Source: Aquiluna sp. (GTDB lineage: Bacteria > Actinomycetota > Actinomycetes > Actinomycetales > Microbacteriaceae). Taken from it: a stretch of 64,000 bases of DNA. Made by a program: the position numbers and the translations under genes. The DNA is taken from positions 49,968 to 113,967 of the forward strand of contig JAGYIJ010000003.1 of assembly GCA_018402685.1 (NCBI GenBank), in the 5' to 3' direction. This document shows positions 1-64,000 of this stretch, in pieces. Under the pieces are notes generated by a model, which was not told the origin of the DNA, ran no database searches, and was given only the letters and a program-made list of their open reading frames with translations. Numbering within the stretch: position 1 is the first letter of the stretch; each line of letters begins with the position of its first letter.

Positions 1-365
1 ATCCTCTCGAAATGTTTGGTGTTGTTGGTAACCAGGGTAAGGCCCAGTGCGATTGCATGCCCAGCGATCAACTCATCTGAGCTACCTATTGGTTGCCCTA
101 GGCGCCTAAGGCGCTCGTGCACGCCTGCCGCTGCTGTCGCAACATCTGTCGTGACTGGTAACACCAAAGCGTCTGCCAGGAAGGCCGATCCTGCTAACGC
201 TACTCTCGTCCCCGGTAGACGCTCAATACCCTTGGCTATCTCATACGCTGTGACAGCAGAAATGCCCCATGAAGTACTGGGCAATCGAAGAAATCTCTCC
301 AAAATCTCTGGCAGGCTTCTGATGGCAAAAATACAAACATCGCTATCCAGGAGATAGCGATTCAT
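1..365 (-). CDS. vapC: PIN-domain VapC-family toxin (3' end cut by window edge)
   Basis: Not in the ORF track because it runs off the edge. Minus-strand translation from ATG 363-365 gives MNRYLLDSDVCIFAIRS...DELIAGHAIALGLTLVTNNTKHFERI, a PIN pattern (N-terminal D, C-terminal TxNxxHF). The ATG overlaps the antitoxin stop (ATGA). Confidence 0.8.
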   Translation of the reverse strand, partial: MNRYLLDSDVCIFAIRSLPEILERFLRLPSTSWGISAVTAYEIAKGIERLPGTRVALAGSAFLADALVLPVTTDVATAAAGVHERLRRLGQPIGSSDELIAGHAIALGLTLVTNNTKHFER

Positions 366-643
366 TTCATCTCACCATTCCAAAGCTCATCCCAATCAAA
401 GCGCTCAGGCTCAATAGGTCTTTCAGGGATTGGGAACTCTTCCTCTGGAATCGGGGGTTGGGAGGCAAGCCACTCCAAGAGCCGCTTCATTCGCTGGGCT
501 CGGTTGAGCGGGTGGATTTCAACCACACCGTCTTCACGAGCAACCAGGTCAAATTCACCGTCCTCGGGCAGCCAGCCCTTGGGTATGCGAATGGCCCAGC
601 TGCCGCCGTTCTTAAATAGTTTTCTAGTCACCCGCTTAGTCAT
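362..643 (-). CDS. vapB: AbrB/SpoVT-type VapB antitoxin
   Basis: 93 aa. The KLFKNGGSWAIRIPKGW motif is typical of AbrB-fold antitoxins. It has a 4-nt overlap with the downstream PIN gene. Confidence 0.8.
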   Translation of the reverse strand: MTKRVTRKLFKNGGSWAIRIPKGWLPEDGEFDLVAREDGVVEIHPLNRAQRMKRLLEWLASQPPIPEEEFPIPERPIEPERFDWDELWNGEMK

Positions 644-658
644 AACAGAAATCTCCTA

Positions 659-676
659 TCTATACCAAAGTATAGA
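659..676. promoter_or_regulatory. Inverted repeat TCTATAC-N4-GTATAGA, candidate antitoxin operator overlapping a TATACT -10-like hexamer
   Basis: 7-4-7 palindrome read directly, 15 nt upstream of the vapB ATG. Confidence 0.45.
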
Positions 677-682
677 CAGGGG

Positions 683-696
683 ATCTGTGGATAACT
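683..696 (-). promoter_or_regulatory. 14-mer AGTTATCCACAGAT (contains perfect DnaA box TTATCCACA), copy 1
   Basis: Exact 14-mer shared with 45387-45400, 52190-52203 and 52986-52999. It lies 39 nt upstream of the vapB start and overlaps the TAG stop of the gene at 695-1147. Confidence 0.6.
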
Positions 697-1147
697 AGAC
701 GATTGTGATTCCAAGGGCAGTCATGCCCCAGGCAATTCCTATTGCCCAAAGCACCATTGCAATTGAGATAAGCAGCGTTACCTTGAATGGCTTAACCCCC
801 GCGGCAACCGAAGCGGCAGCCGCAAACTGGGTTCCGATGAGGATTGGACCAAGTGCTGCCATCCCAAAGATGCCGTATTTGTCGAAGGCCTTCTGGGCCT
901 TCTCATAGCGACCGGCTTTGGGTTCAATGCCCTTCTTCCTGCGGCGCTCGATCACCCAGCTGCGAATTCGGTCGCCGGCATAGGCAAAGAGTGCGATTGT
1001 GATGATGTTTCCAACCGATGCTGCAATAACCGTCAGCACTGGATCAAGCCCAAACAGGATCCCCACTGGCACAACACCAATGGCCTCAAGCCAGGGGATT
1101 GCGCCCATCAGGAAGATGCCGAAGTAGCCAAGTTGCTCTAGGTTCAC
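695..1147 (-). CDS. Small membrane protein, putative small multidrug-export family (COG2426-like)
   Basis: 150 aa with about 4 TM segments and a central basic loop (ERRRKKGIEPKAGRYEKAQKAFDKYG). Family assigned from memory. Confidence 0.5.
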   Translation of the reverse strand: MNLEQLGYFGIFLMGAIPWLEAIGVVPVGILFGLDPVLTVIAASVGNIITIALFAYAGDRIRSWVIERRRKKGIEPKAGRYEKAQKAFDKYGIFGMAALGPILIGTQFAAAASVAAGVKPFKVTLLISIAMVLWAIGIAWGMTALGITIV

Positions 1148-2310
1148 GATTTCCTTTCAAAGAGTTTTGAGAAGTTGGACAGTAGCGCCTCCATGGGACC
1201 GCGTGAGCGGAACTTGAGGTTTAGCTCTGCTAGGACAGCAAGTCCAAGCCAGGTTGCGGCTGCAATCAGAACAACTCCCAGCAGCGAGATCTCTTGAAAC
1301 AGTCCAAAGCCCCAGGCTGAAAACAGAGTTGAGAACACCAGAGATTGACCGAGGTAGATGGAGAGTGAGTGTCTGCCGGCAGCAGAGAGTGTTGTGAACT
1401 TGAACTTCTGGCTCAGAAGCCATAGGGCTCCAACAATTCCCGCGGACATCAGCGGAGCAGTCATAAAGTTGAGGGTCAAACCGCCCAGATAAAGACTCAG
1501 CCCAAAGTCCTCCGAGCTACTCGACATCAACATCAAATATGCTCCGACCAGCTGGAGCCCAAGCCCAAGGGTTAGACCCCAGATGGCGTAATTCTTCATG
1601 AGCCTGGGAGACAGGTTCTCGGCAAGACCACCCTTGCGAGCCACCAAAACACCAAGCATGAATGCTGCGAGCACCAGTGGTCCCTGCAGGAAGAAACCCT
1701 GAGGCGCAAATATCAACCAGAGCTCTACTCGAGCAGCGGCAGCCTCAAGGAAGTTGCCGTTGCGCAACGCAACATCCAGAACGTCGACATACTCATCAGC
1801 CGGCAGAGACTTGCCCTTGGATGCCAGGAAGAACTCTCCGAGAAGTGCAAAGAGTGAGATTGCAACGAACATCAAGGTGGTGAGGATGTAGATGATCCAG
1901 ATCCAAACCTTGAGGGTTTTCTCCTTGCGGAAGTAAAAAGCAAGCAACAACAGTCCCAACGCTCCGTACAAGAAGAGAATGTCGCCATGGAAGAAGAAGC
2001 TGAAGTGGATTGCCCCAAGCAGCAATAGCCCGATGTTTCTTCCAACAAAGCGCCTTCTGTTGCTCTTTTCAGACTTGATCACGTAGTGAGCGGAGTAGCC
2101 GAACAGGAACGAGAACAAGAGGTAGAACTTGGCCTGGAACAGTGCCCAAACAATAAATGCAACGCTGCCGTTTTCGAACTTGGTTAGATCTAGTGACTCA
2201 GCACCATTGAAAGTGCTGATTGAGAAGTACTGGATGTTTACGATTGCAATGCCAAGGAGTGCAAAGCCGCGCAGTATGTCGGGAAAGCTATCCCTGGTCT
2301 TGAGATTCAT
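1144..2310 (-). CDS. DUF418 (YeiB-like) membrane protein
   Basis: 388 aa, polytopic. N-terminal DILRGFALLGIAIVN motif is typical of the DUF418/YeiB family. Confidence 0.65.
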   Translation of the reverse strand: MNLKTRDSFPDILRGFALLGIAIVNIQYFSISTFNGAESLDLTKFENGSVAFIVWALFQAKFYLLFSFLFGYSAHYVIKSEKSNRRRFVGRNIGLLLLGAIHFSFFFHGDILFLYGALGLLLLAFYFRKEKTLKVWIWIIYILTTLMFVAISLFALLGEFFLASKGKSLPADEYVDVLDVALRNGNFLEAAAARVELWLIFAPQGFFLQGPLVLAAFMLGVLVARKGGLAENLSPRLMKNYAIWGLTLGLGLQLVGAYLMLMSSSSEDFGLSLYLGGLTLNFMTAPLMSAGIVGALWLLSQKFKFTTLSAAGRHSLSIYLGQSLVFSTLFSAWGFGLFQEISLLGVVLIAAATWLGLAVLAELNLKFRSRGPMEALLSNFSKLFERKS

Positions 2311-2398
2311 CTTCGTCTTTCTTTTTGAGAGAGGTCATCGGCACAAAAATTGCAACAAATAGTCCGGCTCCGATTGCGATCCAGATTTCGAGTGGCAT
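2288..2398 (-). CDS. Possible 36-aa single-TM micro-protein (below ORF-track cutoff)
   Basis: MPLEIWIAIGAGLFVAIFVPMTSLKKKDEDESQDQG. Its ATG overlaps the stop of the upstream small ORF (TAATG). Confidence 0.2.
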   Translation of the reverse strand: MPLEIWIAIGAGLFVAIFVPMTSLKKKDEDESQDQG

Positions 2399-2583
2399 TA
2401 GCTCTTCGCCGTTCTCTTGAGCTCTAGGGAAATCATCGCCAGCGAAGGCAGCATGAAGGTGTAGGCGGCAAAGATCCAGAAGATTGCCTGGACCTGGGGC
2501 CAGGTGATAGCCAGCACGTAGTTGAACCCATCTGCATCAGTCTGAAAGTCAGTGAAGATTGCGTAAACCATTAGGGCGGTCAC
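2398..2583 (-). CDS. Hypothetical small membrane protein
   Basis: 61 aa, two hydrophobic segments, no recognisable family. Confidence 0.35.
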   Translation of the reverse strand: MTALMVYAIFTDFQTDADGFNYVLAITWPQVQAIFWIFAAYTFMLPSLAMISLELKRTAKS

Positions 2584-2632
2584 CGCGGCAAATACCGCTG
2601 CCGTAAGCCAGCGGTATGCAACCAGATAGCTC

Positions 2633-3256
2633 CTATTGCGCTGAGCGAATCATCATCTCATCCAGCACGTCATCAGGAGCATCGGCGATGAGTCGCACTG
2701 ACTTTCTGAGCAGGAACCAGAAAACATAAATGAAGAGAATGTGGATCAGTGCGTATGCGGACCAGGCGTTATCGCCAACACCCATCAAAAAGCCGGTGCC
2801 AAACAGAATGACGATATTCGAACCCCAGAGCAAGAACTTCTTTGCTCCTCTGGTTCTGAGCCCATCCCACTTGGTGTCATCGAGCTGCTTCTCAACCGAC
2901 TTTGCAGAAGCCGATGCCCAGGCGGCGTCAGAGCCTGCCATTTGACCTCTGAACATGGCCCAGTACTCCTTGCTCAGGTTTCGAGCCTTTAGATAGAGCA
3001 AGAAGATTGGGACCTCGATCACGGTCATGGCGAGGATGGTGAAGAAGAACCAGTTGGTGTCAAAGAACACAAATCTGAAACTTGGGTCATCGTTCCAAAA
3101 CAGCACCGCAGAGATAGCAACTGGGATGCCGGTGACCAGGATGTCCATCCAAGCCATCAGCTTGACGTTATTGCCAATCACCTTTGGGTAGAACCAGAGA
3201 TAGGCAACCGCCAAGGTTGCCAGGATGTAGAAAACAACTAGTAGTTCGTTGCTCAT
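2633..3256 (-). CDS. Hypothetical polytopic membrane protein, co-transcribed with an XRE regulator
   Basis: 207 aa with about 5 TM segments. 4-nt overlap with the upstream HTH gene. Confidence 0.6.
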   Translation of the reverse strand: MSNELLVVFYILATLAVAYLWFYPKVIGNNVKLMAWMDILVTGIPVAISAVLFWNDDPSFRFVFFDTNWFFFTILAMTVIEVPIFLLYLKARNLSKEYWAMFRGQMAGSDAAWASASAKSVEKQLDDTKWDGLRTRGAKKFLLWGSNIVILFGTGFLMGVGDNAWSAYALIHILFIYVFWFLLRKSVRLIADAPDDVLDEMMIRSAQ

Positions 3257-3489
3257 GCTTCTTCCTCATCAAGCCAGAAGATCTCTTCGACACTGGCGCC
3301 TAGAACCGAGGCAATCTTGAGAGCAAGCACCAAAGATGGCGAATACTCTCCGCGCTCGATATAACCGATGGTTTGGTAGTGGACGTCAACCTGGTCGGCT
3401 AGCTCCTGGCGAGTGAGCCCGGCCGCATTGCGAAGTTCTTCGATGCGGTTGGCTACCTGCTCTTGCTCAGCCTTTGGTTTACGACCCAT
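3253..3489 (-). CDS. XRE-family helix-turn-helix transcriptional regulator
   Basis: 78 aa. LTRQELADQVDVHYQTIGYIERGEYSPSL is a classic HTH_3 signature. Confidence 0.85.
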   Translation of the reverse strand: MGRKPKAEQEQVANRIEELRNAAGLTRQELADQVDVHYQTIGYIERGEYSPSLVLALKIASVLGASVEEIFWLDEEEA

Positions 3490-3528
3490 GGATGTAGCAT
3501 AAATGCTATGTAGTAATAATGCAACAAT

Positions 3529-3939
3529 CTATTGCAACCAGTTTTGAACTCGAAGGCCCGGTACTCGATTGAAGTGCTTGTGATTGTTGGTGACGATTGG
3601 AACTTCAAGGCTTAGCGCGTGAGCGGCAATCAGCGTGTCAGCAAACCCAATCGGTGTCTGCCTGAGGTCATCAGAGGCAAGTAGTTGAGCCGCTTCGACC
3701 GATGCGGCATGATCGAACTCAATCACCCAAGCACTGGCAATGAGACTCAGGGTTAGCCCCCTAATACGCTCGGACCTTGCAACCCTCGCATACCTGCCCA
3801 GCTCAACCGCCGTGATAGCAGATATGGCCCAGGTCTCTGAATACTGCAACAACTTTGAATTGAGCTTCGAGTTACCACGGAGCGCAAGGCTAAGAATATC
3901 TGTGTCGACCAGCAGTCTGGGACTAGTCCTCGAGTTCAA
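3529..3939 (-). CDS. vapC: PIN-domain VapC-family toxin
   Basis: 136 aa. LLVDTDILS at the N-terminus and IVTNNHKHFNRV at the C-terminus. Confidence 0.85.
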   Translation of the reverse strand: MNSRTSPRLLVDTDILSLALRGNSKLNSKLLQYSETWAISAITAVELGRYARVARSERIRGLTLSLIASAWVIEFDHAASVEAAQLLASDDLRQTPIGFADTLIAAHALSLEVPIVTNNHKHFNRVPGLRVQNWLQ

Positions 3940-4201
3940 TTAGCGCCTCCCAACCAGGTCTCGGCGAATCGGGAACAGGGTCAAGCGTCGGCCACTCATC
4001 CTCCGGGATTGGTCCTAGTTTCTCGACGAGGGCAAAGAAGTTCTCCATCGGCCTGGGATGCCGCTGGGTAACGACCAGTGCGTTCAGAGTCTCATCGAAC
4101 CGAACAAACACCTCATCGGCATCAAAGCGCCACTGCGCTGGGATGCGAATTGCTTGGGAGCCGCCATTTTTAAAGATCTTGGCTTTGTGGATTTCTTGCA
4201 T
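3923..4201 (-). CDS. vapB: AbrB/SpoVT-type VapB antitoxin
   Basis: KIFKNGGSQAIRIPAQW motif. Start moved to the ATG at 4201 (MQEIHKAK...), which is preceded by a GGGAGG RBS. The track ORF extends to 4249. Confidence 0.8.
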   Translation of the reverse strand: MQEIHKAKIFKNGGSQAIRIPAQWRFDADEVFVRFDETLNALVVTQRHPRPMENFFALVEKLGPIPEDEWPTLDPVPDSPRPGWEALIELED

Positions 4202-4298
4202 CTTTGCCTCCCAGGAAGTTGTAGATGCATAAAGTATAGATGTATTCATACAAGCCAGTTTGGCAAGATTTCCTGAACCAAGAAGTGAGAGTTTTGAA

Positions 4299-4312
4299 AG
4301 CTGTGGATTAGT
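4299..4312 (-). promoter_or_regulatory. Degenerate copy (11/14) of the DnaA-box 14-mer (ACTAATCCACAGCT)
   Basis: 97 nt upstream of the vapB start at 4201, in the same orientation as the operon. An 11/14 match is not significant on its own (about 5 expected by chance in this window). Confidence 0.25.
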
Positions 4313-4433
4313 TGAACTTTTTCAGGGTTGTGTGAATCTTCTGCGCCCACGGATACCTAGAGGACATAGCCCCCAAGATCGCAATCAGAATTGGAAACCA
4401 GAATTTTTTTAGCACCCACAAAAAGATCTTCAA
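4308..4433 (-). CDS. Possible 41-aa membrane micro-protein (TTG start)
   Basis: KIFLWVLKKFWFPILIAILGAMSSRYPWAQKIHTTLKKFN. Below the ORF-track cutoff and speculative. Confidence 0.2.
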   Translation of the reverse strand: MKIFLWVLKKFWFPILIAILGAMSSRYPWAQKIHTTLKKFN

Positions 4434-4702
4434 AGCTCCGCCTCCATCGCACTGAACACCCGCTGTTCATCAATGCGCCAAAACGCCAGCTGCCTGCCAT
4501 TCAGTAACAGCACCGGAACCTCTTCGGAGTACTTGGCCAATAGCTCTGGATCCTGATCAACATCCAGCCGCTCTACCTGGTAACCAACATCGGGATACTC
4601 GGCGCTAAAGCGCCCAATTACCCGAGCCAGTGCATCCTCTGCGACATCGCAAAGGTGGCATCCGGAGCGCGAGATCATGGTTAGCGTTAGTTGAACAGAC
4701 AC
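4430..4702 (-). CDS. Glutaredoxin-like thioredoxin-fold protein (DUF836-like)
   Basis: 90 aa with a CHLC redox motif, about the size of the actinobacterial glutaredoxin-like family. Confidence 0.65.
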   Translation of the reverse strand: MSVQLTLTMISRSGCHLCDVAEDALARVIGRFSAEYPDVGYQVERLDVDQDPELLAKYSEEVPVLLLNGRQLAFWRIDEQRVFSAMEAEL

Positions 4703-4739
4703 CCGATAAGACTATGGCAACCGCCCTTAGTTCTAGACT

Positions 4740-5453
4740 GTGCAAATGCCGAAAAACGAAGCCAAGCCCCCAAAGATTGAGGCGGCCTTTTTCGACGTTG
4801 ACAACACTCTGGTTTGTGGCTCAACATCTATCCTTTTTGGCAAGGTCGCCTTTGCCGGCGGAGCCATCAGGCGACGCGACATCTGGAGATTTGCCTACGA
4901 GCAAATCATGTTTATCCGCCGCGGCGAAAGCAACAGCAAGATGGCAGATTTCAAGGATCGGGCTCTGTCGATAACCAAGGGTCACCCCATCCAAGAGCTT
5001 CGAGATCTGATGCCAAAGGTCTATGAGCAGGAAATCAAACCAAGGCTCTGGCCCGGCACCGTAAGGGCCGTAAAGGAACACCTCGCGCTCGGTCACGAGG
5101 TTTGGCTAATCACCGCAGCCCCGCAAGAGCTTGCTCAGCAGATTGCGGACGATCTGGGTGCCACCGGCGCTCTTGGAACCATCGTCGGGCACAAAGACGG
5201 CGTGCTCACCGGAGAGCTGGTTGGTCAACCGCTTCACGGCCAAGCCAAGCGCAAGGCAGCCAGAAAGCTTGCCAAGGAGCGAAGCATCAGCCTCAAGCGC
5301 TCTTTTGCCTACTCAGACTCCGTAAACGATTTGCCACTACTGACTTTGGTGGGAAACCCTGTGGTCGTAAATCCCGACAAGGCCCTCAAGAGATATGCCG
5401 ATGCCGCCGGTTGGGACATTCTGAGATTCAAGCGCAAAGAACTGCGCAAATAG
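4740..5453 (+). CDS. HAD-IB family hydrolase (SerB-like phosphatase)
   Basis: 237 aa. FFDVDNTL (motif I), LITAAP, and SDSVNDLPLL (motif IV). Confidence 0.8.
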   Translation: MQMPKNEAKPPKIEAAFFDVDNTLVCGSTSILFGKVAFAGGAIRRRDIWRFAYEQIMFIRRGESNSKMADFKDRALSITKGHPIQELRDLMPKVYEQEIKPRLWPGTVRAVKEHLALGHEVWLITAAPQELAQQIADDLGATGALGTIVGHKDGVLTGELVGQPLHGQAKRKAARKLAKERSISLKRSFAYSDSVNDLPLLTLVGNPVVVNPDKALKRYADAAGWDILRFKRKELRK

Positions 5454-5458
5454 AAAAA

Positions 5459-5476
5459 CCCGCCCCTTGGGGCGGG
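5459..5476 (-). terminator. Intrinsic terminator hairpin for the bS22 gene
   Basis: CCCGCC/GGCGGG stem. On the minus strand it is followed by a T5 tract (A5 at 5454-5458 on the plus strand). It sits between convergent genes. Confidence 0.6.
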
Positions 5477-5488
5477 TAGTTCAAAGAC

Positions 5489-5587
5489 TTACTTCTTGTT
5501 GCGACGCTGGTGGCGAGTCTTGCGAAGTAGCTTGCGGTGCTTCTTCTTCGACATACGCTTGCGGCGCTTTTTGATTACTGAACCCAA
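5489..5587 (-). CDS. 30S ribosomal protein bS22 (actinobacterial 32-aa basic peptide)
   Basis: Not in the ORF track (too short). TTG start. Translation (M)[31 protein letters not shown] matches the conserved actinobacterial bS22 sequence as I recall it. Confidence 0.8.
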
Positions 5588-5635
5588 TAGAACCTCACAA
5601 AACTTAGTTTTGTCCGAACGGACAACCCCAATACT

Positions 5636-5923
5636 CTAGCCCTTGCGCTTCAGTCGCTCAACCTCTGCATCGATATCTGCTTCGGTGATGACTTTCTTCA
5701 GGCCAGGCCCGTAGGCATCAATCCACTGGAAGTAGGCACCGATTCCCATCCCGCCAATTGCAAAGATGGGCCAGAAGAAAGAATTTGGTGAAGCCCAAAA
5801 CCAGATCACGCTTAGAAGTGCTGAGACAAATGCCCAGACAAACAAAAACTGCTTGAACTCCTGCTGGTTTTTTAGTCGCTTCTTCGCATACTCGCGAAGA
5901 GCGTCTTGCTCAGATGTCGCCAT
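5636..5923 (-). CDS. 2TM-domain membrane protein
   Basis: 95 aa. Two TM helices flanked by charged helices, downstream of an ArsR regulator. Confidence 0.55.
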   Translation of the reverse strand: MATSEQDALREYAKKRLKNQQEFKQFLFVWAFVSALLSVIWFWASPNSFFWPIFAIGGMGIGAYFQWIDAYGPGLKKVITEADIDAEVERLKRKG

Positions 5924-6528
5924 TACTGCTTTCTTACCTTTGCCTTTACTTCCTCGGCGAAGTGAGTTGCCTCAGTGCGAACATCGTCGACAACCTCTTC
6001 AACCTTTTGTTTTGCAATCTTCTCGAAGTCCTTCACCGAGGTTTCGGTCTCGGTCTTCACGTCCGCAAGTTTGCGGCCAAGACGCTTGCCCAAGTCCTTT
6101 GGATCAAAATCAACATCTAGCTCATCGGCACGAGCCTTGAGCTCGGACGCTAACCAGCCGGCGCGCTCTGTGATCCAGTGCCCGAGCTTTTCGCCCGCAG
6201 CGGAGAGGTTCTGCGCTAGCTCTTCACCCTCCTCCGCCTCAGCATCAAAGCCGAGCGAGAGGAAGTTGATCATCCAGTCTTCGATCTCCTCAAGTGGCTC
6301 GGGAGTGACCGAGTAATAGCGCTTCTGGCCCTCTTCGCGAGCTGACACCAGGCCAACTTCGCGCAAGGTCTTCAGGTGCTTGGAAACTGTTGGCTGACCA
6401 AAACCGGTCTTCTCCACAAGCTCGGTGACTGTGAGTTCTCCGGGGCCGCCAGCCAGAGAGGAGGACAAAATTGTCTCCATAAGTTGACGTCTGGTTGGGT
6501 CTGCAATTGCTTCAAATATGTCTGCCAT
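5923..6528 (-). CDS. ArsR-family winged-helix regulator with a long acidic/coiled C-terminal extension
   Basis: 201 aa. N-terminus IFEAIADPTRRQLMETIL...ELVEKTGFGQPTVSKHLKTLREVGLV. Confidence 0.8.
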   Translation of the reverse strand: MADIFEAIADPTRRQLMETILSSSLAGGPGELTVTELVEKTGFGQPTVSKHLKTLREVGLVSAREEGQKRYYSVTPEPLEEIEDWMINFLSLGFDAEAEEGEELAQNLSAAGEKLGHWITERAGWLASELKARADELDVDFDPKDLGKRLGRKLADVKTETETSVKDFEKIAKQKVEEVVDDVRTEATHFAEEVKAKVRKQ

Positions 6529-6537
6529 GGAATAAGC

Positions 6538-7368
6538 CTATTGCGTTGAGCTTGCAATTTCCTCTGCTCTTTTCACAGCCGCCAATAACCCGGCTTCAAA
6601 TATCGATTTCAGTTTCGCCTGATCAAAGGTCTCGATGATCTTTGCGGTCGTGCCGCCGGGGCTGGTGACATTTTGTCTAAGCTCGCTGGGCTCACTATCG
6701 CCATTGGCAAGCAGATCAAGCGCGCCATCGAAGGTGCCACGCACCATCATCTCGGCTTGCTCTTTGGTGAAGCCCTTATCTATTGCAATCGCCTCCCACT
6801 GCTCGATGAAGTAATAGACCCAGGCTGGCCCGGAGCCAGAGATGGCAGAGAGTGCATTTATCTGACTCTCGGGAATCTCAATTACCGCACCAACTGATGC
6901 AAACAACTCTCCAGCTGCCAGCATCGCCTCCCTAGAGCAGTTGACACCAGCGCTAATGCCGGTGACCCCTTTCCCCACCAGTGCCGGAGTATTGGGCATC
7001 GAGCGCACCAGGTTTGGGTTATCCGGGAGCGAAGCGGCCATGGTCTCAAGAGAAACCCCCGCGGCCATCGAGATCACAACTGCATTGTTGGCAATCTCGC
7101 CCTTGAGCTCTGCGAGCGTCTCCACAATTTGATAGGGCTTCACTCCAAGAACGATCAGATCGGCATCGCCCGCCAAAAGTGAATTGGCATCAGCCGACTC
7201 TTCGAGCGCCATTGCGCTTACGCCAAGCTGCCTCAGCGCTGAAGCGCTGAGTGATGATTTTGTGGTGGCAGAAATCTGAGCCGGTGGATGCCCCGCTGCC
7301 AGCAGCCCCTTTAGGACAGCCGATCCCATTGAACCGGTCCCGATAAATGAAACTCTGAGGTTGTCCAT
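6538..7368 (-). CDS. proC: Pyrroline-5-carboxylate reductase
   Basis: 276 aa. FIGTGSMGSAV Rossmann motif and the C-terminal VTSPGGTTA signature. Confidence 0.9.
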   Translation of the reverse strand: MDNLRVSFIGTGSMGSAVLKGLLAAGHPPAQISATTKSSLSASALRQLGVSAMALEESADANSLLAGDADLIVLGVKPYQIVETLAELKGEIANNAVVISMAAGVSLETMAASLPDNPNLVRSMPNTPALVGKGVTGISAGVNCSREAMLAAGELFASVGAVIEIPESQINALSAISGSGPAWVYYFIEQWEAIAIDKGFTKEQAEMMVRGTFDGALDLLANGDSEPSELRQNVTSPGGTTAKIIETFDQAKLKSIFEAGLLAAVKRAEEIASSTQ

Positions 7369-7378
7369 CTACAAAATC

Positions 7379-8104
7379 CTAGGCTCCGGGCAGAAAGTCT
7401 GCGATAAGTGGGTAGCCAACAAACACCGCGGTGTTCATTGTGGTGTGGGCAATGATCAGTGGCGCAACCCTGCCGGTTCGATAGAACATGTAGCCAAAGA
7501 CCAGGCCCATTACGAAGTTTCCGACAAAGGCGCTGTAGCCCTGGTAGAGGTGGTAGCTGGCCCTAAACAGAGAGGCGATCACGATGATCGCCCAGATGCT
7601 GTAGCCGGGTTTGATCAGACCCAGTTTTTTGAAAAAGAAGCCAACCGCGATGATCTCTTCCTGCAATCCGGCTCGCAGCGCAGAGAGCACCAACACCGGA
7701 ATCGTCCACCAGTAATCCCCCAAGGAACTTGGCACCACTCGAGCCGTTAGCCCAAGCTCGAGGGCCAAGACATAAAGCCCGATGCCCGGCACCCCAACCA
7801 AGATCGGTAACCCCAATCCCAACAGCCAATCCTTGGCCTTGGGAATCACACCAATCTTGATGCCGTCCAAAGACAGGAAGTAGAGCGCCAACAAGACCGG
7901 GACAAGGGCCAAAGTGATTTGAGCCAATTGGCTTACCAAATCCAACCAGGGAACCTGAGCCAGCGGCCGATTTATGGTCGTGACGCTTCCAGCGACCCCG
8001 ACTTCGCTCGTGAGTTTGCGCAAAAAACTCAGCACTGAGTAGATGCTGCTGGCACCCAAGGAGACCATCAGCACTAACCAGAACTCGAATGAGTGCCTTC
8101 GCAT
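7379..8104 (-). CDS. CPBP (CAAX) family intramembrane metalloprotease
   Basis: EEIIAVGFFF (EExxxR-like) and a C-terminal H...N motif (IIAHTTMN). Start trimmed to MRRHSFEF at 8104. The track ORF runs to 8272 and would overlap radA. Confidence 0.7.
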   Translation of the reverse strand: MRRHSFEFWLVLMVSLGASSIYSVLSFLRKLTSEVGVAGSVTTINRPLAQVPWLDLVSQLAQITLALVPVLLALYFLSLDGIKIGVIPKAKDWLLGLGLPILVGVPGIGLYVLALELGLTARVVPSSLGDYWWTIPVLVLSALRAGLQEEIIAVGFFFKKLGLIKPGYSIWAIIVIASLFRASYHLYQGYSAFVGNFVMGLVFGYMFYRTGRVAPLIIAHTTMNTAVFVGYPLIADFLPGA

Positions 8105-8175
8105 TTTCACCTCAGCGGTCAGAAAGTTGTTGGAACGCAAGTTTAGGTGGGGGTGGTGCAGGGTAGTTTTAGAAA

Positions 8176-9483
8176 ATGGCCAAGACCAAGATCGATTACC
8201 GCTGCAGCGAGTGCGGGTGGTCCACCCCAAAATGGGCAGGACAGTGCGCAAGCTGCCAAGCCTGGGGAACACTCGCCGAGCAAAGCGGCATCTCGAAAGC
8301 CAAAGTTGTCAACATCTCGCAGTCGAATGCCGCCAAGCCAATCACCGAGATTGAAACCACCACCGATGGCTACACCCCAACCACCGTCTCGGAGTTCGAC
8401 CGAGTTCTTGGCGGTGGATTGGTGGCAGGAGCGGCCATATTGCTCTCCGGTGAGCCCGGGGTGGGCAAGTCCACACTTCTCTTAGAGGTTGCATCCAGGC
8501 TGGCTAAGACCGGCAAGAAGGTGCTTTACATTTCAGCCGAGGAATCGGTAAGCCAGGTAAAGCTTCGGGCTCAGCGCACCGGAGCAGTCTCTGAGAACCT
8601 CTACCTCGCATCCGAAACCGACCTCGGTAGCGTGCTGGGTCAATTCGAAGCCGTTAGACCGGAATTGATGATCGTGGACTCTGTGCAAACGGTCGCGAGC
8701 ACGGAGATCGATGGTTCTGCGGGGATGCCCGCCCAGGTCAGAGAGGTCGCGGGAAACCTGATTCGCCTCGCGAAACAAAACTCGGTTCCAGTCATGCTCG
8801 TGGGTCACGTCACCAAAGATGGTTCGATTGCCGGACCCAGAACCTTAGAGCACTTGGTGGATGTGGTGTGTCACTTCGAGGGCGATCGACAGACCGCACT
8901 GCGCTTTGTTCGAACCCTAAAAAACCGCTTTGGTCCAACCGATGAGGTTGGCTGCTTTGAGATGAGTGGGGATGGCATCTTGGAGGTTCCAGACCCGAGC
9001 GCACTGTTTGTCTCCGAGAATCAGTCCAATACCTCCGGAAGCTGCATCACAGTGACCGTAGAGGGACGCAGAGCCCTCCGAGCAGAGATCCAGGCCCTGG
9101 TGGTCCGCTCCAGCACCCCTCAACCAAGAAGAGTCACCAACGGTGTCGACAGCTCAAGAGTTGCAATGCTGCTTGCAGTATTGGAACGCAGAGCTGGCAT
9201 CTCGCTGGCCGACAAGGATGTCTATGTCTCGACGGTTGGTGGAATGAGAATCACTGAGCCGGCTGCCGATCTGGCTATTGCAATCGCGATTGCCTCTGCC
9301 GTTACGGATAAGGCTGTTCCCAATCAAGTGGCAGCCTTTGGCGAGATCTCGCTCTCGGGAGAGGTTCGCGGCGTTACCAACTCCAAACAGCGCATCAGCG
9401 AGGCGGGCAGACTCGGTCACAAGACCATCGTGGATTCGGGCAGCAAGCAACTCAAAAAGGCTATTGGGTTAGCGCTTGGTTAG
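8176..9483 (+). CDS. radA: DNA repair protein RadA/Sms
   Basis: 435 aa. Zn finger CSECGWSTPKWAGQCASC, Walker A GEPGVGKST, KNRFG motif and a Lon-like C-terminal domain. Confidence 0.95.
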   Translation: MAKTKIDYRCSECGWSTPKWAGQCASCQAWGTLAEQSGISKAKVVNISQSNAAKPITEIETTTDGYTPTTVSEFDRVLGGGLVAGAAILLSGEPGVGKSTLLLEVASRLAKTGKKVLYISAEESVSQVKLRAQRTGAVSENLYLASETDLGSVLGQFEAVRPELMIVDSVQTVASTEIDGSAGMPAQVREVAGNLIRLAKQNSVPVMLVGHVTKDGSIAGPRTLEHLVDVVCHFEGDRQTALRFVRTLKNRFGPTDEVGCFEMSGDGILEVPDPSALFVSENQSNTSGSCITVTVEGRRALRAEIQALVVRSSTPQPRRVTNGVDSSRVAMLLAVLERRAGISLADKDVYVSTVGGMRITEPAADLAIAIAIASAVTDKAVPNQVAAFGEISLSGEVRGVTNSKQRISEAGRLGHKTIVDSGSKQLKKAIGLALG

Positions 9484-9492
9484 ATCAGCTGG

Positions 9493-10092
9493 CTAGAACA
9501 GGTAAAAGAGTTTCTTATCGGAAACCACGCCTGAGACTTCAACCTTGATCTCATACTGGGCTCCGCCTCTTGGGGCAGGTCGATTGTTGTCGGAGCACTG
9601 GAACTCGCTCGAAGAGTAAACCTTGAGCCATTCACCAGGTTCTGACTTCTCGACGATGTTTGGCTTCAGGACCTTGGAGAACCTCGAATCTCCCTCCCTG
9701 TCACAGTCTCTAGATGAGTAGAAGACCTGCTCACCAGAGGTGATCGTGAAGAAGGTGGCGTAGGTGCCAACGTCAAAGATGCAATCCACCAAACCGGTGT
9801 TTGTGATCTCATACCAGACAAAGACCGGCTCACCCTCTGGCAGGTTCACCAAAGGTTCGAGAGTCTCACCCCTGCCGATAAAGGCCTCAACCTCAACCAC
9901 TCCGGGTTGGCAGTTGGTGATCTCCTCGGCGGTCGCTTCGGAGGTCGGGGTGGCGATGGTTTCTGGCTCCTGAGCATCATTCGGAGCTGCAAGTAACTGG
10001 GTGCCAGCAAAGACCAGTGCGGCGATTGCAACTAGGACAACAAGGGCAACAAGGCGACGTTTTTTGTAGACATTCGCATCGACTTGACTCAT
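9493..10092 (-). CDS. Membrane-anchored extracytoplasmic protein with four Cys, hypothetical
   Basis: 199 aa with an N-terminal TM anchor. It sits where the conserved membrane protein follows radA in other actinobacteria. Confidence 0.6.
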   Translation of the reverse strand: MSQVDANVYKKRRLVALVVLVAIAALVFAGTQLLAAPNDAQEPETIATPTSEATAEEITNCQPGVVEVEAFIGRGETLEPLVNLPEGEPVFVWYEITNTGLVDCIFDVGTYATFFTITSGEQVFYSSRDCDREGDSRFSKVLKPNIVEKSEPGEWLKVYSSSEFQCSDNNRPAPRGGAQYEIKVEVSGVVSDKKLFYLF

Positions 10093-10106
10093 AGAGCTAA
10101 ATCTAA

Positions 10107-10601
10107 CTAGAGCTTCAGCAGCATGCGCGAGTTTCCGAGCGTGTTCTGCTTAACTCTTGCTAAATCCAAAAACTCTGCAACACCGTCATCGTGTGAGCGA
10201 ACCATCTCGGCATAGGTCTCCGGATCCACCGGCACATCCGAAATCAACTCAAAGCCGTGGCTTCTAAAAAACTCCTCTTCAAAGCTCAAGCAGAACACCC
10301 TGCGCACGCCCAGAACTTTTGCACGCTCGAGCAACTCTCGCAGCATCGCGGCTCCAATGCCCTTGCGCTTGGCCGACTGAGCAACAGCGAGGGTTCTGAT
10401 TTCGGCCAAGTCCTGCCACATCACGTGCAGGGCGCCAAAACCGATTACTTCGCCCTCTTGCTCGGCAACCACAAACTCTTGAATGGACTCGTAGATCTCG
10501 ACGAGCTCCTTGCCCAACAAAATGCGCTGTTCAATCAAAGGTCGGGCTATCTCGGTGATAGCTGGGACGTCTGTGGTGCGGGCTGGGCGAATCGAAAACA
10601 T
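10107..10601 (-). CDS. GNAT-family N-acetyltransferase
   Basis: 164 aa. AVAQSAKRKGIGAAMLRELL is an acetyl-CoA binding motif. Confidence 0.85.
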   Translation of the reverse strand: MFSIRPARTTDVPAITEIARPLIEQRILLGKELVEIYESIQEFVVAEQEGEVIGFGALHVMWQDLAEIRTLAVAQSAKRKGIGAAMLRELLERAKVLGVRRVFCLSFEEEFFRSHGFELISDVPVDPETYAEMVRSHDDGVAEFLDLARVKQNTLGNSRMLLKL

Positions 10602-10608
10602 TGCTAAA

Positions 10609-11121
10609 TTATGGTGCCTCGGTGCTCCCCAGCTCTACCAAAACCTCATTGCGGCGTAAAAGTGGCAGCGTCCAGGGCCCGTCATACCTCGCGTAAATCA
10701 CCTCTGACACTGGGGTGTAGCCGGCACTCGCCACTGCCTCCAGGAGCTTTTTTGATTTTGCTTCAAACAAAGAATCCGACGCCGAACCACTGAATCTATA
10801 AGCCGCCATCAGCTTTTGATCAACCTTCGAAACCCTCAGATTAGTGTTTGGGGTCGGGGGATTCGAAAGATCACTTGGCATCACAAAAGAGACCTCAAAA
10901 CCATCTTTGGTTCTCTGCTGCAAAACCGGAGCGGTCATTGCAATCTTCACGCCCTCGGCGTTATTGCCAAAGATGTAGTCGGCCAAAAAGCCAAAAGCCT
11001 GGTTCCCACTCTGCGAGAGGGAACCAGGCATTGGCTTGGTGACGATCATGTGAGGGGCATAGCGACGAAGTTGAAACCCGGGTAGGTCCTCAACAACCGC
11101 GTATTGCTGAACCTCAGTCAA
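10609..11121 (-). CDS. SOUL heme-binding family protein
   Basis: 170 aa. YAVVEDLPGFQLRRY...IAMTAPV...FVMP pattern typical of SOUL/HBP. Confidence 0.65.
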   Translation of the reverse strand: MTEVQQYAVVEDLPGFQLRRYAPHMIVTKPMPGSLSQSGNQAFGFLADYIFGNNAEGVKIAMTAPVLQQRTKDGFEVSFVMPSDLSNPPTPNTNLRVSKVDQKLMAAYRFSGSASDSLFEAKSKKLLEAVASAGYTPVSEVIYARYDGPWTLPLLRRNEVLVELGSTEAP

Positions 11122-13578
11122 TTAGCTGACTGGCTCTTCCTCGCGAGTGTTGGTGACAAAGCTGAAAGCTCCGTCCACGAAATCGACCAGAATATCCTGG
11201 GCCGCGGAGACCGTGCCGCTGAGGATGCGCTCTGAGATCTCGTCCTCGATCTCTCGCTGCACAACTCTTCGAAGTGGCCTGGCACCAAGCGTTGGATCGT
11301 AACCGAGTTCGATTAGTCGTTCCTTCGCGGCGGTGGTCAGCGTGAGCTTGAGGTCGCGGTCATCCAGACGCTCCTGAAGACGCTTCACGAACAAATCAAC
11401 AATGAGCAAGAGCTCTTCGCGGTTGAGCTGTGGGAAGACGATTACTTCGTCGACACGGTTTAGGAACTCAGGCCTGAAGTTCTTCTTCAGCTCTTCCATA
11501 ACGCGAGACTTCATCTGGTCGTAGTCGTTGTCGGAGTTGCCCTCGAGAGTGAAGCCGAGTGCACCGCGAGTGATCTCGCGGGTTCCTAGGTTTGTGGTCA
11601 TGATGATGATGGTGTTCTTGAAGTCCACCACTCGACCCTGACCATCGGTCAGGCGACCCTCTTCCAGAATCTGCAGCATCGAGTTGAAGATATCTGGGTG
11701 GGCCTTCTCGATCTCATCAAACAGCACAACGGAGAATGGCTTTCTGCGAACCTTTTCGGTTAGCTGGCCACCCTCGTCGTAGCCGACGAATCCCGGAGGA
11801 GCTCCGAACAGCCTAGAGACAGTGTGCTTCTCGCTGTACTCGCTCATGTCCAGGGCAATCAGCGCATCCTCGTCATCAAACAAGAACTCGGCCAAGGCCT
11901 TTGCCAACTCGGTTTTTCCAACACCGGTCGGACCGGCGAAGATAAACGAACCAGACGGGCGCTTCGGGTCTTTCAGACCTGCGCGCTGGCGCCTGATGGT
12001 CTTGGATAGCGCCGAGATGGCTGCCTCCTGGCCAATCACCCTGCGGTGTAGCTCCTGCTCCATGTAAATAAGCTTTGCGCCCTCGTCCTCGCCCAGCTTG
12101 AATACCGGAATACCGGTGGCCTGCGCCAAAACCTCGGCAATCAAACTCTCGTCAACGATGCCCGGGGTGTCGATGCTGCCATCCCGGAACTCTTTTTCCA
12201 TCCGGACCTTCTCGGCGGTGAGCTTTTTCTCCTCATCGCGCTTGGAGGCTGCAGCCTCGAAGTCCTGATCGGCGATGGCCTGCTCTTTAGCGGCCTTTAC
12301 CACAGCAATCTTTTCCTCCATCTCTCTGAGCTCTGGAGGAGCGGAGAGGAAGCTCAGCCTCATGCGAGCGCCGGCCTCATCGATTAGGTCAATCGCCTTG
12401 TCTGGCAAGAAGCGATCGGTGACATAGCGATCGCTCATGCCAACAGCAGCAACGATTGCGCCATCGGTGATGGAAACCTTGTGGTGCGCCTCGTAACGAT
12501 CGCGAAGACCCTTCAGGATGTTGATTGCCATCGCTGGGTTCGGTTCTGCGACCTGAACCGACTGGAACCTACGAACCAGAGCAGCGTCTTTCTCGAAGTG
12601 CTTGCGGTATTCATCCAGGGTGGTTGCACCAATGGTCTGCAGTTCACCGCGTGCAAGCATTGGCTTCAGGATTGAGGCGGCATCAATTGCACCCTCGGCA
12701 GCACCGGCTCCAACCAGGGTGTGAATCTCGTCGATAAAGGTGATGATGTCGCCACGGGTGCGAATCTCCTTGGTGACCTTCTTGAGGCGCTCCTCGAAAT
12801 CACCGCGGTAGCGGGAACCTGCAATCAGCGAACCCATGTCCAGGGTGTAGAGCTGCTTACCGCGCAGGGTCTCTGGAACATTGCCAGAGACGATTGCCTG
12901 GGCTAGGCCCTCAACAACCGCGGTCTTACCAACGCCTGGCTCACCAATCAAGATTGGGTTGTTCTTGGTTCTGCGAGAAAGAATCTGCATCACGCGCTCG
13001 ATCTCACGCTCACGACCAACAACCGGGTCGAGCTTGCCATCGGCTGCTGCGTGAGTGAGGTTACGACCGTACTGGTCGAGAATCTGAGAACCCTTTGGCT
13101 GAGGCGCACTCTCTCCGCCAACCGAGACCGCCTCTTTGCCCTGGTAGCCCGAGAGTAACTGAATTACTTGCTGGCGAACCTTATTGGTGTCAGCACCGAG
13201 CTTGGTCAAAACCTGAGCGGCAACACCCTCACCCTCGCGAATCAAACCGAGAAGCAAATGCTCGGTTCCGATGTAGCTGTGGCCAAGCTGCAGTGCCTCA
13301 CGAAGTGAAAGCTCAAGAACCTTCTTGGCTCTCGGGGTGAAAGGGATGTGGCCCGATGGTGCCTGCTGGCCCTGGCCAATGATGTCCTGGACCTGCTCGC
13401 GAACCTGCTCCAGGTTGATGCCAAGTGCTTCTAACGCCTTGGCTGCGACGCCCTCACCCTCGTGAATCAGGCCGAGCAGGATGTGCTCGGTTCCGATGTA
13501 GTTGTGGTTGAGTAGCTTCGCCTCTTCCTGAGCGAGCACCACGACCCTTCTGGCCTTATCGGTGAATTTCTCGAACAA
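11122..13578 (-). CDS. clpC: ATP-dependent Clp protease ATP-binding subunit ClpC1
   Basis: 818 aa. Duplicated Clp_N repeats, two AAA+ modules ([16 protein letters not shown]) and a UVR-like linker. Confidence 0.95.
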
Positions 13579-13633
13579 GCGGCACCTCCTACAAATCTGT
13601 AATCAAGATGCTAAGGGGCGGTTGGTGTCAAAA

Positions 13634-13819
13634 CTAGGGCTGTTCGCCCAAGGCGTTAGAGCGCTTTGCGCGCTCTTCTGCCTCAATGCGCGCATAGGTG
13701 TTTCTTTCACCGCGATCCACCCGCAGAATCGCCCGCAGCATGATCCAGAAAATAACCCCAACCAATGCGGGCGGAATCAGCGAAATCAGAACATCGAGAG
13801 TTGCTTCCCAAAAAGTCAT
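13634..13819 (-). CDS. Hypothetical small single-TM protein
   Basis: 61 aa, between lysS and clpC. Confidence 0.4.
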   Translation of the reverse strand: MTFWEATLDVLISLIPPALVGVIFWIMLRAILRVDRGERNTYARIEAEERAKRSNALGEQP

Positions 13820-13826
13820 CTGCGCC

Positions 13827-15308
13827 TCACTTCACCAACGGAAACAATATTGTTTCACGAATACCAAGCCCGGTCAGAGTCATCAACAACCGGTCAATAC
13901 CCAGTCCCAGTCCACCCGATGGCGGCATGCCATATTCCAGCGCCTTCAAAAACTCTTCATCAAGCTTCATAGCCTCTGGGTCACCTGTTGCACCAAGCTT
14001 TGCTTGAGCAATAAAACGTTCGCGCTGCACCACTGGGTCAACCAGCTCCGAATAGCCGGTCGCCTGCTCAAAGCCACGAATGTAGAGATCCCACTTTTCA
14101 ACAACCCCAGGCTTTGAGCGGTGATCACGCGTTAGCGGAGAGGTATCAACCGGGAAGTCGATAACGAAGGTTGGGGCATCTAGCCCAGGCTTCACAAAGT
14201 GCTCCCAGAGCTCCTCAACATACTTGCCATGCAGCGGGTGTTCGATCTCGATATCCAGGCTCTTGGCAAGTTTCTTGAGCTCTGCGATGTCAGTTTCTGG
14301 AGTGATCTCCTGACCGCAAGCTGCGCTCAGAGATTCAAACATCGAGATGCGATCCCAGTTGCCACCCAGGTCGTTTACGGTGCCATCATCCAGCTGCACC
14401 TGGTGGGTGCCAAAGACATCCATCGCGGCATTTTGAATCAGGTCCTGGGTCAGCTGCATCATGGTGCTGTAATCGCCATAGGCCTCGTAGGCCTCGAGCA
14501 TTGCAAACTCCGGTGAGTGAGTGCGGTCAGCACCCTCATTGCGGAAGTTGCGGTTGATCTCAAATACTCGCTCGAGACCGCCAACCACCGCGCGCTTCAA
14601 AAACAACTCTGGCGCAATGCGCAAATACAGCTCGGTGTCAAAGGCATTCGAGTGGGTCTTGAATGGCCTTGCCGAGGCTCCGCCGTGCATGACCTGCAAC
14701 ATCGGGGTCTCGACCTCCATGAAAGCCTGATTGGCGAAGGTGTTGCGCAATGACTGCATCACCTCGGAGCGAATCTTGACAACCTCGCGGGCACGGTCGC
14801 GAACAATCAAATCTAGGTAGCGGTGTCGAACTCGGAACTCTTCACCAAGCTCGTTGTGCAAATTGGGAAGCGGCCTGATTGTCTTTGCGGCCATTAGCCA
14901 CTCGGAGGCCAAAACGCTGAGCTCGCCTCTCTTCGAGGTGATCACCTCGCCTGAGACAAATACGTGGTCACCGAGATCAACCAGGTTCTTCCAGTTCTCC
15001 AAAGACTCTTCGCCAACCTTGTCGAGCGAGATCATGGCCTGGATGCGCTCACCGGTGCCGGACTGCAAAGAGGCGAAGCAGAGCTTTCCGGTGTTGCGCA
15101 AAAACATAACGCGGCCAGCAAGCCCAACCATGTCGCCGGTGGAGATATCGGCTTCCAGGTTTGGGTAGTGAGCCTTGGTCGCCTCGATGGTGTGGGTGAT
15201 TGGAAGGGTGACCGGATAAGCGCTCGAGAGCTGGTTTAGCTCTTCGCGCTTTTGCATCCGAACAGCAATCTGCTCGGGGAGGTCTTCGCCCTCAAACTCT
15301 TCGCTCAC
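13827..15308 (-). CDS. lysS: Lysine--tRNA ligase (class II)
   Basis: 493 aa. OB-fold N-domain and class II motifs (FRNEG..THSPEF, GLGIDRL). Confidence 0.95.
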
Positions 15309-16153
15309 GCGTCACCAATCACTAGGTTGTCAATCAATCGAACCTCGCCAACACTCGCCGCGATTATCAATCTGGCGCCTGGTTTAGCCTCAGCCAAGAC
15401 CTCAAAGCTCTCGGCATCAATCAGCTCTAGGTAGTCAAGTCTAGTAATCGGATCAAGCTCACTCTTGGCCGCCTCCAGCATGCGCTCGCGGTTGCTGCCC
15501 GCTGCAAGCCCTGCGCTCAGTGCTCGATAAATGCTGCGGGCAGCAGCGAGGTGCTCGGGCTTGATGCGAATGTTGCGAGAAGAGAGCGCTAAACCTTCCT
15601 CGTCTCGAACCGTCTCACAGGAAACTATTTTGAGTGGCTCGCGCTCCCCTGATTGAATCTGCTGCCGAACCATATTTTTGACCAGCACCAACTGCTGGAA
15701 GTCCTTCTCGCCAAAGTACGCAGCGCTTGGGCTCACCAGATCAAACAGTCTGTTCACCACCAACAGCATCCCGTCGAAGTGACCGGGGCGGTGCTCACCT
15801 TCAAACTTTTGCCCAATCTCTCCGGCCTGAGGCTGCTTCAGCTCCACGCCCGGTGGGTAGATATCGCTGTTGCCAGGGGCGAACAGCAGATCAACCCCGG
15901 CATCGGTGAGCAACCTGGCATCAACCCCGAGGGTTCTGGGGTAGTCACCAAAATCAGCCTCGTCTCCAAACTGCTTTGGATTCACAAATATCGAAACCAC
16001 CACAAAGTAACCCTCGGCAAGTGCTCTTTGAACTAGGGAGAGGTGGCCCTTGTGTAAAGCACCCATGGTTGGAACCAGTGCCACCTTGCGGCCTTGCTCT
16101 CTAGCTGCAATCAGCTGAGCATCGAGCTCAGCTGTGGAGTGTGCTAATTCCAT
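15305..16153 (-). CDS. panC: Pantoate--beta-alanine ligase
   Basis: 282 aa. [13 protein letters not shown] motif and FGEKDFQQ. Confidence 0.95.
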
Positions 16154-16842
16154 TAGTAGGCATCCTCCGGATCGATTCCCTTCACCGGTGCATACAGCGC
16201 GGTCTCAACCGCGCTTCTGACCACCGGCGCTATCAGTCTGGCAGCATCTGGCACCCCAGCCTCACTCAAAATGCCCACCGCTTGCTGAACCACGAGCGAG
16301 GAAAAACCGCTGGCAACCTCAAAGGCTTCGGAGTAGGCAGCGCGCTGCTCTTCCTGAATGATTGCGGGCTCTGCTCCGAGTTCGATCGCCAGCGCCTGCG
16401 CGATTGGCAACAGGGGCTCTGGGGCGCTAATGGCAACCGTGGTGTTTTTCAACACCGTCAGGTCCATTGAGGTGCCGGTGAAGTGCATCACCGGGTGCAG
16501 GGCAACGGGTATCGCTCCCACTCTGGCGGCAGCCGAGAGCACCTGGTAACCGTGGTGTGGGGAGAGCTGCACGATGATCTTCTTTGGACCAAAGACCCCG
16601 AGGTCAGTCAGGCCCTCGCAGGTGAGCTCGATGTCCTTGTATGGAACGGCAAGAACAACAAGATCGGCGTCTTCTGCAACGGCAGCCATCGGGGCGATTG
16701 GAACATCGGGGATCAGATCCTCCACCCGCTCAATCGCCTCGGCCGACTCCACAAAAACCCCAATTAGCTCATGCCCCGCTCCAGCCCAAGCCTTGGCAAG
16801 GATTAGCCCTGCGGGCTCGTCACCGATCACACCGATCTTCAT
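16153..16842 (-). CDS. Rossmann-fold/DUF2520 domain protein
   Basis: 229 aa. Occupies the conserved position between panC and the DUF3180/folK genes in actinobacteria. Confidence 0.6.
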   Translation of the reverse strand: MKIGVIGDEPAGLILAKAWAGAGHELIGVFVESAEAIERVEDLIPDVPIAPMAAVAEDADLVVLAVPYKDIELTCEGLTDLGVFGPKKIIVQLSPHHGYQVLSAAARVGAIPVALHPVMHFTGTSMDLTVLKNTTVAISAPEPLLPIAQALAIELGAEPAIIQEEQRAAYSEAFEVASGFSSLVVQQAVGILSEAGVPDAARLIAPVVRSAVETALYAPVKGIDPEDAY

Positions 16843-17315
16843 GCCAAGCCCTCGCCATCTGAGTCTCTAGGAGTCTTGCAGTTACTCTGGCCAATCAGCC
16901 CGCCGGCAAGCATCGCTATAGAACCCAACAGCGCGATGCTGGTAAGAGTCACCGGCCCAATTGGAGCCACCGAGAACACCACCAACCAAATCAGTGCACC
17001 TAGGTGCCAACCAGCAAAGATGGTCCCCGCCAATGCGGTTGCCCGAGACAGCACCAGTGCCCTAAGCGCATAAAAAGGATTGGGTCGCTCGGGCCTTTGG
17101 CCTGAGCTATAGTTCTCAACCGCGTTGCGGTAGCGCCTGATTGGCAGCGTGGCCAACACCACCGCAATTCCAATCACCGGCATTGTGATGATCAAGCTGA
17201 TTGGTGATTGCGGATAGCTCTGGCCAAACCCCGCGAAGAGCTGAACAATGTTGATAGATAGCAAAACGCTTACTAGCGCCATGCCAAAGAACACTCGGTA
17301 GCTAATTGGCTTCAC
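16839..17315 (-). CDS. DUF3180 membrane protein
   Basis: 158 aa, 4 TM, in the conserved position downstream of folK. Confidence 0.6.
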   Translation of the reverse strand: MKPISYRVFFGMALVSVLLSINIVQLFAGFGQSYPQSPISLIITMPVIGIAVVLATLPIRRYRNAVENYSSGQRPERPNPFYALRALVLSRATALAGTIFAGWHLGALIWLVVFSVAPIGPVTLTSIALLGSIAMLAGGLIGQSNCKTPRDSDGEGLA

Positions 17316-17803
17316 TTTGCCACCACCACCGAATCAGATAGCTCCGCCACCAATTCGGAAACCCTGCCCCTGCCGGGCAGGGTTGCATCGGGGTCAATCT
17401 CAAGCCAGGGCACCAAAACGAAGCTACGCTCAAAGGCTCTGGGGTGAGGAACAATCAAGTTCTTGGTTTCAATCAGGTCATAGCCAAAGGTGATGATGTC
17501 GATATCCAAGGTTCTCGGAGCCCAACGCTGGAGCCTGATCCTGCCAAAGTCATTTTCGATTTCGTTCAAAACCCTAAGAAGCACCTTTGGCTTCAAACTC
17601 GTCTCCACCTGCACCACCGCGTTGAGATAACTCGGTTGCTCCGGGTCATAACCCGAGTCCGTCAGCGCAACAGATTCATAGATTGCAGATTGATTTACTA
17701 GCTTTATGCCCTTGGTCTTAGAAATCTGCCTGATTGCAGCTTCAAGAGTCTGTTTGCGCTCACCGAGGTTCGAACCCAGTGACAGGATTGCGAGACTCGT
17801 CAT
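17312..17803 (-). CDS. folK: 2-amino-4-hydroxy-6-hydroxymethyldihydropteridine diphosphokinase
   Basis: 163 aa. LSLGSNLG...RWAPRTLDIDI...PHP motifs. Confidence 0.9.
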   Translation of the reverse strand: MTSLAILSLGSNLGERKQTLEAAIRQISKTKGIKLVNQSAIYESVALTDSGYDPEQPSYLNAVVQVETSLKPKVLLRVLNEIENDFGRIRLQRWAPRTLDIDIITFGYDLIETKNLIVPHPRAFERSFVLVPWLEIDPDATLPGRGRVSELVAELSDSVVVAK

Positions 17804-18156
17804 CAGTCATCCCCCAGCGCACTAACAATGACATCGGAGAATCCTTGGGTGAGCGGTGCCGAGGGTTTATGCACCGACACCTCACACTCCACAATCTGAT
17901 CACCAAGACTCATCACCGCAGCTCTCAGCCTCAGGGCAAGAGCCTCCAAAAGATCGTTGCGCTCGGCATTGAAACTAGCTTCAATCAAGTTCGCAACATC
18001 GGCATATGACACCGTTTTTGCCAGATCGTCCTCGCCGGATGCCAAAACAACCAGCTTGCAATCGACCAAGAATTCTTGACCGTAGTCCTTCTCGTGCTGC
18101 AATACCCCGTGGTGGCCAAAGAGTCTTAGCCCCAGAATCTCAATTCGAAATCTCAC
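17803..18156 (-). CDS. folB: Dihydroneopterin aldolase
   Basis: Start trimmed to the GTG at 18156 (VRFRIEILGLRLFGHHGVLQHEKDYGQEF). GTGA overlap with the folP stop. Confidence 0.85.
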   Translation of the reverse strand: MRFRIEILGLRLFGHHGVLQHEKDYGQEFLVDCKLVVLASGEDDLAKTVSYADVANLIEASFNAERNDLLEALALRLRAAVMSLGDQIVECEVSVHKPSAPLTQGFSDVIVSALGDD

Positions 18157-18989
18157 CTGGCACTCTCCGATTGCTTTAGGGCTTCGACCACCTTTATGGC
18201 ATCGCTCGTGGCCTCGACGTTGTGGACTCGGATCCCCCAAAGCTTGCGTTGCAACAGCAGTGCCGTCAGCACTGCGGTTGCAACATCACGCCTGGGGTTT
18301 GAAACCGAAGCTGGGTCTGCCTGATTCAAGACCGAGGCTAGGAACCTCTTGCGAGATGCACCCACCAAGACTGGAAGCGAGAGCTTTTCTAGTTCATCAA
18401 GCCTGGCAACCAAATCCCAGTTCTGCTTGATGTCCTTTGCAAAACCTAGGCCGGGGTCAACAATGATGCGATCTCTTGCGATGCCGCTAGCCACCGCCAT
18501 CGAGACCTGCTCGGCGAGTTCGCCGACCACCTCTCTAGCGACATCCGAATAGCCAGTCAGAGTGTCCATCACTTCGGAGTGCCCGCGCCAGTGGCCAAGA
18601 ATGTATTTGCAGTCCAGCTTTGCAACAGCTGCGAAGATCTCTGGGTCCGACAAACCACCCGAAACGTCATTCACGATGTGTGCGCCGGCCTCAACGGCCA
18701 GACTCGCCGTTGCCGAGTTCATGGTGTCGATTGAGATCAGAACATCGAGCTCTGCGGCAATTGCTTTGATTACCGGGATTACTCGGTCCTGCTCCTGATC
18801 AAGGCTCACCCGCATTGCGCCAGGCCTGGTTGATTCGCCACCAACATCAATGATGTCTGCGCCTTGCGAAACTAAGAGCCTGGCTTGATTCAGGGCGGAT
18901 TCGACCTCAAGGAACTCGCCACCATCACTGAATGAATCCGGGGTGATGTTCAAAACCCCCATCAGTTTGGGTCGGGTCCACTGGTCCAT
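18153..18989 (-). CDS. folP: Dihydropteroate synthase
   Basis: Start trimmed to MDQWTRPKLMGVLNITPDSFSDGG at 18989. Also DIGGESTRPG. Confidence 0.9.
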   Translation of the reverse strand: MDQWTRPKLMGVLNITPDSFSDGGEFLEVESALNQARLLVSQGADIIDVGGESTRPGAMRVSLDQEQDRVIPVIKAIAAELDVLISIDTMNSATASLAVEAGAHIVNDVSGGLSDPEIFAAVAKLDCKYILGHWRGHSEVMDTLTGYSDVAREVVGELAEQVSMAVASGIARDRIIVDPGLGFAKDIKQNWDLVARLDELEKLSLPVLVGASRKRFLASVLNQADPASVSNPRRDVATAVLTALLLQRKLWGIRVHNVEATSDAIKVVEALKQSESAR

Positions 18990-18991
18990 GA

Positions 18992-19543
18992 CTACCTGTT
19001 TATCAAAGCCATCGCCTCTTGGCGATAGCTGGGTTCGGTGAAGACCCCTCTGGATGCGATAGTGACCGTGTTGACCTCGGGTTGCCTTGCTCCCCGAGAT
19101 GCCACGCACTGGTGCCTGGCCTCAATCACCACTAGCACTCCCTTGGGATCTAGGCCCTCAACAAGAGCATCGGCAACCTCTGAGGTCAAGCGCTCCTGCA
19201 ATTGCGGTCTCGATGCGATGATCTCTAGAACCTTTGCCAGTCTTCCCAAACCCGCTAACTGCGTGTTTGGTAGGTAGGCGATGTGAGCATTTCCGGTGAA
19301 GGGCAAGAGGTGATGCTCGCAAATTGAAACCAGTTCGATGTCTTTCAGGATCACCGTCTCGGAGCTATCTGCTGGAAAGGTTTCACCAATCGCACTCAGT
19401 GGGTCCACTCCAATGCCCTTGAAAAAGGAGGCGTAGGCCTCGGCAACCTTCTCGGGGGTGGATTTGAGCTCCTGGCGATTCGGATCCTCGCCGATGGCTA
19501 GAAGAATCTCGGTGACGGCATTGCGAATCCGATCAGCCTGCAT
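18992..19543 (-). CDS. folE: GTP cyclohydrolase I
   Basis: Start trimmed to [10 protein letters not shown] at 19543. CEHHLLPF and HQC motifs. Confidence 0.9.
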
Positions 19544-21538
19544 TTTTCTCACTGCTAGCCTCGGGGGCTTCGCCTTCGATTGCAGCTGGTTCTGGTTGCG
19601 GCTCTGGCTCTGGCAGTGCCTCGAGCTCTTTAACCTTGCGCTCGGGGACCGCGATTGGGCCCTTGGTGCCAACCGCACGCTTTTGGGACGACCTCCAGGT
19701 GCTGCGCTCAGCAACCTTCTTGACGCCCTTGAAGATGACTGCAATCTCGTCCTGGTTCAGGGTTTCTTTTTCTAGTAGCTCCTTGGCCAACTTGTCCAAA
19801 ATTCGGCGGTTAGTGATCAAGGCCTTGTGAGCCTCGTCCAACGCGCCATCCAAGATGGCACGGACTTCGTTGTCGACGACCTGAGCCATCTCGTTTGAGT
19901 AGTTTGAGTGGGTGGCAAGTTCTCTTCCAAGAAATGGCTCTGCGGTTCCCGAACCAAGCGAGATGGTGCCAACCTTGGCGCTCATGCCGTATTTGGTGAC
20001 CATGGTTCTGGCAATGTTGGTGGCCTTCTCAAAGTCGTTCGAGGCTCCGGTGGTTGGGTCTTTGAAGACAATCTCCTCTGCGATGCGACCACCCATGGCA
20101 TAGGCGATCTGGTCTAGGAGCTGATTACGTGTGATCGAGTAGCGATCTTCCATGGGCATCACCATGGTGTAGCCAAGGGCTCGGCCTCTGGGCAGGATGG
20201 TGATCTTGGTGACCGGGTCCGAGTAGTTCAGCGCTCCCGCAACTAGTGCGTGACCGGCCTCGTGATAGGCGGTGATGAGCCTTTCCTTGTCCTTCATGAT
20301 TGCGGACTTCTTTTGCGGTCCGCCAATCACGCGGTCAATGGCCTCATCGATAATCTCATCGGTGATTGCAGGTCTATTGAGTCTTGCTGCCAAAAGTGCG
20401 GACTCGTTCAGCACGTTTGCCAGATCTGCTCCGGTGAAACCGGGGGTCCTTCTAGCAACCAGGGCCAAGTCGATGTCGTCGGCGATTGGTTTGTTCTTGG
20501 CGTGGACCTTGAGAATCTGCTCGCGGCCCTTCAGATCTGGTGCGTTCACGCCAACCTGACGGTCAAAGCGACCCGGGCGCAATAGCGCAGGGTCTAACAC
20601 GTCTGGGCGGTTGGTGGCTGCAATCAAGATCACGTTGGTGCTGGTGTCAAAACCATCCATCTCAACCAAGAGCTGGTTCAGGGTTTGCTCACGCTCATCG
20701 TTACCGCCACCGATTCCGGTGCCGCGGTGACGACCAACCGCATCGATCTCGTCAACAAAGATGATTGCAGGGGCAGCCTGCTTGGCCTGCTCGAAGAGGT
20801 CTCTAACTCTTGAGGCACCAACTCCGACAAACATCTCCACAAAATCAGACCCGGAGATCGAGAAAAAGGCACGCCGGCTTCGCCGGCTACCGCCTTGGCG
20901 ATCAGAGTCTTGCCGGTTCCCGGAGGCCCATAGAGCAGCACTCCCCTTGGGATCTTGGCTCCCATGTCGACAAACTTCTTGGGGCTTTTGAGAAAGTCTT
21001 TAATCTCGGTGAGCTCTTCGAGAGCCTCTTCAATGCCTGCGACATCCTCAAAGGTTGTCGAAGAGGTCTCCTTGGTGACCATCTTTGCCTTGGACTTACC
21101 AAAGCTCATGACCCCTCTGCCGCCACCACCCATCGAACTCAACAGGAACCAGAACAGCGCCAAAATAATAATCAGTGGCAGAAGTGATCCAAGAATCGCC
21201 AACAGCCACGGGGTCGAGGGAACATCGTCTGTCCAGCCTTCGCTAATTGGCGAGCTGGCAACTATCTCGGCAACGGTGTCGGCCCTGCCAGAGACGAAGT
21301 AGAACTGGACGTATTCACCATTGCTGGAGTTGGCATTAATTAGCTGAACATCGACCCGCTGGTCACCGTCAATGACGGTGACGGACTTGGCCTGGCCGGT
21401 GCGAATGAGGTCGAGGCCCTCCTGGGTGTCGACCCGCTGGTACTGGTTTGTTGAAAGCAGTGAGCTACCGATCAGCACAACCGAGAGCGCAAGCGCAATC
21501 CAGAACCATGGACCCTTGAAAAACTTCTTCAACTTCAT
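19533..21538 (-). CDS. ftsH: ATP-dependent zinc metalloprotease FtsH, reading frame broken by a 1-nt frameshift
   Basis: Two overlapping ORFs (20678-21538 and 19533-20840). The N-part carries the TM segments and Walker A (GPPGTGKT). The C-part starts at [15 protein letters not shown] and contains HEAGH. Adding one T to the T5 run (plus-strand A5 at 20863-20867) restores [17 protein letters not shown]. Confidence 0.9.
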
Positions 21539-21571
21539 AATCTTTGGCTAAGCCTTTTCTCTGATAAGCGT

Positions 21572-22117
21572 TTAACTGTAGACGCTTGGTGCAAGCACTC
21601 CGACACCATCTAGCGAGCGATAACGCTCGTCGTAGTCAAGGCCATAGCCAACAACAAACTCGTTGGGGATATCAAACCCCACCCAACGGACAGCTATTTC
21701 AACCTTGGCAGCCTCTGGCTTTCGCAAAAGCGTCACTATCTCAACAGATGCTGCCCCGCGGGCCTTGAGATTGGCTGTGAGCCAGGAGAGTGTTAGCCCT
21801 GAATCGATGATGTCCTCAACAATCAGAACATCTCTGTCCTTCACGTCGGTGTCCAGATCCTTCAAGATTCGCACCACGCCAGAGGACATCGTTCCTGAGC
21901 CATAAGAGCTCACCGCCATCCAGTCCTGAGTGGTGTGAAGCTCCATTGCCCGAGCCAGGTCTGCCATGAATGGCACTGCACCTTTAAGAACGCCGACTAA
22001 AAGCAGGTTCTTGTCCTTGTAGTGCTCATCGATTTCGCCGGCAATTCCAGCGATTTTCTCGCGGATTTGCTCAGCTGTAACCAGCACTTTTGTAATGTCT
22101 GGGTGATTTAGCTGCAC
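21572..22117 (-). CDS. hpt: Hypoxanthine phosphoribosyltransferase
   Basis: 181 aa. PRPP motif VLIVEDIIDSGLT. Confidence 0.9.
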   Translation of the reverse strand: MQLNHPDITKVLVTAEQIREKIAGIAGEIDEHYKDKNLLLVGVLKGAVPFMADLARAMELHTTQDWMAVSSYGSGTMSSGVVRILKDLDTDVKDRDVLIVEDIIDSGLTLSWLTANLKARGAASVEIVTLLRKPEAAKVEIAVRWVGFDIPNEFVVGYGLDYDERYRSLDGVGVLAPSVYS

Positions 22118-22133
22118 TAGCGCTCCCGGGGTC

Positions 22134-23111
22134 TCAGGATGATTTTTGAAAGAGAAGCTGATCCCTCACCCGCTCTACTGTAATGCCAGAAAGACTCAAG
22201 GGTTTCTGCCCGTGCCAATTGGTAATTAGCTCGGCAATCCCAAGCACCTGAGAGCGTGAAATCGAGCCTGCACCGTGCTCCAAAGACATCATTTGCAACG
22301 CCTTATTTCTCAGTGCCGGATGAGCAGCCTCCAGCACCGAGACGCTATAGCCGTCATCTTTGGCGGCTTGGGCAATCAGCTCTTTGGCCTGAGAGGTCAA
22401 ATAGTCATCGACCTCGGAGGCCAAAGCGGCCGTTTTAGAAAGCGCTTCGCTAACCCCGGGGCCAAGCTCTGATTCGATTCTCTGCATCAGCTTTCTAATC
22501 CGAACCCGGGTGAAGGCATCGTCTTGGTTGTGTGGGTCTTCCCAGAACTCCACCCCGCTATCCAGGCAGGCCTGAGCCAAGTCCGCCTTTTGAATCCCAA
22601 GTAGTGGTCTGACCAAATGACCATCCACCAGCTTCATGCCGGCAATTGATTTCAAACCCGAACCTCGGGTCAGACCTAACAACACTGTCTCGGCCTGATC
22701 ATCGAGGTTGTGGCCGGTGAGAATAAAGTCTGCGGAGAGCTCTGACCGGTATTTTTCTAAAGCTGAATACCTTGCATCCCTTGCCTGAGCCTCTGGTCCC
22801 TTTTGTCCCTTTGGGACATCGATATCGATTACGACAGATTCGATTCCAAGTTCCAACAAACGCTCTTTCGCAGTCGCCGCAATCTCCTTGGAACCCTCTT
22901 GCAAGTTGTGGTTGATTACCGCGGCAAAGACCTTGATGCCAAGCTTTGGCAATTCAAAGCCTGCGGCTAGGGCAAGTGCCATCGAATCGGGGCCGCCCGA
23001 GACTGCCAACAGGACACTCTTGGTGCCTGCCAATTCGGGCGCCTCAAAGGTTTCTCTGATGGCCCTGCGGGCATCGGCAATCGCTGGAGTGAGCCTTGGT
23101 CTCATTGGCAT
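22134..23111 (-). CDS. tilS: tRNA(Ile)-lysidine synthase
   Basis: 325 aa. PP-loop motif AVSGGPDS. Confidence 0.9.
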   Translation of the reverse strand: MPMRPRLTPAIADARRAIRETFEAPELAGTKSVLLAVSGGPDSMALALAAGFELPKLGIKVFAAVINHNLQEGSKEIAATAKERLLELGIESVVIDIDVPKGQKGPEAQARDARYSALEKYRSELSADFILTGHNLDDQAETVLLGLTRGSGLKSIAGMKLVDGHLVRPLLGIQKADLAQACLDSGVEFWEDPHNQDDAFTRVRIRKLMQRIESELGPGVSEALSKTAALASEVDDYLTSQAKELIAQAAKDDGYSVSVLEAAHPALRNKALQMMSLEHGAGSISRSQVLGIAELITNWHGQKPLSLSGITVERVRDQLLFQKSS

Positions 23112-23161
23112 TACTCTCGATTCGGTAATCTTTGATGCAGTAAGCCTATTTAGGAGATGCC

Positions 23162-23641
23162 TTGAGCCACGAAGTAGTTATTGAGATTCCAAAGGGAAGC
23201 CGCAACAAATATGAGGTCGACCACGAAACCGGCAAGGTCTGGCTAGACCGAGTTCTGTTCACCCCGTTTGTCTACCCAGTTGATTACGGTGCCTTTGAGA
23301 ACACCCTTGGTGGCGATGGCGATCCACTAGATGCGTTGGTGATGCTCGAGTACCCCGTCTACCCCGGCACCCACATGAACGTGCGCCCAGTGGGCATGCT
23401 GATCATGGAAGACGATGGTGGTCAGGACGAGAAGCTTCTCTGCGTATTGGCGAAAGACCCCAGGTGGGATCACATCCAGGACATCGACGATGTCCCCGCA
23501 CAGGTCAAGAACGAGATCGAGCACTTCTTCCAGCACTACAAAGACCTGGAGCCTGGCAAGTGGGTAAAGCTTGACGGTTGGAGAAACCGCAGCGAAGCCG
23601 AGAAGGTCCTCGCCGAGTCCTACGCCAACTACAAGGGCTAG
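23162..23641 (+). CDS. ppa: Inorganic pyrophosphatase (family I)
   Basis: 159 aa. [11 protein letters not shown] and DGDPLD motifs. TTG start. Confidence 0.9.
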
Positions 23642-23651
23642 CGAGATCTCG

Positions 23652-24026
23652 ATGGAGTCAGTAGAAAAAGAAATCAGAGCAGCCCTCGAGAACTACTTCG
23701 AGGCCATGCACTCTCAAGATTTGGAGTGCTTCGACTCCGTCTTCCACAAAAACGTCACTCTCTACTCTGCCCAGGGCAATGAGTTAGTGCTCAGGCCCTA
23801 TGCGCTCTACCGGGACCAGGTCGTGAATCGCCAATCACCGAAAGAACTTGGCAACCCAAGGGCAGATGAGGTCTTGATGATTGACGTCATCTCAGAATCA
23901 ATGGCCCTTGCCAAGGTTCAGCTTCAGATGTTTGGCGGCATCATGCAGGACTACCTGAACTTTGTGAAGATCGACGGTCACTGGTGGATCATCGCCAAGC
24001 TCTACGAAAAGGTTGGCGAGTACTAG
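23652..24026 (+). CDS. NTF2-like/SnoaL-like fold protein
   Basis: Start trimmed to MESVEKEIRAALENYFEAMHSQD. The ending ...FVKIDGHWWIIAKLY is typical of NTF2-like proteins. Confidence 0.55.
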   Translation: MESVEKEIRAALENYFEAMHSQDLECFDSVFHKNVTLYSAQGNELVLRPYALYRDQVVNRQSPKELGNPRADEVLMIDVISESMALAKVQLQMFGGIMQDYLNFVKIDGHWWIIAKLYEKVGEY

Positions 24027-25226
24027 TCGGCGGTTGGGCGGCCAGCATATGGCCAGATCTCGCCATAGCGAACCGGAACGATGCGGACGGTCCTAGCTGG
24101 GTTTGGAGCCTCCAGCATCATGCCGTCACCCATGTAAATGGCCACGTGATACTTGTCACCCGAGAAGGCCTTCTCGGTTGACCACCAAATCAGATCTCCG
24201 CGCTGCGCATTCTGCAGTGGCACAAGCTTCTTCTGAGAGGCCATGACGTTGTATTGCGCGGTTGCTGAGTGCCAACCGATGTAGGTTCCAGCTGCAGCGT
24301 AGGCCTTCATTGTGATGCCCGAGCAGTCCCAAACATTTGGTCCCGCTCCGCCCAGGACATACCTCTTCACCAAGCTGCTCTTCAGCAAAGGCGATGGCGA
24401 TCTCAACCTTGGCAAAATCAGGGTCAGAAACGCTGTAGAGCTCGGGGGCGGTTGGAGCGGTCTTGATCAAGTTCTGACGACGCTCTGCCTCGAGGCCCTC
24501 ACGACGTTGACGCTCAAGATCAGAAACGGTGTCTTTCAAAGACGCCAGCTGTTCCATCATCTCGGCCCGTTGAATCTCGGACTCTCGAACCGTGGCGATC
24601 ACCGCATCGGCTGCAGCCTCGGCCTCTTCCAAAAGTCGCTTGGCTTCCTCGCGGCGAACCTCAAGTTCTTCTTGGGCAGCAGCTAGCTCGTTGGCTAGCT
24701 GCTCGGCCTGAGCTTTTTTGTCAAGCGCAGCCTGATAGATGGCATCGGTTCGCTGCGCCAGCATCTCCTGGGTCCCTAAGCGATAGAGCAGATCATCGGC
24801 AGAGTCGGGGTTGAAGAAGATCTCCAGGGTTGGGTCTCCGCTGGTTCCCATTTGATACATCCGGGCAACAATCTGGCCCATCTGACGCTCTGCATCTTCG
24901 GCTTCGACCTGGGCCTCGCCCACTGCCGACTCGAGGCCCTCAACCTTGCCGGCCATTACGTTCACGGCTTCAATCGCTTGGTTGTGGGCTTCGTTTTTTT
25001 GCAGGGCAATGGTTTCTAGTGCACGAGCTTCAGCTTCTAGCTCATCGAGGATGCCCTCGATGCGCTCGATCATCTTTTCTTTTTCCTGAACATCCGCTTT
25101 AGCTGCAGCAACCTCGGCTGCAGTGGGGTAATCAGGGACCGCGTGAGCGGGAGCCAGGATTGCAGTTGTGATGCCAACGGCAAGCGCCGCTAGAACTGCG
25201 GTTAGGCCAAAACGTGCTTTACCCAA
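24023..25226 (-). CDS. Secreted coiled-coil NlpC/P60 peptidoglycan endopeptidase (RipA-like), broken by a 1-nt frameshift
   Basis: The N-part (24156-25226) has a signal peptide and a long coiled coil. The C-part (24023-24415) has YVLGGAGPNVWDCSG...H..IY catalytic motifs. Removing one nt near 24368 gives ...EEQLGKRYVLGGAGP. Confidence 0.8.
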
Positions 25227-25353
25227 GACTCCTCCTAATTCTTAACCCTAAGTCAAACATTCAAGTAATGCCTGAGAGTTCTATTAGTGTTGCGAAACTG
25301 TCCAAATGCCCAGTAGTCTTGTGCGTCGGTAGTAATGAAGTCGCCAGCATCAC

Positions 25354-25426
25354 GGCCCCATCGTTTAGAGGCCTAGGACACCGCCCTTTCACGGCGGCAG
25401 CACGGGTTCGAATCCCGTTGGGGTCA
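25354..25426 (+). tRNA. tRNA-Glu (anticodon TTC)
   Basis: Hand-folded 73 nt: acceptor GGCCCCA/TGGGGTC, anticodon loop CTTTCAC, T-loop TTCGAAT. No encoded CCA. Confidence 0.85.
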
Positions 25427-25453
25427 CAAAGGCGATGTAGTTTGTACCACTCT

Positions 25454-25527
25454 GGCTCCGTAGCGCAGTTGGTTAGCGCGCCGCCCTGTCACGGCGGAGG
25501 TCGCGGGTTCAAGTCCCGTCGGAGTCG
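25454..25527 (+). tRNA. tRNA-Asp (anticodon GTC)
   Basis: Hand-folded 74 nt: acceptor GGCTCCG/CGGAGTC, anticodon loop CTGTCAC, T-loop TTCAAGT. Confidence 0.85.
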
Positions 25528-25570
25528 CTCAGTCCAGATTCTGGATCTGATGGAGAATTTAACCTCTCCA

Positions 25571-25643
25571 GGCTCTGTAGCTCAGTTGGTAGAGCGAACG
25601 ACTGAAAATCGTTAGGTCACCGGATCGACGCCGGTCGGAGCCA
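25571..25643 (+). tRNA. tRNA-Phe (anticodon GAA) with an atypical T-loop
   Basis: Hand-folded 73 nt: acceptor GGCTCTG/CGGAGCC, anticodon loop CTGAAAA, T-arm ACCGG-ATCGACG-CCGGT (A at position 54 instead of T). Confidence 0.8.
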
Positions 25644-25660
25644 CCCATAGGAGGCGGATA

Positions 25661-26518
25661 GTGACCATCATTTTTGGTTTACTATCCGCCTTTTCCTATG
25701 GTTATGCGGATTTCGTAGGCGCTCTTGCCGCCAAGAGAATTCGCGCTGTTGCCGTCACCGCCTACTCCTTTAGCTTTGGCCTTGTTCTCGCGGTTATCCT
25801 CTCGAGCATCTTTGGAGCGAGCTACTCGCAGAGCACCGTAGTTGCCAGCATCCTGGCCGGAGTCTGCTCGGCCATTGCAATCACGTTTTTGTATGCCGCG
25901 CTAGCCCTTGGTCCAATCTCAATCGTTAGCCCGCTGACCGCCGTGGTCTCGGCGGTCATTCCGGTGGTTGTTGATGTCGCCCTGGGTGCAAACCTGAGCG
26001 CGTTTGTCTTGGTGGCCGTTGGGTTGATTTTGGTTGCGGTGGTCTTGGTGGCATTTGTGCCATCGCCAAACCTGCAACTGCCAACCCTGAGGGCAACGCT
26101 TTATTCAATTGGCGCAGGCCTTGGGTTTGCCGGCATCTTCTTGTTTCTAGATTTCACCGACTCAGACTCGGGCCTTGGTCCGCTTTTGATCATGCGCATG
26201 GTTGGCGTCGTTTTGCTCTTTGGGCTGCTTCTTGCCTTCTATAAGAAATCAAGCGGTGAGCCATTCATTGAAAAGGTCACTGACCTCAAACTTGCCGGGC
26301 TGATTCTCTTGGCTTCAACCGGAGACATCATGGGCAATGTTGCCTTCCTGATTGCAACCAGAGCTGGGGACTTGGCGGTTGCCGCAGTGCTGACGTCGCT
26401 ATACCCAGTCGGCACGATCTTGCTAGCGCGAATCTTCCTGAAAGAACGCGTGGCGAAATCCCAATCGCTGGGCATCGTCTTAGCGCTTATTGGCGTCGCG
26501 CTGATTGCCGCTGGCTAG
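25661..26518 (+). CDS. EamA/DMT-family transporter
   Basis: 285 aa, about 10 TM, two-repeat architecture. GTG start. Confidence 0.75.
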   Translation: MTIIFGLLSAFSYGYADFVGALAAKRIRAVAVTAYSFSFGLVLAVILSSIFGASYSQSTVVASILAGVCSAIAITFLYAALALGPISIVSPLTAVVSAVIPVVVDVALGANLSAFVLVAVGLILVAVVLVAFVPSPNLQLPTLRATLYSIGAGLGFAGIFLFLDFTDSDSGLGPLLIMRMVGVVLLFGLLLAFYKKSSGEPFIEKVTDLKLAGLILLASTGDIMGNVAFLIATRAGDLAVAAVLTSLYPVGTILLARIFLKERVAKSQSLGIVLALIGVALIAAG

Positions 26519-27144
26519 CGAAAGGCTTCGTAGGTCATGTAGGCACCTAGACCCATCAGGGCAAAACCACCGCCGGCCCTGACCCCGGCCAGTCTTCCAA
26601 GCGAAGAGGTCAGCCAGTTGCGAGCAGTGCCCGCGGCTATCGCCCAAACCGAATCAGATGCGACCCCAATGATTGAGAACAGCAAACCCATGAACAGCAT
26701 CTGGGTGATTGGCGAAGAGCCAGGCGAGATGAACTGCGGGAAGGCGGCCAAGAAAAAAACGATGGTTTTGGCATTGGTGATGCCCACCACCATTGACTCC
26801 AGCAGAATACGCCGGGTCCTCGGAGGGTTCTCAATCACCGCGGTGTCGAGCTTGGCCTTGCGCTTCAAAACTGCACTTAGACCGAGGTAGATCAAAAACA
26901 GTGCGCCCAGGAGTTTGACGGCAAAGAACAGCTCGGCAGACTGGGCAATGAGTGCGCCGAGCCCAAATGCCACGGCAACTATCTGAAACCCGACCCCGAT
27001 GGCATTTCCAAAAACACTCAGCACCGCAGCCTTACGACCTAAGACCAGTGCCCTGCCGATTGTGTAGACAACCGATGGTCCGGGTATGACAATCACAACC
27101 AGGGCGATCAGCAAAAAGGCTGTGAGGTTGGAAACAGATGGCAC
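26515..27144 (-). CDS. LysE/RhtB-family amino-acid exporter
   Basis: 209 aa. N-terminus FLLIALVVIVIPGPSVVY is typical of LysE translocators. Confidence 0.8.
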   Translation of the reverse strand: MPSVSNLTAFLLIALVVIVIPGPSVVYTIGRALVLGRKAAVLSVFGNAIGVGFQIVAVAFGLGALIAQSAELFFAVKLLGALFLIYLGLSAVLKRKAKLDTAVIENPPRTRRILLESMVVGITNAKTIVFFLAAFPQFISPGSSPITQMLFMGLLFSIIGVASDSVWAIAAGTARNWLTSSLGRLAGVRAGGGFALMGLGAYMTYEAFR

Positions 27145-27212
27145 CTGAGAAAGGTTAGACCTATCTCGCTCACTAAACTTCGAGCCTCACCTAAAAAAGA
27201 ACGAGCACCCCT

Positions 27213-28843
27213 TTGCAAAGTCCGAACCGCTGGATCTCCCTGGTCTTTATTTCGATGGCCATCTCGCTTGTCATCATCGATGGCACCATCGTCAACACCA
27301 TCTTCCCCGAACTGATTCGTGAGTTGAACCTAAGTTCGACCGAGGTGCAGTGGGTCCAAGAAAGCTACATCCTCGTCTTCGCATCGCTTTTGTTGGTTTG
27401 GGGCTCGCTTGCCGACCGAGTTGGTCGCAAGCGACTGCTCTTGATCGGTGTTGTGATATTTATCCTGGCCTCTGTCTGGGCAGGGCTTACTGACTCCGCC
27501 GCAGAGCTGATTGCAGCCAGGGTCATTCAGGGTGTTGGTGGAGCGATGGTGCTCCCAACCACCTTGTCGTTGGTGAACGCAAACTTCCAAGGCAGAGAGC
27601 GCGGCATTGCCTTTGCGGTTTGGGGAGCAACAATTGGCGGCATGGTCGCGGTTGGGCCAGTCCTTGGTGGCTGGTTGGCAACCGACTTCTCTTGGCGCTG
27701 GGCGTTCATGATTAACCTGCCATTGGGAATCCTGATATTGGCAGGTCTCTGGATCTTTGTTTTGGAGTCCAAGTCTCCGCAACGAGCCGGTGGCATTGAC
27801 ATAGTTGGTGCGGTGCTCTCGGTGATCATGTTCGCAACCTTGGTGTTTGGTCTTATCGAGGGCCGCATCTATGGCTGGTGGGAAGTGAACCCAAATAGGC
27901 AGTTTGAGCTCTTTGGTCTTGTTTGGCCTGAGACTGGGTTGTCTCCGATTCCGATTGCGCTGGCAATCTCCGTTAGTGACAACGGTGCTGTTTGTGATTT
28001 GGGAAAACAAGCGCGAGAAGGAGCAGAAGAACGTTCTGCTTGATCTGAACCTATTTCAGAATTGCCTCGTTTAGAAACGGTTCGATTGCCGCGCTGATTA
28101 TTTCCATGGGTGAATTCGGCATCTTGTTTGCCATTCCACTTTGGTTACAGAACGTTCTCGGCCTAAGTCCGATCAGCTCGGGTCTAGTGCTGCTCTGGCT
28201 CGCGGGTGGTGCATTCATGGCATCGGGTATTGGTGGAGCACTAAGTGGCAAGCTGCCTCCGGCAAGGGCTGTGCAACTCGGTGTGCTACTCGAACTAGTG
28301 GGTGTTTTGGGCATTGGCCTGGTGGCATCTCAAGAAAATGGCTGGGTCTGGATCGCACCGTTCTTGCTGATCTACGGAATCGGTATTGGTCTTGCAACCG
28401 CACAGCTCACCGGTGTGATCATGGTCGATGTTCCGATGGAGAAAAACGGCCAGGGTTCCGGCTCCCAATCAACCGTTCGCCAGGTTGGATCCGCCCTCGG
28501 TATTGCGGTTTTGGGAACAGTGCTCTTCACCGGAACGCAAGTGTCCTTGGAGCAAAGACTCGATGAGCTAGCGGTGCCAGCATCACAGATTGTCATCGTC
28601 ACCGATGCGGTTGTGGACTCGGCTGGTTCTGCAATTCCCGGTCTTGAAGCTGGGTTGATTGCCAACCAGGTTGAACCAGCACTTGCTGCAGAAATTAAGC
28701 TTGCCGCCGGCGATGCCTTTACCGATGGCGCAAAGTGGTCGGCCTGGGCTGCTGCTGGATTCTTGCTGTTGGGTTTTGCCTCAACGTTTAATCTGGGCAG
28801 TCGAAAAGAGTCTGAGTCAATAGAGCAATCCAAACCCAAGTAG
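27213..28843 (+). CDS. MFS transporter (DHA2/EmrB-QacA-like, 14-TM type), broken by two 1-nt frameshifts
   Basis: ORFs 27213-28043 and 28106-28843, plus a bridging frame that reads ...VTTVLFVIWENKREKEQKNVLLDLNLFQN then ASFRNGSIAALIISMGEFG. Extra bases near 27975 and 28063. GSLADRVGRKR motif. Confidence 0.8.
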
Positions 28844-28852
28844 TCTGTTCAG

Positions 28853-29233
28853 GTGTCCACCAACTGGAGAATGGTCGGGTATGTGTTTGTGGGCGGCGCC
28901 CTCGGAACCATGCTCCGCTATCTGATTTCTGAGCTCATCACTCTCAATATCGACTACCCAAGTGGTGAGTTGGTTGCTATCACTGTTGTGAATATGCTGG
29001 GCGCATATTTGCTCGGCCTTGCCGCAAAGCTTCCATACTTCCAGTCCTTTTTCTGCAAAAACGTCTGGGCCCACGGCTTCGCCGGGGGCTTTACGACCAT
29101 GAGTGCCGTGACGCTGTTTATTGACTCTCAGGGGCTGAGCTGGGAGATTGCGGCCATGATGTTCTTTGGGGTTTTGGCCTACGGCATTGGTTATCGCCAG
29201 GGTCGCATCGCTGCAAAAGAGGCAAAGGTTTGA
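28853..29233 (+). CDS. crcB: Fluoride channel CrcB/FluC subunit
   Basis: 126 aa, 4 TM. GGALGTMLRY and GFAGGFTTMS motifs. Confidence 0.85.
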   Translation: MSTNWRMVGYVFVGGALGTMLRYLISELITLNIDYPSGELVAITVVNMLGAYLLGLAAKLPYFQSFFCKNVWAHGFAGGFTTMSAVTLFIDSQGLSWEIAAMMFFGVLAYGIGYRQGRIAAKEAKV

Positions 29234-29580
29234 TCTCCAACCCCGTCTTACTCGCGCTGCTAATTGCAGCTGCGGGAGGTGTTGGTTCGGTCATCAGGGT
29301 TTATCTAACCCGCTGGGAGGGGCCAATTCCCTTTGGGGTGATTCTCACCAACACCATTGCGGCTGGGTTTGTGGGATACATCTACTCGGGGAATCTCACT
29401 CAGGATTACCTACTTATTGCCAGCGTGGGTTTTGCTGGAGGTCTTTCAACCTTCTCTGGTATTGCAAAGGCTGGCTTTGATTTTTGGCACACCGGTCGCC
29501 TCGCTCAGATCTTTATCTCACTGGCTGCGAACATAGTGGTTCCGCTGCTGGCTCTGATGTTGGTCATGTATTGGTTCTAG
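29230..29580 (+). CDS. crcB: Fluoride channel CrcB/FluC subunit (second paralog of a heterodimer pair)
   Basis: 116 aa. GGVGSVIRV and GFAGGLSTFS motifs. 4-nt overlap with the first crcB. Confidence 0.85.
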   Translation: MISNPVLLALLIAAAGGVGSVIRVYLTRWEGPIPFGVILTNTIAAGFVGYIYSGNLTQDYLLIASVGFAGGLSTFSGIAKAGFDFWHTGRLAQIFISLAANIVVPLLALMLVMYWF

Positions 29581-29665
29581 CGCTGGTATTATTTCTCTCC
29601 AAGGTTTAATCAGGTTTCTCGATCGCGAAAGCAATCGAAACGTACAGAGAATGAGGGGGCTCGCC

Positions 29666-29869
29666 ATGGGGCGTGGCCGTCAAAAAGCTAAGAACACCAA
29701 AGTTGCCAGAGAACTCAAGTACTTCTCCCCGGCCACTGACTACAACGCGCTCGAGGCAGAGCTTGCGACTAACTCCCCCGAACCTGACTACGAGGACAAG
29801 TGGGCCGATCTCTACGAAGACGAGCCCGCTGTGGACGAAGAGCGTCCAGTCGAGCTAGAGGAAAACTAA
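29666..29869 (+). CDS. DUF3073 protein (conserved actinobacterial small acidic protein)
   Basis: Start trimmed to MGRGRQKAKNTKVARELKYFSP, followed by an acidic tail. Confidence 0.7.
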   Translation: MGRGRQKAKNTKVARELKYFSPATDYNALEAELATNSPEPDYEDKWADLYEDEPAVDEERPVELEEN

Positions 29870-30549
29870 CTAAGCAATCCCGCACTGTTTGCAAAGTGCA
29901 CGACCTGGGTGCGCTTGGTGCAACCAAGCTTTTTGCAAATGTTGTGAACGTGGAACTTGACCGTTGATTCTGAAATAAACAGCTCCTTGGCAATTTCCTT
30001 GTTGGCCAGACCTCTGGCCAGAAACCTGATCACATCCAGCTCTCTATCGCTGAGCTGCTCCTGGGGAGTTTGACCTAGGGATTTGGCAATCAGCTTTGAG
30101 ACTCCGCTGCCCAAAATGGTCTCGCCCGCCTGCACGCTCTTGACTGCACGCTGGAGTTCATCCGCGGTGATTTGCTCCTTTAGGAAAAAACCGATCGCTC
30201 CTCTTCTGAGGGCATCCACCACTACGAACTCGGAGACTGATCTCACCAAAACCATGATCTTGGTGCCATCGAAGCGGTTGGTGATTTGCTCGCAGAGCTG
30301 AAGGCCCTTAGTGGTGTCATCTCCCAGGTCGAGGTCGATAACCAATACATCGGGGGCGTGCTCCTCGACAGCCAGCAGTGTGGAGTCGTAGCTGGTGGCC
30401 TCGGCAACCACGGCGGTGCCGGTGACGCGTTCCAAAATGGTTCTGATTCCCACTCTCGAGATTGCGGTTTTGTCGGCTATCACAACCCGGGTCTTGGCCA
30501 GCGGTGAACGGCGCCCCAGGGCGACATCAGCACGCGAATCATTGGCCAT
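29866..30549 (-). CDS. Orphan NarL/FixJ (LuxR)-family response regulator with an atypical acidic pocket
   Basis: 227 aa. REC domain (VVIADKT... where DD is usual; VLVIDLDL acceptor Asp; FFLKE) plus a LuxR HTH (LSDRELDVIRFLARGLANKEIAKELFISESTVKFHV). No adjacent kinase. Confidence 0.8.
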   Translation of the reverse strand: MANDSRADVALGRRSPLAKTRVVIADKTAISRVGIRTILERVTGTAVVAEATSYDSTLLAVEEHAPDVLVIDLDLGDDTTKGLQLCEQITNRFDGTKIMVLVRSVSEFVVVDALRRGAIGFFLKEQITADELQRAVKSVQAGETILGSGVSKLIAKSLGQTPQEQLSDRELDVIRFLARGLANKEIAKELFISESTVKFHVHNICKKLGCTKRTQVVHFANSAGLLS

Positions 30550-30723
30550 ACCAAAGATGTTAAGCGCAAAATCGGCACCTGTCCATTAGTACAGGTCTGA
30601 AGCTAACCTTTTGGGGCGGTTTAGATTAGTTGAATACCCAAGTCTGTTTTGCGTTCACCTAAAAGGCGTAACTTCAAAGAACTGATGCAAAGGTGCATCG
30701 GAATCTGGAGAAATGAGTCAAAG

Positions 30724-32247
30724 ATGACTGTTTATGCACAACCCGGTACAGCTGGAGCGGTTGCAGAATTCCGTTCCCGTTACGACCACTGGATCGGCGG
30801 CGAGTACGTCGCTCCAAGTTCGGGAGAATACTTCGAAAACGTCACCCCAGTCACCGGAAAGGTGTTCTGCGAGGTAGCAAGAGGTAATGCTGCCGACATC
30901 GATAAGGCACTAGATGCCGCTCACGGCGCCAAAGAAGCCTGGGGTAAGACCTCGGTTACCGAACGCGCAATCATCCTGAACAAGATTGCCGACATCATGG
31001 AGGCCAATCTCGAGATGATCTCGGTCGCTGAGACCTGGGAGAACGGTAAGCCGGTTCGCGAGACCCTGAACGCCGACATCCCGCTAGCAATCGACCACTT
31101 CCGCTACTTCGCTGGAGTGATTCGTGCTCAAGAGGGCTCGATGGGTGAGCTGGATGACGACACTGTGAGCTACCAGTTCCACGAGCCACTAGGTGTTGTA
31201 GGTCAGATCATTCCTTGGAACTTCCCAATCCTGATGGCCACCTGGAAGCTAGCCCCAGCACTTGCCGCAGGCAACTGCGTGGTGCTAAAGCCAGCTGAGC
31301 AGACCCCGGTCTCGATTCTGTTCCTGATGGAACTAATTGGTGACCTGTTGCCTCCTGGTGTAGTAAACATCGTCAATGGTTTTGGTGTTGAAGCAGGTAA
31401 GCCACTGGCTTCCTCTCGCCGCATTGCAAAGATTGCATTCACCGGTGAGACCACAACGGGACGATTGATCATGCAGTACGCATCGGACAACATCATCCCG
31501 GTCACCCTAGAACTTGGTGGCAAGAGCCCGAACATCTTCTACCGCGACATCGCGGAAGAGAATGACGCTTTCTACGACAAGTGTCTTGAGGGCTTCACGA
31601 TGTTCGCACTAAACCAGGGCGAGGTTTGCACCTGTCCATCACGTGCTCTGATCGATGCACCGATCTACGACAAGTTCCTAGGCGATGCACTCGAGCGGGT
31701 AAAGGCAATCAAGCAGGGCAACCCGCTAGACACCGACACCATGCTTGGCGCTCAGGCCTCTAACGACCAGCTCGAGAAGATCCTTTCCTACATCGACATC
31801 GGCAAGCAGGAGGGCGCGAAGCTACTCATGGGTGGCGAGCGCGTTGACCTAGGTGGTGACCTATCCGATGGTTACTACGTCCAGCCAACCGTGTTCGAGG
31901 GTAAGAACTCGATGCGTCTGTTCCAGGAGGAAATCTTCGGTCCAGTGCTGGCAGTTACCAAGTTCGATGGTCACGACGAGGCAATGCAGATTGCGAACGA
32001 CACCCTCTACGGTCTTGGTGCCGGAGTTTGGACTCGCAAGATGAACACCGCCTACCGTGCCGGTAGAACCATCCAGGCCGGTCGCGTTTGGACCAACTGC
32101 TACCACGCCTACCCAGCACACGCAGCCTTCGGTGGCTACAAGTCCTCGGGTATTGGACGCGAGAACCACCTAATGATGCTCAAGCACTACCAGCAGACCA
32201 AGAACCTGCTTGTTAGCTACTCAGAGAACAAGTTGGGCTTCTTCTAA
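30724..32247 (+). CDS. NAD-dependent aldehyde dehydrogenase
   Basis: Start trimmed to MTVYAQPGT. Motifs [10 protein letters not shown] and EVCTCPSR (catalytic Cys), and EEIFGPV. Confidence 0.9.
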
Positions 32248-32261
32248 ACCACCACGAATAT

Positions 32262-32283
32262 CCCCGGGCCCTAGGGCCCGGGG
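32262..32283 (+). terminator. GC-rich palindrome CCCCGGGCCC-TA-GGGCCCGGGG followed by a T-rich tract
   Basis: Read directly. It begins 15 nt after the ALDH stop, and TTATTCTGGTTTTT follows it. Confidence 0.6.
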
Positions 32284-32314
32284 TTATTCTGGTTTTTGAT
32301 CAAGGGAGATTGAA

Positions 32315-32728
32315 ATGGCCACACCAACCAGAGTTGATTTCACACCAGAGACTGAAGAGCTACTGCGCACGCTCTATAAGCGCAACGGCCCCTTGATGTT
32401 CCACCAATCCGGTGGCTGCTGCGATGGCTCCTCGCCGATGTGCTACCCGGCAGGAGAGTTCCGCACCGGAGGTGCGGATGTCATGCTGCAGGAGATCCAG
32501 GTTGATGGCATCGCGGAGCCGATTCGGTTCTGGATGTCTGTAGAGCAGTTTGAATATTGGAAACACACCCACCTCACAATCGATGTTGTCCCGGGACGAG
32601 GTGGTGGCTTCTCCTTGGAGAGCACCGAGAACAAGAGGTTTCTAACTCGTTCCAGGATGTATTCAGATGACGAGTGGGCGCAACTCAAGGATGCGCCAGT
32701 CCCAACCGGACTCGAGGTCAACGCCTAG
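32315..32728 (+). CDS. DUF779 protein (the usual partner of actinobacterial aldehyde dehydrogenases), copy 1
   Basis: 137 aa. HQSGGCCDGSSPMCYP motif. Immediately downstream of the ALDH. Confidence 0.8.
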   Translation: MATPTRVDFTPETEELLRTLYKRNGPLMFHQSGGCCDGSSPMCYPAGEFRTGGADVMLQEIQVDGIAEPIRFWMSVEQFEYWKHTHLTIDVVPGRGGGFSLESTENKRFLTRSRMYSDDEWAQLKDAPVPTGLEVNA

Positions 32729-32735
32729 TTTTGTA

Positions 32736-32918
32736 CAAAAACACGGCAAACCGATCGCGGTTATCCTCGACGCCGAGAAGTACGAGCAATTTCTTGATTA
32801 CGTAGAGGATCTTGAAGACAATCTCACCGTCCTCGAGCACGAGTTGAACCCAAGTGATCCAAGTACCTACACGCCTCTTGAAGAAGTAGAGCGTGAGCTC
32901 GGCCTCAAACCCCTCTAG
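32736..32918 (+). pseudogene. 5'-truncated Phd/YefM-type antitoxin remnant
   Basis: Reads QKHGKPIAVILDAEKYEQFLDYVEDLEDNLTVLEHEL..., homologous to residues about 27 onward of the intact antitoxin at 33420-33701. It has no start codon and no N-terminal region, and is fused directly to the TTTTGTACAAAA palindrome. Confidence 0.7.
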
Positions 32919-32965
32919 CTTGAATCAGAGCTGAAAATCTCTATCGGTTATCAAGGGAGATTGAA

Positions 32966-33397
32966 ATGGCCACACCAACCAGAGTTGATTTCACACCAGA
33001 GACTGAAGAGCTACTGCGCACGCTCTATAAGCGCAACGGCCCCTTGATGTTCCACCAATCCGGTGGCTGCTGCGATGGCTCCTCGCCGATGTGTTACCCG
33101 GCAGGAGAGTTCCGCACCGGAGGTGCGGATGTCATGCTGCAGGAGATCCAAGTTGATGGCATCGCGGAGCCGATTCGGTTCTGGATGTCTGTAGAGCAGT
33201 TTGAATATTGGAAACACACCCACCTCACAATCGATGTGGTCCCGGGACGAGGTGGTGGCTTCTCCTTGGAGAGCACCGAGAACAAGAGGTTTCTAACTCG
33301 TTCCAGGATGTATTCAGATGACGAGTGGGCGCAACTCAAAGATGCGCCAGTTCCCAACCGGACTCGAGGTCAACGCCTAGTTTTGTACAAAACTTGA
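32966..33397 (+). CDS. DUF779 protein, copy 2 (C-terminus altered by a 1-nt insertion)
   Basis: Identical protein to copy 1 until ...KDAPVP. The extra T at 33351/33352 then changes TGLEVNA* to NRTRGQRLVLYKT*. Confidence 0.75.
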   Translation: MATPTRVDFTPETEELLRTLYKRNGPLMFHQSGGCCDGSSPMCYPAGEFRTGGADVMLQEIQVDGIAEPIRFWMSVEQFEYWKHTHLTIDVVPGRGGGFSLESTENKRFLTRSRMYSDDEWAQLKDAPVPNRTRGQRLVLYKT

Positions 33398-33413
33398 CAC
33401 ACTTTTGTACAAT
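33381..33413 (+). promoter_or_regulatory. Two TTTTGTACAA(AA) palindromic boxes plus a TACAAT -10 hexamer; candidate autoregulated, leaderless antitoxin promoter
   Basis: TTTTGTACAAAA at 33381-33392 and TTTTGTACAA at 33403-33412. TACAAT at 33408-33413 ends 6 nt before the ATG at 33420. Confidence 0.45.
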
Positions 33414-33419
33414 AGCCCC

Positions 33420-33701
33420 ATGGCCAAATATTCAGCTTCGGAGGCAAGAGCGAACTTCAATGAGGTTCTGAAACTTGCCCAAACCGAGGCTGTGGAAATC
33501 CAAAAACACGGCAAACCCATCGCAGTTATCCTCGACGCCATGAAATACGAGAAATTACTTGATTACATCGAGGACCTAGAGGACAAACTGGCCGTTCTTG
33601 AGCATCAACTGAACCAAGTGACCCTGAAGCTCTTGGAAATCGCTGACGATCTCGCTAGGAAGACGAGCATGAGCGATGAACACAGACCTCAAGCCGCTTA
33701 G
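33420..33701 (+). CDS. Phd/YefM-family antitoxin
   Basis: Start trimmed to MAKYSASEARANFNEVLKLAQTEAVEIQKHGKPIAVILDAMKYEKL. Confidence 0.8.
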   Translation: MAKYSASEARANFNEVLKLAQTEAVEIQKHGKPIAVILDAMKYEKLLDYIEDLEDKLAVLEHQLNQVTLKLLEIADDLARKTSMSDEHRPQAA

Positions 33702-33962
33702 GTCAAATTGAGCTTCGACCGCGAAGTAGCTGAGGAAGATCTGAGCCCGGACTCGAGGGTCAGGTGCAAGTCTGCACTTTCAAGCTTGGCGTTCAAGGTA
33801 CCCAGTCGCAACTCCGGCGCTCAAGTCCGCTAGCTCAAGGGGAATCGTCGTTACCGAATCCGAGTTGGCGACTATCGAATCATCTATGAAATTTTCAAGG
33901 ACAGGGTGATTATTTTGGTGACTCGCATTGGTCACCGCCGCGAGGTCTACAGAGATTCCTGA
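33702..33962 (+). pseudogene. RelE/ParE-family toxin, disrupted by an in-frame TAG at 33831-33833
   Basis: The frame reads VKLSFDREVAEEDL...[44 protein letters not shown]. The C-terminal half is a textbook RelE/ParE core. There is no clean start codon (only a TTG at 33708). Confidence 0.7.
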
Positions 33963-34334
33963 CTACCAAGCACTCGCGCCAACAACCAAACCCAGAACCA
34001 GATCCAGGTTGATGCGGCTATCGGTGTAGTCCTCGGTGAGTGCGAAAGACTCTCCGTCCTCAGAGGCAATTCGCCAACTCCGACCCTCGGCCTCAATAAA
34101 ACTCACTGCCGCATCTTTGGTCATGCCCATCACCTGACAGGCAATCACCTTGCTCTGAACGTGCTGCTCGGTGAACTGATCAGGGTTTGGGTCTTCGAAG
34201 CAGTAGGGAGCGGGGGTGTCACGAATCAAAGGAACTTGGGCGTTTGAAGAGCCAACGATGATGCCCAAGATGAATGCAACGCTGATACCAAATAAGCCAG
34301 CTAGTCCGACCAGGACAACAGCCTTAGAGCGCAT
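33963..34334 (-). CDS. Membrane-anchored protein with an I78-family peptidase-inhibitor-like domain
   Basis: 123 aa. N-terminal TM, and a C-terminal ...CQVMGMTKDAAVSFIEAEGRSWRIASEDGESFALTEDYTDSRINLDL resembling the I78 pattern (C..l.G.....R.i.....t.Dy...Rlnl). Family assigned from memory. Confidence 0.45.
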   Translation of the reverse strand: MRSKAVVLVGLAGLFGISVAFILGIIVGSSNAQVPLIRDTPAPYCFEDPNPDQFTEQHVQSKVIACQVMGMTKDAAVSFIEAEGRSWRIASEDGESFALTEDYTDSRINLDLVLGLVVGASAW

Positions 34335-35432
34335 AGTTCGAAACCAGTCTTACCGCTCCGCCTCTAACACCCTTGGCCTCGGTCACATAACCCGGCAGCT
34401 CTGAATCACACGGGGTTGATTCAATAACCCCAAGCTGCCAGCTTGGAACTCCCGATTCAGTCAAAAAGTCCATCAACTCAGTCGCAATCGACGGCCTCAC
34501 AACCGCGGCAAACCCAAGACCTAGGTTCCAGGTGCTTTCAAGATCGGTGAGCGAATAGCCCGCCCAATCGGCAAGCACTCTGAAGACGGGGTTTGGTGTC
34601 CAGGTCGAACGATCAACATCTAGACCCACGCGATCGGGCAAAATCCGAGAGAGGTTTGCCGCAATGCCACCACCTGTGATGTGGCTGAGGGACGAGATTT
34701 GGCCATCGAATCTAGGGTCCTCAAAAACCCTGTTCAGAACCCCGGTATACAAACGAGTTGGCTCCAAGAGTTCCTCGCCGAGTGATCTAGAGAACTCTGG
34801 AACCGAGTCGGTGTATTTCAACTTCTGATCGGCCACGATTTGCCGCACCAGTGAGTAGCCGTTGGAGTGCAGGCCCGAGGCCTGCATGCCAATGACAATG
34901 TCACCGACCTGGACTTTGTCGGGGGTGATTAGCTTTGATTTTTCAACGACCCCAACCGCAGCACCCGCGACGTCGTATTCGTGCTCTCCCAAAGACCAGG
35001 GTGCTCGGCGGTTTCACCGCCGACCAGAGCAACATCGACTGCCTTGCAGGCATCTGCGATGCCGCGAACGATATCTGCGATTCTCGTTGGTTCGAGCTTT
35101 CCGGTTGCGATGTAGTCGGTCATAAACAGACTGCGAGCGCCGACCACGACGATGTCGTCAACGACCATGCCAACTAGATCTTGGCCGATGGTGTCGTGCT
35201 TATCGATTGCCTGAGCGATTGCAACCTTGGTTCCGACACCGTCGGTTGAGGTTGCCAGGATTGGGTGGTCAAAGTCCTTTAAGAACTTGGCATCGATCAT
35301 CCCGGCGAAACCACCAAAGCCTCCGAGCACCATGTCACCGTGAGTTGCGGAGACCGAGGCCTTCATCAACTCGACGGCTTTGTCGCCGGCTTCGGTGTCA
35401 ACTCCGGATTTGGCGTAGGGGTTATTGGTCAT
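34324..35432 (-). CDS. purM: Phosphoribosylformylglycinamidine cyclo-ligase (AIR synthetase), broken by a 1-nt frameshift
   Basis: ORFs 34929-35432 (N-part, ...GGETAEHPGL) and 34324-34992 (C-part, GEHEYDVAGAAVG...). Adding one T to the coding-strand T3 run (plus-strand A3 at 34991-34993) restores HPGLLGEHEYD. Confidence 0.9.
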
Positions 35433-36925
35433 TTCGGGTGAACGTGGCCTTCTTCTCTAATGGTTGCAACGCCACGCTCCAAAAGGTTGTTGCCCAACCG
35501 CTCTGCTGCTGGAATCTCCATCGGGTAATTACCGGTGAAGCAAGCGGTGCAGAGCGAACTCTCGGGCTGGTTGGTTGCGGCAATCATGCCCTCCTTGGAG
35601 AGGTAACCAAGCGAATCCGCACCAATTGATTGGCGAACATTCTCAACACCTAGGCCCGATGCAATTAGCTCCGCCCTGGATGCAAAGTCGATGCCGTAGA
35701 AGCAGGGCCAGGCGATTGGCGGGCTTGAGATTCGAACATGGACCTCTGCCGCTCCAGCCTCCTTCAGCATCTTCACCAGAGCTCGCTGGGTGTTGCCTCG
35801 CACGATTGAGTCATCAACCACGACCAATCGCTTGCCGGCAATCACCTCGCGTAGCGGGTTGAGCTTGAGTCTGATGCCGAGCTGCCTGATGGTTTGTGAG
35901 GGCTGAATGAAGGTTCTACCGACGTAAGCATTCTTAACGAGCCCGTGCCCAAATGGAATCCCCGAGGCTTCGCTGTAGCCGATGGCTGCCGGGGTTCCGC
36001 TCTCCGGGGTGGGCATTACCAAATCAGCCTCGACCGGATACTCCTTGGCCAGGGTCCGACCCATCTCCACTCGAGATTCGTAAACCACTCGGCCAGAGAT
36101 TGAGGTGTCGGGCCTTGCAAGATAGACATATTCAAATACGCAACCAGAGCGCTTCTCCTGAGCAAATCTCGAGGATCGCAAACCGTTTTGATCAATCGCG
36201 ATCAGTTCCCCGGGATCCACCTCGCGAACATAAGAAGCACCAACGATATCTAGCGCGGCAGATTCCGATGCGACCACCCAGCCTCTCTCGAGCCGACCCA
36301 GAACCAGTGGTCTGACGCCCTGGGGGTCTCTGGCTGCGTAGAGGGTGCCCTCATCCATAAACACCAGGCAGTAGGCACCCTTGACCTTGGGCAAAAGCTC
36401 CCTTGCGGTTTCCTCTAAAGAGGAATCTGGGTTGCCGGTCAGTAGCGCCGTGAGGACGGCGGTGTCGGTGGTATTGCCGCCTCGCAGCTCACTCTCCTGA
36501 TTGGGATAGCGCTGTTCTAATAGTTCGAGTAGCTCTGCGGTGTTGGTTAGGTTGCCGTTGTGACCCAGGGCGATCGTGCCATACGCGGTTCTGCCGAGAG
36601 TGGGCTGAGCGTTTCGCCAGTGCGATGCCCCGGTGGTTGAGTAGCGAGTGTGGCCAACGGCGATGTGGCCCTGGAGCGACTCCAGCGCTGCCTCATTGAA
36701 GACCTGGGAGACAAGACCCATGTCTTTGTAGACGACAATCTTTTCGCCGGTGGAGGTGGCGATACCAGCGGATTCTTGCCCGCGATGCTGGAGGGCGTAG
36801 AGACCAAAGTAGGTGAGCTTGGCGACCTCTTCACCTGGAGCCCAAACTCCGAAGACTCCGCACTGGTCTTGTGGGCCTTTTTCACCGGGCATTATGTCGT
36901 GGTTTAGAAGACCATCACCACGCAT
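35429..36925 (-). CDS. purF: Amidophosphoribosyltransferase
   Basis: 498 aa. N-terminal CGVFGVW (Ntn Cys), PRPP motif VVVDDSIVRGNT, and C-terminal Fe-S cysteines. Confidence 0.95.
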   Translation of the reverse strand: MRGDGLLNHDIMPGEKGPQDQCGVFGVWAPGEEVAKLTYFGLYALQHRGQESAGIATSTGEKIVVYKDMGLVSQVFNEAALESLQGHIAVGHTRYSTTGASHWRNAQPTLGRTAYGTIALGHNGNLTNTAELLELLEQRYPNQESELRGGNTTDTAVLTALLTGNPDSSLEETARELLPKVKGAYCLVFMDEGTLYAARDPQGVRPLVLGRLERGWVVASESAALDIVGASYVREVDPGELIAIDQNGLRSSRFAQEKRSGCVFEYVYLARPDTSISGRVVYESRVEMGRTLAKEYPVEADLVMPTPESGTPAAIGYSEASGIPFGHGLVKNAYVGRTFIQPSQTIRQLGIRLKLNPLREVIAGKRLVVVDDSIVRGNTQRALVKMLKEAGAAEVHVRISSPPIAWPCFYGIDFASRAELIASGLGVENVRQSIGADSLGYLSKEGMIAATNQPESSLCTACFTGNYPMEIPAAERLGNNLLERGVATIREEGHVHPK

Positions 36926-36968
36926 TTGTATCCCCTAGCGAGCTCGATTTTGGCCTTAGTTTACAGCT

Positions 36969-37244
36969 CTACTCAGCTTCGCGTTCAGCCCTCACCGCAC
37001 TGGCTCGCTTTGCTTTTGAAGAGGTGAACAAATCAACAGCAATCGCGAATGCGACCCCGGCACCTAGGCCCAAAGACCCCAGTGACACTAAGAGCAGTCC
37101 GAGCATGTTCTCATCTGATCGTTCGCTCTCAGGAACAATCAGATAGAGCACAAACGCTGCAATCATTCCAAAAGCTGCACCGGTCAGGGCCCAGGGCAAA
37201 ACCTTGGGTGCTCTTCTGATCTCGACTTCTTCTGGGTTTTCCAT
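36969..37244 (-). CDS. Hypothetical small two-TM membrane protein
   Basis: 91 aa. Confidence 0.45.
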   Translation of the reverse strand: MENPEEVEIRRAPKVLPWALTGAAFGMIAAFVLYLIVPESERSDENMLGLLLVSLGSLGLGAGVAFAIAVDLFTSSKAKRASAVRAEREAE

Positions 37245-37248
37245 GTCA

Positions 37249-37596
37249 CTATCTAACCCCAGGAATCGGAAATAGATTTCTCAGATCTGAGGCCCTGACT
37301 CCAGAGGCCAGTAGTTTGCCAGAATCAAAAAGCTGCTCCCAACTTGTGGAGCCAAGCGCGAGCGAGAGAAATTCACCTGGGCCAACCTCAACGACATTTG
37401 GCGGAGTTCCCCTGCGATGATTCAGCCCGCCCACCAGCTGCACTGCTCCATGCGGTGGGACTCGAAGCTCAATGGTTCCACCGGGGTGGTTTGTTTCAAG
37501 TAGTTGCAGCAAATACCTAACGGCCATCGGCTCTTGGTTTTCTATGTCAGAAAGCGCCGCCAAACCAAGATCATCGGGGATGCGCTTTTTTGCCAT
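37249..37596 (-). CDS. Sterol-carrier (SCP2-like) family protein, conserved next to purF in actinobacteria
   Basis: Start set at the ATG (MAKKRIPDD...). The track ORF starts at a TTG at 37647. Confidence 0.55.
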   Translation of the reverse strand: MAKKRIPDDLGLAALSDIENQEPMAVRYLLQLLETNHPGGTIELRVPPHGAVQLVGGLNHRRGTPPNVVEVGPGEFLSLALGSTSWEQLFDSGKLLASGVRASDLRNLFPIPGVR

Positions 37597-37603
37597 GGCC
37601 CAA

Positions 37604-37642
37604 TTATCCACAACCCCGCTCACCTTGGGGTTATCCAGAGAT
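37604..37642 (+). promoter_or_regulatory. Perfect DnaA box TTATCCACA (37604-37612) plus a 12/14 copy of the TA-associated 14-mer (GGTTATCCAGAGAT, 37629-37642)
   Basis: Both read on the plus strand, the same orientation as the plus-strand TA operon starting at 37751 (108 nt downstream of the 14-mer copy). Confidence 0.4.
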
Positions 37643-37705
37643 TCCAAATACCCAAGGCCAGGACTGCATCTGAATGCGAGAAGGTGTTGCTAAGTGCCTT
37701 CTATC

Positions 37706-37735
37706 TAACTAGTTTTATAGTCATGAAACTAGTTA
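37706..37735. promoter_or_regulatory. Inverted repeat TAACTAGTTT-N10-AAACTAGTTA enclosing a TATAGT -10 hexamer; candidate operator/promoter
   Basis: Perfect 10-bp arms. TATAGT at 37716-37721. An AAGGAGG RBS follows before the ATG at 37751. Confidence 0.5.
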
Positions 37736-37750
37736 GAAAGGAGGTGAAAC

Positions 37751-38089
37751 ATGGATAGAAAGATGTTGGAAAATTTCGTGTCAATTACAGAGTTATCTGC
37801 AAAGGCCTCGGCAGTTGTCTCAAAAGCCGAGGCTGGTGATATTCAATACGTTCTCAAACGAAACAAACCGGTCGCGGCAATCCTGAGCATCGAGCTACTG
37901 AAAGCCATACACGAGCTGTCTGCCGTATGGCACAAGGACCTTGATGACGGTGAATGGGAGTCGATCATTGATTACGCAGCAACTGTTGTGCAAGTCAGGG
38001 CAGCGATGGCGGAACCTGGCGAACCCTTGGACCTCGACAAACTCTACGAGGAGGCTGGCGTGACTCGGGAGCAGCTCGATGAAGATTGA
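37751..38089 (+). CDS. Phd/YefM-like type II antitoxin
   Basis: 112 aa. ...SITELSAKASAVVSKAEAGDIQYVLKRNKPVAAILSIE. Overlaps the downstream toxin by 11 nt. Confidence 0.7.
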   Translation: MDRKMLENFVSITELSAKASAVVSKAEAGDIQYVLKRNKPVAAILSIELLKAIHELSAVWHKDLDDGEWESIIDYAATVVQVRAAMAEPGEPLDLDKLYEEAGVTREQLDED

Positions 38090-38372
38090 ACCTACTGAAT
38101 TCTTCATCGAGGCTGTCCAAAAACTCGACTCTTCCGAGCGGAGGGTTGTACTGAAAAGCGTGCGCAAGCTGGAGCTATCTATCGACTGGCTTGGGAAGCG
38201 ATTGCATGGCGCGCTTCACCACCTAAGGTCACTTCGAACCGGTCACAATAATCGACTCCGCATTGTCTACGTTGAGAATGAAGGCACGGGCATCTTGCTA
38301 ATCGTGGGAGAACGCAAGGACCTGAGGGTCTACTCAAGGGCAGCCGACATCCTAAGAGAACTTGGATTGTAA
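38079..38372 (+). CDS. RelE/ParE-family type II toxin
   Basis: 97 aa. ...LRSLRTGHNNRLRIVYVENEGTGILLIVGERKDLRVY core. Confidence 0.7.
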   Translation: MKIEPTEFFIEAVQKLDSSERRVVLKSVRKLELSIDWLGKRLHGALHHLRSLRTGHNNRLRIVYVENEGTGILLIVGERKDLRVYSRAADILRELGL

Positions 38373-38382
38373 ACTCCACAGC

Positions 38383-39607
38383 ATGAGAATCCTCGTGGTT
38401 GGCTCTGGAGCAAGAGAGCACGCAATTATCAAGGCACTGATCCGGACCGGAACCCCGCGAGCGACATCGTTTGTGCGCCGGGAAACCCCGGTATTGCCCA
38501 AGAGGTTGAGATCCGAGGTGGCGTTGATGCCACCGACCGCCTCGAGGTTGTCAAAGCCGCCCTTGAAGAGCGCATCGAACTTGCAATCATTGGCCCAGAA
38601 GCCCCTTTGGTTGCCGGAGTTGCAGATGCCCTGCGCGAGCAGGGCATTGCCGTTTTTGGTCCCAGCAAAGAAGCGGCCCAGCTTGAGGGCAGCAAGCAAT
38701 TTGCCAAGGAGGTCATGGCCTCAGCTGACATCCCAACCGGGATGTCTCGGCTTTGCGACACCTTGAAAGATGTCGAAGAGGCAATGGATTTGATGGGTGC
38801 ACCATATGTGATCAAGGCCGATGGCCTTGCAGCTGGCAAGGGCGTGCTGGTCACCAGTGACCGCCTCGAGGCCCTCGAGCATGCCGAGAAATATGTTCTC
38901 GATGGCGTATTGGTCGAAGAGTTCTTGGCAGGGCAAGAGGTCAGCCTGTTCTTCTTGGCAGACGGAAAAACGGTGATGCCACTAAGCCCGGCCCAAGATT
39001 ACAAAAGAGCATTCGACAATGATGAGGGCCCCAACACCGGTGGCATGGGCGCCTACTCACCTGTTCCCTGGATTGAAGCGGGATTCATCGATGAGGTCAG
39101 CGGGAAAATTGCCCAGCCGACCGTGGATGAGATGCGAAGGCGAGGAACCGAATTTGTTGGGCTGCTCTACTGCGGTCTGATTCTCACCGACCGCGGCATC
39201 AGAGTCATCGAGTTCAATGCCCGATTTGGAGATCCTGAAACCCAAGTTGTGTTGCGCAGGTTGAATTCAAACCTGTTCTGACCTGCTTGCTTCGTGCAGC
39301 AACCGGAAAACTGGATGATGGCCCTTCAGCTGAGTTCGCAAGCGACAAGGCGGTCACGGTGGTGTTGGCATCGGAGGGCTATCCAACAAGACCAGCGCCT
39401 GTCAGAGAGCTGGGCGGGGTTGGCTCTGCCGAATCAATTGAAGGCGTCGAGGTTTGCTTCGGCGGCACCACCGGGCGAGTGGCATCGGTGGTTGGCATTG
39501 GCGAGAGCTTCCAAGCGGCAAGAACTCTGGCCTATGAGGGAATCTCAAGACTCGAGCTCGAGGGCTCTCACCACCGCAGCGACATCGCCCTGAGGGTCAT
39601 CGAATAG
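38383..39607 (+). CDS. purD: Phosphoribosylamine--glycine ligase, broken by two 1-nt frameshifts
   Basis: Three frames: MRILVVGSGAREHAIIKAL (from 38383); ...SDIVCAPGNPGIAQEV...FGDPETQVVLRRL (to 39281); ...LLRAATGKLDD...HRSDIALRV (to 39607). The first shift is at the C4 run 38453-38456, the second within about 39262-39281. Confidence 0.9.
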
Positions 39608-40455
39608 TGGAAATCCCAGGCTTCAAGCACATTTATTCGGGCAAGGTCAGAGAGCTCTACGCACCGCTGGATTCAGATTTTGATCACCTGGTTTTGATTG
39701 TGGCAAGTGACCGAGTCAGCGCCTTTGACCACATTCACACTCCCGATATTCCGGGAAAGGGCACAAACCTAACGGCGGTCACCAACTGGTGGTTCGACAA
39801 TCTTGATATATCAAACCATCGCTCAGACGAACTTGAAGTTCCAGAAATCGTTGCTGGTCGAGCAATGATCGCCAAGAGGTTAGAGATGTTTCCAGTCGAG
39901 TGCGTGGTGAGGGGCTACCTAACTGGCACGGGCTTTATTGAGTATCAAGAATCCGGGACGGTTTGTGGCATCGAGCTGCCAGCGGGCCTTGCTAACGGTG
40001 ACCGGCTCCCCTACCCGATCTTCACACCCGCCTTTAAGGCTCCTCAGGGTGCGCATGACGAGAACATCAGCTTTGAACAAGTGATTGAGCTTGTTGGTAA
40101 GGAAGTAGCCGAGGAGCTCAGAGACCTGAGCGTCGGCATCTTCCTAAAGGCGAGCGAGCTGGCTGCTAAAAAAGGATTGATACTGGCAGACACCAAGTTT
40201 GAGTTTGGCAACAATCCGCGTAGCAACGTAATAACCCTCGGGGACGAGGTCCTCACCCCAGACAGCTCCAGGTATTGGGATAAAGAGCTGTGGGAAAAAG
40301 GGGTCAGGGACCAGAGTTTTGACAAGCAGATAGTCAGAAATTGGCTGCTTGAAAACTGGGATCGTCAGAGCGCTCCGCCTGAGCTCCCAGCTGAGATTGT
40401 GCAACAAACCGCAACTCGATATGAAGAGTTAGCCGAACGTCTTTCAAGAGAATAA
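39607..40455 (+). CDS. purC: Phosphoribosylaminoimidazole-succinocarboxamide synthase
   Basis: 282 aa. YSGKVRELY... and ILADTKFEFG motifs. GTG start. Confidence 0.9.
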   Translation: MEIPGFKHIYSGKVRELYAPLDSDFDHLVLIVASDRVSAFDHIHTPDIPGKGTNLTAVTNWWFDNLDISNHRSDELEVPEIVAGRAMIAKRLEMFPVECVVRGYLTGTGFIEYQESGTVCGIELPAGLANGDRLPYPIFTPAFKAPQGAHDENISFEQVIELVGKEVAEELRDLSVGIFLKASELAAKKGLILADTKFEFGNNPRSNVITLGDEVLTPDSSRYWDKELWEKGVRDQSFDKQIVRNWLLENWDRQSAPPELPAEIVQQTATRYEELAERLSRE

Positions 40456-40474
40456 AAAAGCGTAAAGTTGAGGG

Positions 40475-41566
40475 ATGCTTAGCACACCACTAAACGCCGA
40501 GCACGAGAAATTGGGCGCAAGTTTCACTGACTTCGGTGGCTGGTCCATGCCCGTGAGGTACGGCTCCGACTTAGATGAACATCACCAGGTGAGAGACTCT
40601 GCCGGAGTCTTTGACATCAGCCATATGGCCGAGATCAGAATCAAAGGCCCCGAGGCATCCGCCTACCTCGACTACGCATTGGTTTCCAAGCTCTCTGAGG
40701 TTGAGGTTTCTAGAGCCAAGTACACGCTGATTTGCAACGAGCAGGGTGGGGCGATTGACGATCTGATCGTCTATCGAATGGCTCAGGATGAGTTTTTGAT
40801 TGTGGCCAACGCGGCCAATCGCCACGCAGTTGTGGTTGCCCTGGTCGAGCGCCAGGAAGCCTTCAGCGATGTCGAGGTCCTGGATGAGTCAGACGACTGG
40901 GCACTAATTGCCCTGCAGGGACCAAAGTCGCAAGGGGTGCTTGAGGCTCTGACCACAAAGGATCTGAGTCAGGCAAAGTACTACTCGATTCTTTCCGCTC
41001 AAATTGAGGGCGTCGAGGTGCTGCTGGCGAGAACCGGCTACACCGGCGAGGACGGCTTTGAGATCTTTGTTCCCGAAGAGCACGCCGCAAAGATTTGGCG
41101 ATTGCTGGTTGACCAACCCGAGGTTGAACCCTCTGGGCTTGCAGCGCGCGACACCTTGAGACTCGAGGCAGGTATGCCGCTATATGGCCACGAGCTGAAC
41201 CTAGATGTCACCCCCTTTGAAGCCAACCTGGGGAAGGTAATTCGCTTTGACAAGGGTGGTTTTGTTGGAAGGGCAGCGCTCGAGGCTAGAAGCGGCCTGA
41301 CCCCGGAGTTCAGGCTCTATGGCCTCAGGGGTGAGGGCAAGAGAGCTGCCAGGGCGGATTACGAGATTTTCCTTGCGGGCGGCGATGAGCCAATTGGTCA
41401 AGTGACCTCGGGAGCACTGTCACCAACTTTGGGTTACCCGATCGCGATGGCATTTTTAGATGGCAAACTTGAACTAGAAATCGGCAGCCAACTAGAGGCT
41501 GACGTGCGGGGAACAAGAATCTCGTTTGAGGTCGTAAAACTTCCGTTCTACAAACGGGGAAGGTAA
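40475..41566 (+). CDS. gcvT: Glycine cleavage system aminomethyltransferase (T protein)
   Basis: 363 aa. ...FGGWSMPVRYGS...GVFDISHM... Confidence 0.9.
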   Translation: MLSTPLNAEHEKLGASFTDFGGWSMPVRYGSDLDEHHQVRDSAGVFDISHMAEIRIKGPEASAYLDYALVSKLSEVEVSRAKYTLICNEQGGAIDDLIVYRMAQDEFLIVANAANRHAVVVALVERQEAFSDVEVLDESDDWALIALQGPKSQGVLEALTTKDLSQAKYYSILSAQIEGVEVLLARTGYTGEDGFEIFVPEEHAAKIWRLLVDQPEVEPSGLAARDTLRLEAGMPLYGHELNLDVTPFEANLGKVIRFDKGGFVGRAALEARSGLTPEFRLYGLRGEGKRAARADYEIFLAGGDEPIGQVTSGALSPTLGYPIAMAFLDGKLELEIGSQLEADVRGTRISFEVVKLPFYKRGR

Positions 41567-41568
41567 TC

Positions 41569-41940
41569 ATGGCAAACCCAGATCACTTGCAGTACACCAA
41601 GGAACACGAGTGGGTGCTTATCGACGGCGATACGGCAACCATCGGCATCACCCGCTATGCGGCGGATGCCCTGGGTGAAATTGTCTATGTTGACCTACCG
41701 AAGGTTGGCGCATCGACCACCCACATGAAGATTTGTGGTGAGATCGAATCCACCAAATCCGTCGGTGAGCTCTACGCTCCGATGGACGGAGAGGTCATCG
41801 AAGCCAACAAATCTTTGGACGCAGCACCCGACACGGTAAATGCTGACCCATTTGGGGAAGGTTGGCTGATTAAAATCCGTTATACCTCCCTACCAGAACT
41901 TCTTTCAGCCGCGGAGTATGACGCTTTTACAGGAGAGTAA
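41569..41940 (+). CDS. gcvH: Glycine cleavage system H protein
   Basis: 123 aa. Lipoyl-lysine motif EIESTKSVGELYAP. Confidence 0.9.
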   Translation: MANPDHLQYTKEHEWVLIDGDTATIGITRYAADALGEIVYVDLPKVGASTTHMKICGEIESTKSVGELYAPMDGEVIEANKSLDAAPDTVNADPFGEGWLIKIRYTSLPELLSAAEYDAFTGE

Positions 41941-44772
41941 TTGCTTTTAGATCACCATCAGTTCCGTCAACGCCACATTGGACCGAATCGCCAAGAGCAG
42001 CAGGAAATGCTGGACTACGTTGGAGCGGAATCTCTAGCGGACCTGATGGAGAAGGCTCTTCCAGAAGCCATCCACTATCGCGGTGGCAGCACTCTGCCAG
42101 CAGCCACTCAGCGAGGATGAGGCACTAGATCGCCTCAGAGAAATCGCCGGCAAGAACCGCATCACCCAGAGCTTTATTGGTCTTGGCTACTACGGCACCA
42201 GAACACCGGGTGTGATCAAGCGCAACGTGCTAGAAAGCCCAAGCTGGTACACCGCCTACACCCCATACCAGCCCGAGATCAGCCAGGGTCGACTAGAAGC
42301 GATTATCAACTTCCAGACCGTGGTCACCGACCTAACCGGCATGAAGACCGCTAACGCATCAATGCTCGATGAGTCCACCGCAGTGGTTGAAGCGATGATG
42401 ATCGCCAAGCGCAGTGCGGACTCTGAATCCAACGTCTTTTTTGTCGACAGCGACATCTACCCGCAGACCAAGCAGCTCCTAGAGCACCGTGCCGAGCCAC
42501 TTGGAATTGTGATTCAGTACTTCGACGCGGCAAAGATTGACGAGCTCAACCAAGAGTGCTTTGGAGCAGTGATTCAATACCCGGGTGCATCGGGACGAAT
42601 CATTGACTTTGACAACCTGTTCGCAAAGGTTCACGAGTTTGGCGGACTAGCTATCGCAACTGCAGACCTAATGGCACTAACAGTTTTGAAGCCTCCCGGC
42701 GAAGCCGGAGCCGATGTGGTTTGTGGCACCACGCAACGATTCGGCGTGCCAATGGGCTTTGGTGGTCCACACGCCGGCTACCTGGCCGTTCGCGATCGTC
42801 TTGAGCGCACCATGCCAGGTCGCCTGGTTGGAGTCTCTGTCGACGCCGAGGGAGCTCCCGCCTACCGACTAACCCTGCAGACCCGTGAGCAGCACATCAG
42901 ACGCGAGAAAGCCACCAGCAATATCTGCACCGCGCAGGTGCTTCTCGCTGTGATGGCCGGAATGTATGCCGTCTACCACGGACCAAAGGACCTTAAGGCC
43001 ATTGCATCTGAGATTCACTCCAAGGCATCAGCGCTTGCAAACGTGCTGGGTGAAGTTGGAATCAAGATCCAGCACGAGAACTTCTTCGACACCATCAGGT
43101 TGGTTGATGTCGATGCAAAGAAGTTCTTCGATGCCGCCAGGCACAAGGACCTCACTCTTTTGATGGTTGATGAATCAACCATCGGCATCTCGGTTGACGA
43201 GAGCACCTCTTGGGAGCACCTGGCCGAACTGGCAAATGTGTTTGGTGCGAGAGTTCCAAAGCCAGAGGATGCCACCGACCGCCTCAGAAACCACCGCACC
43301 TCCGGCTATCTAGAGCACCCGGTCTTTAATTCCTATCACTCAGAGACCGCGATGCTGAGGTATTTGAAGAAGCTCTCTGATTTTGACTACGCGCTCGACC
43401 GCGGCATGATCCCTCTCGGTTCCTGCACCATGAAGCTCAACTCGGTCACCGAGATGGAGGCTGTTACCTGGCCTGAGTTTGCAAACCTGCACCCCTTCGC
43501 TCCTCGGGAAGACGTCACCGGCTACCTAGAACTAATCGATGAGTTGGTCTCTTGGCTCAGTGACATCACGGGCTACGAGGCAATCTCGCTTGCAGCCAAA
43601 CGCCGGTAGCCAGGGTGAACTTGCGGGTCTTCTGGCAATCCGCGGTTACCACCGTTCACGCGGTGACTTCCAGCGCAATGTTTGTGTGATTCCATCCTCA
43701 GCCCACGGCACCAATGCCGCGAGCGCCGTGCTGGCGGGCATGGAAGTCGTGGTCGTGGCATGTGATGAAGATGGCAACGTTGACGTTGCTGATCTAAAGA
43801 TCAAGATTGCAGAGGCGGGCGACACCCTCGCAGCCCTGATGATCACCTACCCATCAACCCACGGCGTCTTCGAGGAGGCAGTGGTTGAAATCTGTGACCT
43901 GGTTCACGCAGCCGGTGGCCAGGTCTACATCGATGGTGCCAACACCAACGCGGTGGTTGGTTATGCAAAGTTTGGCGAGTTTGGTGGCGATGTCTCTCAC
44001 CTGAACCTGCACAAAACCTTCTGCATCCCTCACGGTGGTGGTGGTCCAGGTGTTGGACCAGTGGTTGCCAGAGAGCACCTGCGTCCATTCCTTCCTGGAC
44101 ACTCACTTGCCCAGGTGGATCTTGGTTCTTACGGTCCAGTCTCAGCGGCACCATTTGGTTCGCCAAGCATCCTGCCGATCTCCTGGGCCTACATCCAGAT
44201 GATGGGTCCAAGCGGTCTGATGGATGCAACCGCGGTTGCCGTGTTGAGCGCCAACTACGTTGCCAAGAAGCTTTCTGACGCCTTCCCGCTTTTGTATACG
44301 GGCAAGAACGGCATGGTTGCTCACGAAGCCGTCATCGACATCAGACCACTCCAAAAAGACGCCGGCATCTCAAACGATGATGTTGCTGAAGCGACTAGTT
44401 GACTACGGTTTCCACGCACCAACCATGAGCTTCCCGGTAGCGGGAACCCTCATGATTGAACCAACTGAGTCGGAGCCAAAGCCAGAGCTCGACAGATTTA
44501 TTAGTGCCATGCTCGCGATTCGTGCTGAGGCCCAGAAGGTTGAGGACGGTGAGTGGCCAAGGGATAACAACCCACTGGTAAATGCTCCCCACACCGCCAA
44601 CCACCTGACTTCAGAGTGGGATCACCCCTACTCACGTGAAGAGGCAGTGTTCCCAACCGATGCTCAGCGCAAGAGCAAGTACTGGCCACCTGTTAGAAGG
44701 ATTGACGGTGCATTTGGGGACAGGAACCTGACCTGCACCTGTCCGCCGATCGAGAGTTTTGCGAAGAGCTAG
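41941..44772 (+). CDS. gcvP: Glycine dehydrogenase (decarboxylating, P protein), broken by three 1-nt frameshifts
   Basis: Four frame segments: [15 protein letters not shown]... (TTG at 41941), 42083-43609, 43539-44402 and 44260-44772. Junctions at about 42085-42100, about 43589-43591 (expected ...[13 protein letters not shown]) and about 44385-44388 (expected ...[16 protein letters not shown]). Confidence 0.9.
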
Positions 44773-45140
44773 CCCCTCGGAATCAAGTGCTTTCGAATGA
44801 TGTCAGCAGCTTGCTCAAGTTCTAAGCTCCCGTCTGCTATGCCGAGTGTCAAAGAGAAGGACTCTTCGGTCGTCATGTTGTGCTGAAATCCGTTGGCTGC
44901 AATAAAGGACAGAAAGAGTAGCCAGCCGGTTCGCTTGTTTCCATCAACCATCGGATGGTTCTTTATCAAAGAATGAAGCATTGCTGCAGCCTTGGTCTGC
45001 AGATCTGGATATGCATCCTCGCCGAAAAGACTGGTCTTGGGGCGCTGCAGTGCGGAATCAAGTAACCCCATGTCCTTCACATGAAACCCAAGAAACGCAA
45101 CCTGTTCAAGAGCATCTTCTAGCTCTAGATACTCGGTCAC
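44769..45140 (-). CDS. doc: Fic/Doc-family death-on-curing toxin
   Basis: 123 aa. Fic motif [11 protein letters not shown]. Confidence 0.85.
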
Positions 45141-45343
45141 GCGTCTGCCAATCGCTCCATAAGTTCTTTGTCATGGGTCATTACAAACTCTCGAGCAAAG
45201 GCTAAATCGCGTTTGCGTTTTGCCTTTGTCTCCATTTGATTCATAGCTTCGATGAGAGCCTTCTGTTTGGAAACTCCAAGCTGCTGAGCCAGGCGCTCCA
45301 GCGTTGCTTTCTCTTCTTCGGTAAGTCTTAGTGTCATGGCCAT
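45137..45343 (-). CDS. Ribbon-helix-helix antitoxin partnering Doc
   Basis: 68 aa. MAMTLRLTEEEKATLERLAQQLGVSKQ. 4-nt overlap with doc. Confidence 0.75.
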   Translation of the reverse strand: MAMTLRLTEEEKATLERLAQQLGVSKQKALIEAMNQMETKAKRKRDLAFAREFVMTHDKELMERLADA

Positions 45344-45352
45344 GATGCTAAT

Positions 45353-45369
45353 GGTATCAAAGTGATACC
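45353..45369. promoter_or_regulatory. Inverted repeat GGTATCA-N3-TGATACC, candidate antitoxin operator
   Basis: Perfect 7-3-7 palindrome 9 nt upstream of the antitoxin start. Confidence 0.45.
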
Positions 45370-45386
45370 AAATGTCAATATTCCAA

Positions 45387-45400
45387 ATCTGTGGATAACT
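45387..45400 (-). promoter_or_regulatory. 14-mer AGTTATCCACAGAT (DnaA-box containing), copy 2
   Basis: Exact copy, 43 nt upstream of the Doc-antitoxin start, in operon orientation. Confidence 0.6.
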
Positions 45401-45426
45401 GACTATTTGAGCAACATGTGAATAAC

Positions 45427-46918
45427 CTAGCGAGGTGCCAGGAGCTCGTATGCTGCCTCTAGCTCAGGAGATAGATCTCTATCCGGCCCCATCCCAGGAA
45501 CTCGTTCCCTAAGAATTGCAATCAACTCGCCGGTCACTGGTGCTGGCTTGTGTTCCCTGAGCTCAACCGCTCTTGCAGCAGTGACCAGCTCGATGGCAAG
45601 GATTCGACGCAGGTTGTCGACGGCTTTGCGCAGCTTGCGTCCTGCATGCCAACCCATGGAGACGTGATCCTCCTGCATCGCACTCGATGGAATCGAGTCG
45701 ACGCTTGCGGGATTTGCCAGCCTCTTGTTCTCACTCACCATCGCCGCTTGGGTGTATTGCGCGATCATCAAACCAGAGTCGACTCCGGCATCGTGAGCGA
45801 GAAAGTGAGGCAGTCCACGGTTTCTAGATACATCCAAGAACCGATCGGTCCTTCGCTCTGAGATTGACCCAACATCGGCAACCGCAATTGCCAAGAAGTC
45901 CAGACACCATTGCAACTGGGGCTCCGTGGAAGTTGCCGTTGGAGGTGACCTCACCACTTTGCAACACAACCGGATTGTCGATGATTGCCGCCAACTCCCT
46001 GGTTGCAACGAGCTTGGCGTGAGTAACGGTATCCCTTGCAGCACCTGCAACCTGCGGCGAGCAGCGAAGCGAGTAAGCATCCTGCACCACGCCATCACCA
46101 TGGCGATGTGAGGAGACAATCTCACTTCCCTTGAGTGCTGCAAACATGTTTGCAGCACTTACTGCCTGGCCTGGATGTGGTCGAAGTGGTTCGTGGAGTT
46201 CAGGTCTGAAGACCTGATCGGTGCCCATCTGCCCCTCGACGCTCATAGCAGCGATGACATCGGCCTGGTCCAACAGCAACTCAAGATCGGAGATCGCCAT
46301 GATCAGCATGCCCAACATGCCATCGGTGCCGTTGATGAGCGCGAGGCCTTCTTTCTCTCGAAGCTCCACAGGCGTAATGCCGGCTGCTGACAGCAACTCT
46401 GCGACTGGCTTCTCAGTGCCGTCAGGCCCAGAGGCCCTGCCCTCACCCATGAGCACCATTGCGCAGTGAGCGAGAGGTGCTAAATCTCCGGAGCAACCCA
46501 GGGAGCCATACTCCAAAACTCTTGGCGTGATGCCGGCATTCAAGATGGCGGCATAGGTCTGAGCAACTATCGGCCTCACGCCGGTCTGACCCGAACACAT
46601 CGTCTTTAGTCGCAAAGCCATGAGCGCTCTGACGACCTCGCGTTCGATCGGATCTCCCATGCCGGCAGCGTGGGAGCGAATCAGTGACTTCTGCAGCTGC
46701 ACGCGATCACCTGCAGGGATGTGCCTTTGAGCTAGAGCACCGAAGCCGGTGGAGATGCCATAAACAGGTGTCTCGGCTTGAGCGAGTTTCTCAATGTGCT
46801 CACGCGTTGAGGCCATGGCGCTAAGAGATTCTGGGGAGATCTCAACCTGGGCGCCCTTTCTTGCAATTGCAATCACATCGGCAAATGTCATGCCCGATGT
46901 TGAGATAACTACCTTCAT
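45427..46918 (-). CDS. hutH: Histidine ammonia-lyase, broken by a 1-nt frameshift
   Basis: The N-part (45824-46918) contains [12 protein letters not shown] (MIO-forming motif region). The C-part (45427-46158) reads ...[18 protein letters not shown].... Junction near 45918-45925. Confidence 0.9.
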
Positions 46919-48078
46919 TTGTTCCTCTCGAAAACCTGTTTCCCTGCCACAAAAGTCTTTTCCACCAGCTGAACACCTGGCCGGTAGGCAAGGTGAATGT
47001 GGTTAGGAGCATCCAGCACCGCAAAGTCAGCAGTGGCCCCAACCTCCAAGGTTCCCTTTTGGTTGCGAAGCGCCTTCGCGCCTCCCCGCGTTGCGGCCCA
47101 AAGGGCTTGATCAGGGGTGAGCCCCATCTCTCTGACAGCGACTGCGATGCAGAAGGGCATCGAGGTTGTGAATGAGGATCCAGGGTTGCAGTCGGTTGCA
47201 AGAGCGACGGTGACGCCAGCTGCAACCAACCTTCTGGCATCGGGGTAAGGACTTCTGGTTGAAAACTCAGCCCCTGGCACCAAGGTGGCGACAGTGTTGG
47301 ACCCAGAAAGCACAGCGATGTCCTCAGCACTCAAGTGGGTGCAGTGATCAACCGAGGCGCAATCAAGCTCAACCGCAAGAGCAATCGCACCGAGATTCTC
47401 AAGCTGGTTCGCATGCATGCGGGGCTGAAGCCCGGCTGCAATGCCAGCTTTAAGGATCTCTCTGGCCTCATCAACCCCGAATGCCCCACGATCACAAAAC
47501 ACGTCCACCCATTTGGCATGGGGTTTGCAGGCATTGAGCATTTCACCGGTCACGAGCTCTAGGTATTCAGAGCGCTCGACTCCCTCTGGAACAACGTGAG
47601 CTCCGAGATAGGTGACATCTTCGGTGAACTCACTTGCAATTTGGAGGCTTCTGGCTTCGGTCTCAACATCGAGACCGTAACCACTCTTGATTTCAAAATG
47701 AGTGATGCCACTTGCGTAAAACTCTTGAACCAAACGCTTTGCGTTGTCCCGAAGCTCTTGGTCACTTGCCTCCCTGGTTGCCTTGACTGTGGTTCGAATC
47801 CCGCCCGAGGCATAGGGCTGCCCTGCCATCCGGTGCGCAAACTCTTCGCTTCGCTCTCCGCCAAACATCAGGTGGGAGTGAGAATCGACAAAACCTGGAA
47901 TCACGGTCTTGCCAGCTAGCGACACGACCTCATCGGCAGCTGGAGCATTGGCAACTTTCCCCAACCAAGCAACCTTTGATCCTTCAACGACCATGGCGGC
48001 ATTTTCAACCACCTCAAGATGCCCGAATGCCTCGCCGGTTCGAACCAGCGAGGCGATGTCGGTGTAAAGGGTTCTCAA
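46915..48078 (-). CDS. hutI: Imidazolonepropionase
   Basis: Start trimmed to the TTG at 48078 ([11 protein letters not shown]...), directly after the hutU stop. GFVDSHSH metal motif. Confidence 0.85.
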
Positions 48079-48079
48079 G

Positions 48080-49741
48080 TTATTCAGTATCCAGCATTGG
48101 AACGTGAACGTGCTTTTCTCGTGCCACGCTCTGAGCCTCTGGATATCCAGCATCTGAGTGACGAATAACACCCATGCCAGGGTCGTTGGTTAGCACTCGC
48201 TGCAGTTTCTGAGCTGCCAGCTCGGTGCCATCGGCAACAGATACCTGACCTGCGTGGATGGACCTACCCATGCCAACCCCACCACCGTGGTGGATGGAGA
48301 CCCAGGAGGCACCCGATGCAATGTTGATCATGGCGTTCAGTAGTGGCCAGTCTGCAATAGCGTCCGAGCCATCAAGCATCGCCTCGGACTCTCTATATGG
48401 AGAAGCAACGCTGCCGCAGTCGAGGTGATCGCGACCAATGACAATCGGAGCAGACACCTCACCCTTTTTGACTAGGTCGTTAAACACTGCTCCGGCCTTG
48501 TCGCGCTCGCCGTAGCCAAGCCAGCAGATTCTCGCGGGTAGTCCCTGGAACTCGACGCGCTCCTGGGCCATGGTGATCCAACGCCTGAGGTGCTCGTTCT
48601 CTGGGAAGAGGTCCAGGATTGCCTGGTCAGTTCTGTAGATGTCCTTGGGGTCACCCGAGAGTGCCACCCATCTGAATGGCCCCTTGCCCTCACAGAACAG
48701 CGGGCGGATGTAGGCAGGGATAAAGCCGGGGAACTTGAAGGCATCTGCAAAACCGCCCTGGCGAGCCTCGTCACGGATTGAATTGCCGTAGTCAAAGACC
48801 TCAGCACCCTTAGCCATGAAGCCAACCATGGCCTCAACGTGCTTGGCCATCGACTCCTTGGCGCGAAGCGAGAACTCCTCTGGATTGCTCTCGGCGTATG
48901 CACGAGACTCCTCCATGCTCACACCCTCTGGGATGTAATAAAGAGGATCGTGAGCGCTGGTCTGGTCAGTGACGATGTCGATCGGGACATCGCGCTTGAG
49001 CAGCTCGGCAAAGATGGTGGCCGCATTGCCAACCACACCGACAGAGATTGCCTTGCGCTCGTTCTTGTACCGGACAGCTCTCTCGATTGCATCGTCCAGG
49101 TTGTCCGCTAGCTCATCTAGGTACCTGGTCTCGATGCGCTTGCGCAGTCGGGACTCATCGATGTCAACAATCAGGCAGGTGCCCTCGTTCATGGTTACAG
49201 CCAGTGGCTGGGCTCCGCCCATGCCACCGCAACCGCCGGTCAAAGTGAGGGTTCCGGCCAAGGTTCCGTTGAAGCGCTTCTGGGCAACAGCTGCAAAGGT
49301 CTCGTAGGTACCCTGCAGGATTCCTTGGGTGCCAATGTAGATCCAGGAGCCCGCGGTCATCTGGCCATACATTGTCAGGCCTAGGTTTTCTAGCCTTCGG
49401 AATTCTGGCCAGTTGGCCCAGTCGCCAACCAGGTTGGAGTTAGCAAGCAAAACCCTTGGTGCCCACTCGTGAGTTTGGAAGACACCAACTGGCTTGCCGG
49501 ACTGCACCAGCATGGTTTCATCGTTCTTCAAATGTGTGAGGGTGTGCACCATCGCATCAAAGGACTTCCAGTTTCTGGCGGCCTTGCCGTTACCGCCATA
49601 AACAATTAGTTCCTCGGGGTGTTCTGCCACCGAAGGATCGAGGTTGTTGTGAAGCATTCGAAGGGCGGCCTCTTGTTGCCAGCCCTGAGCAGTCAGTTGA
49701 GATCCGGTTGCTGCTCTTAGTACACGCGTCGTTGCTGTCAT
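48080..49741 (-). CDS. hutU: Urocanate hydratase
   Basis: 553 aa, intact. [16 protein letters not shown] motif. Confidence 0.95.
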
Positions 49742-49822
49742 GAACCAATTTCACAACCAGAGCAAGGTTCAAACAATGAGGATCTACTGGCTTGTGTCTG
49801 AGATTTCAGACAAACTAGGACC

Positions 49823-50593
49823 ATGTCAAAGGTGCCGGCAGCAAGTAGAACCCTGGCCCTGTTGCGAACCATGGCAGAGATTGGTCAACCCACCACAGCA
49901 GACCGCCTAGCCAAAAAGCTCAATATCCCAAGATCCTCCTGCTACCAACTCCTTGAGGCCCTTGAGGAGCAGGGCTTTGCGATTCACTACCCCGAGGAGA
50001 GACGCTGGGGCCTAGGTCTTGCCGCTTGGGAACTTGGAAGCGCATATCAAAGGCACGAACCGCTCGAGCGCTTGGCAAGGCCAGCCCTCCAGAAGCTGAT
50101 TGCGGAACTTAGCAAGAGAGCCAGCGTGGTGGGTCACCTTGCAATCTTGGATGGGTCCGATGTCCTCTACCTCTTGGAAGAGCGACCAGCCAGGTCACTA
50201 AGGCTTGTCACTGATATTGGGGTTCGGCTCCCCGCTCACCTCACTGCCTCCGGAAGAGCGATGCTCCAGCATCTTGACAAGAAGCAACTTGCTGCCTCAT
50301 TCAGAGGCAGGGAACTCGCCACAAGAACAAATCTCGGTCCAAAAGACTTGGCAACCCTTGAGCAAATTCTCGGCCTTGAACGTGTCCAGGGCTTCGCGCT
50401 AGAGGTTGATGAGGTGACCATGGGCTACGCATCTGTCGGGGTTGCAATTTTGGATAACCTCGGCCACCCACTCGCTGCCATTGCAATCACCCTGCAGTCA
50501 AACCAGCTAGAAAAGCTACAGTTATCTCAATTAGCGACGCTGCTTGATAAAGCAGCGTCGGACCTTTCGAGAAAGTTTGGGCACCATGGCTGA
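49823..50593 (+). CDS. IclR-family transcriptional regulator (probable hut regulator)
   Basis: 256 aa. N-terminal wHTH and a C-terminal IclR effector domain. Divergent from hutU. Confidence 0.8.
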   Translation: MSKVPAASRTLALLRTMAEIGQPTTADRLAKKLNIPRSSCYQLLEALEEQGFAIHYPEERRWGLGLAAWELGSAYQRHEPLERLARPALQKLIAELSKRASVVGHLAILDGSDVLYLLEERPARSLRLVTDIGVRLPAHLTASGRAMLQHLDKKQLAASFRGRELATRTNLGPKDLATLEQILGLERVQGFALEVDEVTMGYASVGVAILDNLGHPLAAIAITLQSNQLEKLQLSQLATLLDKAASDLSRKFGHHG

Positions 50594-51456
50594 AGATGCC
50601 AAATGGCCAAGAGCACACTCGCTCATTTCCAACCTAGAGTCAGCTGTTGGCTTGATAGATATCCCTGCCCACAAAACCTCAATTAGCGAAACCAGCGCTC
50701 ACCTCACCCCAAAAGCAATTCGCGAGGCACTCAAGCGCTACTCCACCTTCAGCTACACCGCATACGACGAGGTCACGACCTTGCTTCAAGACCTTGGAGC
50801 GATTGAAGATCCAGATTCAGATGAGCAGAAAGACAATCGAGACAATCGCGAGCGCCGATAAGGCGCTCACCATCGCTCTTGGCGGCGATAACTCCATCAC
50901 CTACGCAGCGGCACTTGGTGTCTTTGGTGATGACCTGGAAAACGCAGGACTCATAACCTTTGATGCTCACCACGATCTTCGCGATGGCATCTCAAATGGC
51001 TCCCCAGTCAGGCGACTAATTGAGGCTGGACTAAACCCCAAGCACATCGTCCAGGTTGGCATCAATGACTTTTCCAACTCCTACGAATATGCCAAGCTCG
51101 CAAAGAATCTCGGGATCTCCGTAATCTCTCGCTCCACGCTCGAACACATCGGCATCCAAGAGGCTTGCAACCTAGCGCTTGGTGTTGCAGCAGGGCCTGG
51201 CGGCAAAGTGTTCGTTGATCTCGATGTTGATGTTTGCGACAGGTCCCACGTTCCAGCCTGTCCGGCAGCGGCGCCCGGAGGCATAAGTGCTTTTCAACTG
51301 CGCCAGGCGGCGAGGCTCCTTGCTGGCCATCACCAGGTTCGAGGCATGGACATCACCGAGATTGACGCCAGCAGGGACAGCGACGATCAGCGGACTGTGA
51401 GGCTGGGAGCACTGCTGGTTCTGGAGATGCTTAGCGGGTTTCAGCTCCGCGCCTAG
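50586..51456 (+). CDS. hutG: Arginase-family formimidoylglutamase-like hydrolase, broken by a 1-nt frameshift
   Basis: The ATG at 50586 overlaps the IclR stop (ATGGCTGA). The second frame holds GGDNSIT, DAHHD and DLDVD Mn-binding motifs. Junction within about 50795-50835 (possibly at 50829-50833). Confidence 0.75.
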
Positions 51457-51839
51457 AGCGTCGCGTCTTTGATGAACGGCAGCCCAAGGCCCAAGAGCCG
51501 AAGGTCCGCGGTGTAGAAGTCGCATCCTGCGCTCTGCGCCTGTGCGACGAGCATCCAATCAAAAGGGTCTGTCTTAACAAGGGCGGTGAAATTTTTGGCA
51601 CATTCGCTTGCCTCTTGTGAGAACTGGAGTTCAGTGAACGCCAATTCCGATGATCGATGTTGAAAATCTTCAGGCAGTTTTGGAGCTCTGCCACTCATGA
51701 ATGCCATGTTCAATTCGAATGTACTTATTGGTGAAAAGTAGACCCAGCCAGCGGATTCCAAGCGGCGCTTTAGTTGCTTTCCAAGTCTCTCTGGACTAGC
51801 CAGTGCCCAAATCAACGCATGGGAATCCAACAGAATCAC
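51453..51839 (-). CDS. vapC: PIN-domain VapC-family toxin
   Basis: Start set at the GTG at 51839 (ILLDSHALIWAL...), giving a GTGA overlap with the antitoxin stop. Paralog of 52246-52629. Confidence 0.75.
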   Translation of the reverse strand: MILLDSHALIWALASPERLGKQLKRRLESAGWVYFSPISTFELNMAFMSGRAPKLPEDFQHRSSELAFTELQFSQEASECAKNFTALVKTDPFDWMLVAQAQSAGCDFYTADLRLLGLGLPFIKDATL

Positions 51840-52093
51840 TTCTCTTCCCCAAACAAACTGGCCTTCCACTCGGGGAAGACTTCAAACCAATCAATCGCGT
51901 CAAAGTCAACATCTTCCCAACCCTTCATTTCCTCCCTGAATGCGCCAAGTTTGAGTTTCGGAGTTAGGTACGGAACCACCTTTGCGATCGGCTTACCGTT
52001 TCGGGTGACAACGAGTTCGTCACCTGCTTCAACGAGACCCAGGTGCTGGGAAAGTTTGGACTTGAAGTCGTAGACGCTGACAAATTTCTCCAT
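51836..52093 (-). CDS. Phd/YefM-family antitoxin
   Basis: Start trimmed to MEKFVSVYDFKSKLSQHL...VVTRNGKPIAKVV. TTGACC-N17-TACGCT promoter-like hexamers at 52100-52128 leave 6 nt to the ATG, which would give a leaderless mRNA. Confidence 0.75.
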   Translation of the reverse strand: MEKFVSVYDFKSKLSQHLGLVEAGDELVVTRNGKPIAKVVPYLTPKLKLGAFREEMKGWEDVDFDAIDWFEVFPEWKASLFGEEK

Positions 52094-52189
52094 GGGCTCA
52101 GCGTAGGTATTCTGACTAGTTTGGTCAAGTATTGGAATCATGAGATCAAACTATCCAAGATCGTCATGCTCAGGGCAGCTGGTTTTGCA

Positions 52190-52203
52190 ATCTGTGGATA
52201 ACT
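52190..52203 (-). promoter_or_regulatory. 14-mer AGTTATCCACAGAT (DnaA-box containing), copy 3
   Basis: Exact copy, 96 nt upstream of the antitoxin ATG at 52093, in operon orientation. Confidence 0.6.
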
Positions 52204-52245
52204 AGGGTTTAAGGAGGGCTGTTAGGAACTAAAGAGCTGAGCGGC

Positions 52246-52629
52246 CTATTTGGTCGAGTCTTTTACAAAGTCCAGGCCCAAGCTCAAAAGTCTTCGGTCC
52301 GAGGTGTAGAGGTCCATGTCAGCCTGTGCTGCCTGAGAAAGAATCAGGAAATCCAGCGGGTCTGAGCCTCGAAGTGAACCAAATCTTTGAGCTTCCAACG
52401 CTGCTCTTGCGCTCAGTGGGAGCTCTTCGATTCCGGCCGCAATGGTGGCGGCGGCTAACATCTTGGCAGTTGTTCCCAGGTAATCGTCTTTTTGAAGCCA
52501 CTCAAAAAAAGTGATTGGTGAAAAGAAGAGACCCTTGGCGCTTTCTAGTTTTCGAACTGTCTGCTTTCCGAGTAGGGAGGGGCGAGTGTGTAAGTTGTTC
52601 AGAACGTTGGTGTCGAGCAAAATTCTCAT
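52246..52629 (-). CDS. vapC: PIN-domain VapC-family toxin
   Basis: 127 aa. MRILLDTNVL...; paralog of 51453-51839. Confidence 0.8.
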   Translation of the reverse strand: MRILLDTNVLNNLHTRPSLLGKQTVRKLESAKGLFFSPITFFEWLQKDDYLGTTAKMLAAATIAAGIEELPLSARAALEAQRFGSLRGSDPLDFLILSQAAQADMDLYTSDRRLLSLGLDFVKDSTK

Positions 52630-52889
52630 AGTTCAATCTCGTTTAGATTGCGACGCCATTGATCCCAAGCCTCAGCCATGTGGCTGGTGTCATCGAAATC
52701 AATCTCCAGCCACTCTTTTGGCACCTTGCCGACAAGCGCACCAAAAACCAACTGCGGCTTCTGATATTTGATGATCTTTGCTACCGGTTTACCGTGCTTG
52801 GTGATTGTGATCTCGTCGCCTCTTATGGCGTCCTCTACTAGCGCGGAGAATTGGGATTTTGCCTCTGTCAGGCTCACTGTTTTATCCAT
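52626..52889 (-). CDS. Phd/YefM-family antitoxin
   Basis: 87 aa. MDKTVSLTEAKSQFSALVEDAIRGDEITITKHGKPVAKII. Confidence 0.8.
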   Translation of the reverse strand: MDKTVSLTEAKSQFSALVEDAIRGDEITITKHGKPVAKIIKYQKPQLVFGALVGKVPKEWLEIDFDDTSHMAEAWDQWRRNLNEIEL

Positions 52890-52903
52890 TCCAAGAGTCT
52901 AAG

Positions 52904-52930
52904 GATTTCTGGTCATTTTGACCAGAAATC
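52904..52930. promoter_or_regulatory. Perfect inverted repeat GATTTCTGGTCA-N3-TGACCAGAAATC, candidate Phd operator between -35 and -10
   Basis: 12-3-12 palindrome. A TAGACT -10-like hexamer (52896-52901) leaves 6 nt to the ATG at 52889, which would give a leaderless mRNA. Confidence 0.55.
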
Positions 52931-52985
52931 TTGTTGCCCTTCAAAACTAACCCTTGGGCAGATTCCCTTGCTGAGCCCTATCAGA

Positions 52986-52999
52986 ATCTGTGGATAACT
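52986..52999 (-). promoter_or_regulatory. 14-mer AGTTATCCACAGAT (DnaA-box containing), copy 4
   Basis: Exact copy, 96 nt upstream of the antitoxin ATG at 52889, in operon orientation. Confidence 0.6.
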
Positions 53000-53120
53000 G
53001 GCGCCTCTGCAAGTCTGTGAATAGAGCGGCGAACGCTCACTAAACTGGAGTGATTCACGCAGTGCGGCGCGATTATTAATCCATCCCGAAACTGGAAACC
53101 CAGCAAACCGAAGGGGACAA

Positions 53121-53366
53121 GTGCCAAAGATCATCGTCGAGATCATGCCAAAGCAGGATCTTCTAGACCCGCAGGGAAAAGCAGTTGCAAACGCACTGCA
53201 CCGCTCCGGCCACAAAGACATCGTGAACGCAAGAATTGGTAAGCGCATCGAGCTTCACTTCGACCGTGAGATCACCGAGCAAGACCTAAAGGACGCCCAA
53301 GATCTAGCATCAAGCTTTCTCTCTAACGACGTCATCGAAGATGTCGTGCAAATCAGCAAGGCATAG
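53121..53366 (+). CDS. purS: Phosphoribosylformylglycinamidine synthase subunit PurS
   Basis: 81 aa. GTG start. PKIIVEIMPKQDLLDPQGKAV. Confidence 0.9.
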   Translation: MPKIIVEIMPKQDLLDPQGKAVANALHRSGHKDIVNARIGKRIELHFDREITEQDLKDAQDLASSFLSNDVIEDVVQISKA

Positions 53367-53369
53367 CCG

Positions 53370-54066
53370 ATGAAGATTGGCGTAATCACATATCCAGGAA
53401 CCCTCGACGACCGCGATGCGCAGCGCGCGGTGCGCCTCGCTGGCGGCACGCCTGTCCCGCTTTGGCATGCAGACTCCGACATCAAAAAGGTCGATGCGGT
53501 TGTTCTCCCCGGTGGCTTTTCCTATGGCGATTACCTTGCGCTGCGGAGCCATCGCAGCTAAGGCTCCCGCCACCCAAGAGGTAATCAGGCTCGCGGCGCA
53601 GGGCCTGCCTGTTCTTGGCATCTGCAATGGCTTCCAGGTCCTGGTTGAATCACACCTCTTGCCAGGTGGACTAATTAGAAACGAACACCAGCACTTTATT
53701 TGCCGCGACCAGAAACTGCGCGTCGAGAACAACGAGACCGCATGGACCTCACTGTTCGAAAAAGACGAAGAGATCACCATCCCACTAAAGAACGGCGAGG
53801 GCGGCTACATCGCAAACCCTGACACTTTGAAGATGCTCGAGGAAGAGAACCGGGTGGTCTTTAGGTATTTGGATGTGAACCCCAATGGTTCGATGAACGA
53901 CATTGCCGGGCTCACCAATGAGCGAGGCAATGTCGTTGGCCTGATGCCTCACCCCGAGCACGCAGTGGAGCCAGGCTTCGGCCCTGACACCCCAATCGCA
54001 ACCAGATCAGGCATCGATGGCCTCAAGTTCTTCCAGTCGGTACTGAAGGTTTTGGTGAACAGCTAA
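53370..54066 (+). CDS. purQ: Phosphoribosylformylglycinamidine synthase glutaminase subunit PurQ, broken by a 1-nt frameshift
   Basis: ORFs 53370-53561 ([16 protein letters not shown]...[10 protein letters not shown]) and 53416-54066 (...[10 protein letters not shown]...GICNGFQ...HPEH). Removing the extra nt at about 53538 gives GDYLRCGAIA. Confidence 0.9.
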
Positions 54067-56362
54067 TGGAATCAAGGCGCCCAACAAACGTTGACACCGT
54101 GACTGATGCCAGCCAAGACCAGAGTAAGTCTCAGCCCTGGAAAGAGCTGGGTCTCAAACAAGACGAATACGAGAGCATCAGAGAGATTCTTGGTAGGAGA
54201 CCAACCTCTTCAGAGCTAGCGATGTATTCGGTGATGTGGTCCGAGCACTGCAGCTACAAATCATCGAAGATCTACCTCCGCCAGTTTGGCGAGAAGGTCA
54301 CCCCCGAGATGAAAAAAGACCTCATGGTCGGCATGGGTGAAAACGCAGGTGTTGTCGACATCGGCGAGGGCATGGCGGTGACCTTCAAGGTCGAAAGCCA
54401 CAACCACCCCAGCTACATCGAGCCCTTCCAGGGAGCAGCCACCGGTGTTGGTGGCATCGTTAGAGACATTTTGACCATGGGTGCAAGACCAATTGCCGTC
54501 ATGGACCAGCTGAGATTTGGAGCGCCATCAGACCCCGACACCGCAAGAGTCGTGCATGGCGTTGTTGACGGCATCTCCTTCTATGGCAACTGCCTCGGAC
54601 TTCCAAACATTGGTGGCGAGACTGTCTTTGACAAGGTCTACCAGGGCAACCCACTTGTGAATGCACTTGGCCGTTGGCGCCATGAAACACGAGGATCTAA
54701 AGCTTGCCAAGGCAACCAATGCCGGCGACCTAGTGATTCTCTTTGGTGCCAGGACCGGTGCCGACGGCATCGGTGGCGTGAGCGTGCTTGCCTCAGAAAC
54801 CTTTGCCGATGGCGGTCCAACCAAGCGCCCAGCTGTTCAGGTTGGTGACCCATTTGCCGAGAAGGTGCTAATTGAGTGCTGCCTAGAGCTCTTTGAAGCA
54901 GGCGTGGTTGCAGGTATTCAGGACCTTGGTGGTGCCGGTATCTCCTGCGCCACAAGTGAGCTTGCCTCTAACGGCGGTATGGGCATGAGGGTGCAGTTGC
55001 AAGATGTGCTACTTCAGAGACGACTCGCTAACCCCAGAAGAGATTCTGATGAGCGAGTCTCAAGAGCGCATGATGGCAATCGTTCCCAAAAAGCACCTCA
55101 AAGACTTTGAGAAGATCGTAAACAAGTGGGAGGTCGAGTACTCGGTACTTGGCGAGGTCATCGACGAGGACCGGTTGTATATCAACTGGGGCGATCAAGA
55201 GATCGTCAACGTACCCCCAAGAACCGTTGCCCACGATGGCCCGGTCTACACTCGCCCAGTTGAATACCCCAAATACCAAGACGCCCTAAACGCCGACAGC
55301 TCAGACCGACTTGAACGAGCAAAAGACGCAACCGAGCTGGCGACCCAGCTGTTGCAGATTCTTAGCTCTCCTAACCAGGCAGACAAGAGCTGGATCACCG
55401 CGCAGTATGACAAGTACGTCATGGGCAACACCGCGCTTTCGATGCCAGATGATGCCGGCATGGTCAGGGTGAATGAAGACTCTGGTCTGGGCATCACCAT
55501 TGCAACCGATGCCAACGGCAAGTACTGCCAGCTAAACCCCTATGAGGGCACCAAGCAGGCACTTGCCGAGGCCTATAGAAACGTTGCAGTAACTGGTGCA
55601 ACACCAAAGGCCGTCACCAACTGCCTCAACTTTGGTTCTCCTGAGAACCCAGAGGTGATGTGGCAGTTCAAGGAAGCCACCGCAGGCTTAGCCGATGGCT
55701 GCATGGAGCTGGGAATCCCGGTTACCGGCGGAAACGTCAGCTTCTACAACCAAACCGGTGATGTTGCCATCTACCCAACTCCGGTAGTTGGTGTCTTAGG
55801 TGTGATTGACGATGTTGCAAGACGCATCCCATCTGGTTGGCAAGACGATGGCAACAACATCTACCTGCTCGGCACCACCATGGATGAACTAGATGGCTCT
55901 GCCTGGGCAGAGACCATCCACTCTCACCTCGGTGGTCAGCCTCCAAGGGTTGATCTCCAAAAAGAGAAGCAGCTTGCAGAGCTACTGCAGGGTGCTGCAG
56001 TGCAAGGCTTGATTGAATCTGCCCACGATGTCTCAGAGGGCGGTCTCGCGGTTGCAGTTGCAGAGAGCGCACTGAGATTCAACGTTGGAGCCAGAATCTG
56101 GATCGAAGAGCTCAAAGACCGCGACCAGCTTGATGACACCGCAGCCCTGTTCTCTGAATCTCAAGGAAGAGTCATCGTGACCGTAGGCCGGGAAGACGAC
56201 GTGAAGTTCCAGGGTCTTTGTGAAGCAAGGGGCGTTCCAGTACTCCGCATCGGCGTCACCGATAAAGAGTCAGAGGCGTTGAACATTCAGGGCATTGCAG
56301 AGATTCCACTGAATGACGTTAGGTCTGGTTGGGCTAAGACTTTGACTGAGTTGTTTGGGTAA
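54066..56362 (+). CDS. purL: Phosphoribosylformylglycinamidine synthase subunit PurL, broken by two 1-nt frameshifts
   Basis: ORFs 54066-54848, 54661-55110 and 55004-56362. Junction 1 is an extra G at 54669/54670 (expected [16 protein letters not shown]). Junction 2 is near 55014 (expected ...[24 protein letters not shown]). Confidence 0.9.
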
Positions 56363-56390
56363 AAAAGCCTGACTAACCCAATAATCCATC

Positions 56391-56410
56391 TTGAGGGGAT
56401 AGCACCTCAA
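56391..56410. promoter_or_regulatory. Palindromic box A, TTGAGGGGATAGCACCTCAA
   Basis: One of four copies of TTGAGGGG-N4-C(A/C)CCTCAA. 71 nt upstream of the paralog 1 ATG. Confidence 0.6.
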
Positions 56411-56481
56411 CCCAGGACCCTACAGGCCACTATTTAGCTCTCTTGCACCACACTTTATTGAAGCTTTAGGGAGTGTGAGTA

Positions 56482-57212
56482 ATGCGTTTAAGGCCCTTTA
56501 TGGGTGGGATGGTCCTAAGTGCCAGCCTTCCCATGATGGGCATCACCACTTCTCCCCCAGCTCCCAGCCACGCAGATGTCAGTATCTCTGTTAGCGCAGC
56601 TGAAAGCTGCGTTTGGTACATGGAGAATCTGCCATCGGTGATCAACATGCAGTCAGAGACTAAGTACAAGGGTGAGCCCTTGTTGGTCTCTGCAACGATT
56701 AGCCCGGCCCTTGGGTTTTCCGGTGACCCGGAAGTTCCCGGCTACTCCACGGCATGCAGCTTCTTCAACTCATCCTTCACGACCAAAAAGATGCAGGTAG
56801 CGATCGACAGTTCCCAGTTCGAGGCAACTTATGGTGGGACTACGGACGAAAGCCTTAGCTTTGGGTTGGACGAGAGACCCCTGTCAGTTGAAGTATCAAA
56901 CGTTGACCAAGAGTGCCAGAACGTTACTGGGATGCCACTAACGGTTCCAGCTAATTTTGGCTGGGGAAGAAACAAATCTGCTACCTCAACCGCTTTAGAT
57001 GTTGTTGCCTATTCGGATGTTCCGGATTGAAGAACTTCTTCCCCTCGGGCAATTCTGCAAAATGCTCACCAGAGCTGGAGTTTGAGGTTGAGATAAGCAG
57101 CGCACAATCAGGCCCCCCGGATGGAGCTGGTCAGACATACGTATTCACCGGTCCTAGCATTACCTTCAGCATGGAGAATGTTGCAAACACTTATGGCACC
57201 GTTGCAGAGTAG
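56482..57212 (+). CDS. Secreted four-Cys WxL-like surface protein, paralog 1 (broken by a 1-nt frameshift near 57026-57029)
   Basis: Sec signal peptide (..SHA/DV). ORFs 56482-57030 and 57027-57212 together align along the full length of paralog 2 (CVWYMENLP, CSFFNSS, KCSPELEFEVEI, GQTYVFTGPSITF). Confidence 0.7.
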
Positions 57213-57233
57213 TCACTCAGTGCCTTTAGAACT

Positions 57234-57614
57234 TTGGCCCCGGATCCCACAGCAGAATTGACATCGAGAACGCACTCCAACACCGAAGAAACCTTTAAAT
57301 TTTCTGTCGACTCAGCTGAGCGCATTTACGACGGATCCCTCTATGGAACAGCCGCGGAGTTCAGGTTCGTGCCCCAGAATAACCCGACCTGGTACTTTAC
57401 CCGGACGGCTTGGACAAACAACCCAAGAAAGAGCTTTGGATTTAACATAGAACGGACCTTTAGCAGAGATGGAAAGCCCTTTACGACTTGGGTTTCGGTC
57501 GACTATCGAATTGATTACCGCTACCCAGGAACGGATTGGGTCATCGGTGCAGCTAACCAAACACGGGAAAGTGACCCAAAAAGTGTCTATCGGGTAATGA
57601 ATGCTGAACCTTAG
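57234..57614 (+). CDS. Hypothetical protein, no signal peptide, TTG start only
   Basis: 126 aa, W/Y/F/R-rich, beta-strand-like composition. In the same frame as the paralog 1 C-part, separated by one TAG (57210-57212). No ATG or RBS seen. Confidence 0.3.
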   Translation: MAPDPTAELTSRTHSNTEETFKFSVDSAERIYDGSLYGTAAEFRFVPQNNPTWYFTRTAWTNNPRKSFGFNIERTFSRDGKPFTTWVSVDYRIDYRYPGTDWVIGAANQTRESDPKSVYRVMNAEP

Positions 57615-57691
57615 CAATTCCGCGCACGAGCGCAGCGCAAACCGCTTATTCGCAGGGTCTTGCAGCGCGCGTGCAGAGAAACAGATAATGC

Positions 57692-57711
57692 CTGAGGGGA
57701 TAGCACCTCAA
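57692..57711. promoter_or_regulatory. Palindromic box B, CTGAGGGGATAGCACCTCAA
   Basis: 19/20 identical to box A. 70 nt upstream of the paralog 2 ATG. Confidence 0.6.
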
Positions 57712-57781
57712 AAAAGCTGACCTCTGATGACCAAGCCCCGATCCAGAGCGATAATTAAGCCATCTCAAGAGAGTGTGAGCT

Positions 57782-58495
57782 ATGCATTTAAGACCTTTGG
57801 CAGGTGTGGTGGCGATAGTTGCCAGCTTTCAAATGCTGGGCCTTGCGATTTCTACCCCTCCCAGTCACGCCAATGTCAGCATCTCGGTGAGTGCTGCTGA
57901 GAGCTGCATTTGGTACCTTGAAAATGTCCCCACGGGAATAAACCTCGAATCTGAAACCAAGTACAAAGGCCAACCAATCAGTATTTCCGGAACTATCAGT
58001 GCAGCAATTGGTTTCTCCGGAAATGCTGACGTGCCGGACTACGCCACTCAATGCAGCTTCTTCAACTCATCCCTGACCACAAAGAAACTCACCGTTTCGC
58101 TTGTTGGAAGTGAGTTCAGAGCAACCTACAACGGCACAATAGACGACAGCATGGGCTTTGGTGTGGATGAGCGTCCACTCGTTCTTGAAACCTCGAGTGG
58201 CGCTGCAAACTGCCCTCAGGTTGAGGGCCTTCCCGCTACAGTTCAAGCAAGCTGGAAATGGGGACCGATTTCGAACATAGATGACCTCGAACGCTCATTT
58301 GATCTGGTTACGTATTCGAGTACCCCAAATGTTGGTGAAAAGAATCACTTTCTTTCCGGGGAGGCTGCGAAGTGCGCACCAGAAGTAGAGCTCTCGGTCG
58401 AGATTCGAAGCACACAACAAGGCCCTCCAGAAGGTGCCGGTCTTACATACCTCTTTGAAGGTCCGAGTCTGACCTTCGCCCTAAACGACAACTAA
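57782..58495 (+). CDS. Secreted four-Cys WxL-like surface protein, paralog 2
   Basis: 237 aa. Signal peptide (..SHA/NV). N-terminal CIWYLENVP (W-x-L...P) and C-terminal TYLFEGPSLTF (Y-x-F..GP) motifs. Four conserved Cys. Confidence 0.8.
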   Translation: MHLRPLAGVVAIVASFQMLGLAISTPPSHANVSISVSAAESCIWYLENVPTGINLESETKYKGQPISISGTISAAIGFSGNADVPDYATQCSFFNSSLTTKKLTVSLVGSEFRATYNGTIDDSMGFGVDERPLVLETSSGAANCPQVEGLPATVQASWKWGPISNIDDLERSFDLVTYSSTPNVGEKNHFLSGEAAKCAPEVELSVEIRSTQQGPPEGAGLTYLFEGPSLTFALNDN

Positions 58496-58560
58496 GTTGC
58501 CTTCCCTACATGCGCCCCAATCGCTCTGTTCCTGAGATCCAAAACAGGCCCGCGTAAACC

Positions 58561-58580
58561 GTGAGGGGTTAGCACCTCAA
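58561..58580. promoter_or_regulatory. Palindromic box C, GTGAGGGGTTAGCACCTCAA
   Basis: 18/20 identical to box A. 86 nt upstream of the paralog 3 ATG. Confidence 0.6.
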
Positions 58581-58624
58581 ATCTCAGAAATCCCCTAGGT
58601 GAAGCGGATACGGGCTGTTTGTAT

Positions 58625-58650
58625 CGTGTTAACACGAACCGTGTTAACAC
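58625..58650. promoter_or_regulatory. Two tandem palindromes (C)GTGTTAACAC(G), 15 bp apart
   Basis: GTGTTAACAC at 58626-58635 and 58641-58650, 16-40 nt upstream of the paralog 3 ATG. Absent upstream of paralogs 1 and 2. Confidence 0.45.
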
Positions 58651-58666
58651 CAACTAAGGAGACCTA

Positions 58667-59395
58667 ATGGAAAAGAAGAATTTGGCAGGTGCGCTAATCG
58701 CGTCTCTGTCCCTACCGCTTATGTTGGCAACGTTTAGCGTGCCACTAGCGAATGCCGCGGGGGTTTCATCCTCAGTAGCAACCGTCGACAACTGCAAATG
58801 GGTTATGGCGAACATCCCGGGTTCTTTCGCTATGACTTCCTCTGGGGACGCAAAGTACGACGGTGACGCGCTCACTGTCTCCGCTTCCCTATTAGGGCCA
58901 ACCCTGGGTCTCAGTGGTTCCACCTCAACCGTCGCAACTTCTGCGGAAAGCAGCACTGAGTGCAGCTTCTACAACAGAGTTCTCAATGCCTCACTGTCTG
59001 CAACGCTGGACACCGTGTCTTTCGTAGCAAGCTACGAGAAGGCTGACGGCACCACTGAATCCGACATCGCCATGAACTTCTCTCTTGAAGCTGGCTTACC
59101 ACTGGTGATCACCCCAGACATTTCAGCTTGTACTGTTCCGTCGGGTTGGACATCATCAACAATCAGCTTCACTGCTTCCTCATCTGAGCAGTTGATTGCA
59201 TTCACTAGCAGTACGGACGGCTATGATGCAGGCGATGCACCCCGCTGTGATCCTCCAGGAACCATTGAAGTGCAGATCCCGCAGCGCACCTCAGTGCCTG
59301 AAGGAGCGGGTAGCGACTACTCGTTCACTGGTCCAACCATCACATTCTCGAGCACTCCTAGCAACAACTACGACTACGTTGCCGGAACCGAGTAA
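58667..59395 (+). CDS. Secreted four-Cys WxL-like surface protein, paralog 3 (divergent)
   Basis: 242 aa. Signal peptide (..ANA/AG). CKWVMANIP, CSFYN, RCDPPGTIEVQI, DYSFTGPTITF. Same Cys pattern as paralogs 1 and 2. Confidence 0.8.
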   Translation: MEKKNLAGALIASLSLPLMLATFSVPLANAAGVSSSVATVDNCKWVMANIPGSFAMTSSGDAKYDGDALTVSASLLGPTLGLSGSTSTVATSAESSTECSFYNRVLNASLSATLDTVSFVASYEKADGTTESDIAMNFSLEAGLPLVITPDISACTVPSGWTSSTISFTASSSEQLIAFTSSTDGYDAGDAPRCDPPGTIEVQIPQRTSVPEGAGSDYSFTGPTITFSSTPSNNYDYVAGTE

Positions 59396-59416
59396 CTAAA
59401 CAGCGAATCAGAAACC

Positions 59417-59455
59417 CCTACCCCAGGGCAGCCCAATCAGCTGCCCTGGGGTAGG
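59417..59455 (+). promoter_or_regulatory. Perfect 16-bp stem / 7-nt loop hairpin between paralog 3 and the anchor gene
   Basis: CCTACCCCAGGGCAGC-CCAATCA-GCTGCCCTGGGGTAGG. No T-tract follows. The last stem base is the G of the GTG start at 59455. Confidence 0.55.
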
Positions 59456-61008
59456 TGTTAGTAAGGAAAATCATCAGGCGCCTACTGGCCGCAGCACTAG
59501 CGATTGTCGCAATGACCTTCGCGATTACACCTGTTGCGTCAGCGAGCGGCCTAGGTATTTTCATTTCATTTGGTCAATCCGGGGAGACGGACGCCGAAGC
59601 CAGTGGACGTATCTGGGGTGGTGGTGAGGCTGGCACCAGCTTTACCCGCACGATGGTGATCGAGAGCCTTAGCTCCGACACCGATCAAGCAATCACTTTT
59701 GAGATCAATGACCAGGTCACTGAAAACGAAACATCGTTCATAGATTTCAGCACCCCGAGCCGAATCACAGATTGGGTACTCTTTGAACCTGCTGCGCCAG
59801 TATTGAGGCCCGGTGAAAGAGTTGAGGTCACAATAACCTTCAACATCCCTCCCGGCACCAACGACGGCGCCTTCAACGCAAACATAAGGACCTTCAGCTC
59901 GGCGGCAGCCGAGGCTGACATGGCAGATTCAGATGCCGGAACCCAGGTTGTAATCGGGACGCGTCTTGCGATTGACGCCAAGGTCTGGCTGGGTGTTGGA
60001 GACGCCCTCGCATTGGCCCCGGTCTTTGACATCATCGGTGTAGACGGAGCGTTGATTGACGAGGATAAGTTCGTCAGAGTCTTCTTTGAAAACACCGGGA
60101 TATCACCAGTGCAGCCCTCAGGTCGAATGCAGCTGAGTGATCCGAACTTTGTCGACAGGGTCTTTGAGCCAGTTGACTTCTCAGTGCCTGAACTGCAGGG
60201 TGGCGAGATCCAATTTGTCGACATCCCGGTCCCGGCAGATCTAGAGGATGGTTTCTTCAGGGTATTCGTCACGGCCCAATCCGGCGAGGTCAGAATCACC
60301 AGACTGTTTGAAGCCAGCCTGGTCTTTGATGATCCAAACAAGCTTGCGATATCAGACTTAGCTATTCGCATAGCCGGCTTTGTAATTGCAGCCCTGGGGC
60401 TCGTGTTTGGCGTGAGGCTGATTCGAGGCAGTGGCCAAAAGGTAGCCAAAGAACCTAAAGAGCCTCGAGGTTCAAAACCAGCGAGAGCAAAGGCAATCAA
60501 ACTGCCTAGGAAGCTGCTCAAACTTAGAAGTGAGCCTGAGGCAACGAAGGCGGAAGATCCGATTGAGGCCATCCAGGCGGCAATAGCCAGGATGGAAAAG
60601 CAGTTCCAGGAACTCAACCAGGAGATTGCCACCACCAAGCCAACTCCTAGACGCAAGCCCACACCAAGACCAAAGGCTGCCCCAAAGCCAAAGACCTCTG
60701 CAGCACCTTCGGCCAAAAAGCCTGCATCGGCTCAGCCTGCCAAAAAGGCCCCGTCTAAAGAGGCGGTCTCAAGGGCTGCGGTTCAAAAGACCACTGCCGC
60801 CAGGCCAGCCTCAAGGCCCGCAGCCGCCAAGGCTGCCCCAGCTAGGCAAAAGCCCGCCCCGAGAAAGACATCGCCAGCGCCGGAGTCCAAGAAGGTTGCT
60901 CCTGCCCAAAAGCCGCCCGTGAAAAAGACTCCGGCTAAGCAAGCTGTTGCAAAGGCAGCGGTTCAAAAGACCACCGCCGGCAAAGCCGGCAGTGAGAAAG
61001 AAAACTAA
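59455..61008 (+). CDS. DUF916/DUF3324-like (WxL-cluster CscA-like) membrane-anchored surface protein with a 196-aa Lys/Pro/Ala-rich C-terminal tail
   Basis: 517 aa. Signal peptide (VASA/SG), about 270-aa ectodomain (..RITDWVLFEPAAPVLRPGERVEVTITFNIPPGTNDGAFNANI), one TM around aa 301-321, then a K/P/A-rich tail with an internal repeat AV(S/A)(R/K)AAVQKTTA. Family assigned from memory. Confidence 0.7.
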   Translation: MLVRKIIRRLLAAALAIVAMTFAITPVASASGLGIFISFGQSGETDAEASGRIWGGGEAGTSFTRTMVIESLSSDTDQAITFEINDQVTENETSFIDFSTPSRITDWVLFEPAAPVLRPGERVEVTITFNIPPGTNDGAFNANIRTFSSAAAEADMADSDAGTQVVIGTRLAIDAKVWLGVGDALALAPVFDIIGVDGALIDEDKFVRVFFENTGISPVQPSGRMQLSDPNFVDRVFEPVDFSVPELQGGEIQFVDIPVPADLEDGFFRVFVTAQSGEVRITRLFEASLVFDDPNKLAISDLAIRIAGFVIAALGLVFGVRLIRGSGQKVAKEPKEPRGSKPARAKAIKLPRKLLKLRSEPEATKAEDPIEAIQAAIARMEKQFQELNQEIATTKPTPRRKPTPRPKAAPKPKTSAAPSAKKPASAQPAKKAPSKEAVSRAAVQKTTAARPASRPAAAKAAPARQKPAPRKTSPAPESKKVAPAQKPPVKKTPAKQAVAKAAVQKTTAGKAGSEKEN

Positions 61009-62652
61009 CTAGGAGAGCTTCACCCGCAACAGTGAGCCTGAGCCGGTATTACTGAGCTCCCAATCATTTGATACCGAGTCAAAGTATGTCGAACCTAACC
61101 CCGGGACTCCGTCTCTTGGACCGGTGCCGTCATCTGCGACGGTGATCTCGGGGCCCTCCCCAATTGTCACTGAGATCCTCGATGCGAAGCCGTGGCGAAC
61201 GCCATTGGCGATTCCCTCGTTGATAACTTCCCTGACTTCCTCGAGCTGCTTTTGGCTAAGGGGTGTTGGGCTAATGGCAAAGGTGATCTGGGCCATGCCT
61301 CCCCAGTCTTTCTCCAGCCGCATGATCACCTCTTCGAGGCTGGTGACCTGCTGCCTGCCAAACTCTGCCAAGGACTCGTTTAGAACTCTTTCTATTTGGT
61401 CAATTTCCTCGCTGAGATCTGTATTATCCATTCGTGATTCGATGCGAGCGGCAACACCATTGAGCTTGGATTGCATGTGACCGTGCAGGAACTGAGCCAA
61501 TTGGCGATCCCGGAGTGCCAACTCTCGAATCCTTCTGAGCTCCTCAAGATCTGATTCATCTAAGAACTTCTCGAACTCTGTTTCCACCTTCTGCCCAAGC
61601 TCCAAAAACGCCTTTGCCATGCCGATACACATGGTGAGCTGGAAAAGCCATACGAGATTGGCAATCATGAAGCCAACATCATCACCAAGACTGCGGCCAT
61701 CGGAGAGGAAGGTTCCAAGCGCCACCTGAGAAAAGGCGATCAGAACCATCGAAGTGAGATAGACGCCCAGGGCACCCGCGGTGGTTTTGACTGGTATTGC
61801 TTTTGCCAATAACAGCCCTGCGATCAACAGCACTGACCTGACTAGCTGAATAAGCAAACCATCTTCGATACCAAACACTCTGACATTTGCAGTTAGAGAG
61901 GTGAGGGCCCAAAGTGGCACAACCCAGCCCACCGAATAGACGTGTCCTCGAATCGCAATCTTGGCCATTTGGGTGAGCTTGAAGCTGGGAAACTTCAAAG
62001 ACTCCCTGCGCCATATCTCCTGGCTCAGTGGACGTAGATCCGAATTCACAATGTCACGCAGCTCACCAACCAGCCCCTGCGAATCTAGCGATTTACCCGA
62101 CTGGGCAATCCTTTGCTTGGCATCTGTAACGAACCTCACCAAAGTTGCCGGGTAGCTCTCGCCACCAACACTGGCAACCTTCTCGCTAATCAGCGCCTCG
62201 CGCTGCTGAGCGCAGCGATAGCGCAGTGAACCGACCAGTGCAACCGCCGGCACCACAATCAAACCGCCAATAGCCGAAAACCCCAGACGCGCTATGAATT
62301 CGGGCAGGCTGTCGAAGGCATACCCAAAAAACACCAGTCCCACCCAGGTGAGAAAACCTTTGAGCACCCCGGCAGCAGCACCCCCAACCACTAGCGCTCC
62401 AAGGCTTATGCTCACCTCACGCTCTTGGGTCTTGAGGTATCGATCAAGAGCCACGAGAATGACGAAGATTGCGGCAACCGCTCCAATGTTGGCAAAGACA
62501 AGACCCAGCGTCCTACCGGTGTCTTCAAAACTGGTGGCTGTCAGGAAAGAGATTAGGACAATCGAAACGCCCAACAGGGCGAAGATCGAGTAGTCAAAAG
62601 CTCCAGAGGCAGCAAATCTTTGCCCGAAGAAGTCGCTAAGCCTCTTGAGCAT
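61009..62652 (-). CDS. Polytopic sensor histidine kinase (HisKA_3/NarX-DesK type)
   Basis: 547 aa. About 9-10 TM with no recognisable sensor domain. H-box RQLAQFLHGHMQSKL, N-box EGIANGVRHG, G-boxes DDGTGP and GLGS. Confidence 0.8.
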   Translation of the reverse strand: MLKRLSDFFGQRFAASGAFDYSIFALLGVSIVLISFLTATSFEDTGRTLGLVFANIGAVAAIFVILVALDRYLKTQEREVSISLGALVVGGAAAGVLKGFLTWVGLVFFGYAFDSLPEFIARLGFSAIGGLIVVPAVALVGSLRYRCAQQREALISEKVASVGGESYPATLVRFVTDAKQRIAQSGKSLDSQGLVGELRDIVNSDLRPLSQEIWRRESLKFPSFKLTQMAKIAIRGHVYSVGWVVPLWALTSLTANVRVFGIEDGLLIQLVRSVLLIAGLLLAKAIPVKTTAGALGVYLTSMVLIAFSQVALGTFLSDGRSLGDDVGFMIANLVWLFQLTMCIGMAKAFLELGQKVETEFEKFLDESDLEELRRIRELALRDRQLAQFLHGHMQSKLNGVAARIESRMDNTDLSEEIDQIERVLNESLAEFGRQQVTSLEEVIMRLEKDWGGMAQITFAISPTPLSQKQLEEVREVINEGIANGVRHGFASRISVTIGEGPEITVADDGTGPRDGVPGLGSTYFDSVSNDWELSNTGSGSLLRVKLS

Positions 62653-63283
62653 CTTGCATAACCCCCGTGGAGCGGAAGTAAACCCTGGCGATGTGAACCC
62701 TTTGGTTCACTGAGTTGCTATTGACAATCCCCAATGACTTAGCAACTCTCGAGATGGTTAGCTCGACCGACTTTTCCTTCACAAATCTTCTCTTTGCAAT
62801 CTCCGAGTTGGAAAGCCCTTCGGCGACCAACCGCAAAGTCTCTATTTGAACATCACTCAGCTTGCCAAAAGCTGAATTGTTCTCAGCCTCGCTGTTACCC
62901 ATGGCGGCGATAGCAGCATCGTTTACAGCACCTTTCAGCATCGTTAGGTTCTGCACGGATTTCTTAGTCAAATACACCGTGCCCTTCGGCACGGCAGGCA
63001 ACGAAGGGCCCAGGAGTCTTGGATCCTCAAAAGAGGTCAACACCACTATCCCTATCTTTGGATTCACCCTGCGGAGCTCCTTGGAAACATCTAAACCAGT
63101 GGCTCCCTTGCCCAAATGGAGATCTAGCATCGCGACCTGGGGCTTCACAGCTATTGCTCGCTCTAAAGCTTTACCGGGCTCGGCCTCCTCGGCGACAACG
63201 TCAAAACCAAAGTGCCTGAGGGCTCCGACAATGCTCAGTCTGGTGAAGGGGTCATCCTCCAAAACCAGCACTCTTAGCGACAT
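62636..63283 (-). CDS. NarL/FixJ (LuxR)-family response regulator
   Basis: 215 aa. REC (VLVLEDDP, AMLDLHL, VLTS) plus a LuxR HTH (LSDVQIETLRLVAEGLSNSEIAKRR). 17-nt overlap with the kinase gene. Confidence 0.9.
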   Translation of the reverse strand: MSLRVLVLEDDPFTRLSIVGALRHFGFDVVAEEAEPGKALERAIAVKPQVAMLDLHLGKGATGLDVSKELRRVNPKIGIVVLTSFEDPRLLGPSLPAVPKGTVYLTKKSVQNLTMLKGAVNDAAIAAMGNSEAENNSAFGKLSDVQIETLRLVAEGLSNSEIAKRRFVKEKSVELTISRVAKSLGIVNSNSVNQRVHIARVYFRSTGVMQDAQEA

Positions 63284-63446
63284 GTCTCAAGTCTCTCCCG
63301 TTGGGAGATAAAAAGACAGCTGATTGGATTTTCTGGGCAATCTCTTGAGGGGTTAGCCCCTCAAGCTCTGCCATAGGCCGCCAAGAATTAAAGCTGACAA
63401 AATCAAGTTCACCAGAATCGATGAGGTCTTGAATTGTTTGTTCCAT
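63252..63446 (-). CDS. Hypothetical 64-aa ORF (doubtful)
   Basis: Overlaps the regulator start by 32 nt and contains palindromic box D. No family recognised. Confidence 0.25.
   Translation of the reverse strand: MEQTIQDLIDSGELDFVSFNSWRPMAELEGLTPQEIAQKIQSAVFLSPNGRDLRHVAKSAGFGG
63345..63364. promoter_or_regulatory. Palindromic box D, TTGAGGGGTTAGCCCCTCAA (perfect 8-bp arms)
   Basis: 61 nt upstream of the response-regulator ATG at 63283. 18/20 identical to box C. Confidence 0.6.
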
Positions 63447-63449
63447 GGA

Positions 63450-64000
63450 CTACTCCCGGAGGTTGACCAAAGGTCTCGATTGGACGGTTCGAATAAACCC
63501 TGATTCTGCCTCCTTCCAATCTTTTGCGCTTAAGTTATTCACAGCCACCTCTTTGCCAATGATTTCGGTTGCTCTGAGCGACAAATCAAACGCCCCAGAC
63601 CGGTCAAAGTCCCCGACCAAAAGAACGTCAATGTCTCCAGGATCGACTCCTGGCACACCCTGATAACGCTCAGCCCAAGACCCATAGATAAAGGCTTCTT
63701 GAACACCGGCAAGCTCAGAAAACAAATCCCTTAGGACCTCAGCTGGGCCAAAGCTGTAGAGGACAATCTCGGAAAGAGCCGCAAACAACTGGTGATCCTG
63801 ATTGGCTCTCACGAGCTGCATGTTTCCAGCTGGACGAACAGTTACGAACTGAACCTGCTCGAGCCTGCGAATCTCGCGCAAAGCTGTAGGCAAAGATGTC
63901 CCAACCCGATTAGCCAAATCCGATACGGAGTACTCGAGATCTTTGTTGACCAGCAGAATCGCCAATATCCTTCCTTGCACATCACTGCGGAGGATTGGCA
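63450..64000 (-). CDS. Winged-helix (ArsR-like) plus MNT-type nucleotidyltransferase fusion protein (5' end probably beyond the window)
   Basis: wHTH (YSVSDLANRVGTSLPTALREIRRLEQ) and an NTase motif (IYGSWAERY...GDIDVLLVGD). The frame stays open upstream of the GTG at 63980 to the window edge (..PILRSDVQGRILAILL). Confidence 0.65.
   Translation of the reverse strand, partial: PILRSDVQGRILAILLVNKDLEYSVSDLANRVGTSLPTALREIRRLEQVQFVTVRPAGNMQLVRANQDHQLFAALSEIVLYSFGPAEVLRDLFSELAGVQEAFIYGSWAERYQGVPGVDPGDIDVLLVGDFDRSGAFDLSLRATEIIGKEVAVNNLSAKDWKEAESGFIRTVQSRPLVNLRE

Follow-up and report, generated by a model that had tools for sequence, protein, structure and literature searches.

Predicted DnaA Boxes at the 5' Edges of Toxin-Antitoxin Cassettes in an Aquiluna-Group Actinobacterium

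Nearly every toxin-antitoxin (TA) gene pair in the actinobacterium analyzed here, a small freshwater or marine member of the Microbacteriaceae belonging to the Aquiluna group, opens with a perfect predicted DnaA site, and comparison of strains indicates that this predicted box marks the exact point at which a TA pair is gained, lost, or swapped. We favor, with a probability of roughly 45%, the reading that compact TA cassettes are delimited by these boxes as boundary elements to which DnaA is bound, that the bound protein would act there as a barrier or a repressor, and that the shuffling of cassettes is a side effect.

Results

The window (the whole 64-kb stretch of DNA that was analyzed) contains four exact copies of the 14-mer AGTTATCCACAGAT, all on the minus strand (Table 1), against 0.00 expected (100 shuffles of the window). 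These copies had been picked out in a sequence-only reading of the same DNA, and our counts agree with it; the 12/14 copy on the plus strand with its neighboring perfect 9-mer, the 11/14 copy on the minus strand, and the six distances to the antitoxin starts are also as it described them. The perfect 9-mer TTATCCACA occurs five times (0.21 expected), four times within the 14-mers and once at 37604-37612. All five lie 39-108 nt upstream of TA operons and are co-oriented with them, and the antitoxin families downstream are mutually unrelated. The relaxed DnaA consensus TTWTNCACA has eight matches in the window, where by our estimate about 3.9 are expected by chance; six are at TA loci and two are inside coding sequence elsewhere.

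At all seven sites the orientation of the box is that of the operon. The box-to-start distances, read directly from the sequence, are of two classes, 39-43 nt or 95-110 nt, about five helical turns apart. The operons downstream proved to be TA pairs, as had been proposed: AbrB/MazE-like with PIN, MazE with PIN, Phd with Gp49/RelE-like, RHH with Doc, and, twice, Phd with PIN. The proteins of the two tandem Phd-PIN cassettes (TA1 and TA2) share only 35% and 40% identity, and their boxes are nonetheless identical; their leaders retain traces of homology, as judged by eye only. A decayed Phd-RelE module at 33405-33960 has no box. Three tRNAs are present in the window, all at 25354-25645.

Table 1. 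Predicted boxes, operators, and TA cassettes in the 64-kb window
Feature	Position	Strand	Distance to antitoxin start (nt)	Context
Predicted strong DnaA box, exact 14-mer	683-696	-	39 (vapB/abrB-like)	First two bases (AG) complete the TAG stop of the Sm_multidrug_ex gene upstream
Operator palindrome	646-689			Overlaps 3' part of box 683-696
AbrB/MazE-like antitoxin	643-362	-		
PIN toxin	365-1	-		Runs off the window
Degenerate box ACTAATCCACAGCT, core TAATCCACA (8/9)	4299-4312	-	97	Three mismatches to the 14-mer; overlaps TAA stop codon of a small conserved ORF upstream (~41 aa, 4433-4308)
MazE-type antitoxin	4201-3923	-		
PIN toxin	3939-3529	-		
Bipartite site	37604-37642	+	108 (Phd; from 37629-37642)	TTATCCACA (37604-37612), 18-nt spacer, TTATCCAGA inside GGTTATCCAGAGAT (37629-37642, two mismatches to the 14-mer); between divergent SCP_3 gene and Phd-RelE
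Operator palindrome	37697-37744			Phd-RelE
Phd antitoxin and Gp49/RelE-like toxin	37751-38372	+		
Bipartite site	45387-45425	-	43 (RHH)	TTATTCACA (45425-45417), 18-nt spacer, exact 14-mer (45400-45387); begins 1 nt past hutH stop codon, ends 8 nt upstream of -35 hexamer
Predicted promoter TTGACA-16-TACCAT	45378-45351	-		RHH-Doc
Operator TGGTATCA-N3-TGATACCA	about 45370-45352			RHH-Doc
RHH-Doc cassette	44769-45378	-		RHH antitoxin 45343-45137, Doc 45140-44769; Doc stop abuts convergent gcvP
Exact 14-mer between tandem Phd-PIN cassettes	52190-52203	-	96 (second Phd)	42 nt past first PIN stop
Second Phd-PIN cassette	51453-52093	-		PIN stop overlaps stop of convergent hutG
Bipartite site	52986-53024	-	96 (first Phd)	CTATTCACA (53024-53016), 18-nt spacer, exact 14-mer (52999-52986); in divergent purS / Phd-PIN region; cassettes differ between strains at this junction
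First Phd-PIN cassette	52246-52930	-		Genes 52889-52246; operator is a perfect 12-nt inverted repeat, 52904-52930

Twelve of the bases of the 14-mer form AGTTATCCACAG, a generic strong DnaA box, with which boxes R1 (TGTTATCCACAGGG) and R4 (AGTTATCCACAGTA) of E. coli oriC have GTTATCCACAG in common; the flanks of strong boxes (A at -2, G at -1, G at +1) are present in the window motif. Among 97 unselected TTATCCACA boxes from phage- and plasmid-like contigs, A is found at -2 in 75%, G at -1 in 69%, and G at +1 in 71%, and the extended motif is present at at least 120 loci in viral contigs, mostly inside box clusters. The 9-mer core of a high-affinity box is matched at 9/9 positions at five sites, and the weaker partners are TTATTCACA and CTATTCACA. 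Together with the orthologous variants described below, these comparisons support the earlier identification of the motif as a DnaA box, to which DnaA is predicted to bind. On this view the 14-mer is probably a consensus high-affinity box, AGTTATCCACAG, followed by two lineage-specific bases, the consensus being that of E. coli oriC and of phage- and plasmid-like contigs. The purS, hutH, and inter-cassette sites all retain the "AT" at +2/+3, more than is seen in generic DnaA boxes, and this counts against a plain DnaA-box account.

The flanking sequence had been described as unconserved, which holds only in part, as a weaker box, TATYCACA, lies exactly 16 nt upstream of the 14-mer at three loci (three matches, none expected). 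In these bipartite sites the 9-mers are separated by 18 nt (27 bp start to start). Such box pairs are also found with DUF222-HNH genes of other Actinomycetota. An alignment of six loci revealed nothing conserved except the box or boxes, and no inverted repeats involving or flanking the boxes were found; a dispersed repeat of the MITE or REP type was rejected on these grounds, in agreement with the earlier statement that the motif is not a repeated mobile-element end. A structured RNA or a tRNA-linked att site was also rejected, there being no Rfam match or tRNA at the boxes.

Comparison of orthologous TA loci in relatives, which the sequence-only reading had proposed, found that the boxes are conserved (81-100%, versus 17-70% for the spacers, at three orthologous sites). 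At the Sm_multidrug_ex site, AGTTATCCACAG is invariant in four lineages and positions +2/+3 vary. The orthologue of 4299-4312 is identical in L280 and reads TAGTCCACA in L281 and L285; the SCP_3 site of L160 retains TTATCCACC-N18-TTCTCCACA with an unrelated spacer, and the orthologue of 52190-52203 in L027 is AGTTATCCACGGAT. At the sites other than purS, hutH, and the inter-cassette site, conservation extends no further than the 12-mer or 9-mer that DnaA boxes typically show. Some orthologous variants (TTTTCCACA, TTATTCACA) stay inside TTWTNCACA, whereas other lineages carry eroded boxes (GTATCCATA, TTCTTCACA). As the box is eroded in some lineages that retain the cassette (L272, with GTATCCATA, L278, and L259), it is dispensable, and the antitoxin operator is far better conserved than the box (95% versus 82%). 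All 20 placeable homologues of the purS-side Phd sit at the purS site; placements of this kind mark several cassettes as long-standing residents of a single site that have been passed on vertically.

No box is present at the TA-free purS-hutG site of L264-270 or at the purS site of L250-256 and L258; L257 carries two cassettes, each with its own box. The comparison thus shows that the predicted boxes travel with the cassettes, being present solely where a TA pair is present. In arrays there is one box per cassette, in a single orientation. A 7.6-kb indel comprising two TA cassettes and the hut operon has both ends within the 16-bp CAGTTATCCACAGATT of two boxes. Where PurS is identical between strains, a 148-nt flank that includes the box is ~98% identical and identity collapses directly past the box, which is followed by at least four different sequences among the strains compared. 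The motif had been suggested to be an integration or boundary signature: the boxless TA-free sites, the single box per cassette, the collapse of identity past the box, and the indel uphold the boundary, but there is no sign of an att site or of integration machinery, IntI and recombinase domains being absent from the scanned window ORFs and from the gene tables of relatives.

At five of the seven sites the box lies 0-42 nt past the stop codon of a co-directional upstream gene, and the stop codon is overlapped three times; at the other two (purS and SCP_3) it lies between divergent genes. No terminator-like sites were detected at the two junctions scanned (hutH/RHH-Doc and TA1/TA2). The distance from box to -35 hexamer is 8 nt at RHH-Doc and, in our reading, about 60-66 nt at Phd-PIN, and at 683 the two overlap.

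Discussion

We propose that in Aquiluna-like Microbacteriaceae the box would be the 5' edge of a cassette made up of box, promoter/operator, antitoxin, and toxin. DnaA would occupy the box, always in the same orientation, where the upstream gene borders on the TA promoter and, by analogy with the E. coli asnC-mioC junction, would act there as a barrier or repressor of transcription. The genome has hardly any intergenic space, and terminators were not detected at these junctions; the bound protein would halt read-through from the upstream gene and might also damp the TA promoter, following DnaA occupancy. A barrier fits better than a contact-dependent activator because the distance from box to -35 hexamer is variable. 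Because the box is the only sequence common to otherwise unrelated cassettes, the cassettes also recombine there, with deletion, replacement, and arrays as the outcome. Several observations count against this account: at the purS and SCP_3 sites there is no read-through to block, because the neighboring gene is divergent; the box is eroded in some lineages that retain the cassette; and the boxes of a pair are 18 bp apart, whereas E. coli DnaA prefers pairs 2-3 bp apart (PMC11317965).

DnaA (or DnaA-ATP) could instead be a classical activator or repressor that couples TA expression to replication initiation, with no barrier role. The position of the box at the RHH-Doc promoter and over the promoter region at 683, the helical phasing of the two distance classes, and the presence of boxes at both divergent sites would suit such a regulator, but the box lies at widely varying distances from the core promoter, each operon possesses an antitoxin operator of its own that is far better conserved, and cassettes persist where the box is eroded, so that we consider this explanation unlikely. 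A dedicated site-specific recombinase that inserts, excises, and swaps cassettes at a 14-16-bp core, as in integrons, the likeness to a DnaA box being incidental or exploited, would account for the ends of the 7.6-kb indel, for the divergence of near-identical purS flanks directly past the box into at least four sequences, for the co-oriented arrays with one box for each cassette, and for a "GAT" that goes beyond the generic DnaA consensus and is retained at the purS, hutH, and inter-cassette sites. The scanned window ORFs and the ~20-kb gene tables of relatives nevertheless contain no integrase, transposase, or resolvase, the boxes have neither an attC-like hairpin nor an inverted repeat, the last cassette has no box after it, several cassettes are old and vertical at a single site, and what other sites conserve is just a 12-mer or 9-mer of the usual DnaA-box type. 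The same breakpoints can, moreover, result from recombination over short homology between selected boxes, and we regard a recombinase as unlikely.

The density of boxes raises the question of whether they serve chiefly as a DnaA sink in a small cell (datA-like titration), the TA link reflecting where sites are tolerated: there are five perfect boxes in 64 kb, compared with 32 in the whole E. coli genome (PMC11317965), and TA content would set the box load, because the TA-free regions of relatives lack boxes. Titration requires neither a fixed orientation nor a 5'-edge position, however, and strict co-orientation with the operon at 7/7 sites is not predicted by pure titration; there is also no dense datA-type cluster (at most three boxes in about 830 bp), and boxes are eroded in some lineages, all of which makes a sink improbable. 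We give very little credence to the view that the motif is bound by another factor, or is a functionless remnant of the plasmid or phage origins that supplied the TA modules. The same extended box is indeed common in box clusters of phage- and plasmid-like contigs, but no homologues of the window TA genes are near boxes among the 120 viral loci listed or the other loci of the genome scan, boxes are conserved across lineages whose flanks are saturated with change, and some of the variants allowed are within the DnaA consensus.

A broader and doubtful proposal is that streamlined Actinobacteria possess a system of DnaA-box-delimited cassettes, small selfish or accessory modules (TA pairs, small ORFs) that would each have a strong box at the 5' end; the DUF222-HNH genes might belong to the same kind of system. 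If this were true, the box would wire or insulate modules through the replication initiator and would also be the crossover point for their exchange, stacking, and deletion, a functional analogue of an integron without integrase or attC.

Comparison with Known Systems

Integron and superintegron cassettes often carry TA genes, and the window cassettes resemble them in behavior only: compact co-oriented arrays, one short site per cassette, breakpoints at that site, and TA cargo. They lack an attC hairpin, IntI, and a Pc promoter; their site, which lies at the 5' edge, includes the promoter region of the cassette itself, and the cassettes are dispersed among housekeeping genes. When 81-86 nt around each box were folded, no shared attC-like hairpin emerged (z-scores -2.8 to +0.8), the strongest stems near boxes being antitoxin operators; with no attC hairpin, and with no adjacent IntI or attI in the window ORFs scanned or the gene tables of relatives, assignment as integron gene cassettes was rejected. 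A datA-type locus has an IHF site and several boxes packed densely into less than 1 kb. Like datA and other clusters that titrate DnaA or inactivate it, the window has high-affinity boxes located outside oriC and far more densely spaced than in E. coli, but these occur alone or as pairs, are strictly oriented with the operon next to them, and are tied to accessory cassettes; the closest grouping (52190-53024, 830 bp) has no more than two strong boxes and a weak one, and a datA-type locus was rejected.

Type II TA operators are, like the box, cis elements in the same short upstream regions. They are palindromes, specific to an antitoxin family, that overlap the core promoter, whereas the box is asymmetric, common to AbrB, MazE, RHH, and Phd systems, and upstream of the promoter. 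The literature searched contained no description of TA promoters with DnaA boxes. The double DnaA box (Stringer et al., 2024, PMC11317965) has, as in the window, a perfect and a weaker box in direct orientation upstream of promoters, but with a spacing of 2-3 bp rather than 18 bp.

The closest arrangement is asnC-mioC of E. coli, where the DnaA/box complex blocks RNA polymerase (Schaefer and Messer, 1988/1989, as relayed by PMC10950094 and PMC11317965). The order there (asnC stop, TTTTCCACAGG, mioC promoter) and its orientation match the window boxes, and we presume the blocking orientation from this native arrangement. In both, a co-directional stop codon is followed by 5'-TTWTCCACAG-3' on the sense strand and then by the next promoter, in a short junction with no obvious hairpin terminator (read from the sequence); at five of the seven sites the box comes after a co-directional gene and before the next promoter. 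The window sites differ in that they are often bipartite, with an 18-bp spacer, and also lie between divergent genes, and in that dependence on DnaA is here predicted; and the arrangement is repeated at no fewer than six unrelated TA operons and, in several lineages, at accessory cassettes.

Box Counts and Operons in the Window

The sequence-only reading had described the 14-mer AGTTATCCACAGAT as repeated four times, far above chance, ahead of same-strand TA operons. Our recount gave the same four exact copies, each on the minus strand (at 683, 45387, 52190, and 52986), where shuffles give an expectation of 0.00; inexact copies lie at 37629 (plus strand, two mismatches) and 4299 (minus strand, three mismatches). 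The canonical DnaA 9-mer TTATCCACA occurs five times, in the four 14-mers and at 37604 on the plus strand, against 0.21 expected. Three sites (37605, 45387, and 52986; 0 expected) are bipartite, of the form TATYCACA, 16 nt, RGTTATCCASAGAT, in which the starts of the two direct boxes are separated by 27 bp. The relaxed consensus TTWTNCACA has eight matches in the window, a total compatible with our own chance estimate of about 3.9; six are at TA loci and two (30732 and 63535) fall within coding sequence. Near-matches at 4963, 14993, and 63533, together with the relaxed match at 30732, were set aside as chance, because their number is near expectation and 63533 and 30732 lie in coding sequence.

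Pfam searches found a type II TA pair after each site, and the box-to-antitoxin distances reported earlier are correct. Box and operon are strictly co-oriented at seven independent sites, and at five of the seven the upstream gene runs in the same direction and the box lies at its stop codon or shortly beyond it. The distance from box to core promoter is variable. In the RHH-Doc operon, whose Doc ORF has a GTG start, a good sigma-70-like promoter (TTGACA-16-TACCAT) is predicted, with 8 nt between the box end and the downstream -35 hexamer; the likely -35 of the Phd-PIN cassettes, read from the sequence, is about 60-66 nt downstream of the box, and at site 683 box and promoter region overlap. 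Every TA operon has a palindromic operator of its own near the start codon. A 20-nt inverted repeat at 646-689, the presumed operator of the AbrB-like antitoxin, reaches into the 3' part of box 683-696, so the two proteins, antitoxin and DnaA, might compete at this site or cooperate.

TA Operons Behind the Boxes
Operon	Coordinates	Strand	Basis
AbrB/MazE-like + PIN	643-1	-	Pfam
MazE + PIN	4201-3529	-	Pfam
Phd + Gp49/RelE-like	37751-38372	+	Pfam
RHH + Doc	45343-44769	-	Pfam
Phd + PIN, first of tandem pair (TA1)	52889-52246	-	Pfam
Phd + PIN, second of tandem pair (TA2)	52093-51453	-	Pfam

The cassettes are extremely compact and sit among housekeeping genes (pur, gcv, hut, ftsH, folP, lysS, and radA). 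The next box follows 5-42 nt after a toxin stop, toxin stops overlap those of convergent genes (PIN/hutG at 51453-51456 and Doc/gcvP at 44769-44772), and at the two junctions scanned there were no terminator-like sites between upstream genes and TA operons. The C terminus of hutG in the window is unlike that of the cassette-free lineage. TA1 and TA2, whose proteins share 35% and 40% identity and whose boxes are identical, are by sequence comparison old paralogues.

Several other features adjoin the cassettes. A conserved ORF of about 41 codons (4308-4433, minus strand) encodes a hydrophobic peptide (LKIFLWVLKKFWFPILIAILGAMSSRYPWAQKIHTTLKKFN) and overlaps the stop of a glutaredoxin-like gene; its own stop codon falls within the degenerate box 4299, and it is also present in the related loci L280, L281, and L285. 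The same three loci keep a gene pair directly downstream of MazE-PIN (2633-3489, minus strand), in which an XRE-type HTH gene (78 aa) precedes one of 207 aa without a family match; the pair could be another, box-less two-gene module. A DUF779 gene occurs in near-identical tandem copies (32315-32728 and 32966-33397) with a Phd fragment in between, followed by Phd (33405-33701) and a decayed RelE/ParE-like remnant up to 33960. This decayed cassette (33405-33960) lacks a box and begins, at the DUF779 stop codon, with a palindromic operator-like repeat, TAGTTTTGTACAAAA. Five genes are each split into two to three overlapping ORFs: purD (38362-39607), gcvP (42083-44772), hutH (45427-46918), hutG (50544-51456), and purL (54066-56362). 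In relatives the same genes are unsplit (gcvP 942, hutH 496-500, hutG 289, and purL 761-767 aa), which suggests assembly frameshift errors or recent pseudogenes; with so many housekeeping genes frameshifted, the quality of the assembly is modest.

Match of the 14-mer to Strong DnaA Boxes

A scan of IMG/VR for YAGTTATCCACAGATY gave at least 120 matches, and most of those listed lie within DnaA-box clusters. The listed loci contain 97 other, unselected TTATCCACA boxes, and the prevailing flanking bases in them are A at -2 (75%), G at -1 (69%), and G at +1 (71%), with weak constraint on +2 and +3. The E. coli oriC boxes R1 and R4 are TGTTATCCACAGGG and AGTTATCCACAGTA, respectively. Taken together, the viral-locus flanks and R1/R4 indicate that 12 of the 14 bases are a generic extended strong DnaA box; by this comparison, the final 'AT' is the sole part of the 14-mer special to the window.

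Conservation across Lineages

Aquiluna belongs to the Luna-1 subcluster of the Microbacteriaceae, and all of the loci that we compared are metagenome or MAG contigs. Scanning GTDB genomes with the bipartite pattern, both boxes being required, returned 37 loci, three of them Aquiluna MAG contigs syntenic with the window. A metagenome scan with a GcvP fragment as query returned almost exclusively distant relatives (51-61% identity), with L160 the one useful locus. PurS homologues carry the names Aquiluna or Micrococcales, and an exact-protein search with the PurS of the window gave one short contig only. In other Actinomycetota the pattern shows contexts rather than enrichment, because the scan forced both boxes. 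There the double box lies just upstream of DUF222-HNH endonuclease genes (Brachybacterium, Mycolicibacterium, and Glaciibacter) and of genes for MerR-family proteins, Ssd/ParA-like ATPases, and a Phd antitoxin (Sporichthyaceae) (L003, L017, L039; L005, L032; L012, L015; L028).

In the comparison of orthologous TA loci that had been proposed, the boxes outlast the spacers (81-100% versus 17-70% conserved), though not without exception: they are eroded in L272, L278, and L259, which retain the Doc cassette. Promoter and operator, at 95%, are conserved above the boxes. At the Sm_multidrug_ex/AbrB-PIN site, the box overlaps the upstream gene's TAG stop codon; AGTTATCCACAG is invariant in four lineages, and positions +2/+3 read AT, GT, AC, and CT. 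At the SCP_3/Phd site, L160, from a lineage about 70% identical, retains TTATCCACC-N18-TTCTCCACA with a completely different spacer. Box variants at the hutH/RHH-Doc site include TTTTCCACA and ACTTATCCACAGAT, and L280 retains the weak copy at 4299 (TAATCCACA). Between the close relatives L272 (about 17485-17500) and L274, the 14-bp box differs at three to four positions (ACGTATCCATAGGT versus ACTTATCCACAGAT) and the surrounding ~115 nt at merely about two, so substitutions are locally in excess at the box.

The Box at Cassette Junctions

The box occurs only where a cassette occurs. Loci with the same gcv-hut-purS synteny and no TA beside purS (L264-270) have no box there, and neither do those with a different neighbor and no TA (L250-256 and L258). 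L257, whose PurS is identical to that of the L250-256/L258 lineage, carries two Phd-PIN cassettes, and each of them has a (degenerate) box to itself. Five strains with identical PurS share about 98% identity over the 148 nt from purS through the box end, and identity collapses directly 3' of AGTTATCCACAGA(T). Behind the purS box come at least four different sequences, including different Phd cassettes and a 58-aa ORF cassette. The 58-aa ORF, between purS and Phd-PIN in L240 (9557-9733 and 9864-9877), has no Pfam or NCBIfam match and is headed by a box; boxes therefore also precede small genes not recognizably TA. In L272, AGTTTTCCACAGGC (5746-5759) shares bases with the stop codon of an MFS transporter gene and lies ahead of a 224-aa gene of unknown function, in a region (type I restriction-enzyme HsdR, T5orf172, and HNH_2) absent from the window.

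The Aquiluna MAG contig L014 has RHH-Doc immediately next to the purS flank. It lacks 7.6 kb of the window, comprising two TA cassettes and the hut operon, and both ends of the gap lie within the 16 bp CAGTTATCCACAGATT at boxes 52986 and 45387. Many lineages have the hut operon, so the difference would most simply be a box-to-box deletion. In a lineage without RHH-Doc (L264, 3640-3860), the hutH-gcvP scar consists of CTATCCACAG and an ORF of about 35 codons homologous to the Doc C terminus. All placeable members of 20 purS-side Phd homologues were at the same site, so this search is uninformative on mobility.

Discussion

Any explanation must fit the match of the motif to strong DnaA boxes, its co-orientation with the operon, its position at stop codons, its variable distance from the promoter, and its presence only with the cassette. 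The proposal that the motif is an integration or boundary signature stands insofar as the box tracks the cassette and breakpoints fall at the box. The junction data and an extra 'GAT' would also suit a dedicated recombination site, but that reading is weakened by the vertical inheritance of several cassettes and by the searches for its machinery: no recombinase or integrase was found among the scanned window ORFs, and the searches around the boxes revealed neither attC-like hairpins nor flanking inverted repeats. Scans with Rfam and for tRNA genes gave no structured RNA or tRNA at the boxes. DnaA titration would agree with the box density of the window, about 11-fold the value for E. coli, whose genome has 32 perfect boxes (PMC11317965), but it leaves the orientation unexplained. 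Another rival is that the boxes are functionless remnants of plasmid or phage origins; a tblastn search with the TA proteins of the window gave no matches in the 120 viral loci listed or in the other genome-scan loci. Classical DnaA regulation of the TA promoters is a further rival, and it has the same five facts to accommodate.

These five facts, together with an E. coli precedent, the asnC-mioC junction, lead us to favor a boundary element that is carried by the cassette and bound by DnaA. We infer both the binding and an effect on transcription: the bound box may work as a barrier, a repressor, or both, and recombination at the box that the cassettes share would then be a consequence.

How chromosomal TA modules are controlled beyond their own antitoxins is still debated. 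A direct cis link of many unrelated TA operons to the replication initiator would offer a concrete, testable coupling of growth-arrest modules to replication status; alternatively, DnaA would be insulating transcription in general, in a genome with too little room for terminators. A simple sequence rule also emerges, predicting the position and breakage of flexible cassettes in an abundant aquatic lineage, and is useful in pangenome analysis and in annotating TA and accessory cassettes in MAGs.

DnaA boxes are already known as regulators and roadblocks. That they are placed systematically at the 5' edge of TA cassettes of unrelated kinds, and that they serve as cassette junctions, is absent from the literature that we searched, which held nothing relevant on DnaA boxes at TA promoters, DnaA regulons with antitoxins, or TA systems in Aquiluna. 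The closest precedent, asnC-mioC, reads in the direction of transcription as the asnC stop, 21 nt, TTTTCCACAGG, and then the mioC promoter. There the DnaA/box complex blocks RNA polymerase, according to Schaefer and Messer (1988, 1989) as cited in PMC10950094 and PMC11317965; the title of the 1989 paper, cited in the same two articles, refers to an 'active orientation'. Which orientation of the blocking box is active is not stated in the literature searched, and we took the orientation from the native sequence: the boxes in the window are oriented as in the native E. coli asnC-mioC junction.

Follow-up and report, generated by a model that had tools for sequence, protein, structure and literature searches.

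Introduction

The WxL domain is defined by two motifs, of which the first, D-x-R-G-T-x-A-G-W-x-L, lies mid-domain and the second, Y-x-x-x-L-T-W-x-L-x-x-x-P, is C-terminal. The function of gene clusters encoding WxL and WxLIP proteins is a matter of debate, and nearly all work on them concerns Bacillota from gut and food. These WxL/Csc clusters, among which E. faecium locus A, L. plantarum csc and E. faecalis elr were used for comparison here, combine small WxL proteins, a large WxL protein and a WxLIP (DUF916/DUF3324), often with an LPXTG protein. A WxL cluster has been defined as at least one WxLIP and at least two WxL genes within four genes (Hassan et al. 2023). WxLIPs carry a conserved N-terminal strand, NQIDKxxxYFDLK, that inserts into WxL (PMC10599100).

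Here we describe a locus in 64 kb of DNA from Aquiluna sp., a freshwater-type actinobacterium with a small genome (contig JAGYIJ010000003.1, assembly GCA_018402685.1; the whole stretch is called the window below), which an earlier note, made from the sequence alone, had presented as an actinobacterial version of the WxL system with its own sensor and operator. An actinobacterial version is not new in itself, since DUF916 and WxL matches in other Actinobacteria have already been tabulated (PMC10599100, Table S5).

Locus organization

Three tandem paralogs and an anchor gene on the forward strand are followed by a kinase and a regulator gene on the reverse strand. The two sets converge on the anchor without a spacer, as had been noted before, the anchor stop codon at 61008 immediately adjoining the kinase stop codon at 61009. 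The features are as follows.

56392-56409, forward: operator box 1 (TGAGGGGATAGCACCTCA), exact match, about 82 nt before the start of paralog 1
56482-57212, forward: disrupted N-terminal family domain of paralog 1, in which 7 nt are missing at about 57027 and a TAG stop lies in frame at 57210-57212
57234-57614, forward: remnant of the paralog 1 C-terminal extension domain (about 126-130 aa)
57693-57710, forward: operator box 2, exact match, about 81 nt before the start of paralog 2
57782-58495, forward: paralog 2, 237 aa, with a signal peptide, four conserved Cys and a predicted acidic mature beta-sandwich
58562-58579, forward: operator box 3, exact match, about 97 nt before the start of paralog 3
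58667-59395, forward: paralog 3, 242 aa, core type, the immediate upstream neighbour of the anchor in every related locus
59413-59459, forward: strong predicted RNA hairpin (dG -38.6 kcal/mol, z -6.7) at the junction of paralog 3 and anchor
59455-61008, forward: anchor protein, 517 aa, with a signal peptide, two predicted beta-sandwich domains, a TM helix and a basic tail
61009-62652, reverse: sensor histidine kinase, 547 aa, with an H-box and a DevS/DosT-like ATPase domain
62636-63283, reverse: NarL/LuxR-type response regulator, 215 aa, overlapping the kinase start by 17 nt
63346-63363, unstranded: operator box 4 (TGAGGGGTTAGCCCCTCA), near-perfect palindrome, about 71 nt before the start of the regulator

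No real ORF of the locus carries an LPXTG signal, which agrees with the earlier note, and genes for an usher, a sortase or a dedicated signal peptidase are likewise missing from the locus.

The paralogs had been described as three proteins of about 240 aa, which holds for the intact paralogs 2 and 3; paralog 1 is broken. Its family ORF (56482-57030) is shifted out of frame by the 7-nt deletion, and the TAG severs the C-terminal domain of about 130 aa, which in the intact orthologues (P0013-P0016, 371-380 aa) is fused to the N-terminal domain. That the disruption is purely a sequencing artefact was discounted in part, for an independent contig (L020, 97.4% identical) has the TAG as well. The deletion, by contrast, occurs in the window alone, where ftsH and purL are frameshifted too. 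Since paralog 1 is broken in the window, not every copy is needed.

Operator box and hairpin

The palindromic box TGAGGGGWTAGCMCCTCA occurs in exactly four copies in the 64 kb, at 56392, 57693, 58562 and 63346, preceding each paralog and the regulator, with none expected (100 shuffles). Variants that keep the core and the spacing of about 90 nt were found upstream of paralogs and regulators in related contigs (L001-L005, L012, L015-L019), and the defined operator that had been proposed is thereby confirmed. The first and last copies coincide with the end coordinates of the feature as delimited earlier. Box 4 is a putative autoregulatory site of the regulator operon, and a sigma-70-like promoter match (57727-57755) lies just downstream of box 2. 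An operator-like site at 3745, imperfect and inside a PIN-toxin gene, was taken as chance.

The 3' arm of the hairpin covers the ribosome-binding site and GTG start of the anchor gene. Its position is kept in four to five lineages, with dG values of -32 to -39 kcal/mol.

Kinase and regulator

Hydrophobic segments of the kinase number about 8-10 and form two blocks, between which lies a hydrophilic segment of about 95 residues with an invariant DLRPxS motif. Its N-terminal half (about 340 residues, many TM) matches no known sensor module, in line with the description of a kinase lacking a known sensor domain. The assignment to HisKA_3 stands in part: the H-box (RDRQLAQFLHGH) and the N, G1 and G2 boxes conform to the HisKA_3 type and do not vary among four orthologues, and the ATPase domain is closest to DevS/DosT (profile match 4.8e-5), but the protein falls below every curated Pfam and NCBIfam cut-off and Pfam HisKA_3 is not called. 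The regulator is of LuxR type, as had been claimed, with Response_reg (5.5e-10) and GerE (1.2e-6) domains in Pfam and canonical Asp residues. Judged by these sequence features, the pair has the characteristics expected of a HisKA_3/NarL-type two-component system.

Secreted paralogs

The paralogs are small, acidic, Sec-secreted proteins without an anchoring motif of their own. Their tandem arrangement, four invariant Cys and N- and C-terminal motifs, all reported in the earlier note, are borne out by the ORFs and the family alignment. Paralogs 2 and 3 share 28% identity (BLASTP E 1e-20); across the family (78-88 members) there is no variation at the four Cys or at the Trp of C-x-W, and the C-terminal Y-x-[FW]-x-G-P-x-[LVI]-T is conserved at more than 90%. 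An exhaustive profile search of 1.84 billion proteins gave 95 representatives, and the paralogs are a new, small family. Neither further distant relatives nor Pfam labels came out of a word-indexed search with a 78-sequence paralog profile. When all proteins of the locus were scanned with Pfam and NCBIfam, no model recognised the surface proteins, and sequence-profile searches of the PDB, started from the alignments of the paralogs and of the anchor, gave matches at chance level only.

The C-x-W and Y-x-F-x-G-P motifs had been read as counterparts of the two WxL motifs, a reading that was not supported. Pfam WxL (PF13731) matched none of the three window paralogs at E<=1 and none of the 88 alignment members scanned (86 besides the window proteins) at E<=0.01, with a canonical WxL control at E 5.6e-63; because none of the 86 relatives matches, no transitive bridge leads to WxL. 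The first WxL motif is absent from the paralogs, whose C-x-W-x-L motif stands at the very N-terminus of the mature protein and not mid-domain. When hhalign was run locally, at low mact and globally, alongside reversed controls, the alignment to nine canonical small WxL proteins was not significant (probability 5%, P 0.008; reversed controls, P 0.34). In this alignment the C-terminal motif alone was paired, with paralog IP..P..G..Y.F.GP.LTF.L in register with the second WxL motif VP..T..A..Y.STLTW.L. Reciprocal hmmsearch reached at most 8.9 bits, against 5.1 for shuffled sequences. By sequence, the paralogs cannot be demonstrated as WxL domains, and their similarity to small WxL proteins is marginal.

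The AF2 model of paralog 2 (pLDDT 84) found its best Foldseek matches in CfaB (3e-4), CanA, TasA, CS20, CooA and FimG. The matches are weak (TM 0.3-0.45, E 1e-4 to 1e-2), and weak cohesin and CBM matches are also in the list. The long-WxL chain 9i25_A was not among the 50 best PDB matches; no small-WxL structure exists in the PDB. An alternating V-S-S-[ST]-V-x-T segment is conserved just after the signal peptide, before the first modelled strand (E43-47), and falls within the part of the model with the lowest confidence (block-mean pLDDT 58-84).

Anchor protein

The architecture of the anchor is that of a WxLIP: a signal peptide, two tandem Ig-like domains and a C-terminal TM helix. Its AF2 model (pLDDT 79.5) places beta-sandwiches at about residues 35-181 and 191-289 and the helix at about 294-325, with which hydropathy analysis agrees, and a cytoplasmic tail of 192 aa follows that is Ala/Lys/Pro-rich and basic (pI 11). 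The top Foldseek matches in the PDB are two solved structures of the E. faecium WxLIP, 9i1y_A (E 1.9e-12) and, bound to a long WxL, 9i25_C (about 2e-12). Generic tandem-Ig proteins follow at 1e-8, four logs weaker, and the chaperones PapD, EcpB and FimC at about 3-6e-7. Against five canonical WxLIPs, hhalign gave a collinear alignment from signal peptide to TM helix (88%, E 2.8e-6), and 78% (E 1.9e-5; 199 columns across both domains) once signal peptide and TM helix were removed.

Pfam WxLIP_PGBD and WxLIP_HBD at E<=10 had no match in the window anchor or in four relatives, with a canonical WxLIP control at 6e-43 and 3e-52, respectively. The HMM comparison of the surface proteins with WxL, DUF916 and DUF3324 that had been put forward as a check was consequently negative throughout. 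The WxLIP signature NQIDKxxxYFDLK is not clearly conserved; the anchor segment E-x-x-x-Q-T-D-A-E-x-x-G-S-I-W aligns to it in a loose Q-x-D...aromatic pattern, in which the Q, the D and an aromatic residue correspond. The ectodomain had been likened to DUF916/DUF3324, which fold and profile-profile alignment bear out and the Pfam HMMs do not. We read the anchor as a remote, WxLIP-like membrane protein; the earlier interpretation of the locus as a whole is partly supported. The TM-scores to WxLIP are low (0.40/0.50, RMSD about 10 A) and tandem Ig folds are common, so the resemblance may also have arisen by convergence.

Conservation in related contigs

Related contigs were sampled over a GC range of 41-61%. 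Nine of them (L001-L005, L015-L017, L019) have one or more paralogs, the anchor and then the convergent kinase, as in the window, and the regulator follows the kinase in all five that reach far enough (L001-L005). The co-occurrence of the block, offered in the earlier note as a further check, is thus found in every related contig long enough. Gene order, box and inter-gene hairpin are kept in about five lineages, including Microbacteriaceae MiE-23b, and a paralog-3-type gene adjoins the anchor gene in all lineages compared. Even the most distant paralog relatives (P0137 and P0149) have an anchor homologue downstream of them (hhalign 99.7% and 99.2%). The named relative is a member of the Microbacteriaceae with 1.29 Mb, and the hosts are small-genome, largely uncultured Actinomycetota; a literature search on isolate MiE-23b found nothing.

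Proposed function

On balance we favour, with some reserve, a surface module under the control of a two-component system, with a WxLIP-like anchor that holds secreted partners other than WxL proteins. The anchor, with two Ig-like ectodomains, one TM helix and a basic tail, would hold the acidic secreted paralogs at the cell surface, and these would be beta-sandwiches stabilised by disulfides between the four invariant Cys. The mechanism would be analogous to that of the Firmicute WxLIP, in which a beta-strand is inserted to bind WxL proteins. The obligatory partner of the anchor would be the paralog-3 type, with paralogs 1 and 2 as lineage-specific extra copies, the former normally with an extra C-terminal domain. 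The multi-TM kinase may sense an envelope or membrane signal and phosphorylate the NarL-type regulator, a dimer of which would bind the palindromic GGGG-NTAN-CCCC box that precedes each paralog, and the regulator operon itself, by about 70-97 nt. We infer that the regulator co-regulates, and probably activates, the paralog genes and autoregulates, and that the hairpin lowers expression of the anchor relative to the paralogs.

The paralogs could instead be true, highly diverged WxL domains and the cluster a bona fide WxL/Csc member. Their WxLIP-like partner, the alignment of their C-terminal motif in register with the second WxL motif, at a P value well below that of the reversed controls, and a size, acidity and lack of anchor that fit small WxL proteins (PMC9772566) all speak for this. 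The failure of every alignment member scanned to match Pfam WxL, the low hhalign and hmmsearch scores, the missing first motif, the misplaced C-x-W-x-L, the absence of 9i25_A from the best model matches and four invariant Cys without a WxL counterpart make it improbable. We give a similarly low standing to the paralogs as sortase-independent fibre or pilus subunits joined by donor-strand exchange, for which the two-Ig anchor would be a PapD/WxLIP-like membrane chaperone or base. The best matches of the paralog model are all donor-strand-complemented fibre subunits, the anchor model matches chaperones, the V-S-S-[ST]-V-x-T segment is conserved, and the hairpin after the core paralog gene resembles attenuators behind major-pilin genes; against this, the paralog matches are weak, a small beta-sandwich is a generic fold and the locus has neither usher nor sortase nor dedicated signal peptidase.

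It is likewise improbable that the paralogs are freely secreted binding proteins (for nutrients or polymers, for example) or signalling ligands (such as the cue of the kinase), co-regulated with the anchor and not bound by it. Such a role would suit their lack of an anchoring motif, the cohesin and CBM matches and a kinase without a recognisable extracytoplasmic sensor domain. The strict adjacency of the paralog-3 type and the anchor in all lineages, across the whole GC range, argues for a physical partnership, and the closest solved match to the anchor is a protein known to bind a small secreted partner (PMC10599100). As a speculative extension of the favoured module, to which we attach little probability, the anchor might be a co-sensor for the kinase that lacks a sensor domain: paralog occupancy, perhaps as donor-strand fibres, would be relayed through the TM helix and basic tail, and the regulator would tune the paralogs through the four boxes. 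In streamlined planktonic Actinobacteria, the locus would then amount to a surface-assembly circuit that measures itself and needs no sortase.

The locus suggests a greater age and a wider distribution for the WxLIP-type anchor, as a scaffold able to pair with an entirely different small secreted family. A dedicated sensor and regulator and a short palindromic operator at every target gene are usually lacking in Firmicute clusters; they provide a defined regulon, with DNA-protein and protein-protein interactions that can be tested. As no Pfam model covers the paralogs or the anchor, both are candidates for new family definitions. That a streamlined relative of about 1.3 Mb keeps the block and a dedicated two-component system suggests that the module matters for life in the water column, with possible roles in surface remodelling, attachment or interactions with phages or grazers.

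Comparison with known systems

Chaperone-usher and class 5 pili (CfaB/CooA/Fim, PapD) and TasA-type fibres supply the best, though weak, matches of the paralog model, all of them donor-strand fibre subunits, and PapD-type chaperones have their two-Ig architecture in common with the anchor. In contrast to these systems, the locus has no usher and the host is monoderm, and the similarity is weak, generic and without a sequence relationship.

The two-component genes compare with NarL/LuxR systems that have HisKA_3 kinases, such as DevS/DevR, LiaS/LiaR and NarQ/NarP. Shared features are a REC and GerE regulator with canonical Asp residues, HisKA_3-type boxes with a DevS/DosT-nearest ATPase, and a palindromic target of 18-20 bp with an autoregulatory site. 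The kinase differs in falling below the Pfam and NCBIfam cut-offs and in its N-terminal half of about 340 residues, which fits no sensor module.

The WxL/Csc clusters of Bacillota differ from the locus in several respects. The locus lacks matches to Pfam WxL, WxLIP_PGBD and WxLIP_HBD, a large WxL protein with N-terminal adhesin domains, an LPXTG protein and a sortase; set beside the definition of Hassan et al. 2023, it has two intact and one disrupted paralog next to the anchor and no Pfam WxL match. Its paralogs have four invariant Cys and no DxRGTxAGWxL, the anchor ends in a basic Ala/Lys/Pro tail of about 190 aa where a WxLIP has a short Lys-rich stub, and the hosts are small-genome, mostly uncultured Actinomycetota, not gut or food Bacillota. 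The locus also adds a dedicated HK/RR pair and a conserved operator. In both, tandem small, acidic, Sec-secreted, beta-rich proteins without an anchor lie directly upstream of a two-Ig TM protein, an order also seen on a Bacillus tropicus plasmid, where three small WxL genes precede a WxLIP. With a solved WxLIP as the best structural match of its anchor and a C-terminal paralog motif in register with the second WxL motif, the locus appears to be distantly akin to the WxL surface complexes.

Locus organization

The ORF map of the locus comprises six genes:

56482-57030, + strand: paralog 1, 182-aa ORF
57782-58495, + strand: paralog 2, 237 aa
58667-59395, + strand: paralog 3, 242 aa
59455-61008, + strand: anchor, 517 aa
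61009-62652, - strand: kinase, 547 aa
62636-63283, - strand: regulator, 215 aa

The TAA of the anchor and the stop codon of the kinase are adjacent in this map and an LPXTG signal occurs in no real ORF of the locus, both as the earlier note had reported. A 176-aa protein is encoded just past the regulator's operator (63450-63980, - strand). Its N-terminal region is of the winged-helix type (MarR/ArsR-like), it weakly matches a Pol-beta-type nucleotidyltransferase, and it may be a regulator of the MNT/HEPN or antitoxin-like kind. Elsewhere in the window, tRNA genes are clustered at 25354-25645 (+ strand) in the order Glu(TTC)-Asp(GTC)-Phe(GAA).

Three-frame translation showed that paralog 1 shifts frame past '...VVAYSDVPD'. 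Aligning the DNA with that of two related contigs placed a 7-nt deletion (TACGGAG) at ~57027 and an in-frame TAG at 57210-57212, where the intact orthologue on contig L019 reads CAG. Intact orthologues (P0013-P0016) are two-domain proteins of 371-380 aa, the second domain of which matches a 126-aa ORF at 57234-57614 in the window. Three paralogous genes are present as first described, but the first copy is broken. The TAG is common to the window and to L020, a contig independently assembled from a metagenome and 97.4% identical to it, so the loss of the C-terminal domain from paralog 1 is probably real. L020 keeps the 7 nt and has a 1-nt insertion of its own; since the deletion is private to the window, which also has split ftsH, purL and hutH, it could be an assembly error. 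In these genes, ftsH (19533-21538, - strand) is divided into two ORFs (profile positions 7-223 and 232-598), purL (54066-56362) into three (1-167, 167-284 and 281-722), and hutH (45427-46918, - strand) is split or truncated. Frameshifts in essential genes suggest assembly indel errors, genome decay being less likely, and bear on how the 7-nt deletion is read.

The paralog family

Paralogs 2 and 3 share 28% identity (E 1e-20); each paralog has a Sec-type signal peptide with an AXA-like site at its end, and the mature proteins are acidic (pI 4.1-4.3). A word-indexed search found 18 clusters, all metagenomic and carrying neither a name nor a Pfam domain. When 1.84 billion representatives were searched exhaustively with a profile, 95 proteins reached E<=1e-3, almost all of them 230-265 aa long. 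The four conserved Cys noticed earlier are invariant across 78-88 family members, as is the Trp of C-x-W. The N-terminal signature is V-S-S-[ST]-V-x-T-x-[ED]-x-C-x-W-x-[LMVI]-x-G-V-P, and the C-terminal one I-P-A-...-P-x-G-P-G-x-T-Y-[TS]-[FW]-[TS]-G-P-[TS]-[LVI]-T-x-x-L. Judged from these sequences, the paralogs are a new, small family.

An AF2 model of paralog 2 is a beta-sandwich (pLDDT 84, pTM 0.76), to which the closest PDB structures, all weak, are donor-strand fibre subunits: CfaB first (3e-4), followed by CanA, TasA, CS20, CooA and FimG (TM 0.3-0.45). In the metagenomic protein P0147 (1450 aa) the C-terminal segment of the paralog profile (positions 191-231) is matched in 12 separate stretches, beside a sub-threshold Internalin-K D3 match and a weak CBM35 match; the motif at the C-terminus could be a beta-hairpin unit capable of repetition.

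The earlier note had likened the two paralog motifs to those of Firmicute WxL proteins. Canonical clusters on plasmids of Terribacillus, Enterococcus mundtii, E. gilvus, Bacillus tropicus and B. thuringiensis were used for comparison and as positive controls gave 5.6e-63 for WxL, 3e-52 for WxLIP_HBD and 6e-43 for WxLIP_PGBD, whereas the Pfam WxL HMM matched 0 of 88 members of the paralog alignment at E<=0.01. Comparison of the family with nine small WxL proteins by hhalign gave a probability of 5% (P 0.0078, against 0.34 for a reversed-sequence control), and reciprocal hmmsearch reached at most 8.9 bits, against 5.1 bits for shuffled sequences. The PDB holds no small-WxL structure, and the solved long-WxL chain 9i25_A is absent from the 50 best PDB matches of the paralog 2 model. 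In the hhalign comparison only the C-terminal motif was confidently aligned, in register with the second WxL motif, to which it may correspond; the N-terminal C-x-W-x-L, in contrast, sits at the mature N-terminus, whereas the first WxL motif sits mid-domain (PMC9772566). The analogy is therefore at best half right, and homology of the paralogs to WxL is unproven by these profile and model comparisons.

The membrane anchor

The anchor has 50 homologues, all metagenomic and without Pfam domains. Its AF2 model (pLDDT 79.5) consists of two beta-sandwich domains and a TM helix, and the first Foldseek matches in the PDB were the E. faecium WxLIP 9i1y and 9i25_C, a WxLIP bound to a long WxL (E ~2e-12); later matches, at 1e-8 or weaker, were generic tandem-Ig proteins (transglutaminase, RbmA, PapD-type chaperones). 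The modest TM-scores to WxLIP (0.40/0.50) are what a difference in inter-domain angle would be expected to produce. Against five canonical WxLIPs, hhalign was collinear from signal peptide to TM (88%, E 2.8e-6), and remained so for the ectodomains alone with two very divergent anchors added (78%, E 1.9e-5, 199 columns). These profile and model comparisons argue that the anchor is a remote WxLIP relative; the proposed DUF916/DUF3324 likeness holds by Foldseek and hhalign, but does not extend to WxLIP membership at the HMM level.

Unlike WxLIP, the anchor does not keep the strand motif NQIDKxxxYFDLK (PMC10599100), and it has, on the cytoplasmic side, a basic tail of 192 aa (pI 11) that is rich in Ala, Lys and Pro and contains internal repeats. 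At the DNA level, 60735-61001 holds direct repeats of 68 nt (spacing 180 nt) and ~20 nt (spacing 60-73 nt), which encode reiterated PAKK/AVQKTTA units. Tail length and repeats differ among homologues; the tail encoded on contig L001 has KKTSKAN repeats.

A strong hairpin lies between paralog 3 and the anchor at 59413-59459 (20-bp stem, dG -38.6 kcal/mol, z -6.7). It ends at the anchor's GTG start, with the RBS and start codon of the anchor lying within its 3' arm in the window. Four other lineages have an equivalent hairpin at the same position, between core paralog and anchor:

L019, ~3120-3155
L004, ~1650-1686
L015, ~1003-1040
L001, ~9847-9884

The stem core CCCAGGG/CCCUGGG is common to the hairpins of the five lineages. 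Such a structure would attenuate or occlude anchor expression relative to the paralogs.

Operator and two-component system

The 64 kb contain exactly four copies of the motif TGAGGGGWTAGCMCCTCA, where 0 would be expected. Measured from the box centres, three copies precede the paralog start codons by 81-97 nt and the fourth precedes the regulator start by 71 nt; this regulator-side box is a near-perfect palindrome (TTGAGGGG-TTAG-CCCCTCAA). The motif core, GGGG-NTAN-CCCC, recurs in related contigs (L001, L002, L003-L005, L012, L015-L018, L019) with lineage-specific flanks, both ~90 nt ahead of paralog genes and in front of regulators, which bears out the defined operator proposed earlier. For paralog 2, a -35/-10 match implies a start ~60 nt downstream of the box centre, a spacing typical of an activator. 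An imperfect operator-like site, at 3745, falls within a PIN gene and probably arose by chance. This PIN-domain (VapC-like) ORF (3529-3939) stands beside a SpoVT/AbrB-like ORF (3923-4249) and an HTH ORF (3253-3489), and the group (3253-4249, - strand) resembles a toxin-antitoxin module.

The regulator combines a Response_reg with a GerE domain. The H, N, G1 and G2 boxes of the kinase are invariant in four orthologues and its ATPase domain most resembles those of DevS and DosT, kinases of the HisKA_3 type; the HisKA_3 assignment stands to this extent, but the kinase stays below the cut-off of every Pfam and NCBIfam model. Hydropathy predicts two blocks of hydrophobic segments, ~8-10 in all, with a ~95-residue hydrophilic insert (residues ~145-240) between them; the insert carries a D-L-R-P-x-S...W motif invariant in four orthologues and matches no known domain. 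It may be the real sensing or partner-binding element.

Conservation of the block

Among 185,579 species genomes the sole match was Microbacteriaceae bacterium MiE-23b (1.29-Mb chromosome), with the order paralog (296 aa), paralog (235 aa), anchor, then convergent kinase and regulator. Metagenomic contigs L002-L005, L015-L017 and L019 have the same order, the regulator being seen after the kinase in those related sequences that reach far enough (L001-L005), so the co-occurrence expected in related genomes was found; hosts of the block are mostly uncultured. In the related contigs the anchor is always directly preceded by a paralog-3-type gene, with the kinase downstream and convergent, and L019 reproduces the window order exactly (paralog 1, intact there, paralog 2, paralog 3, anchor). 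Very distant family members also precede anchor homologues on L012/L013 (61% GC) and L014 (41% GC), with hhalign probabilities of 99.7% and 99.2%; on L012 a related LuxR-type regulator adjoins another family member. One lineage has an extra 302-aa family member divergent from the regulator (L003 4630-5538, L004 5580-6488, L005 4866-5774), and the intergenic region holds a regulator-proximal palindrome and a second degenerate box ~95 nt upstream of the 302-aa gene. Given this second box, the regulon can, as far as sequence indicates, extend beyond anchor-linked genes.

Relation to known systems

The evidence best supports reading the locus as a two-component-controlled surface module, in which the WxLIP-like anchor would retain a new secreted, disulfide-bonded partner family. 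It is proposed to work like a WxL/Csc cluster, although the locus failed to match in the WxL tests and, at the HMM level, in those for WxLIP. Occurrence in actinobacteria is not unprecedented, since weak DUF916 and WxL matches in Actinomadura, Actinoplanes and Streptomyces have already been tabulated (PMC10599100, Table S5); new here are a partner family other than WxL, a kinase/regulator pair dedicated to the locus, and a conserved operator.

Follow-up and report, generated by a model that had tools for sequence, protein, structure and literature searches.

A conserved 20-bp palindrome is the likely operator of an autoregulated NarL-type two-component system and its neighboring cell-surface genes

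Autoregulated NarL-type systems that act through a palindromic box are textbook knowledge. DosR boxes are found at several nearby promoters, including that of the regulator's own operon, and the ComA box of Firmicutes has the form TTGCGG-N4-CCGCAA. The DosR operator is a 20-bp palindrome, TTSGGGACTWWAGTCCCSAA (PMC2275270). WxL clusters are defined by at least one WxLIP and at least two WxL proteins within four genes, and they have been reported almost entirely in Lactobacillales and Bacillales (PMC10599100). Here we describe a palindromic box in a 64-kb window, by which we mean the whole stretch of DNA that was analyzed, from a lineage available only from metagenomes. Sequence comparison indicates that the box is very probably the operator through which the adjacent response regulator controls its own operon and a small set of cell-surface genes.

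The window contains four copies of the box, three ahead of tandem paralogous genes for secreted proteins and one ahead of the regulator gene (Table 1). The earlier note on this DNA had located all four copies and their distances to the start codons correctly. It had also reported no further full copy in the window, and indeed the same four sites are the only matches in the 64 kb when three mismatches to the perfect palindrome are allowed. However, pairwise identity between copies is 17 to 19 of 20 positions, not the 18 to 20 given there, and the pattern as written fits two of the four sites without mismatch but fails at boxes 2 and 3, which start with C and G. With up to two mismatches allowed, chance would give 0.14 sites, and none of the shuffles had as many as were observed. 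A weight matrix made from 31 distinct boxes gave the four window sites scores of 27.4 to 32.3 bits; the next-best site in the 64 kb scored 11.3 bits, which equals the mean of the shuffle maxima. The consensus is nTGAGGGG-nTAn-CCCCTCAn, with GGGG-N4-CCCC as the invariant core. Box 4 falls within a 64-codon ORF on the minus strand (63252 to 63446). We treated this ORF as spurious, because an in-frame TAG immediately before box 4 interrupts it in L011, the closest relative, and because the HEPN-like gene that takes its place in L093 is not homologous to it. Since the ORF is not conserved, box 4 is effectively intergenic.

Table 1. Features of the locus, with positions counted from the first nucleotide of the window
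Feature	Position	Strand	Remarks
Box 1, TTGAGGGGATAGCACCTCAA	56391..56410	+	Upstream of paralog 1; 71 nt to start codon
CACACT, candidate -10 hexamer of paralog 1	56449..56454	+	Conserved in all lineages (0.95)
Paralog 1, secreted	56482..57614	+	Broken into three ORFs in the window; relatives have 371-380 aa
Box 2, CTGAGGGGATAGCACCTCAA	57692..57711	+	Upstream of paralog 2; 70 nt to start codon
ATGACC-17-GATAAT, putative sigma-70-like promoter of paralog 2	57727..57755	+	Box centre near -60
Paralog 2, 237 aa	57782..58495	+	Signal peptide, four conserved Cys, all-beta
Box 3, GTGAGGGGTTAGCACCTCAA	58561..58580	+	Upstream of paralog 3; 86 nt to start codon
TTGTAT (TTGACT in relatives), candidate -10 of paralog 3	58619..58624	+	Conserved block GGCTGTTTGACTC
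Paralog 3, 242 aa	58667..59395	+	27-30% identical to paralogs 1 and 2
16-bp stem-loop, terminator- or attenuator-like	59417..59455	+	Between paralog 3 and next gene
Membrane protein, 517 aa, WxLIP-like	59455..61008	+	AlphaFold model pLDDT 76
Histidine kinase, 547 aa, polytopic, HisKA_3-like	61009..62652	-	Invariant residues in 20 homologues; no Pfam match
Response regulator, REC + GerE/LuxR-type HTH	62636..63283	-	PF00072, PF00196
Conserved block downstream of box 4, putative promoter role	63312..63328	-	TCCAAT + GCTGTCTTT
Box 4, TTGAGGGGTTAGCCCCTCAA	63345..63364	-	Perfect palindrome; 61 nt upstream of regulator start codon

We compared the locus with about 12 related lineages from metagenomes. 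A box with the core GGGG-nTAn-CCCC lies 5' of the gene for the REC+GerE regulator in all related loci except L106. In L093 to L105 and L107, whose kinases are 27 to 51% identical to the one here, the box is 25 to 80 nt upstream of the regulator gene, and it is retained where regulator identity is down to about 50% and kinase identity down to 27 to 33%. Most of these loci also have a box 5' of the neighboring target, despite differences in the target itself, which in the distant loci is a single paralog, a protein of about 1000 aa, or a divergent collagen-repeat operon. The target-side box is found in lineages whose adjacent secreted target is a paralog or the ~1000-aa protein. All four box positions are kept in seven lineages, whose paralog proteins share only 50 to 87% identity. 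Column conservation is 0.92 to 0.96 in the boxes but at background in the upstream flanks (0.49 to 0.55), and it is in part inherited, because the related loci are not independent samples. For box 1, the values in the seven lineages are 0.96 and, in the 40 nt upstream, 0.54; in box 3, GAGGGGTTAGCACCTCAA is invariant in all seven. Related DNA totaling 266 kb has 23 occurrences of the core GGGG-N4-CCCC, and apart from two that are not box-like, each belongs to a promoter of a regulator or target gene. The motif is confined to promoters and is co-inherited with the regulator.

The earlier note had read the 8-4-8 repeat as a site for a dimeric HTH protein, and three features of the aligned boxes bear this out. 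The central TA is conserved at 1.79 bits, and positions 9 and 12 are free. The arm that carries an A/T substitution switches sides between loci. Tandem boxes are found 22 bp apart in L102 and L103 and 44 bp apart in L099 and L104. The central TA, the arm flip, the tandem spacing, and a lack of covariation argue for a dimeric HTH operator rather than a structural RNA, a terminator, or a repeat.

No protein of the locus is better conserved than the regulator, which is 85 to 90% identical among close relatives, in contrast to 60 to 77% for the kinase. In its receiver domain (PF00072, 5.5e-10), D54 aligns with the phospho-acceptor Asp of DevR in the 3c3w alignment. The C-terminal HTH (PF00196, 1.2e-6, above the gathering score) aligns with the DosR domain (1zlj and 1zlk). 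Its best solved relative is DevR/DosR (3c3w, 1.5e-13), followed by VraR, EvgA, and DesR. The recognition helix KSVE(L/T)TISR is kept wherever GAGGGG is kept; in L105, L106, and L107, where the helix differs, the outer box positions differ too. The kinase and regulator genes share a 17-nt overlap. The window kinase itself matched neither HisKA_3 nor HATPase_c in Pfam; HATPase_c is recorded for a few of its homologues, and the ATP-binding domain of the window kinase has a weak match to DevS (E = 0.019). Among 20 homologues, H390, N483, D507xGxG, and G518xG520 are invariant. H390 sits in the motif FLHGHMQxKLN, and the N, G1, and G2 boxes are present. A conserved loop of about 90 aa contains the invariant residues R207, P208, S210, and W214.

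The three paralogs and the 517-aa membrane protein are the putative surface targets in the window. Compared with L014 and L011, paralog 1 has lost 7 nt at about 57027. Among 1.84 billion proteins, about 96 belong to the paralog family, which no Pfam model covers. We found no Pfam or NCBIfam match for the paralogs, distant family members included, and no WxL Pfam match even at E ≤ 10. They have a single conserved W-x-L/M motif, CxWYLEN, and not the dual motif of WxL proteins. A paralog AlphaFold model (pLDDT 70) had no neighbor in the PDB, the WxL chain of 9i25 included (TM ≤ 0.24). The 517-aa protein is composed of a signal peptide, two Ig-like domains, a TM helix, and a Lys/Pro/Ala-rich tail. 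Its best PDB matches are the E. faecium WxLIP structures 9i25_C and 9i1y (E ~1e-12, probability 1.00), and it has no match to Pfam DUF916, DUF3324, or WxL at E ≤ 10. The stem-loop that precedes its gene has compensatory changes in six relatives and is followed by TTTGGTGTT. No box stands in front of this gene itself, and its transcription probably continues from paralog 3. In L093, L099, and L096, one paralog and the WxLIP-like gene stand back to back under one box.

At all three paralog promoters, a conserved hexamer is found at exactly +39 to +44 from the box end, with 38 nt between. The hexamer ends in ACT, or in AAT or TAT in two of the window copies. At paralog 2, GATACT/GATAAT is conserved at this position, and the promoter is the sole sigma-70-like match of the plus strand in the region, which has two such matches in all. 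Candidate -10 elements nearer the box (+6 to +23) were set aside, because their offsets vary among the four promoters. With its own box and a conserved -10-like hexamer 38 nt downstream, each paralog is plausibly transcribed separately. We also observed that at the paralog promoters the promoter-proximal arm of the box is better conserved than the distal arm, an asymmetry not expected of a purely symmetric site. Downstream of box 4, in the regulator promoter, the -10-like TCCAAT lies at +17 to +22 and an invariant GCTGTCTTT at +25 to +33; this -10 assignment is weak, since the register shifts by 1 nt between lineages. An ECF-sigma reading of the GCTGTCTTT block was dropped, because there is no matching -35.

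We suggest that the co-transcribed polytopic kinase phosphorylates the regulator and that a regulator dimer then binds the box, with one half-site per HTH. Because a box is found upstream of the regulator gene, autoregulation of the operon is implied. The box before each secreted paralog would provide each with a separate regulated promoter, and the WxLIP-like gene would be expressed by partial read-through of the conserved hairpin after paralog 3. The regulator is predicted to activate transcription, from a box centered near -60 at the paralogs and near -40 at its own promoter; these two positions are two helical turns apart. Transcription would then start downstream of every box, near 56461, 57762, and 58631 on the plus strand and near 63316 on the minus strand. 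The output may be a cell-surface protein complex. The autoregulated circuit put forward in the earlier note is supported by the related loci, in which the box travels with the two-component system and lies upstream of the regulator and of neighboring secreted-protein genes.

The box could instead work as an RNA hairpin. In a 5'-UTR it might stabilize the transcript or mark where it is processed, and between the tandem genes it might be an intrinsic terminator or insulate one gene from the next. Each copy is an inverted repeat that stands between two genes pointing the same way, and the boxes could lie within transcripts. Box 4 would fold strongly (-22 kcal/mol, z = -5.4). However, boxes 1 to 3 fold weakly (z -0.9 to -1.5), no better than shuffles. 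Among the 31 distinct copies, pairing is 78.6%, the same as the shuffle value of 78.6%, and covariation is 0.077 against 0.069 in shuffles, a level that 153 of 500 shuffles reached. The stem is conserved in sequence and not in pairing, and the central UA of the loop is conserved too. A G.A or U.C mismatch at pair 7-14 persists in most copies, and the outer pairs are broken in 21 and 11 of the 31. By comparison, the genuine hairpin of this locus (59417 to 59455) does covary. An Rfam search gave no match. A terminator scan flagged box 2 weakly, on the minus strand, but it made no plus-strand call at boxes 1 to 3, and on the coding strand the boxes are not followed by a T-run; the letters after boxes 1 to 3 are CCCAGG, AAAAAG, and ATCTCA. 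Given the lack of covariation, the weak folding of boxes 1 to 3, and the conservation of sequence and central TA, the 5'-UTR hairpin that the earlier note had offered as an alternative is disfavored, and we regard an RNA role for the box as very unlikely. Because box 4 has a strong predicted RNA hairpin and each box is downstream of a co-oriented gene, box 4 may have a secondary terminator role. The recurrence of the palindrome at the borders of tandem paralogs would also suit a REP/MITE-like dispersed repeat or a site of recombination at the edges of gene cassettes, but such an origin is extremely improbable. The four copies in the 64 kb all lie inside one 7-kb locus, synteny is fixed in all lineages, and distant loci with a single target still have the box at their promoters. 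In 185,579 species genomes, this lineage not among them, GAGGGGWTASCMCCTCAA occurs in 78 stretches from unrelated taxa, about the number expected by chance. Each matching 8-kb stretch has one match, and none of the 78 encodes the proteins of the locus.

If the box is an operator, it might belong to another protein, such as the 176-aa winged-HTH protein (63450 to 63980) that adjoins box 4, or to an unlinked factor. Relatives of the 176-aa protein are found near the system in L011, L093/L100, and L094. However, it is absent from the sequenced neighborhood of L001, L003, L004, L007, and L095, and likewise of L096, L102, L105, and L107, all of which keep their boxes. The response regulator alone among DNA-binding proteins is present in every locus, and a 20-bp 8-4-8 palindrome fits GerE-type dimers such as DosR. 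Ownership by another factor is very unlikely. A stronger contender, though still an unlikely one, is that the regulator binds the box but represses, or that it represses its own promoter and activates those of the paralogs. Upstream of the regulator gene, only about 17 nt separate the box end from the -10-like hexamer, so that the box covers the -35 region, a position compatible with both repression and class II activation. The paralog promoters, on the other hand, have no good -35, and their box lies about 15 nt upstream of the expected -35, an arrangement typical of activator-dependent promoters. NarL-type systems for the envelope and for stress, DosR, LiaR, and VraR among them, usually regulate themselves positively.

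An operator bound by the adjacent regulator would make this a tractable circuit in a metagenome-only lineage, with a defined operator, a regulator, an autoregulatory loop, and three to four target promoters. The operator could be used to scan future complete genomes and delimit the regulon, and together with the regulator it could serve as an orthogonal promoter/regulator pair.

Among described systems, the NarL/FixJ-type DosR/DevR-DosS system of M. tuberculosis provides the nearest solved relative of the regulator, and the kinase weakly resembles DevS. Both boxes are 20-bp palindromes that start with TT and end with AA, with a run of G in either half-site and a T/A step at the center (PMC2275270). 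As with DosR, the boxes lie at several nearby promoters, including that of the regulator's own operon. However, 13 of 20 positions agree with TTSGGGACTWWAGTCCCSAA, too few for a match, and the core here is GAGGGG-nTAn-CCCCTC, in contrast to SGGGACT-WW-AGTCCCS for DosR. The base-contacting K182 and N183 of DosR are replaced by E and L/T in this regulator. Unlike DosS, the kinase is a polytopic membrane protein of about 547 aa without GAF domains, and the targets are secreted or surface proteins rather than dormancy genes. In LiaRS and VraSR, as at this locus, one operon encodes a REC-GerE regulator and a membrane kinase, which is of the HisKA_3 type there and HisKA_3-like here. They also share with it a small regulon close by and, together with ComA, an operator made of an inverted repeat with 4 bp between the arms; in the PDB, VraR ranks second among the matches of the regulator. 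Here, however, no LiaF-like partner is present, the kinase contains numerous TM segments, and the half-site sequence is different.

The target genes resemble WxL clusters. The 517-aa protein is built like a WxLIP, with a pair of Ig-like domains between a signal peptide and a C-terminal TM helix. Its gene has several neighbors coding for small secreted proteins (~240 aa), which parallels the grouping of WxLIP with WxL proteins (PMC10599100). However, the host looks actinobacterial, the protein has an extra basic cytoplasmic tail, and the cluster has a dedicated two-component system. We tentatively propose, as a possibility that we hold at somewhat less than even, that the locus is an actinobacterial counterpart of WxL/WxLIP clusters, in which disulfide-bonded beta-proteins of about 240 aa, from a family not described before, replace the WxL domain and a DosR-like switch acts through GGGG-nTAn-CCCC. 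In this scenario, the ~240-aa proteins would partner the WxLIP-like membrane anchor, and the collagen-like and ~1000-aa surface proteins of the relatives would be under the same kinase/regulator switch. The targets point to a regulated surface assembly with a WxLIP-like anchor outside Firmicutes, which, if true, would widen the known range of such surface complexes.

The 20-bp palindromic box is present four times in the window. The earlier note had given the positions of all four copies correctly, together with their distances of 71, 70, 86 and 61 nt from the start codons of paralogs 1 to 3 and the regulator gene. It put the identity between copies at 18 to 20 of 20; the measured pairwise value is slightly lower, at 17 to 19 of 20. 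At two or fewer mismatches, 0.14 sites are expected by chance, versus the four present. No further site in the 64 kb came within three mismatches of the perfect palindrome. With a weight matrix derived from 31 distinct boxes, the four copies scored 27 to 32 bits and the runner-up in the 64 kb scored 11.3 bits, the mean of shuffle maxima. Both searches bear out the claim that the window holds no other full copy.

Features of the locus and its surroundings, by window position
Feature	Position	Remark	Box sequence, or hexamer 38 nt after the box
Box 1	56391		TTGAGGGGATAGCACCTCAA
Box 2	57692		CTGAGGGGATAGCACCTCAA
Box 3	58561		GTGAGGGGTTAGCACCTCAA
Box 4	63345		TTGAGGGGTTAGCCCCTCAA
radA ... clpC-lysS-panC-folK-folB-ftsH-tilS	8176-23111	gene order
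ftsH	18153-21538	split into overlapping ORFs
tRNA Glu-Asp-Phe cluster	25354-25645
purQ/purL	53416-56362	upstream of paralog array; split into overlapping ORFs
Paralog 1, secreted	56482-57614	split into overlapping ORFs	CACACT
Paralog 2, secreted	57782-58495		GATACT/GATAAT
Inverted repeat	58590-58609	10 nt downstream of box 3
Tandem duplication	58625-58651	paralog 3 leader
Paralog 3, secreted	58667-59395		TTGACT/TTGTAT
Stem-loop	59417-59455	perfect 16-bp stem
517-aa membrane protein	59455-61008
547-aa polytopic kinase	61009-62652	opposite strand to paralogs
REC+GerE response regulator	62636-63283	opposite strand to paralogs; 17-nt overlap with kinase gene
64-codon ORF	63252-63446	minus strand, over box 4; rejected
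176-aa winged-HTH protein	63450-63980

The listed gene order and tRNA cluster are typical of Actinomycetota and indicate an actinobacterial origin. The genome has a G+C content of about 54%, and its lineage has no entry among 185,579 species genomes. Compared with two relatives, paralog 1 lacks 7 nt at about 57027. Frameshifts that hit essential genes point to faulty assembly more than to decay of the genes.

The paralog family is rare and found in metagenomes only (18 clusters). In all of the approximately seven lineages with syntenic contigs, the box is retained at each of the four positions. Identity across these lineages is 50 to 87% for the paralogs, 60 to 77% for the kinase and 85 to 90% for the regulator. 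In ungapped alignments anchored on the box, column conservation was 0.92 to 0.96 within it, 0.49 to 0.55 (background) in the 40 nt upstream and 0.6 to 0.8 downstream.

Kinase homologues with identity down to 22% led to more distant metagenomic loci (L handles). There the box lies 25 to 80 nt upstream of the regulator gene in all but L106, a placement consistent with the autoregulated circuit proposed in the earlier note. Many of these loci have a second box upstream of a neighbouring target gene. The target is a single paralog with the membrane-protein gene directly after it in L093, L099/L100 and L096 (where the target, of 277 aa, is probably a remote member of the family). It is a protein of about 1000 aa with a weak GLUG motif in L094 (2723-5974) and L095 (2570-5551), and a divergent operon headed by a collagen-repeat protein in L102, L103 and L105. 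Collagen-triple-helix-repeat genes are transcribed divergently from the box region at L102 2319-4847 and L105 3162-5312. The system seems to act as a switch for surface or extracellular proteins generally. The box core GGGG-nTAn-CCCC is invariant. Outer positions drift from GAGGGG to TGGGG (L107) and GGGGGG (L105), and in both loci the recognition helix differs too. The loci share ancestry, so that counts of conservation across them are not independent. In 266 kb of related DNA there are 23 matches to GGGG-N4-CCCC, versus 4 expected. Two of the 23 matches lie outside regulator or target promoters, and neither is box-like.

The alternative raised earlier, that the box acts as a 5'-UTR RNA hairpin, draws support from box 4, a perfect palindrome and the sole copy with a strong RNA fold. 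However, boxes 1 to 3 folded no better than shuffled sequence (z -0.9 to -1.5), an Rfam search found no matching family, and no T-run was seen after any of the four. Across the 31 distinct boxes, pairing was 78.6% versus 78.6% in shuffles, and the covariation score of 0.077 (0.069 in shuffles) was equalled or exceeded by 153 of 500 shuffles. Among the 31 copies, the two outermost pairs fail to form in 21 and 11, and pair 7-14 is mismatched in 12. In contrast, the hairpin at 59417-59455 has compensatory stem substitutions in six relatives; therefore, covariation is detectable in this data set when RNA structure is real. Positions 3-8, 10-11, 13 and 15-19 each carry 1.45 to 2.0 bits. The central TA, in the would-be loop, is thus among the conserved positions, and positions 9 and 12 are free. 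The imperfect arm is promoter-proximal in most copies and distal in L093 and L003, and some regulator genes are preceded by tandem boxes 22 bp (L102, L103) or 44 bp (L099, L104) apart. Judged from the sequences, arm flipping and tandem boxes are features of a symmetric DNA site bound by protein.

We suggest that the kinase-activated regulator binds the box as a dimer. All three paralog promoters have a conserved hexamer exactly 38 nt past the box. In a consensus scan at paralog 2, ATGACC-17-GATAAT was the only plus-strand promoter-like match in the region. If the hexamers are -10 elements, the box centre would lie near -60, a classical upstream-activator position. In the regulator promoter, a hexamer ending in AAT (+17/18) and the invariant GCTGTCTTT (+25 to +33) suggest a transcription start about 30 nt past the box. 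The box would then lie near -40, two helical turns closer than at the paralogs. From these two positions, we modestly favour activation of transcription by the regulator; at its own promoter it may act as a repressor. Between box 3 and the proposed -10 lies a small inverted repeat, ATCC(C)...(G)GGAT, whose inner pairs covary across lineages (C-G, T-A, T-G, A-T); the location is odd for an RNA element. A 15-nt duplication (cgtgttaacacgaac / cgtgttaacacc) that is not in relatives explains the length of the paralog 3 leader, 86 nt rather than about 71 nt.

The kinase has no Pfam match and matches the DevS ATP-binding domain weakly. Its 20 homologues retain an invariant His in FLHGHMQxKLN and the N, G1 and G2 boxes. 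Family length is strikingly uniform (547 aa in most of 55 clusters). R207, P208, S210 and W214 are invariant in a loop of about 90 aa between two TM-helix blocks; this loop, which has no Pfam model, may be the sensing element. The 176-aa protein combines an ArsR/MarR-like winged HTH with a C-terminal GDIDVLLVGD nucleotidyltransferase-like motif and recurs beside the two-component system in L011, L093/L100 and L094. Because a HEPN-like gene follows it in L093, the two may form an MNT/HEPN toxin-antitoxin-type pair. The 64-codon ORF is not conserved and does not resemble the HEPN-like gene that occupies this place in L093. It is not credible as a gene, because the closest relative, L011, has an in-frame TAG just 5' of the box.

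A signal peptide and four conserved cysteines characterise the paralogs, whose family numbers about 96 representatives in a set of 1.84 billion proteins and lacks a Pfam model. The predicted all-beta structure (pLDDT 70) had no structural neighbour in the PDB. The membrane-protein gene has no box of its own, and in single-paralog relatives it immediately follows the paralog. Here the stem-loop lies between paralog 3 and this gene, overlaps its GTG start, is kept in six relatives and has TTTGGTGTT after it. Its probable role is that of a terminator or attenuator controlling the balance between paralog and membrane protein, whose expression would depend on read-through.

The membrane protein has no Pfam match; its ectodomain model (pLDDT 76) has two Ig-like domains followed by a TM helix. 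The best structural matches are Enterococcus faecium WxLIP 9i25_C and 9i1y (E ~1e-12), then PapD-like chaperones. It has an extra histone-H1-like Lys/Pro/Ala-rich cytoplasmic tail of variable length (relatives, 385 to 517 aa). WxLIP, in E. faecium a DUF916/DUF3324 Ig pair plus a TM helix, serves as the membrane anchor in WxL surface-protein clusters, which are reported almost wholly from Lactobacillales and Bacillales (PMC10599100). The modelled architecture and the gene clustering are alike. However, the DUF916/DUF3324 and WxL profiles found no match at the locus, and we therefore propose functional resemblance rather than membership.

The best solved relative of the regulator is DevR/DosR (3c3w, 1.5e-13), followed by VraR, EvgA and DesR. 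The DosR box, TTSGGGACTWWAGTCCCSAA (PMC2275270), shares length, TT/AA ends, a G-run and a central T/A with this box, but identity between the two is limited to 13 of 20 positions, and the regulators differ in their base-contacting residues. The box motif and the families of the kinase and of the targets are undescribed. The circuit logic is standard: as in DosRS, LiaRS and VraSR, it is that of an autoregulated NarL-type pair with a 20-bp palindromic operator, here predicted.
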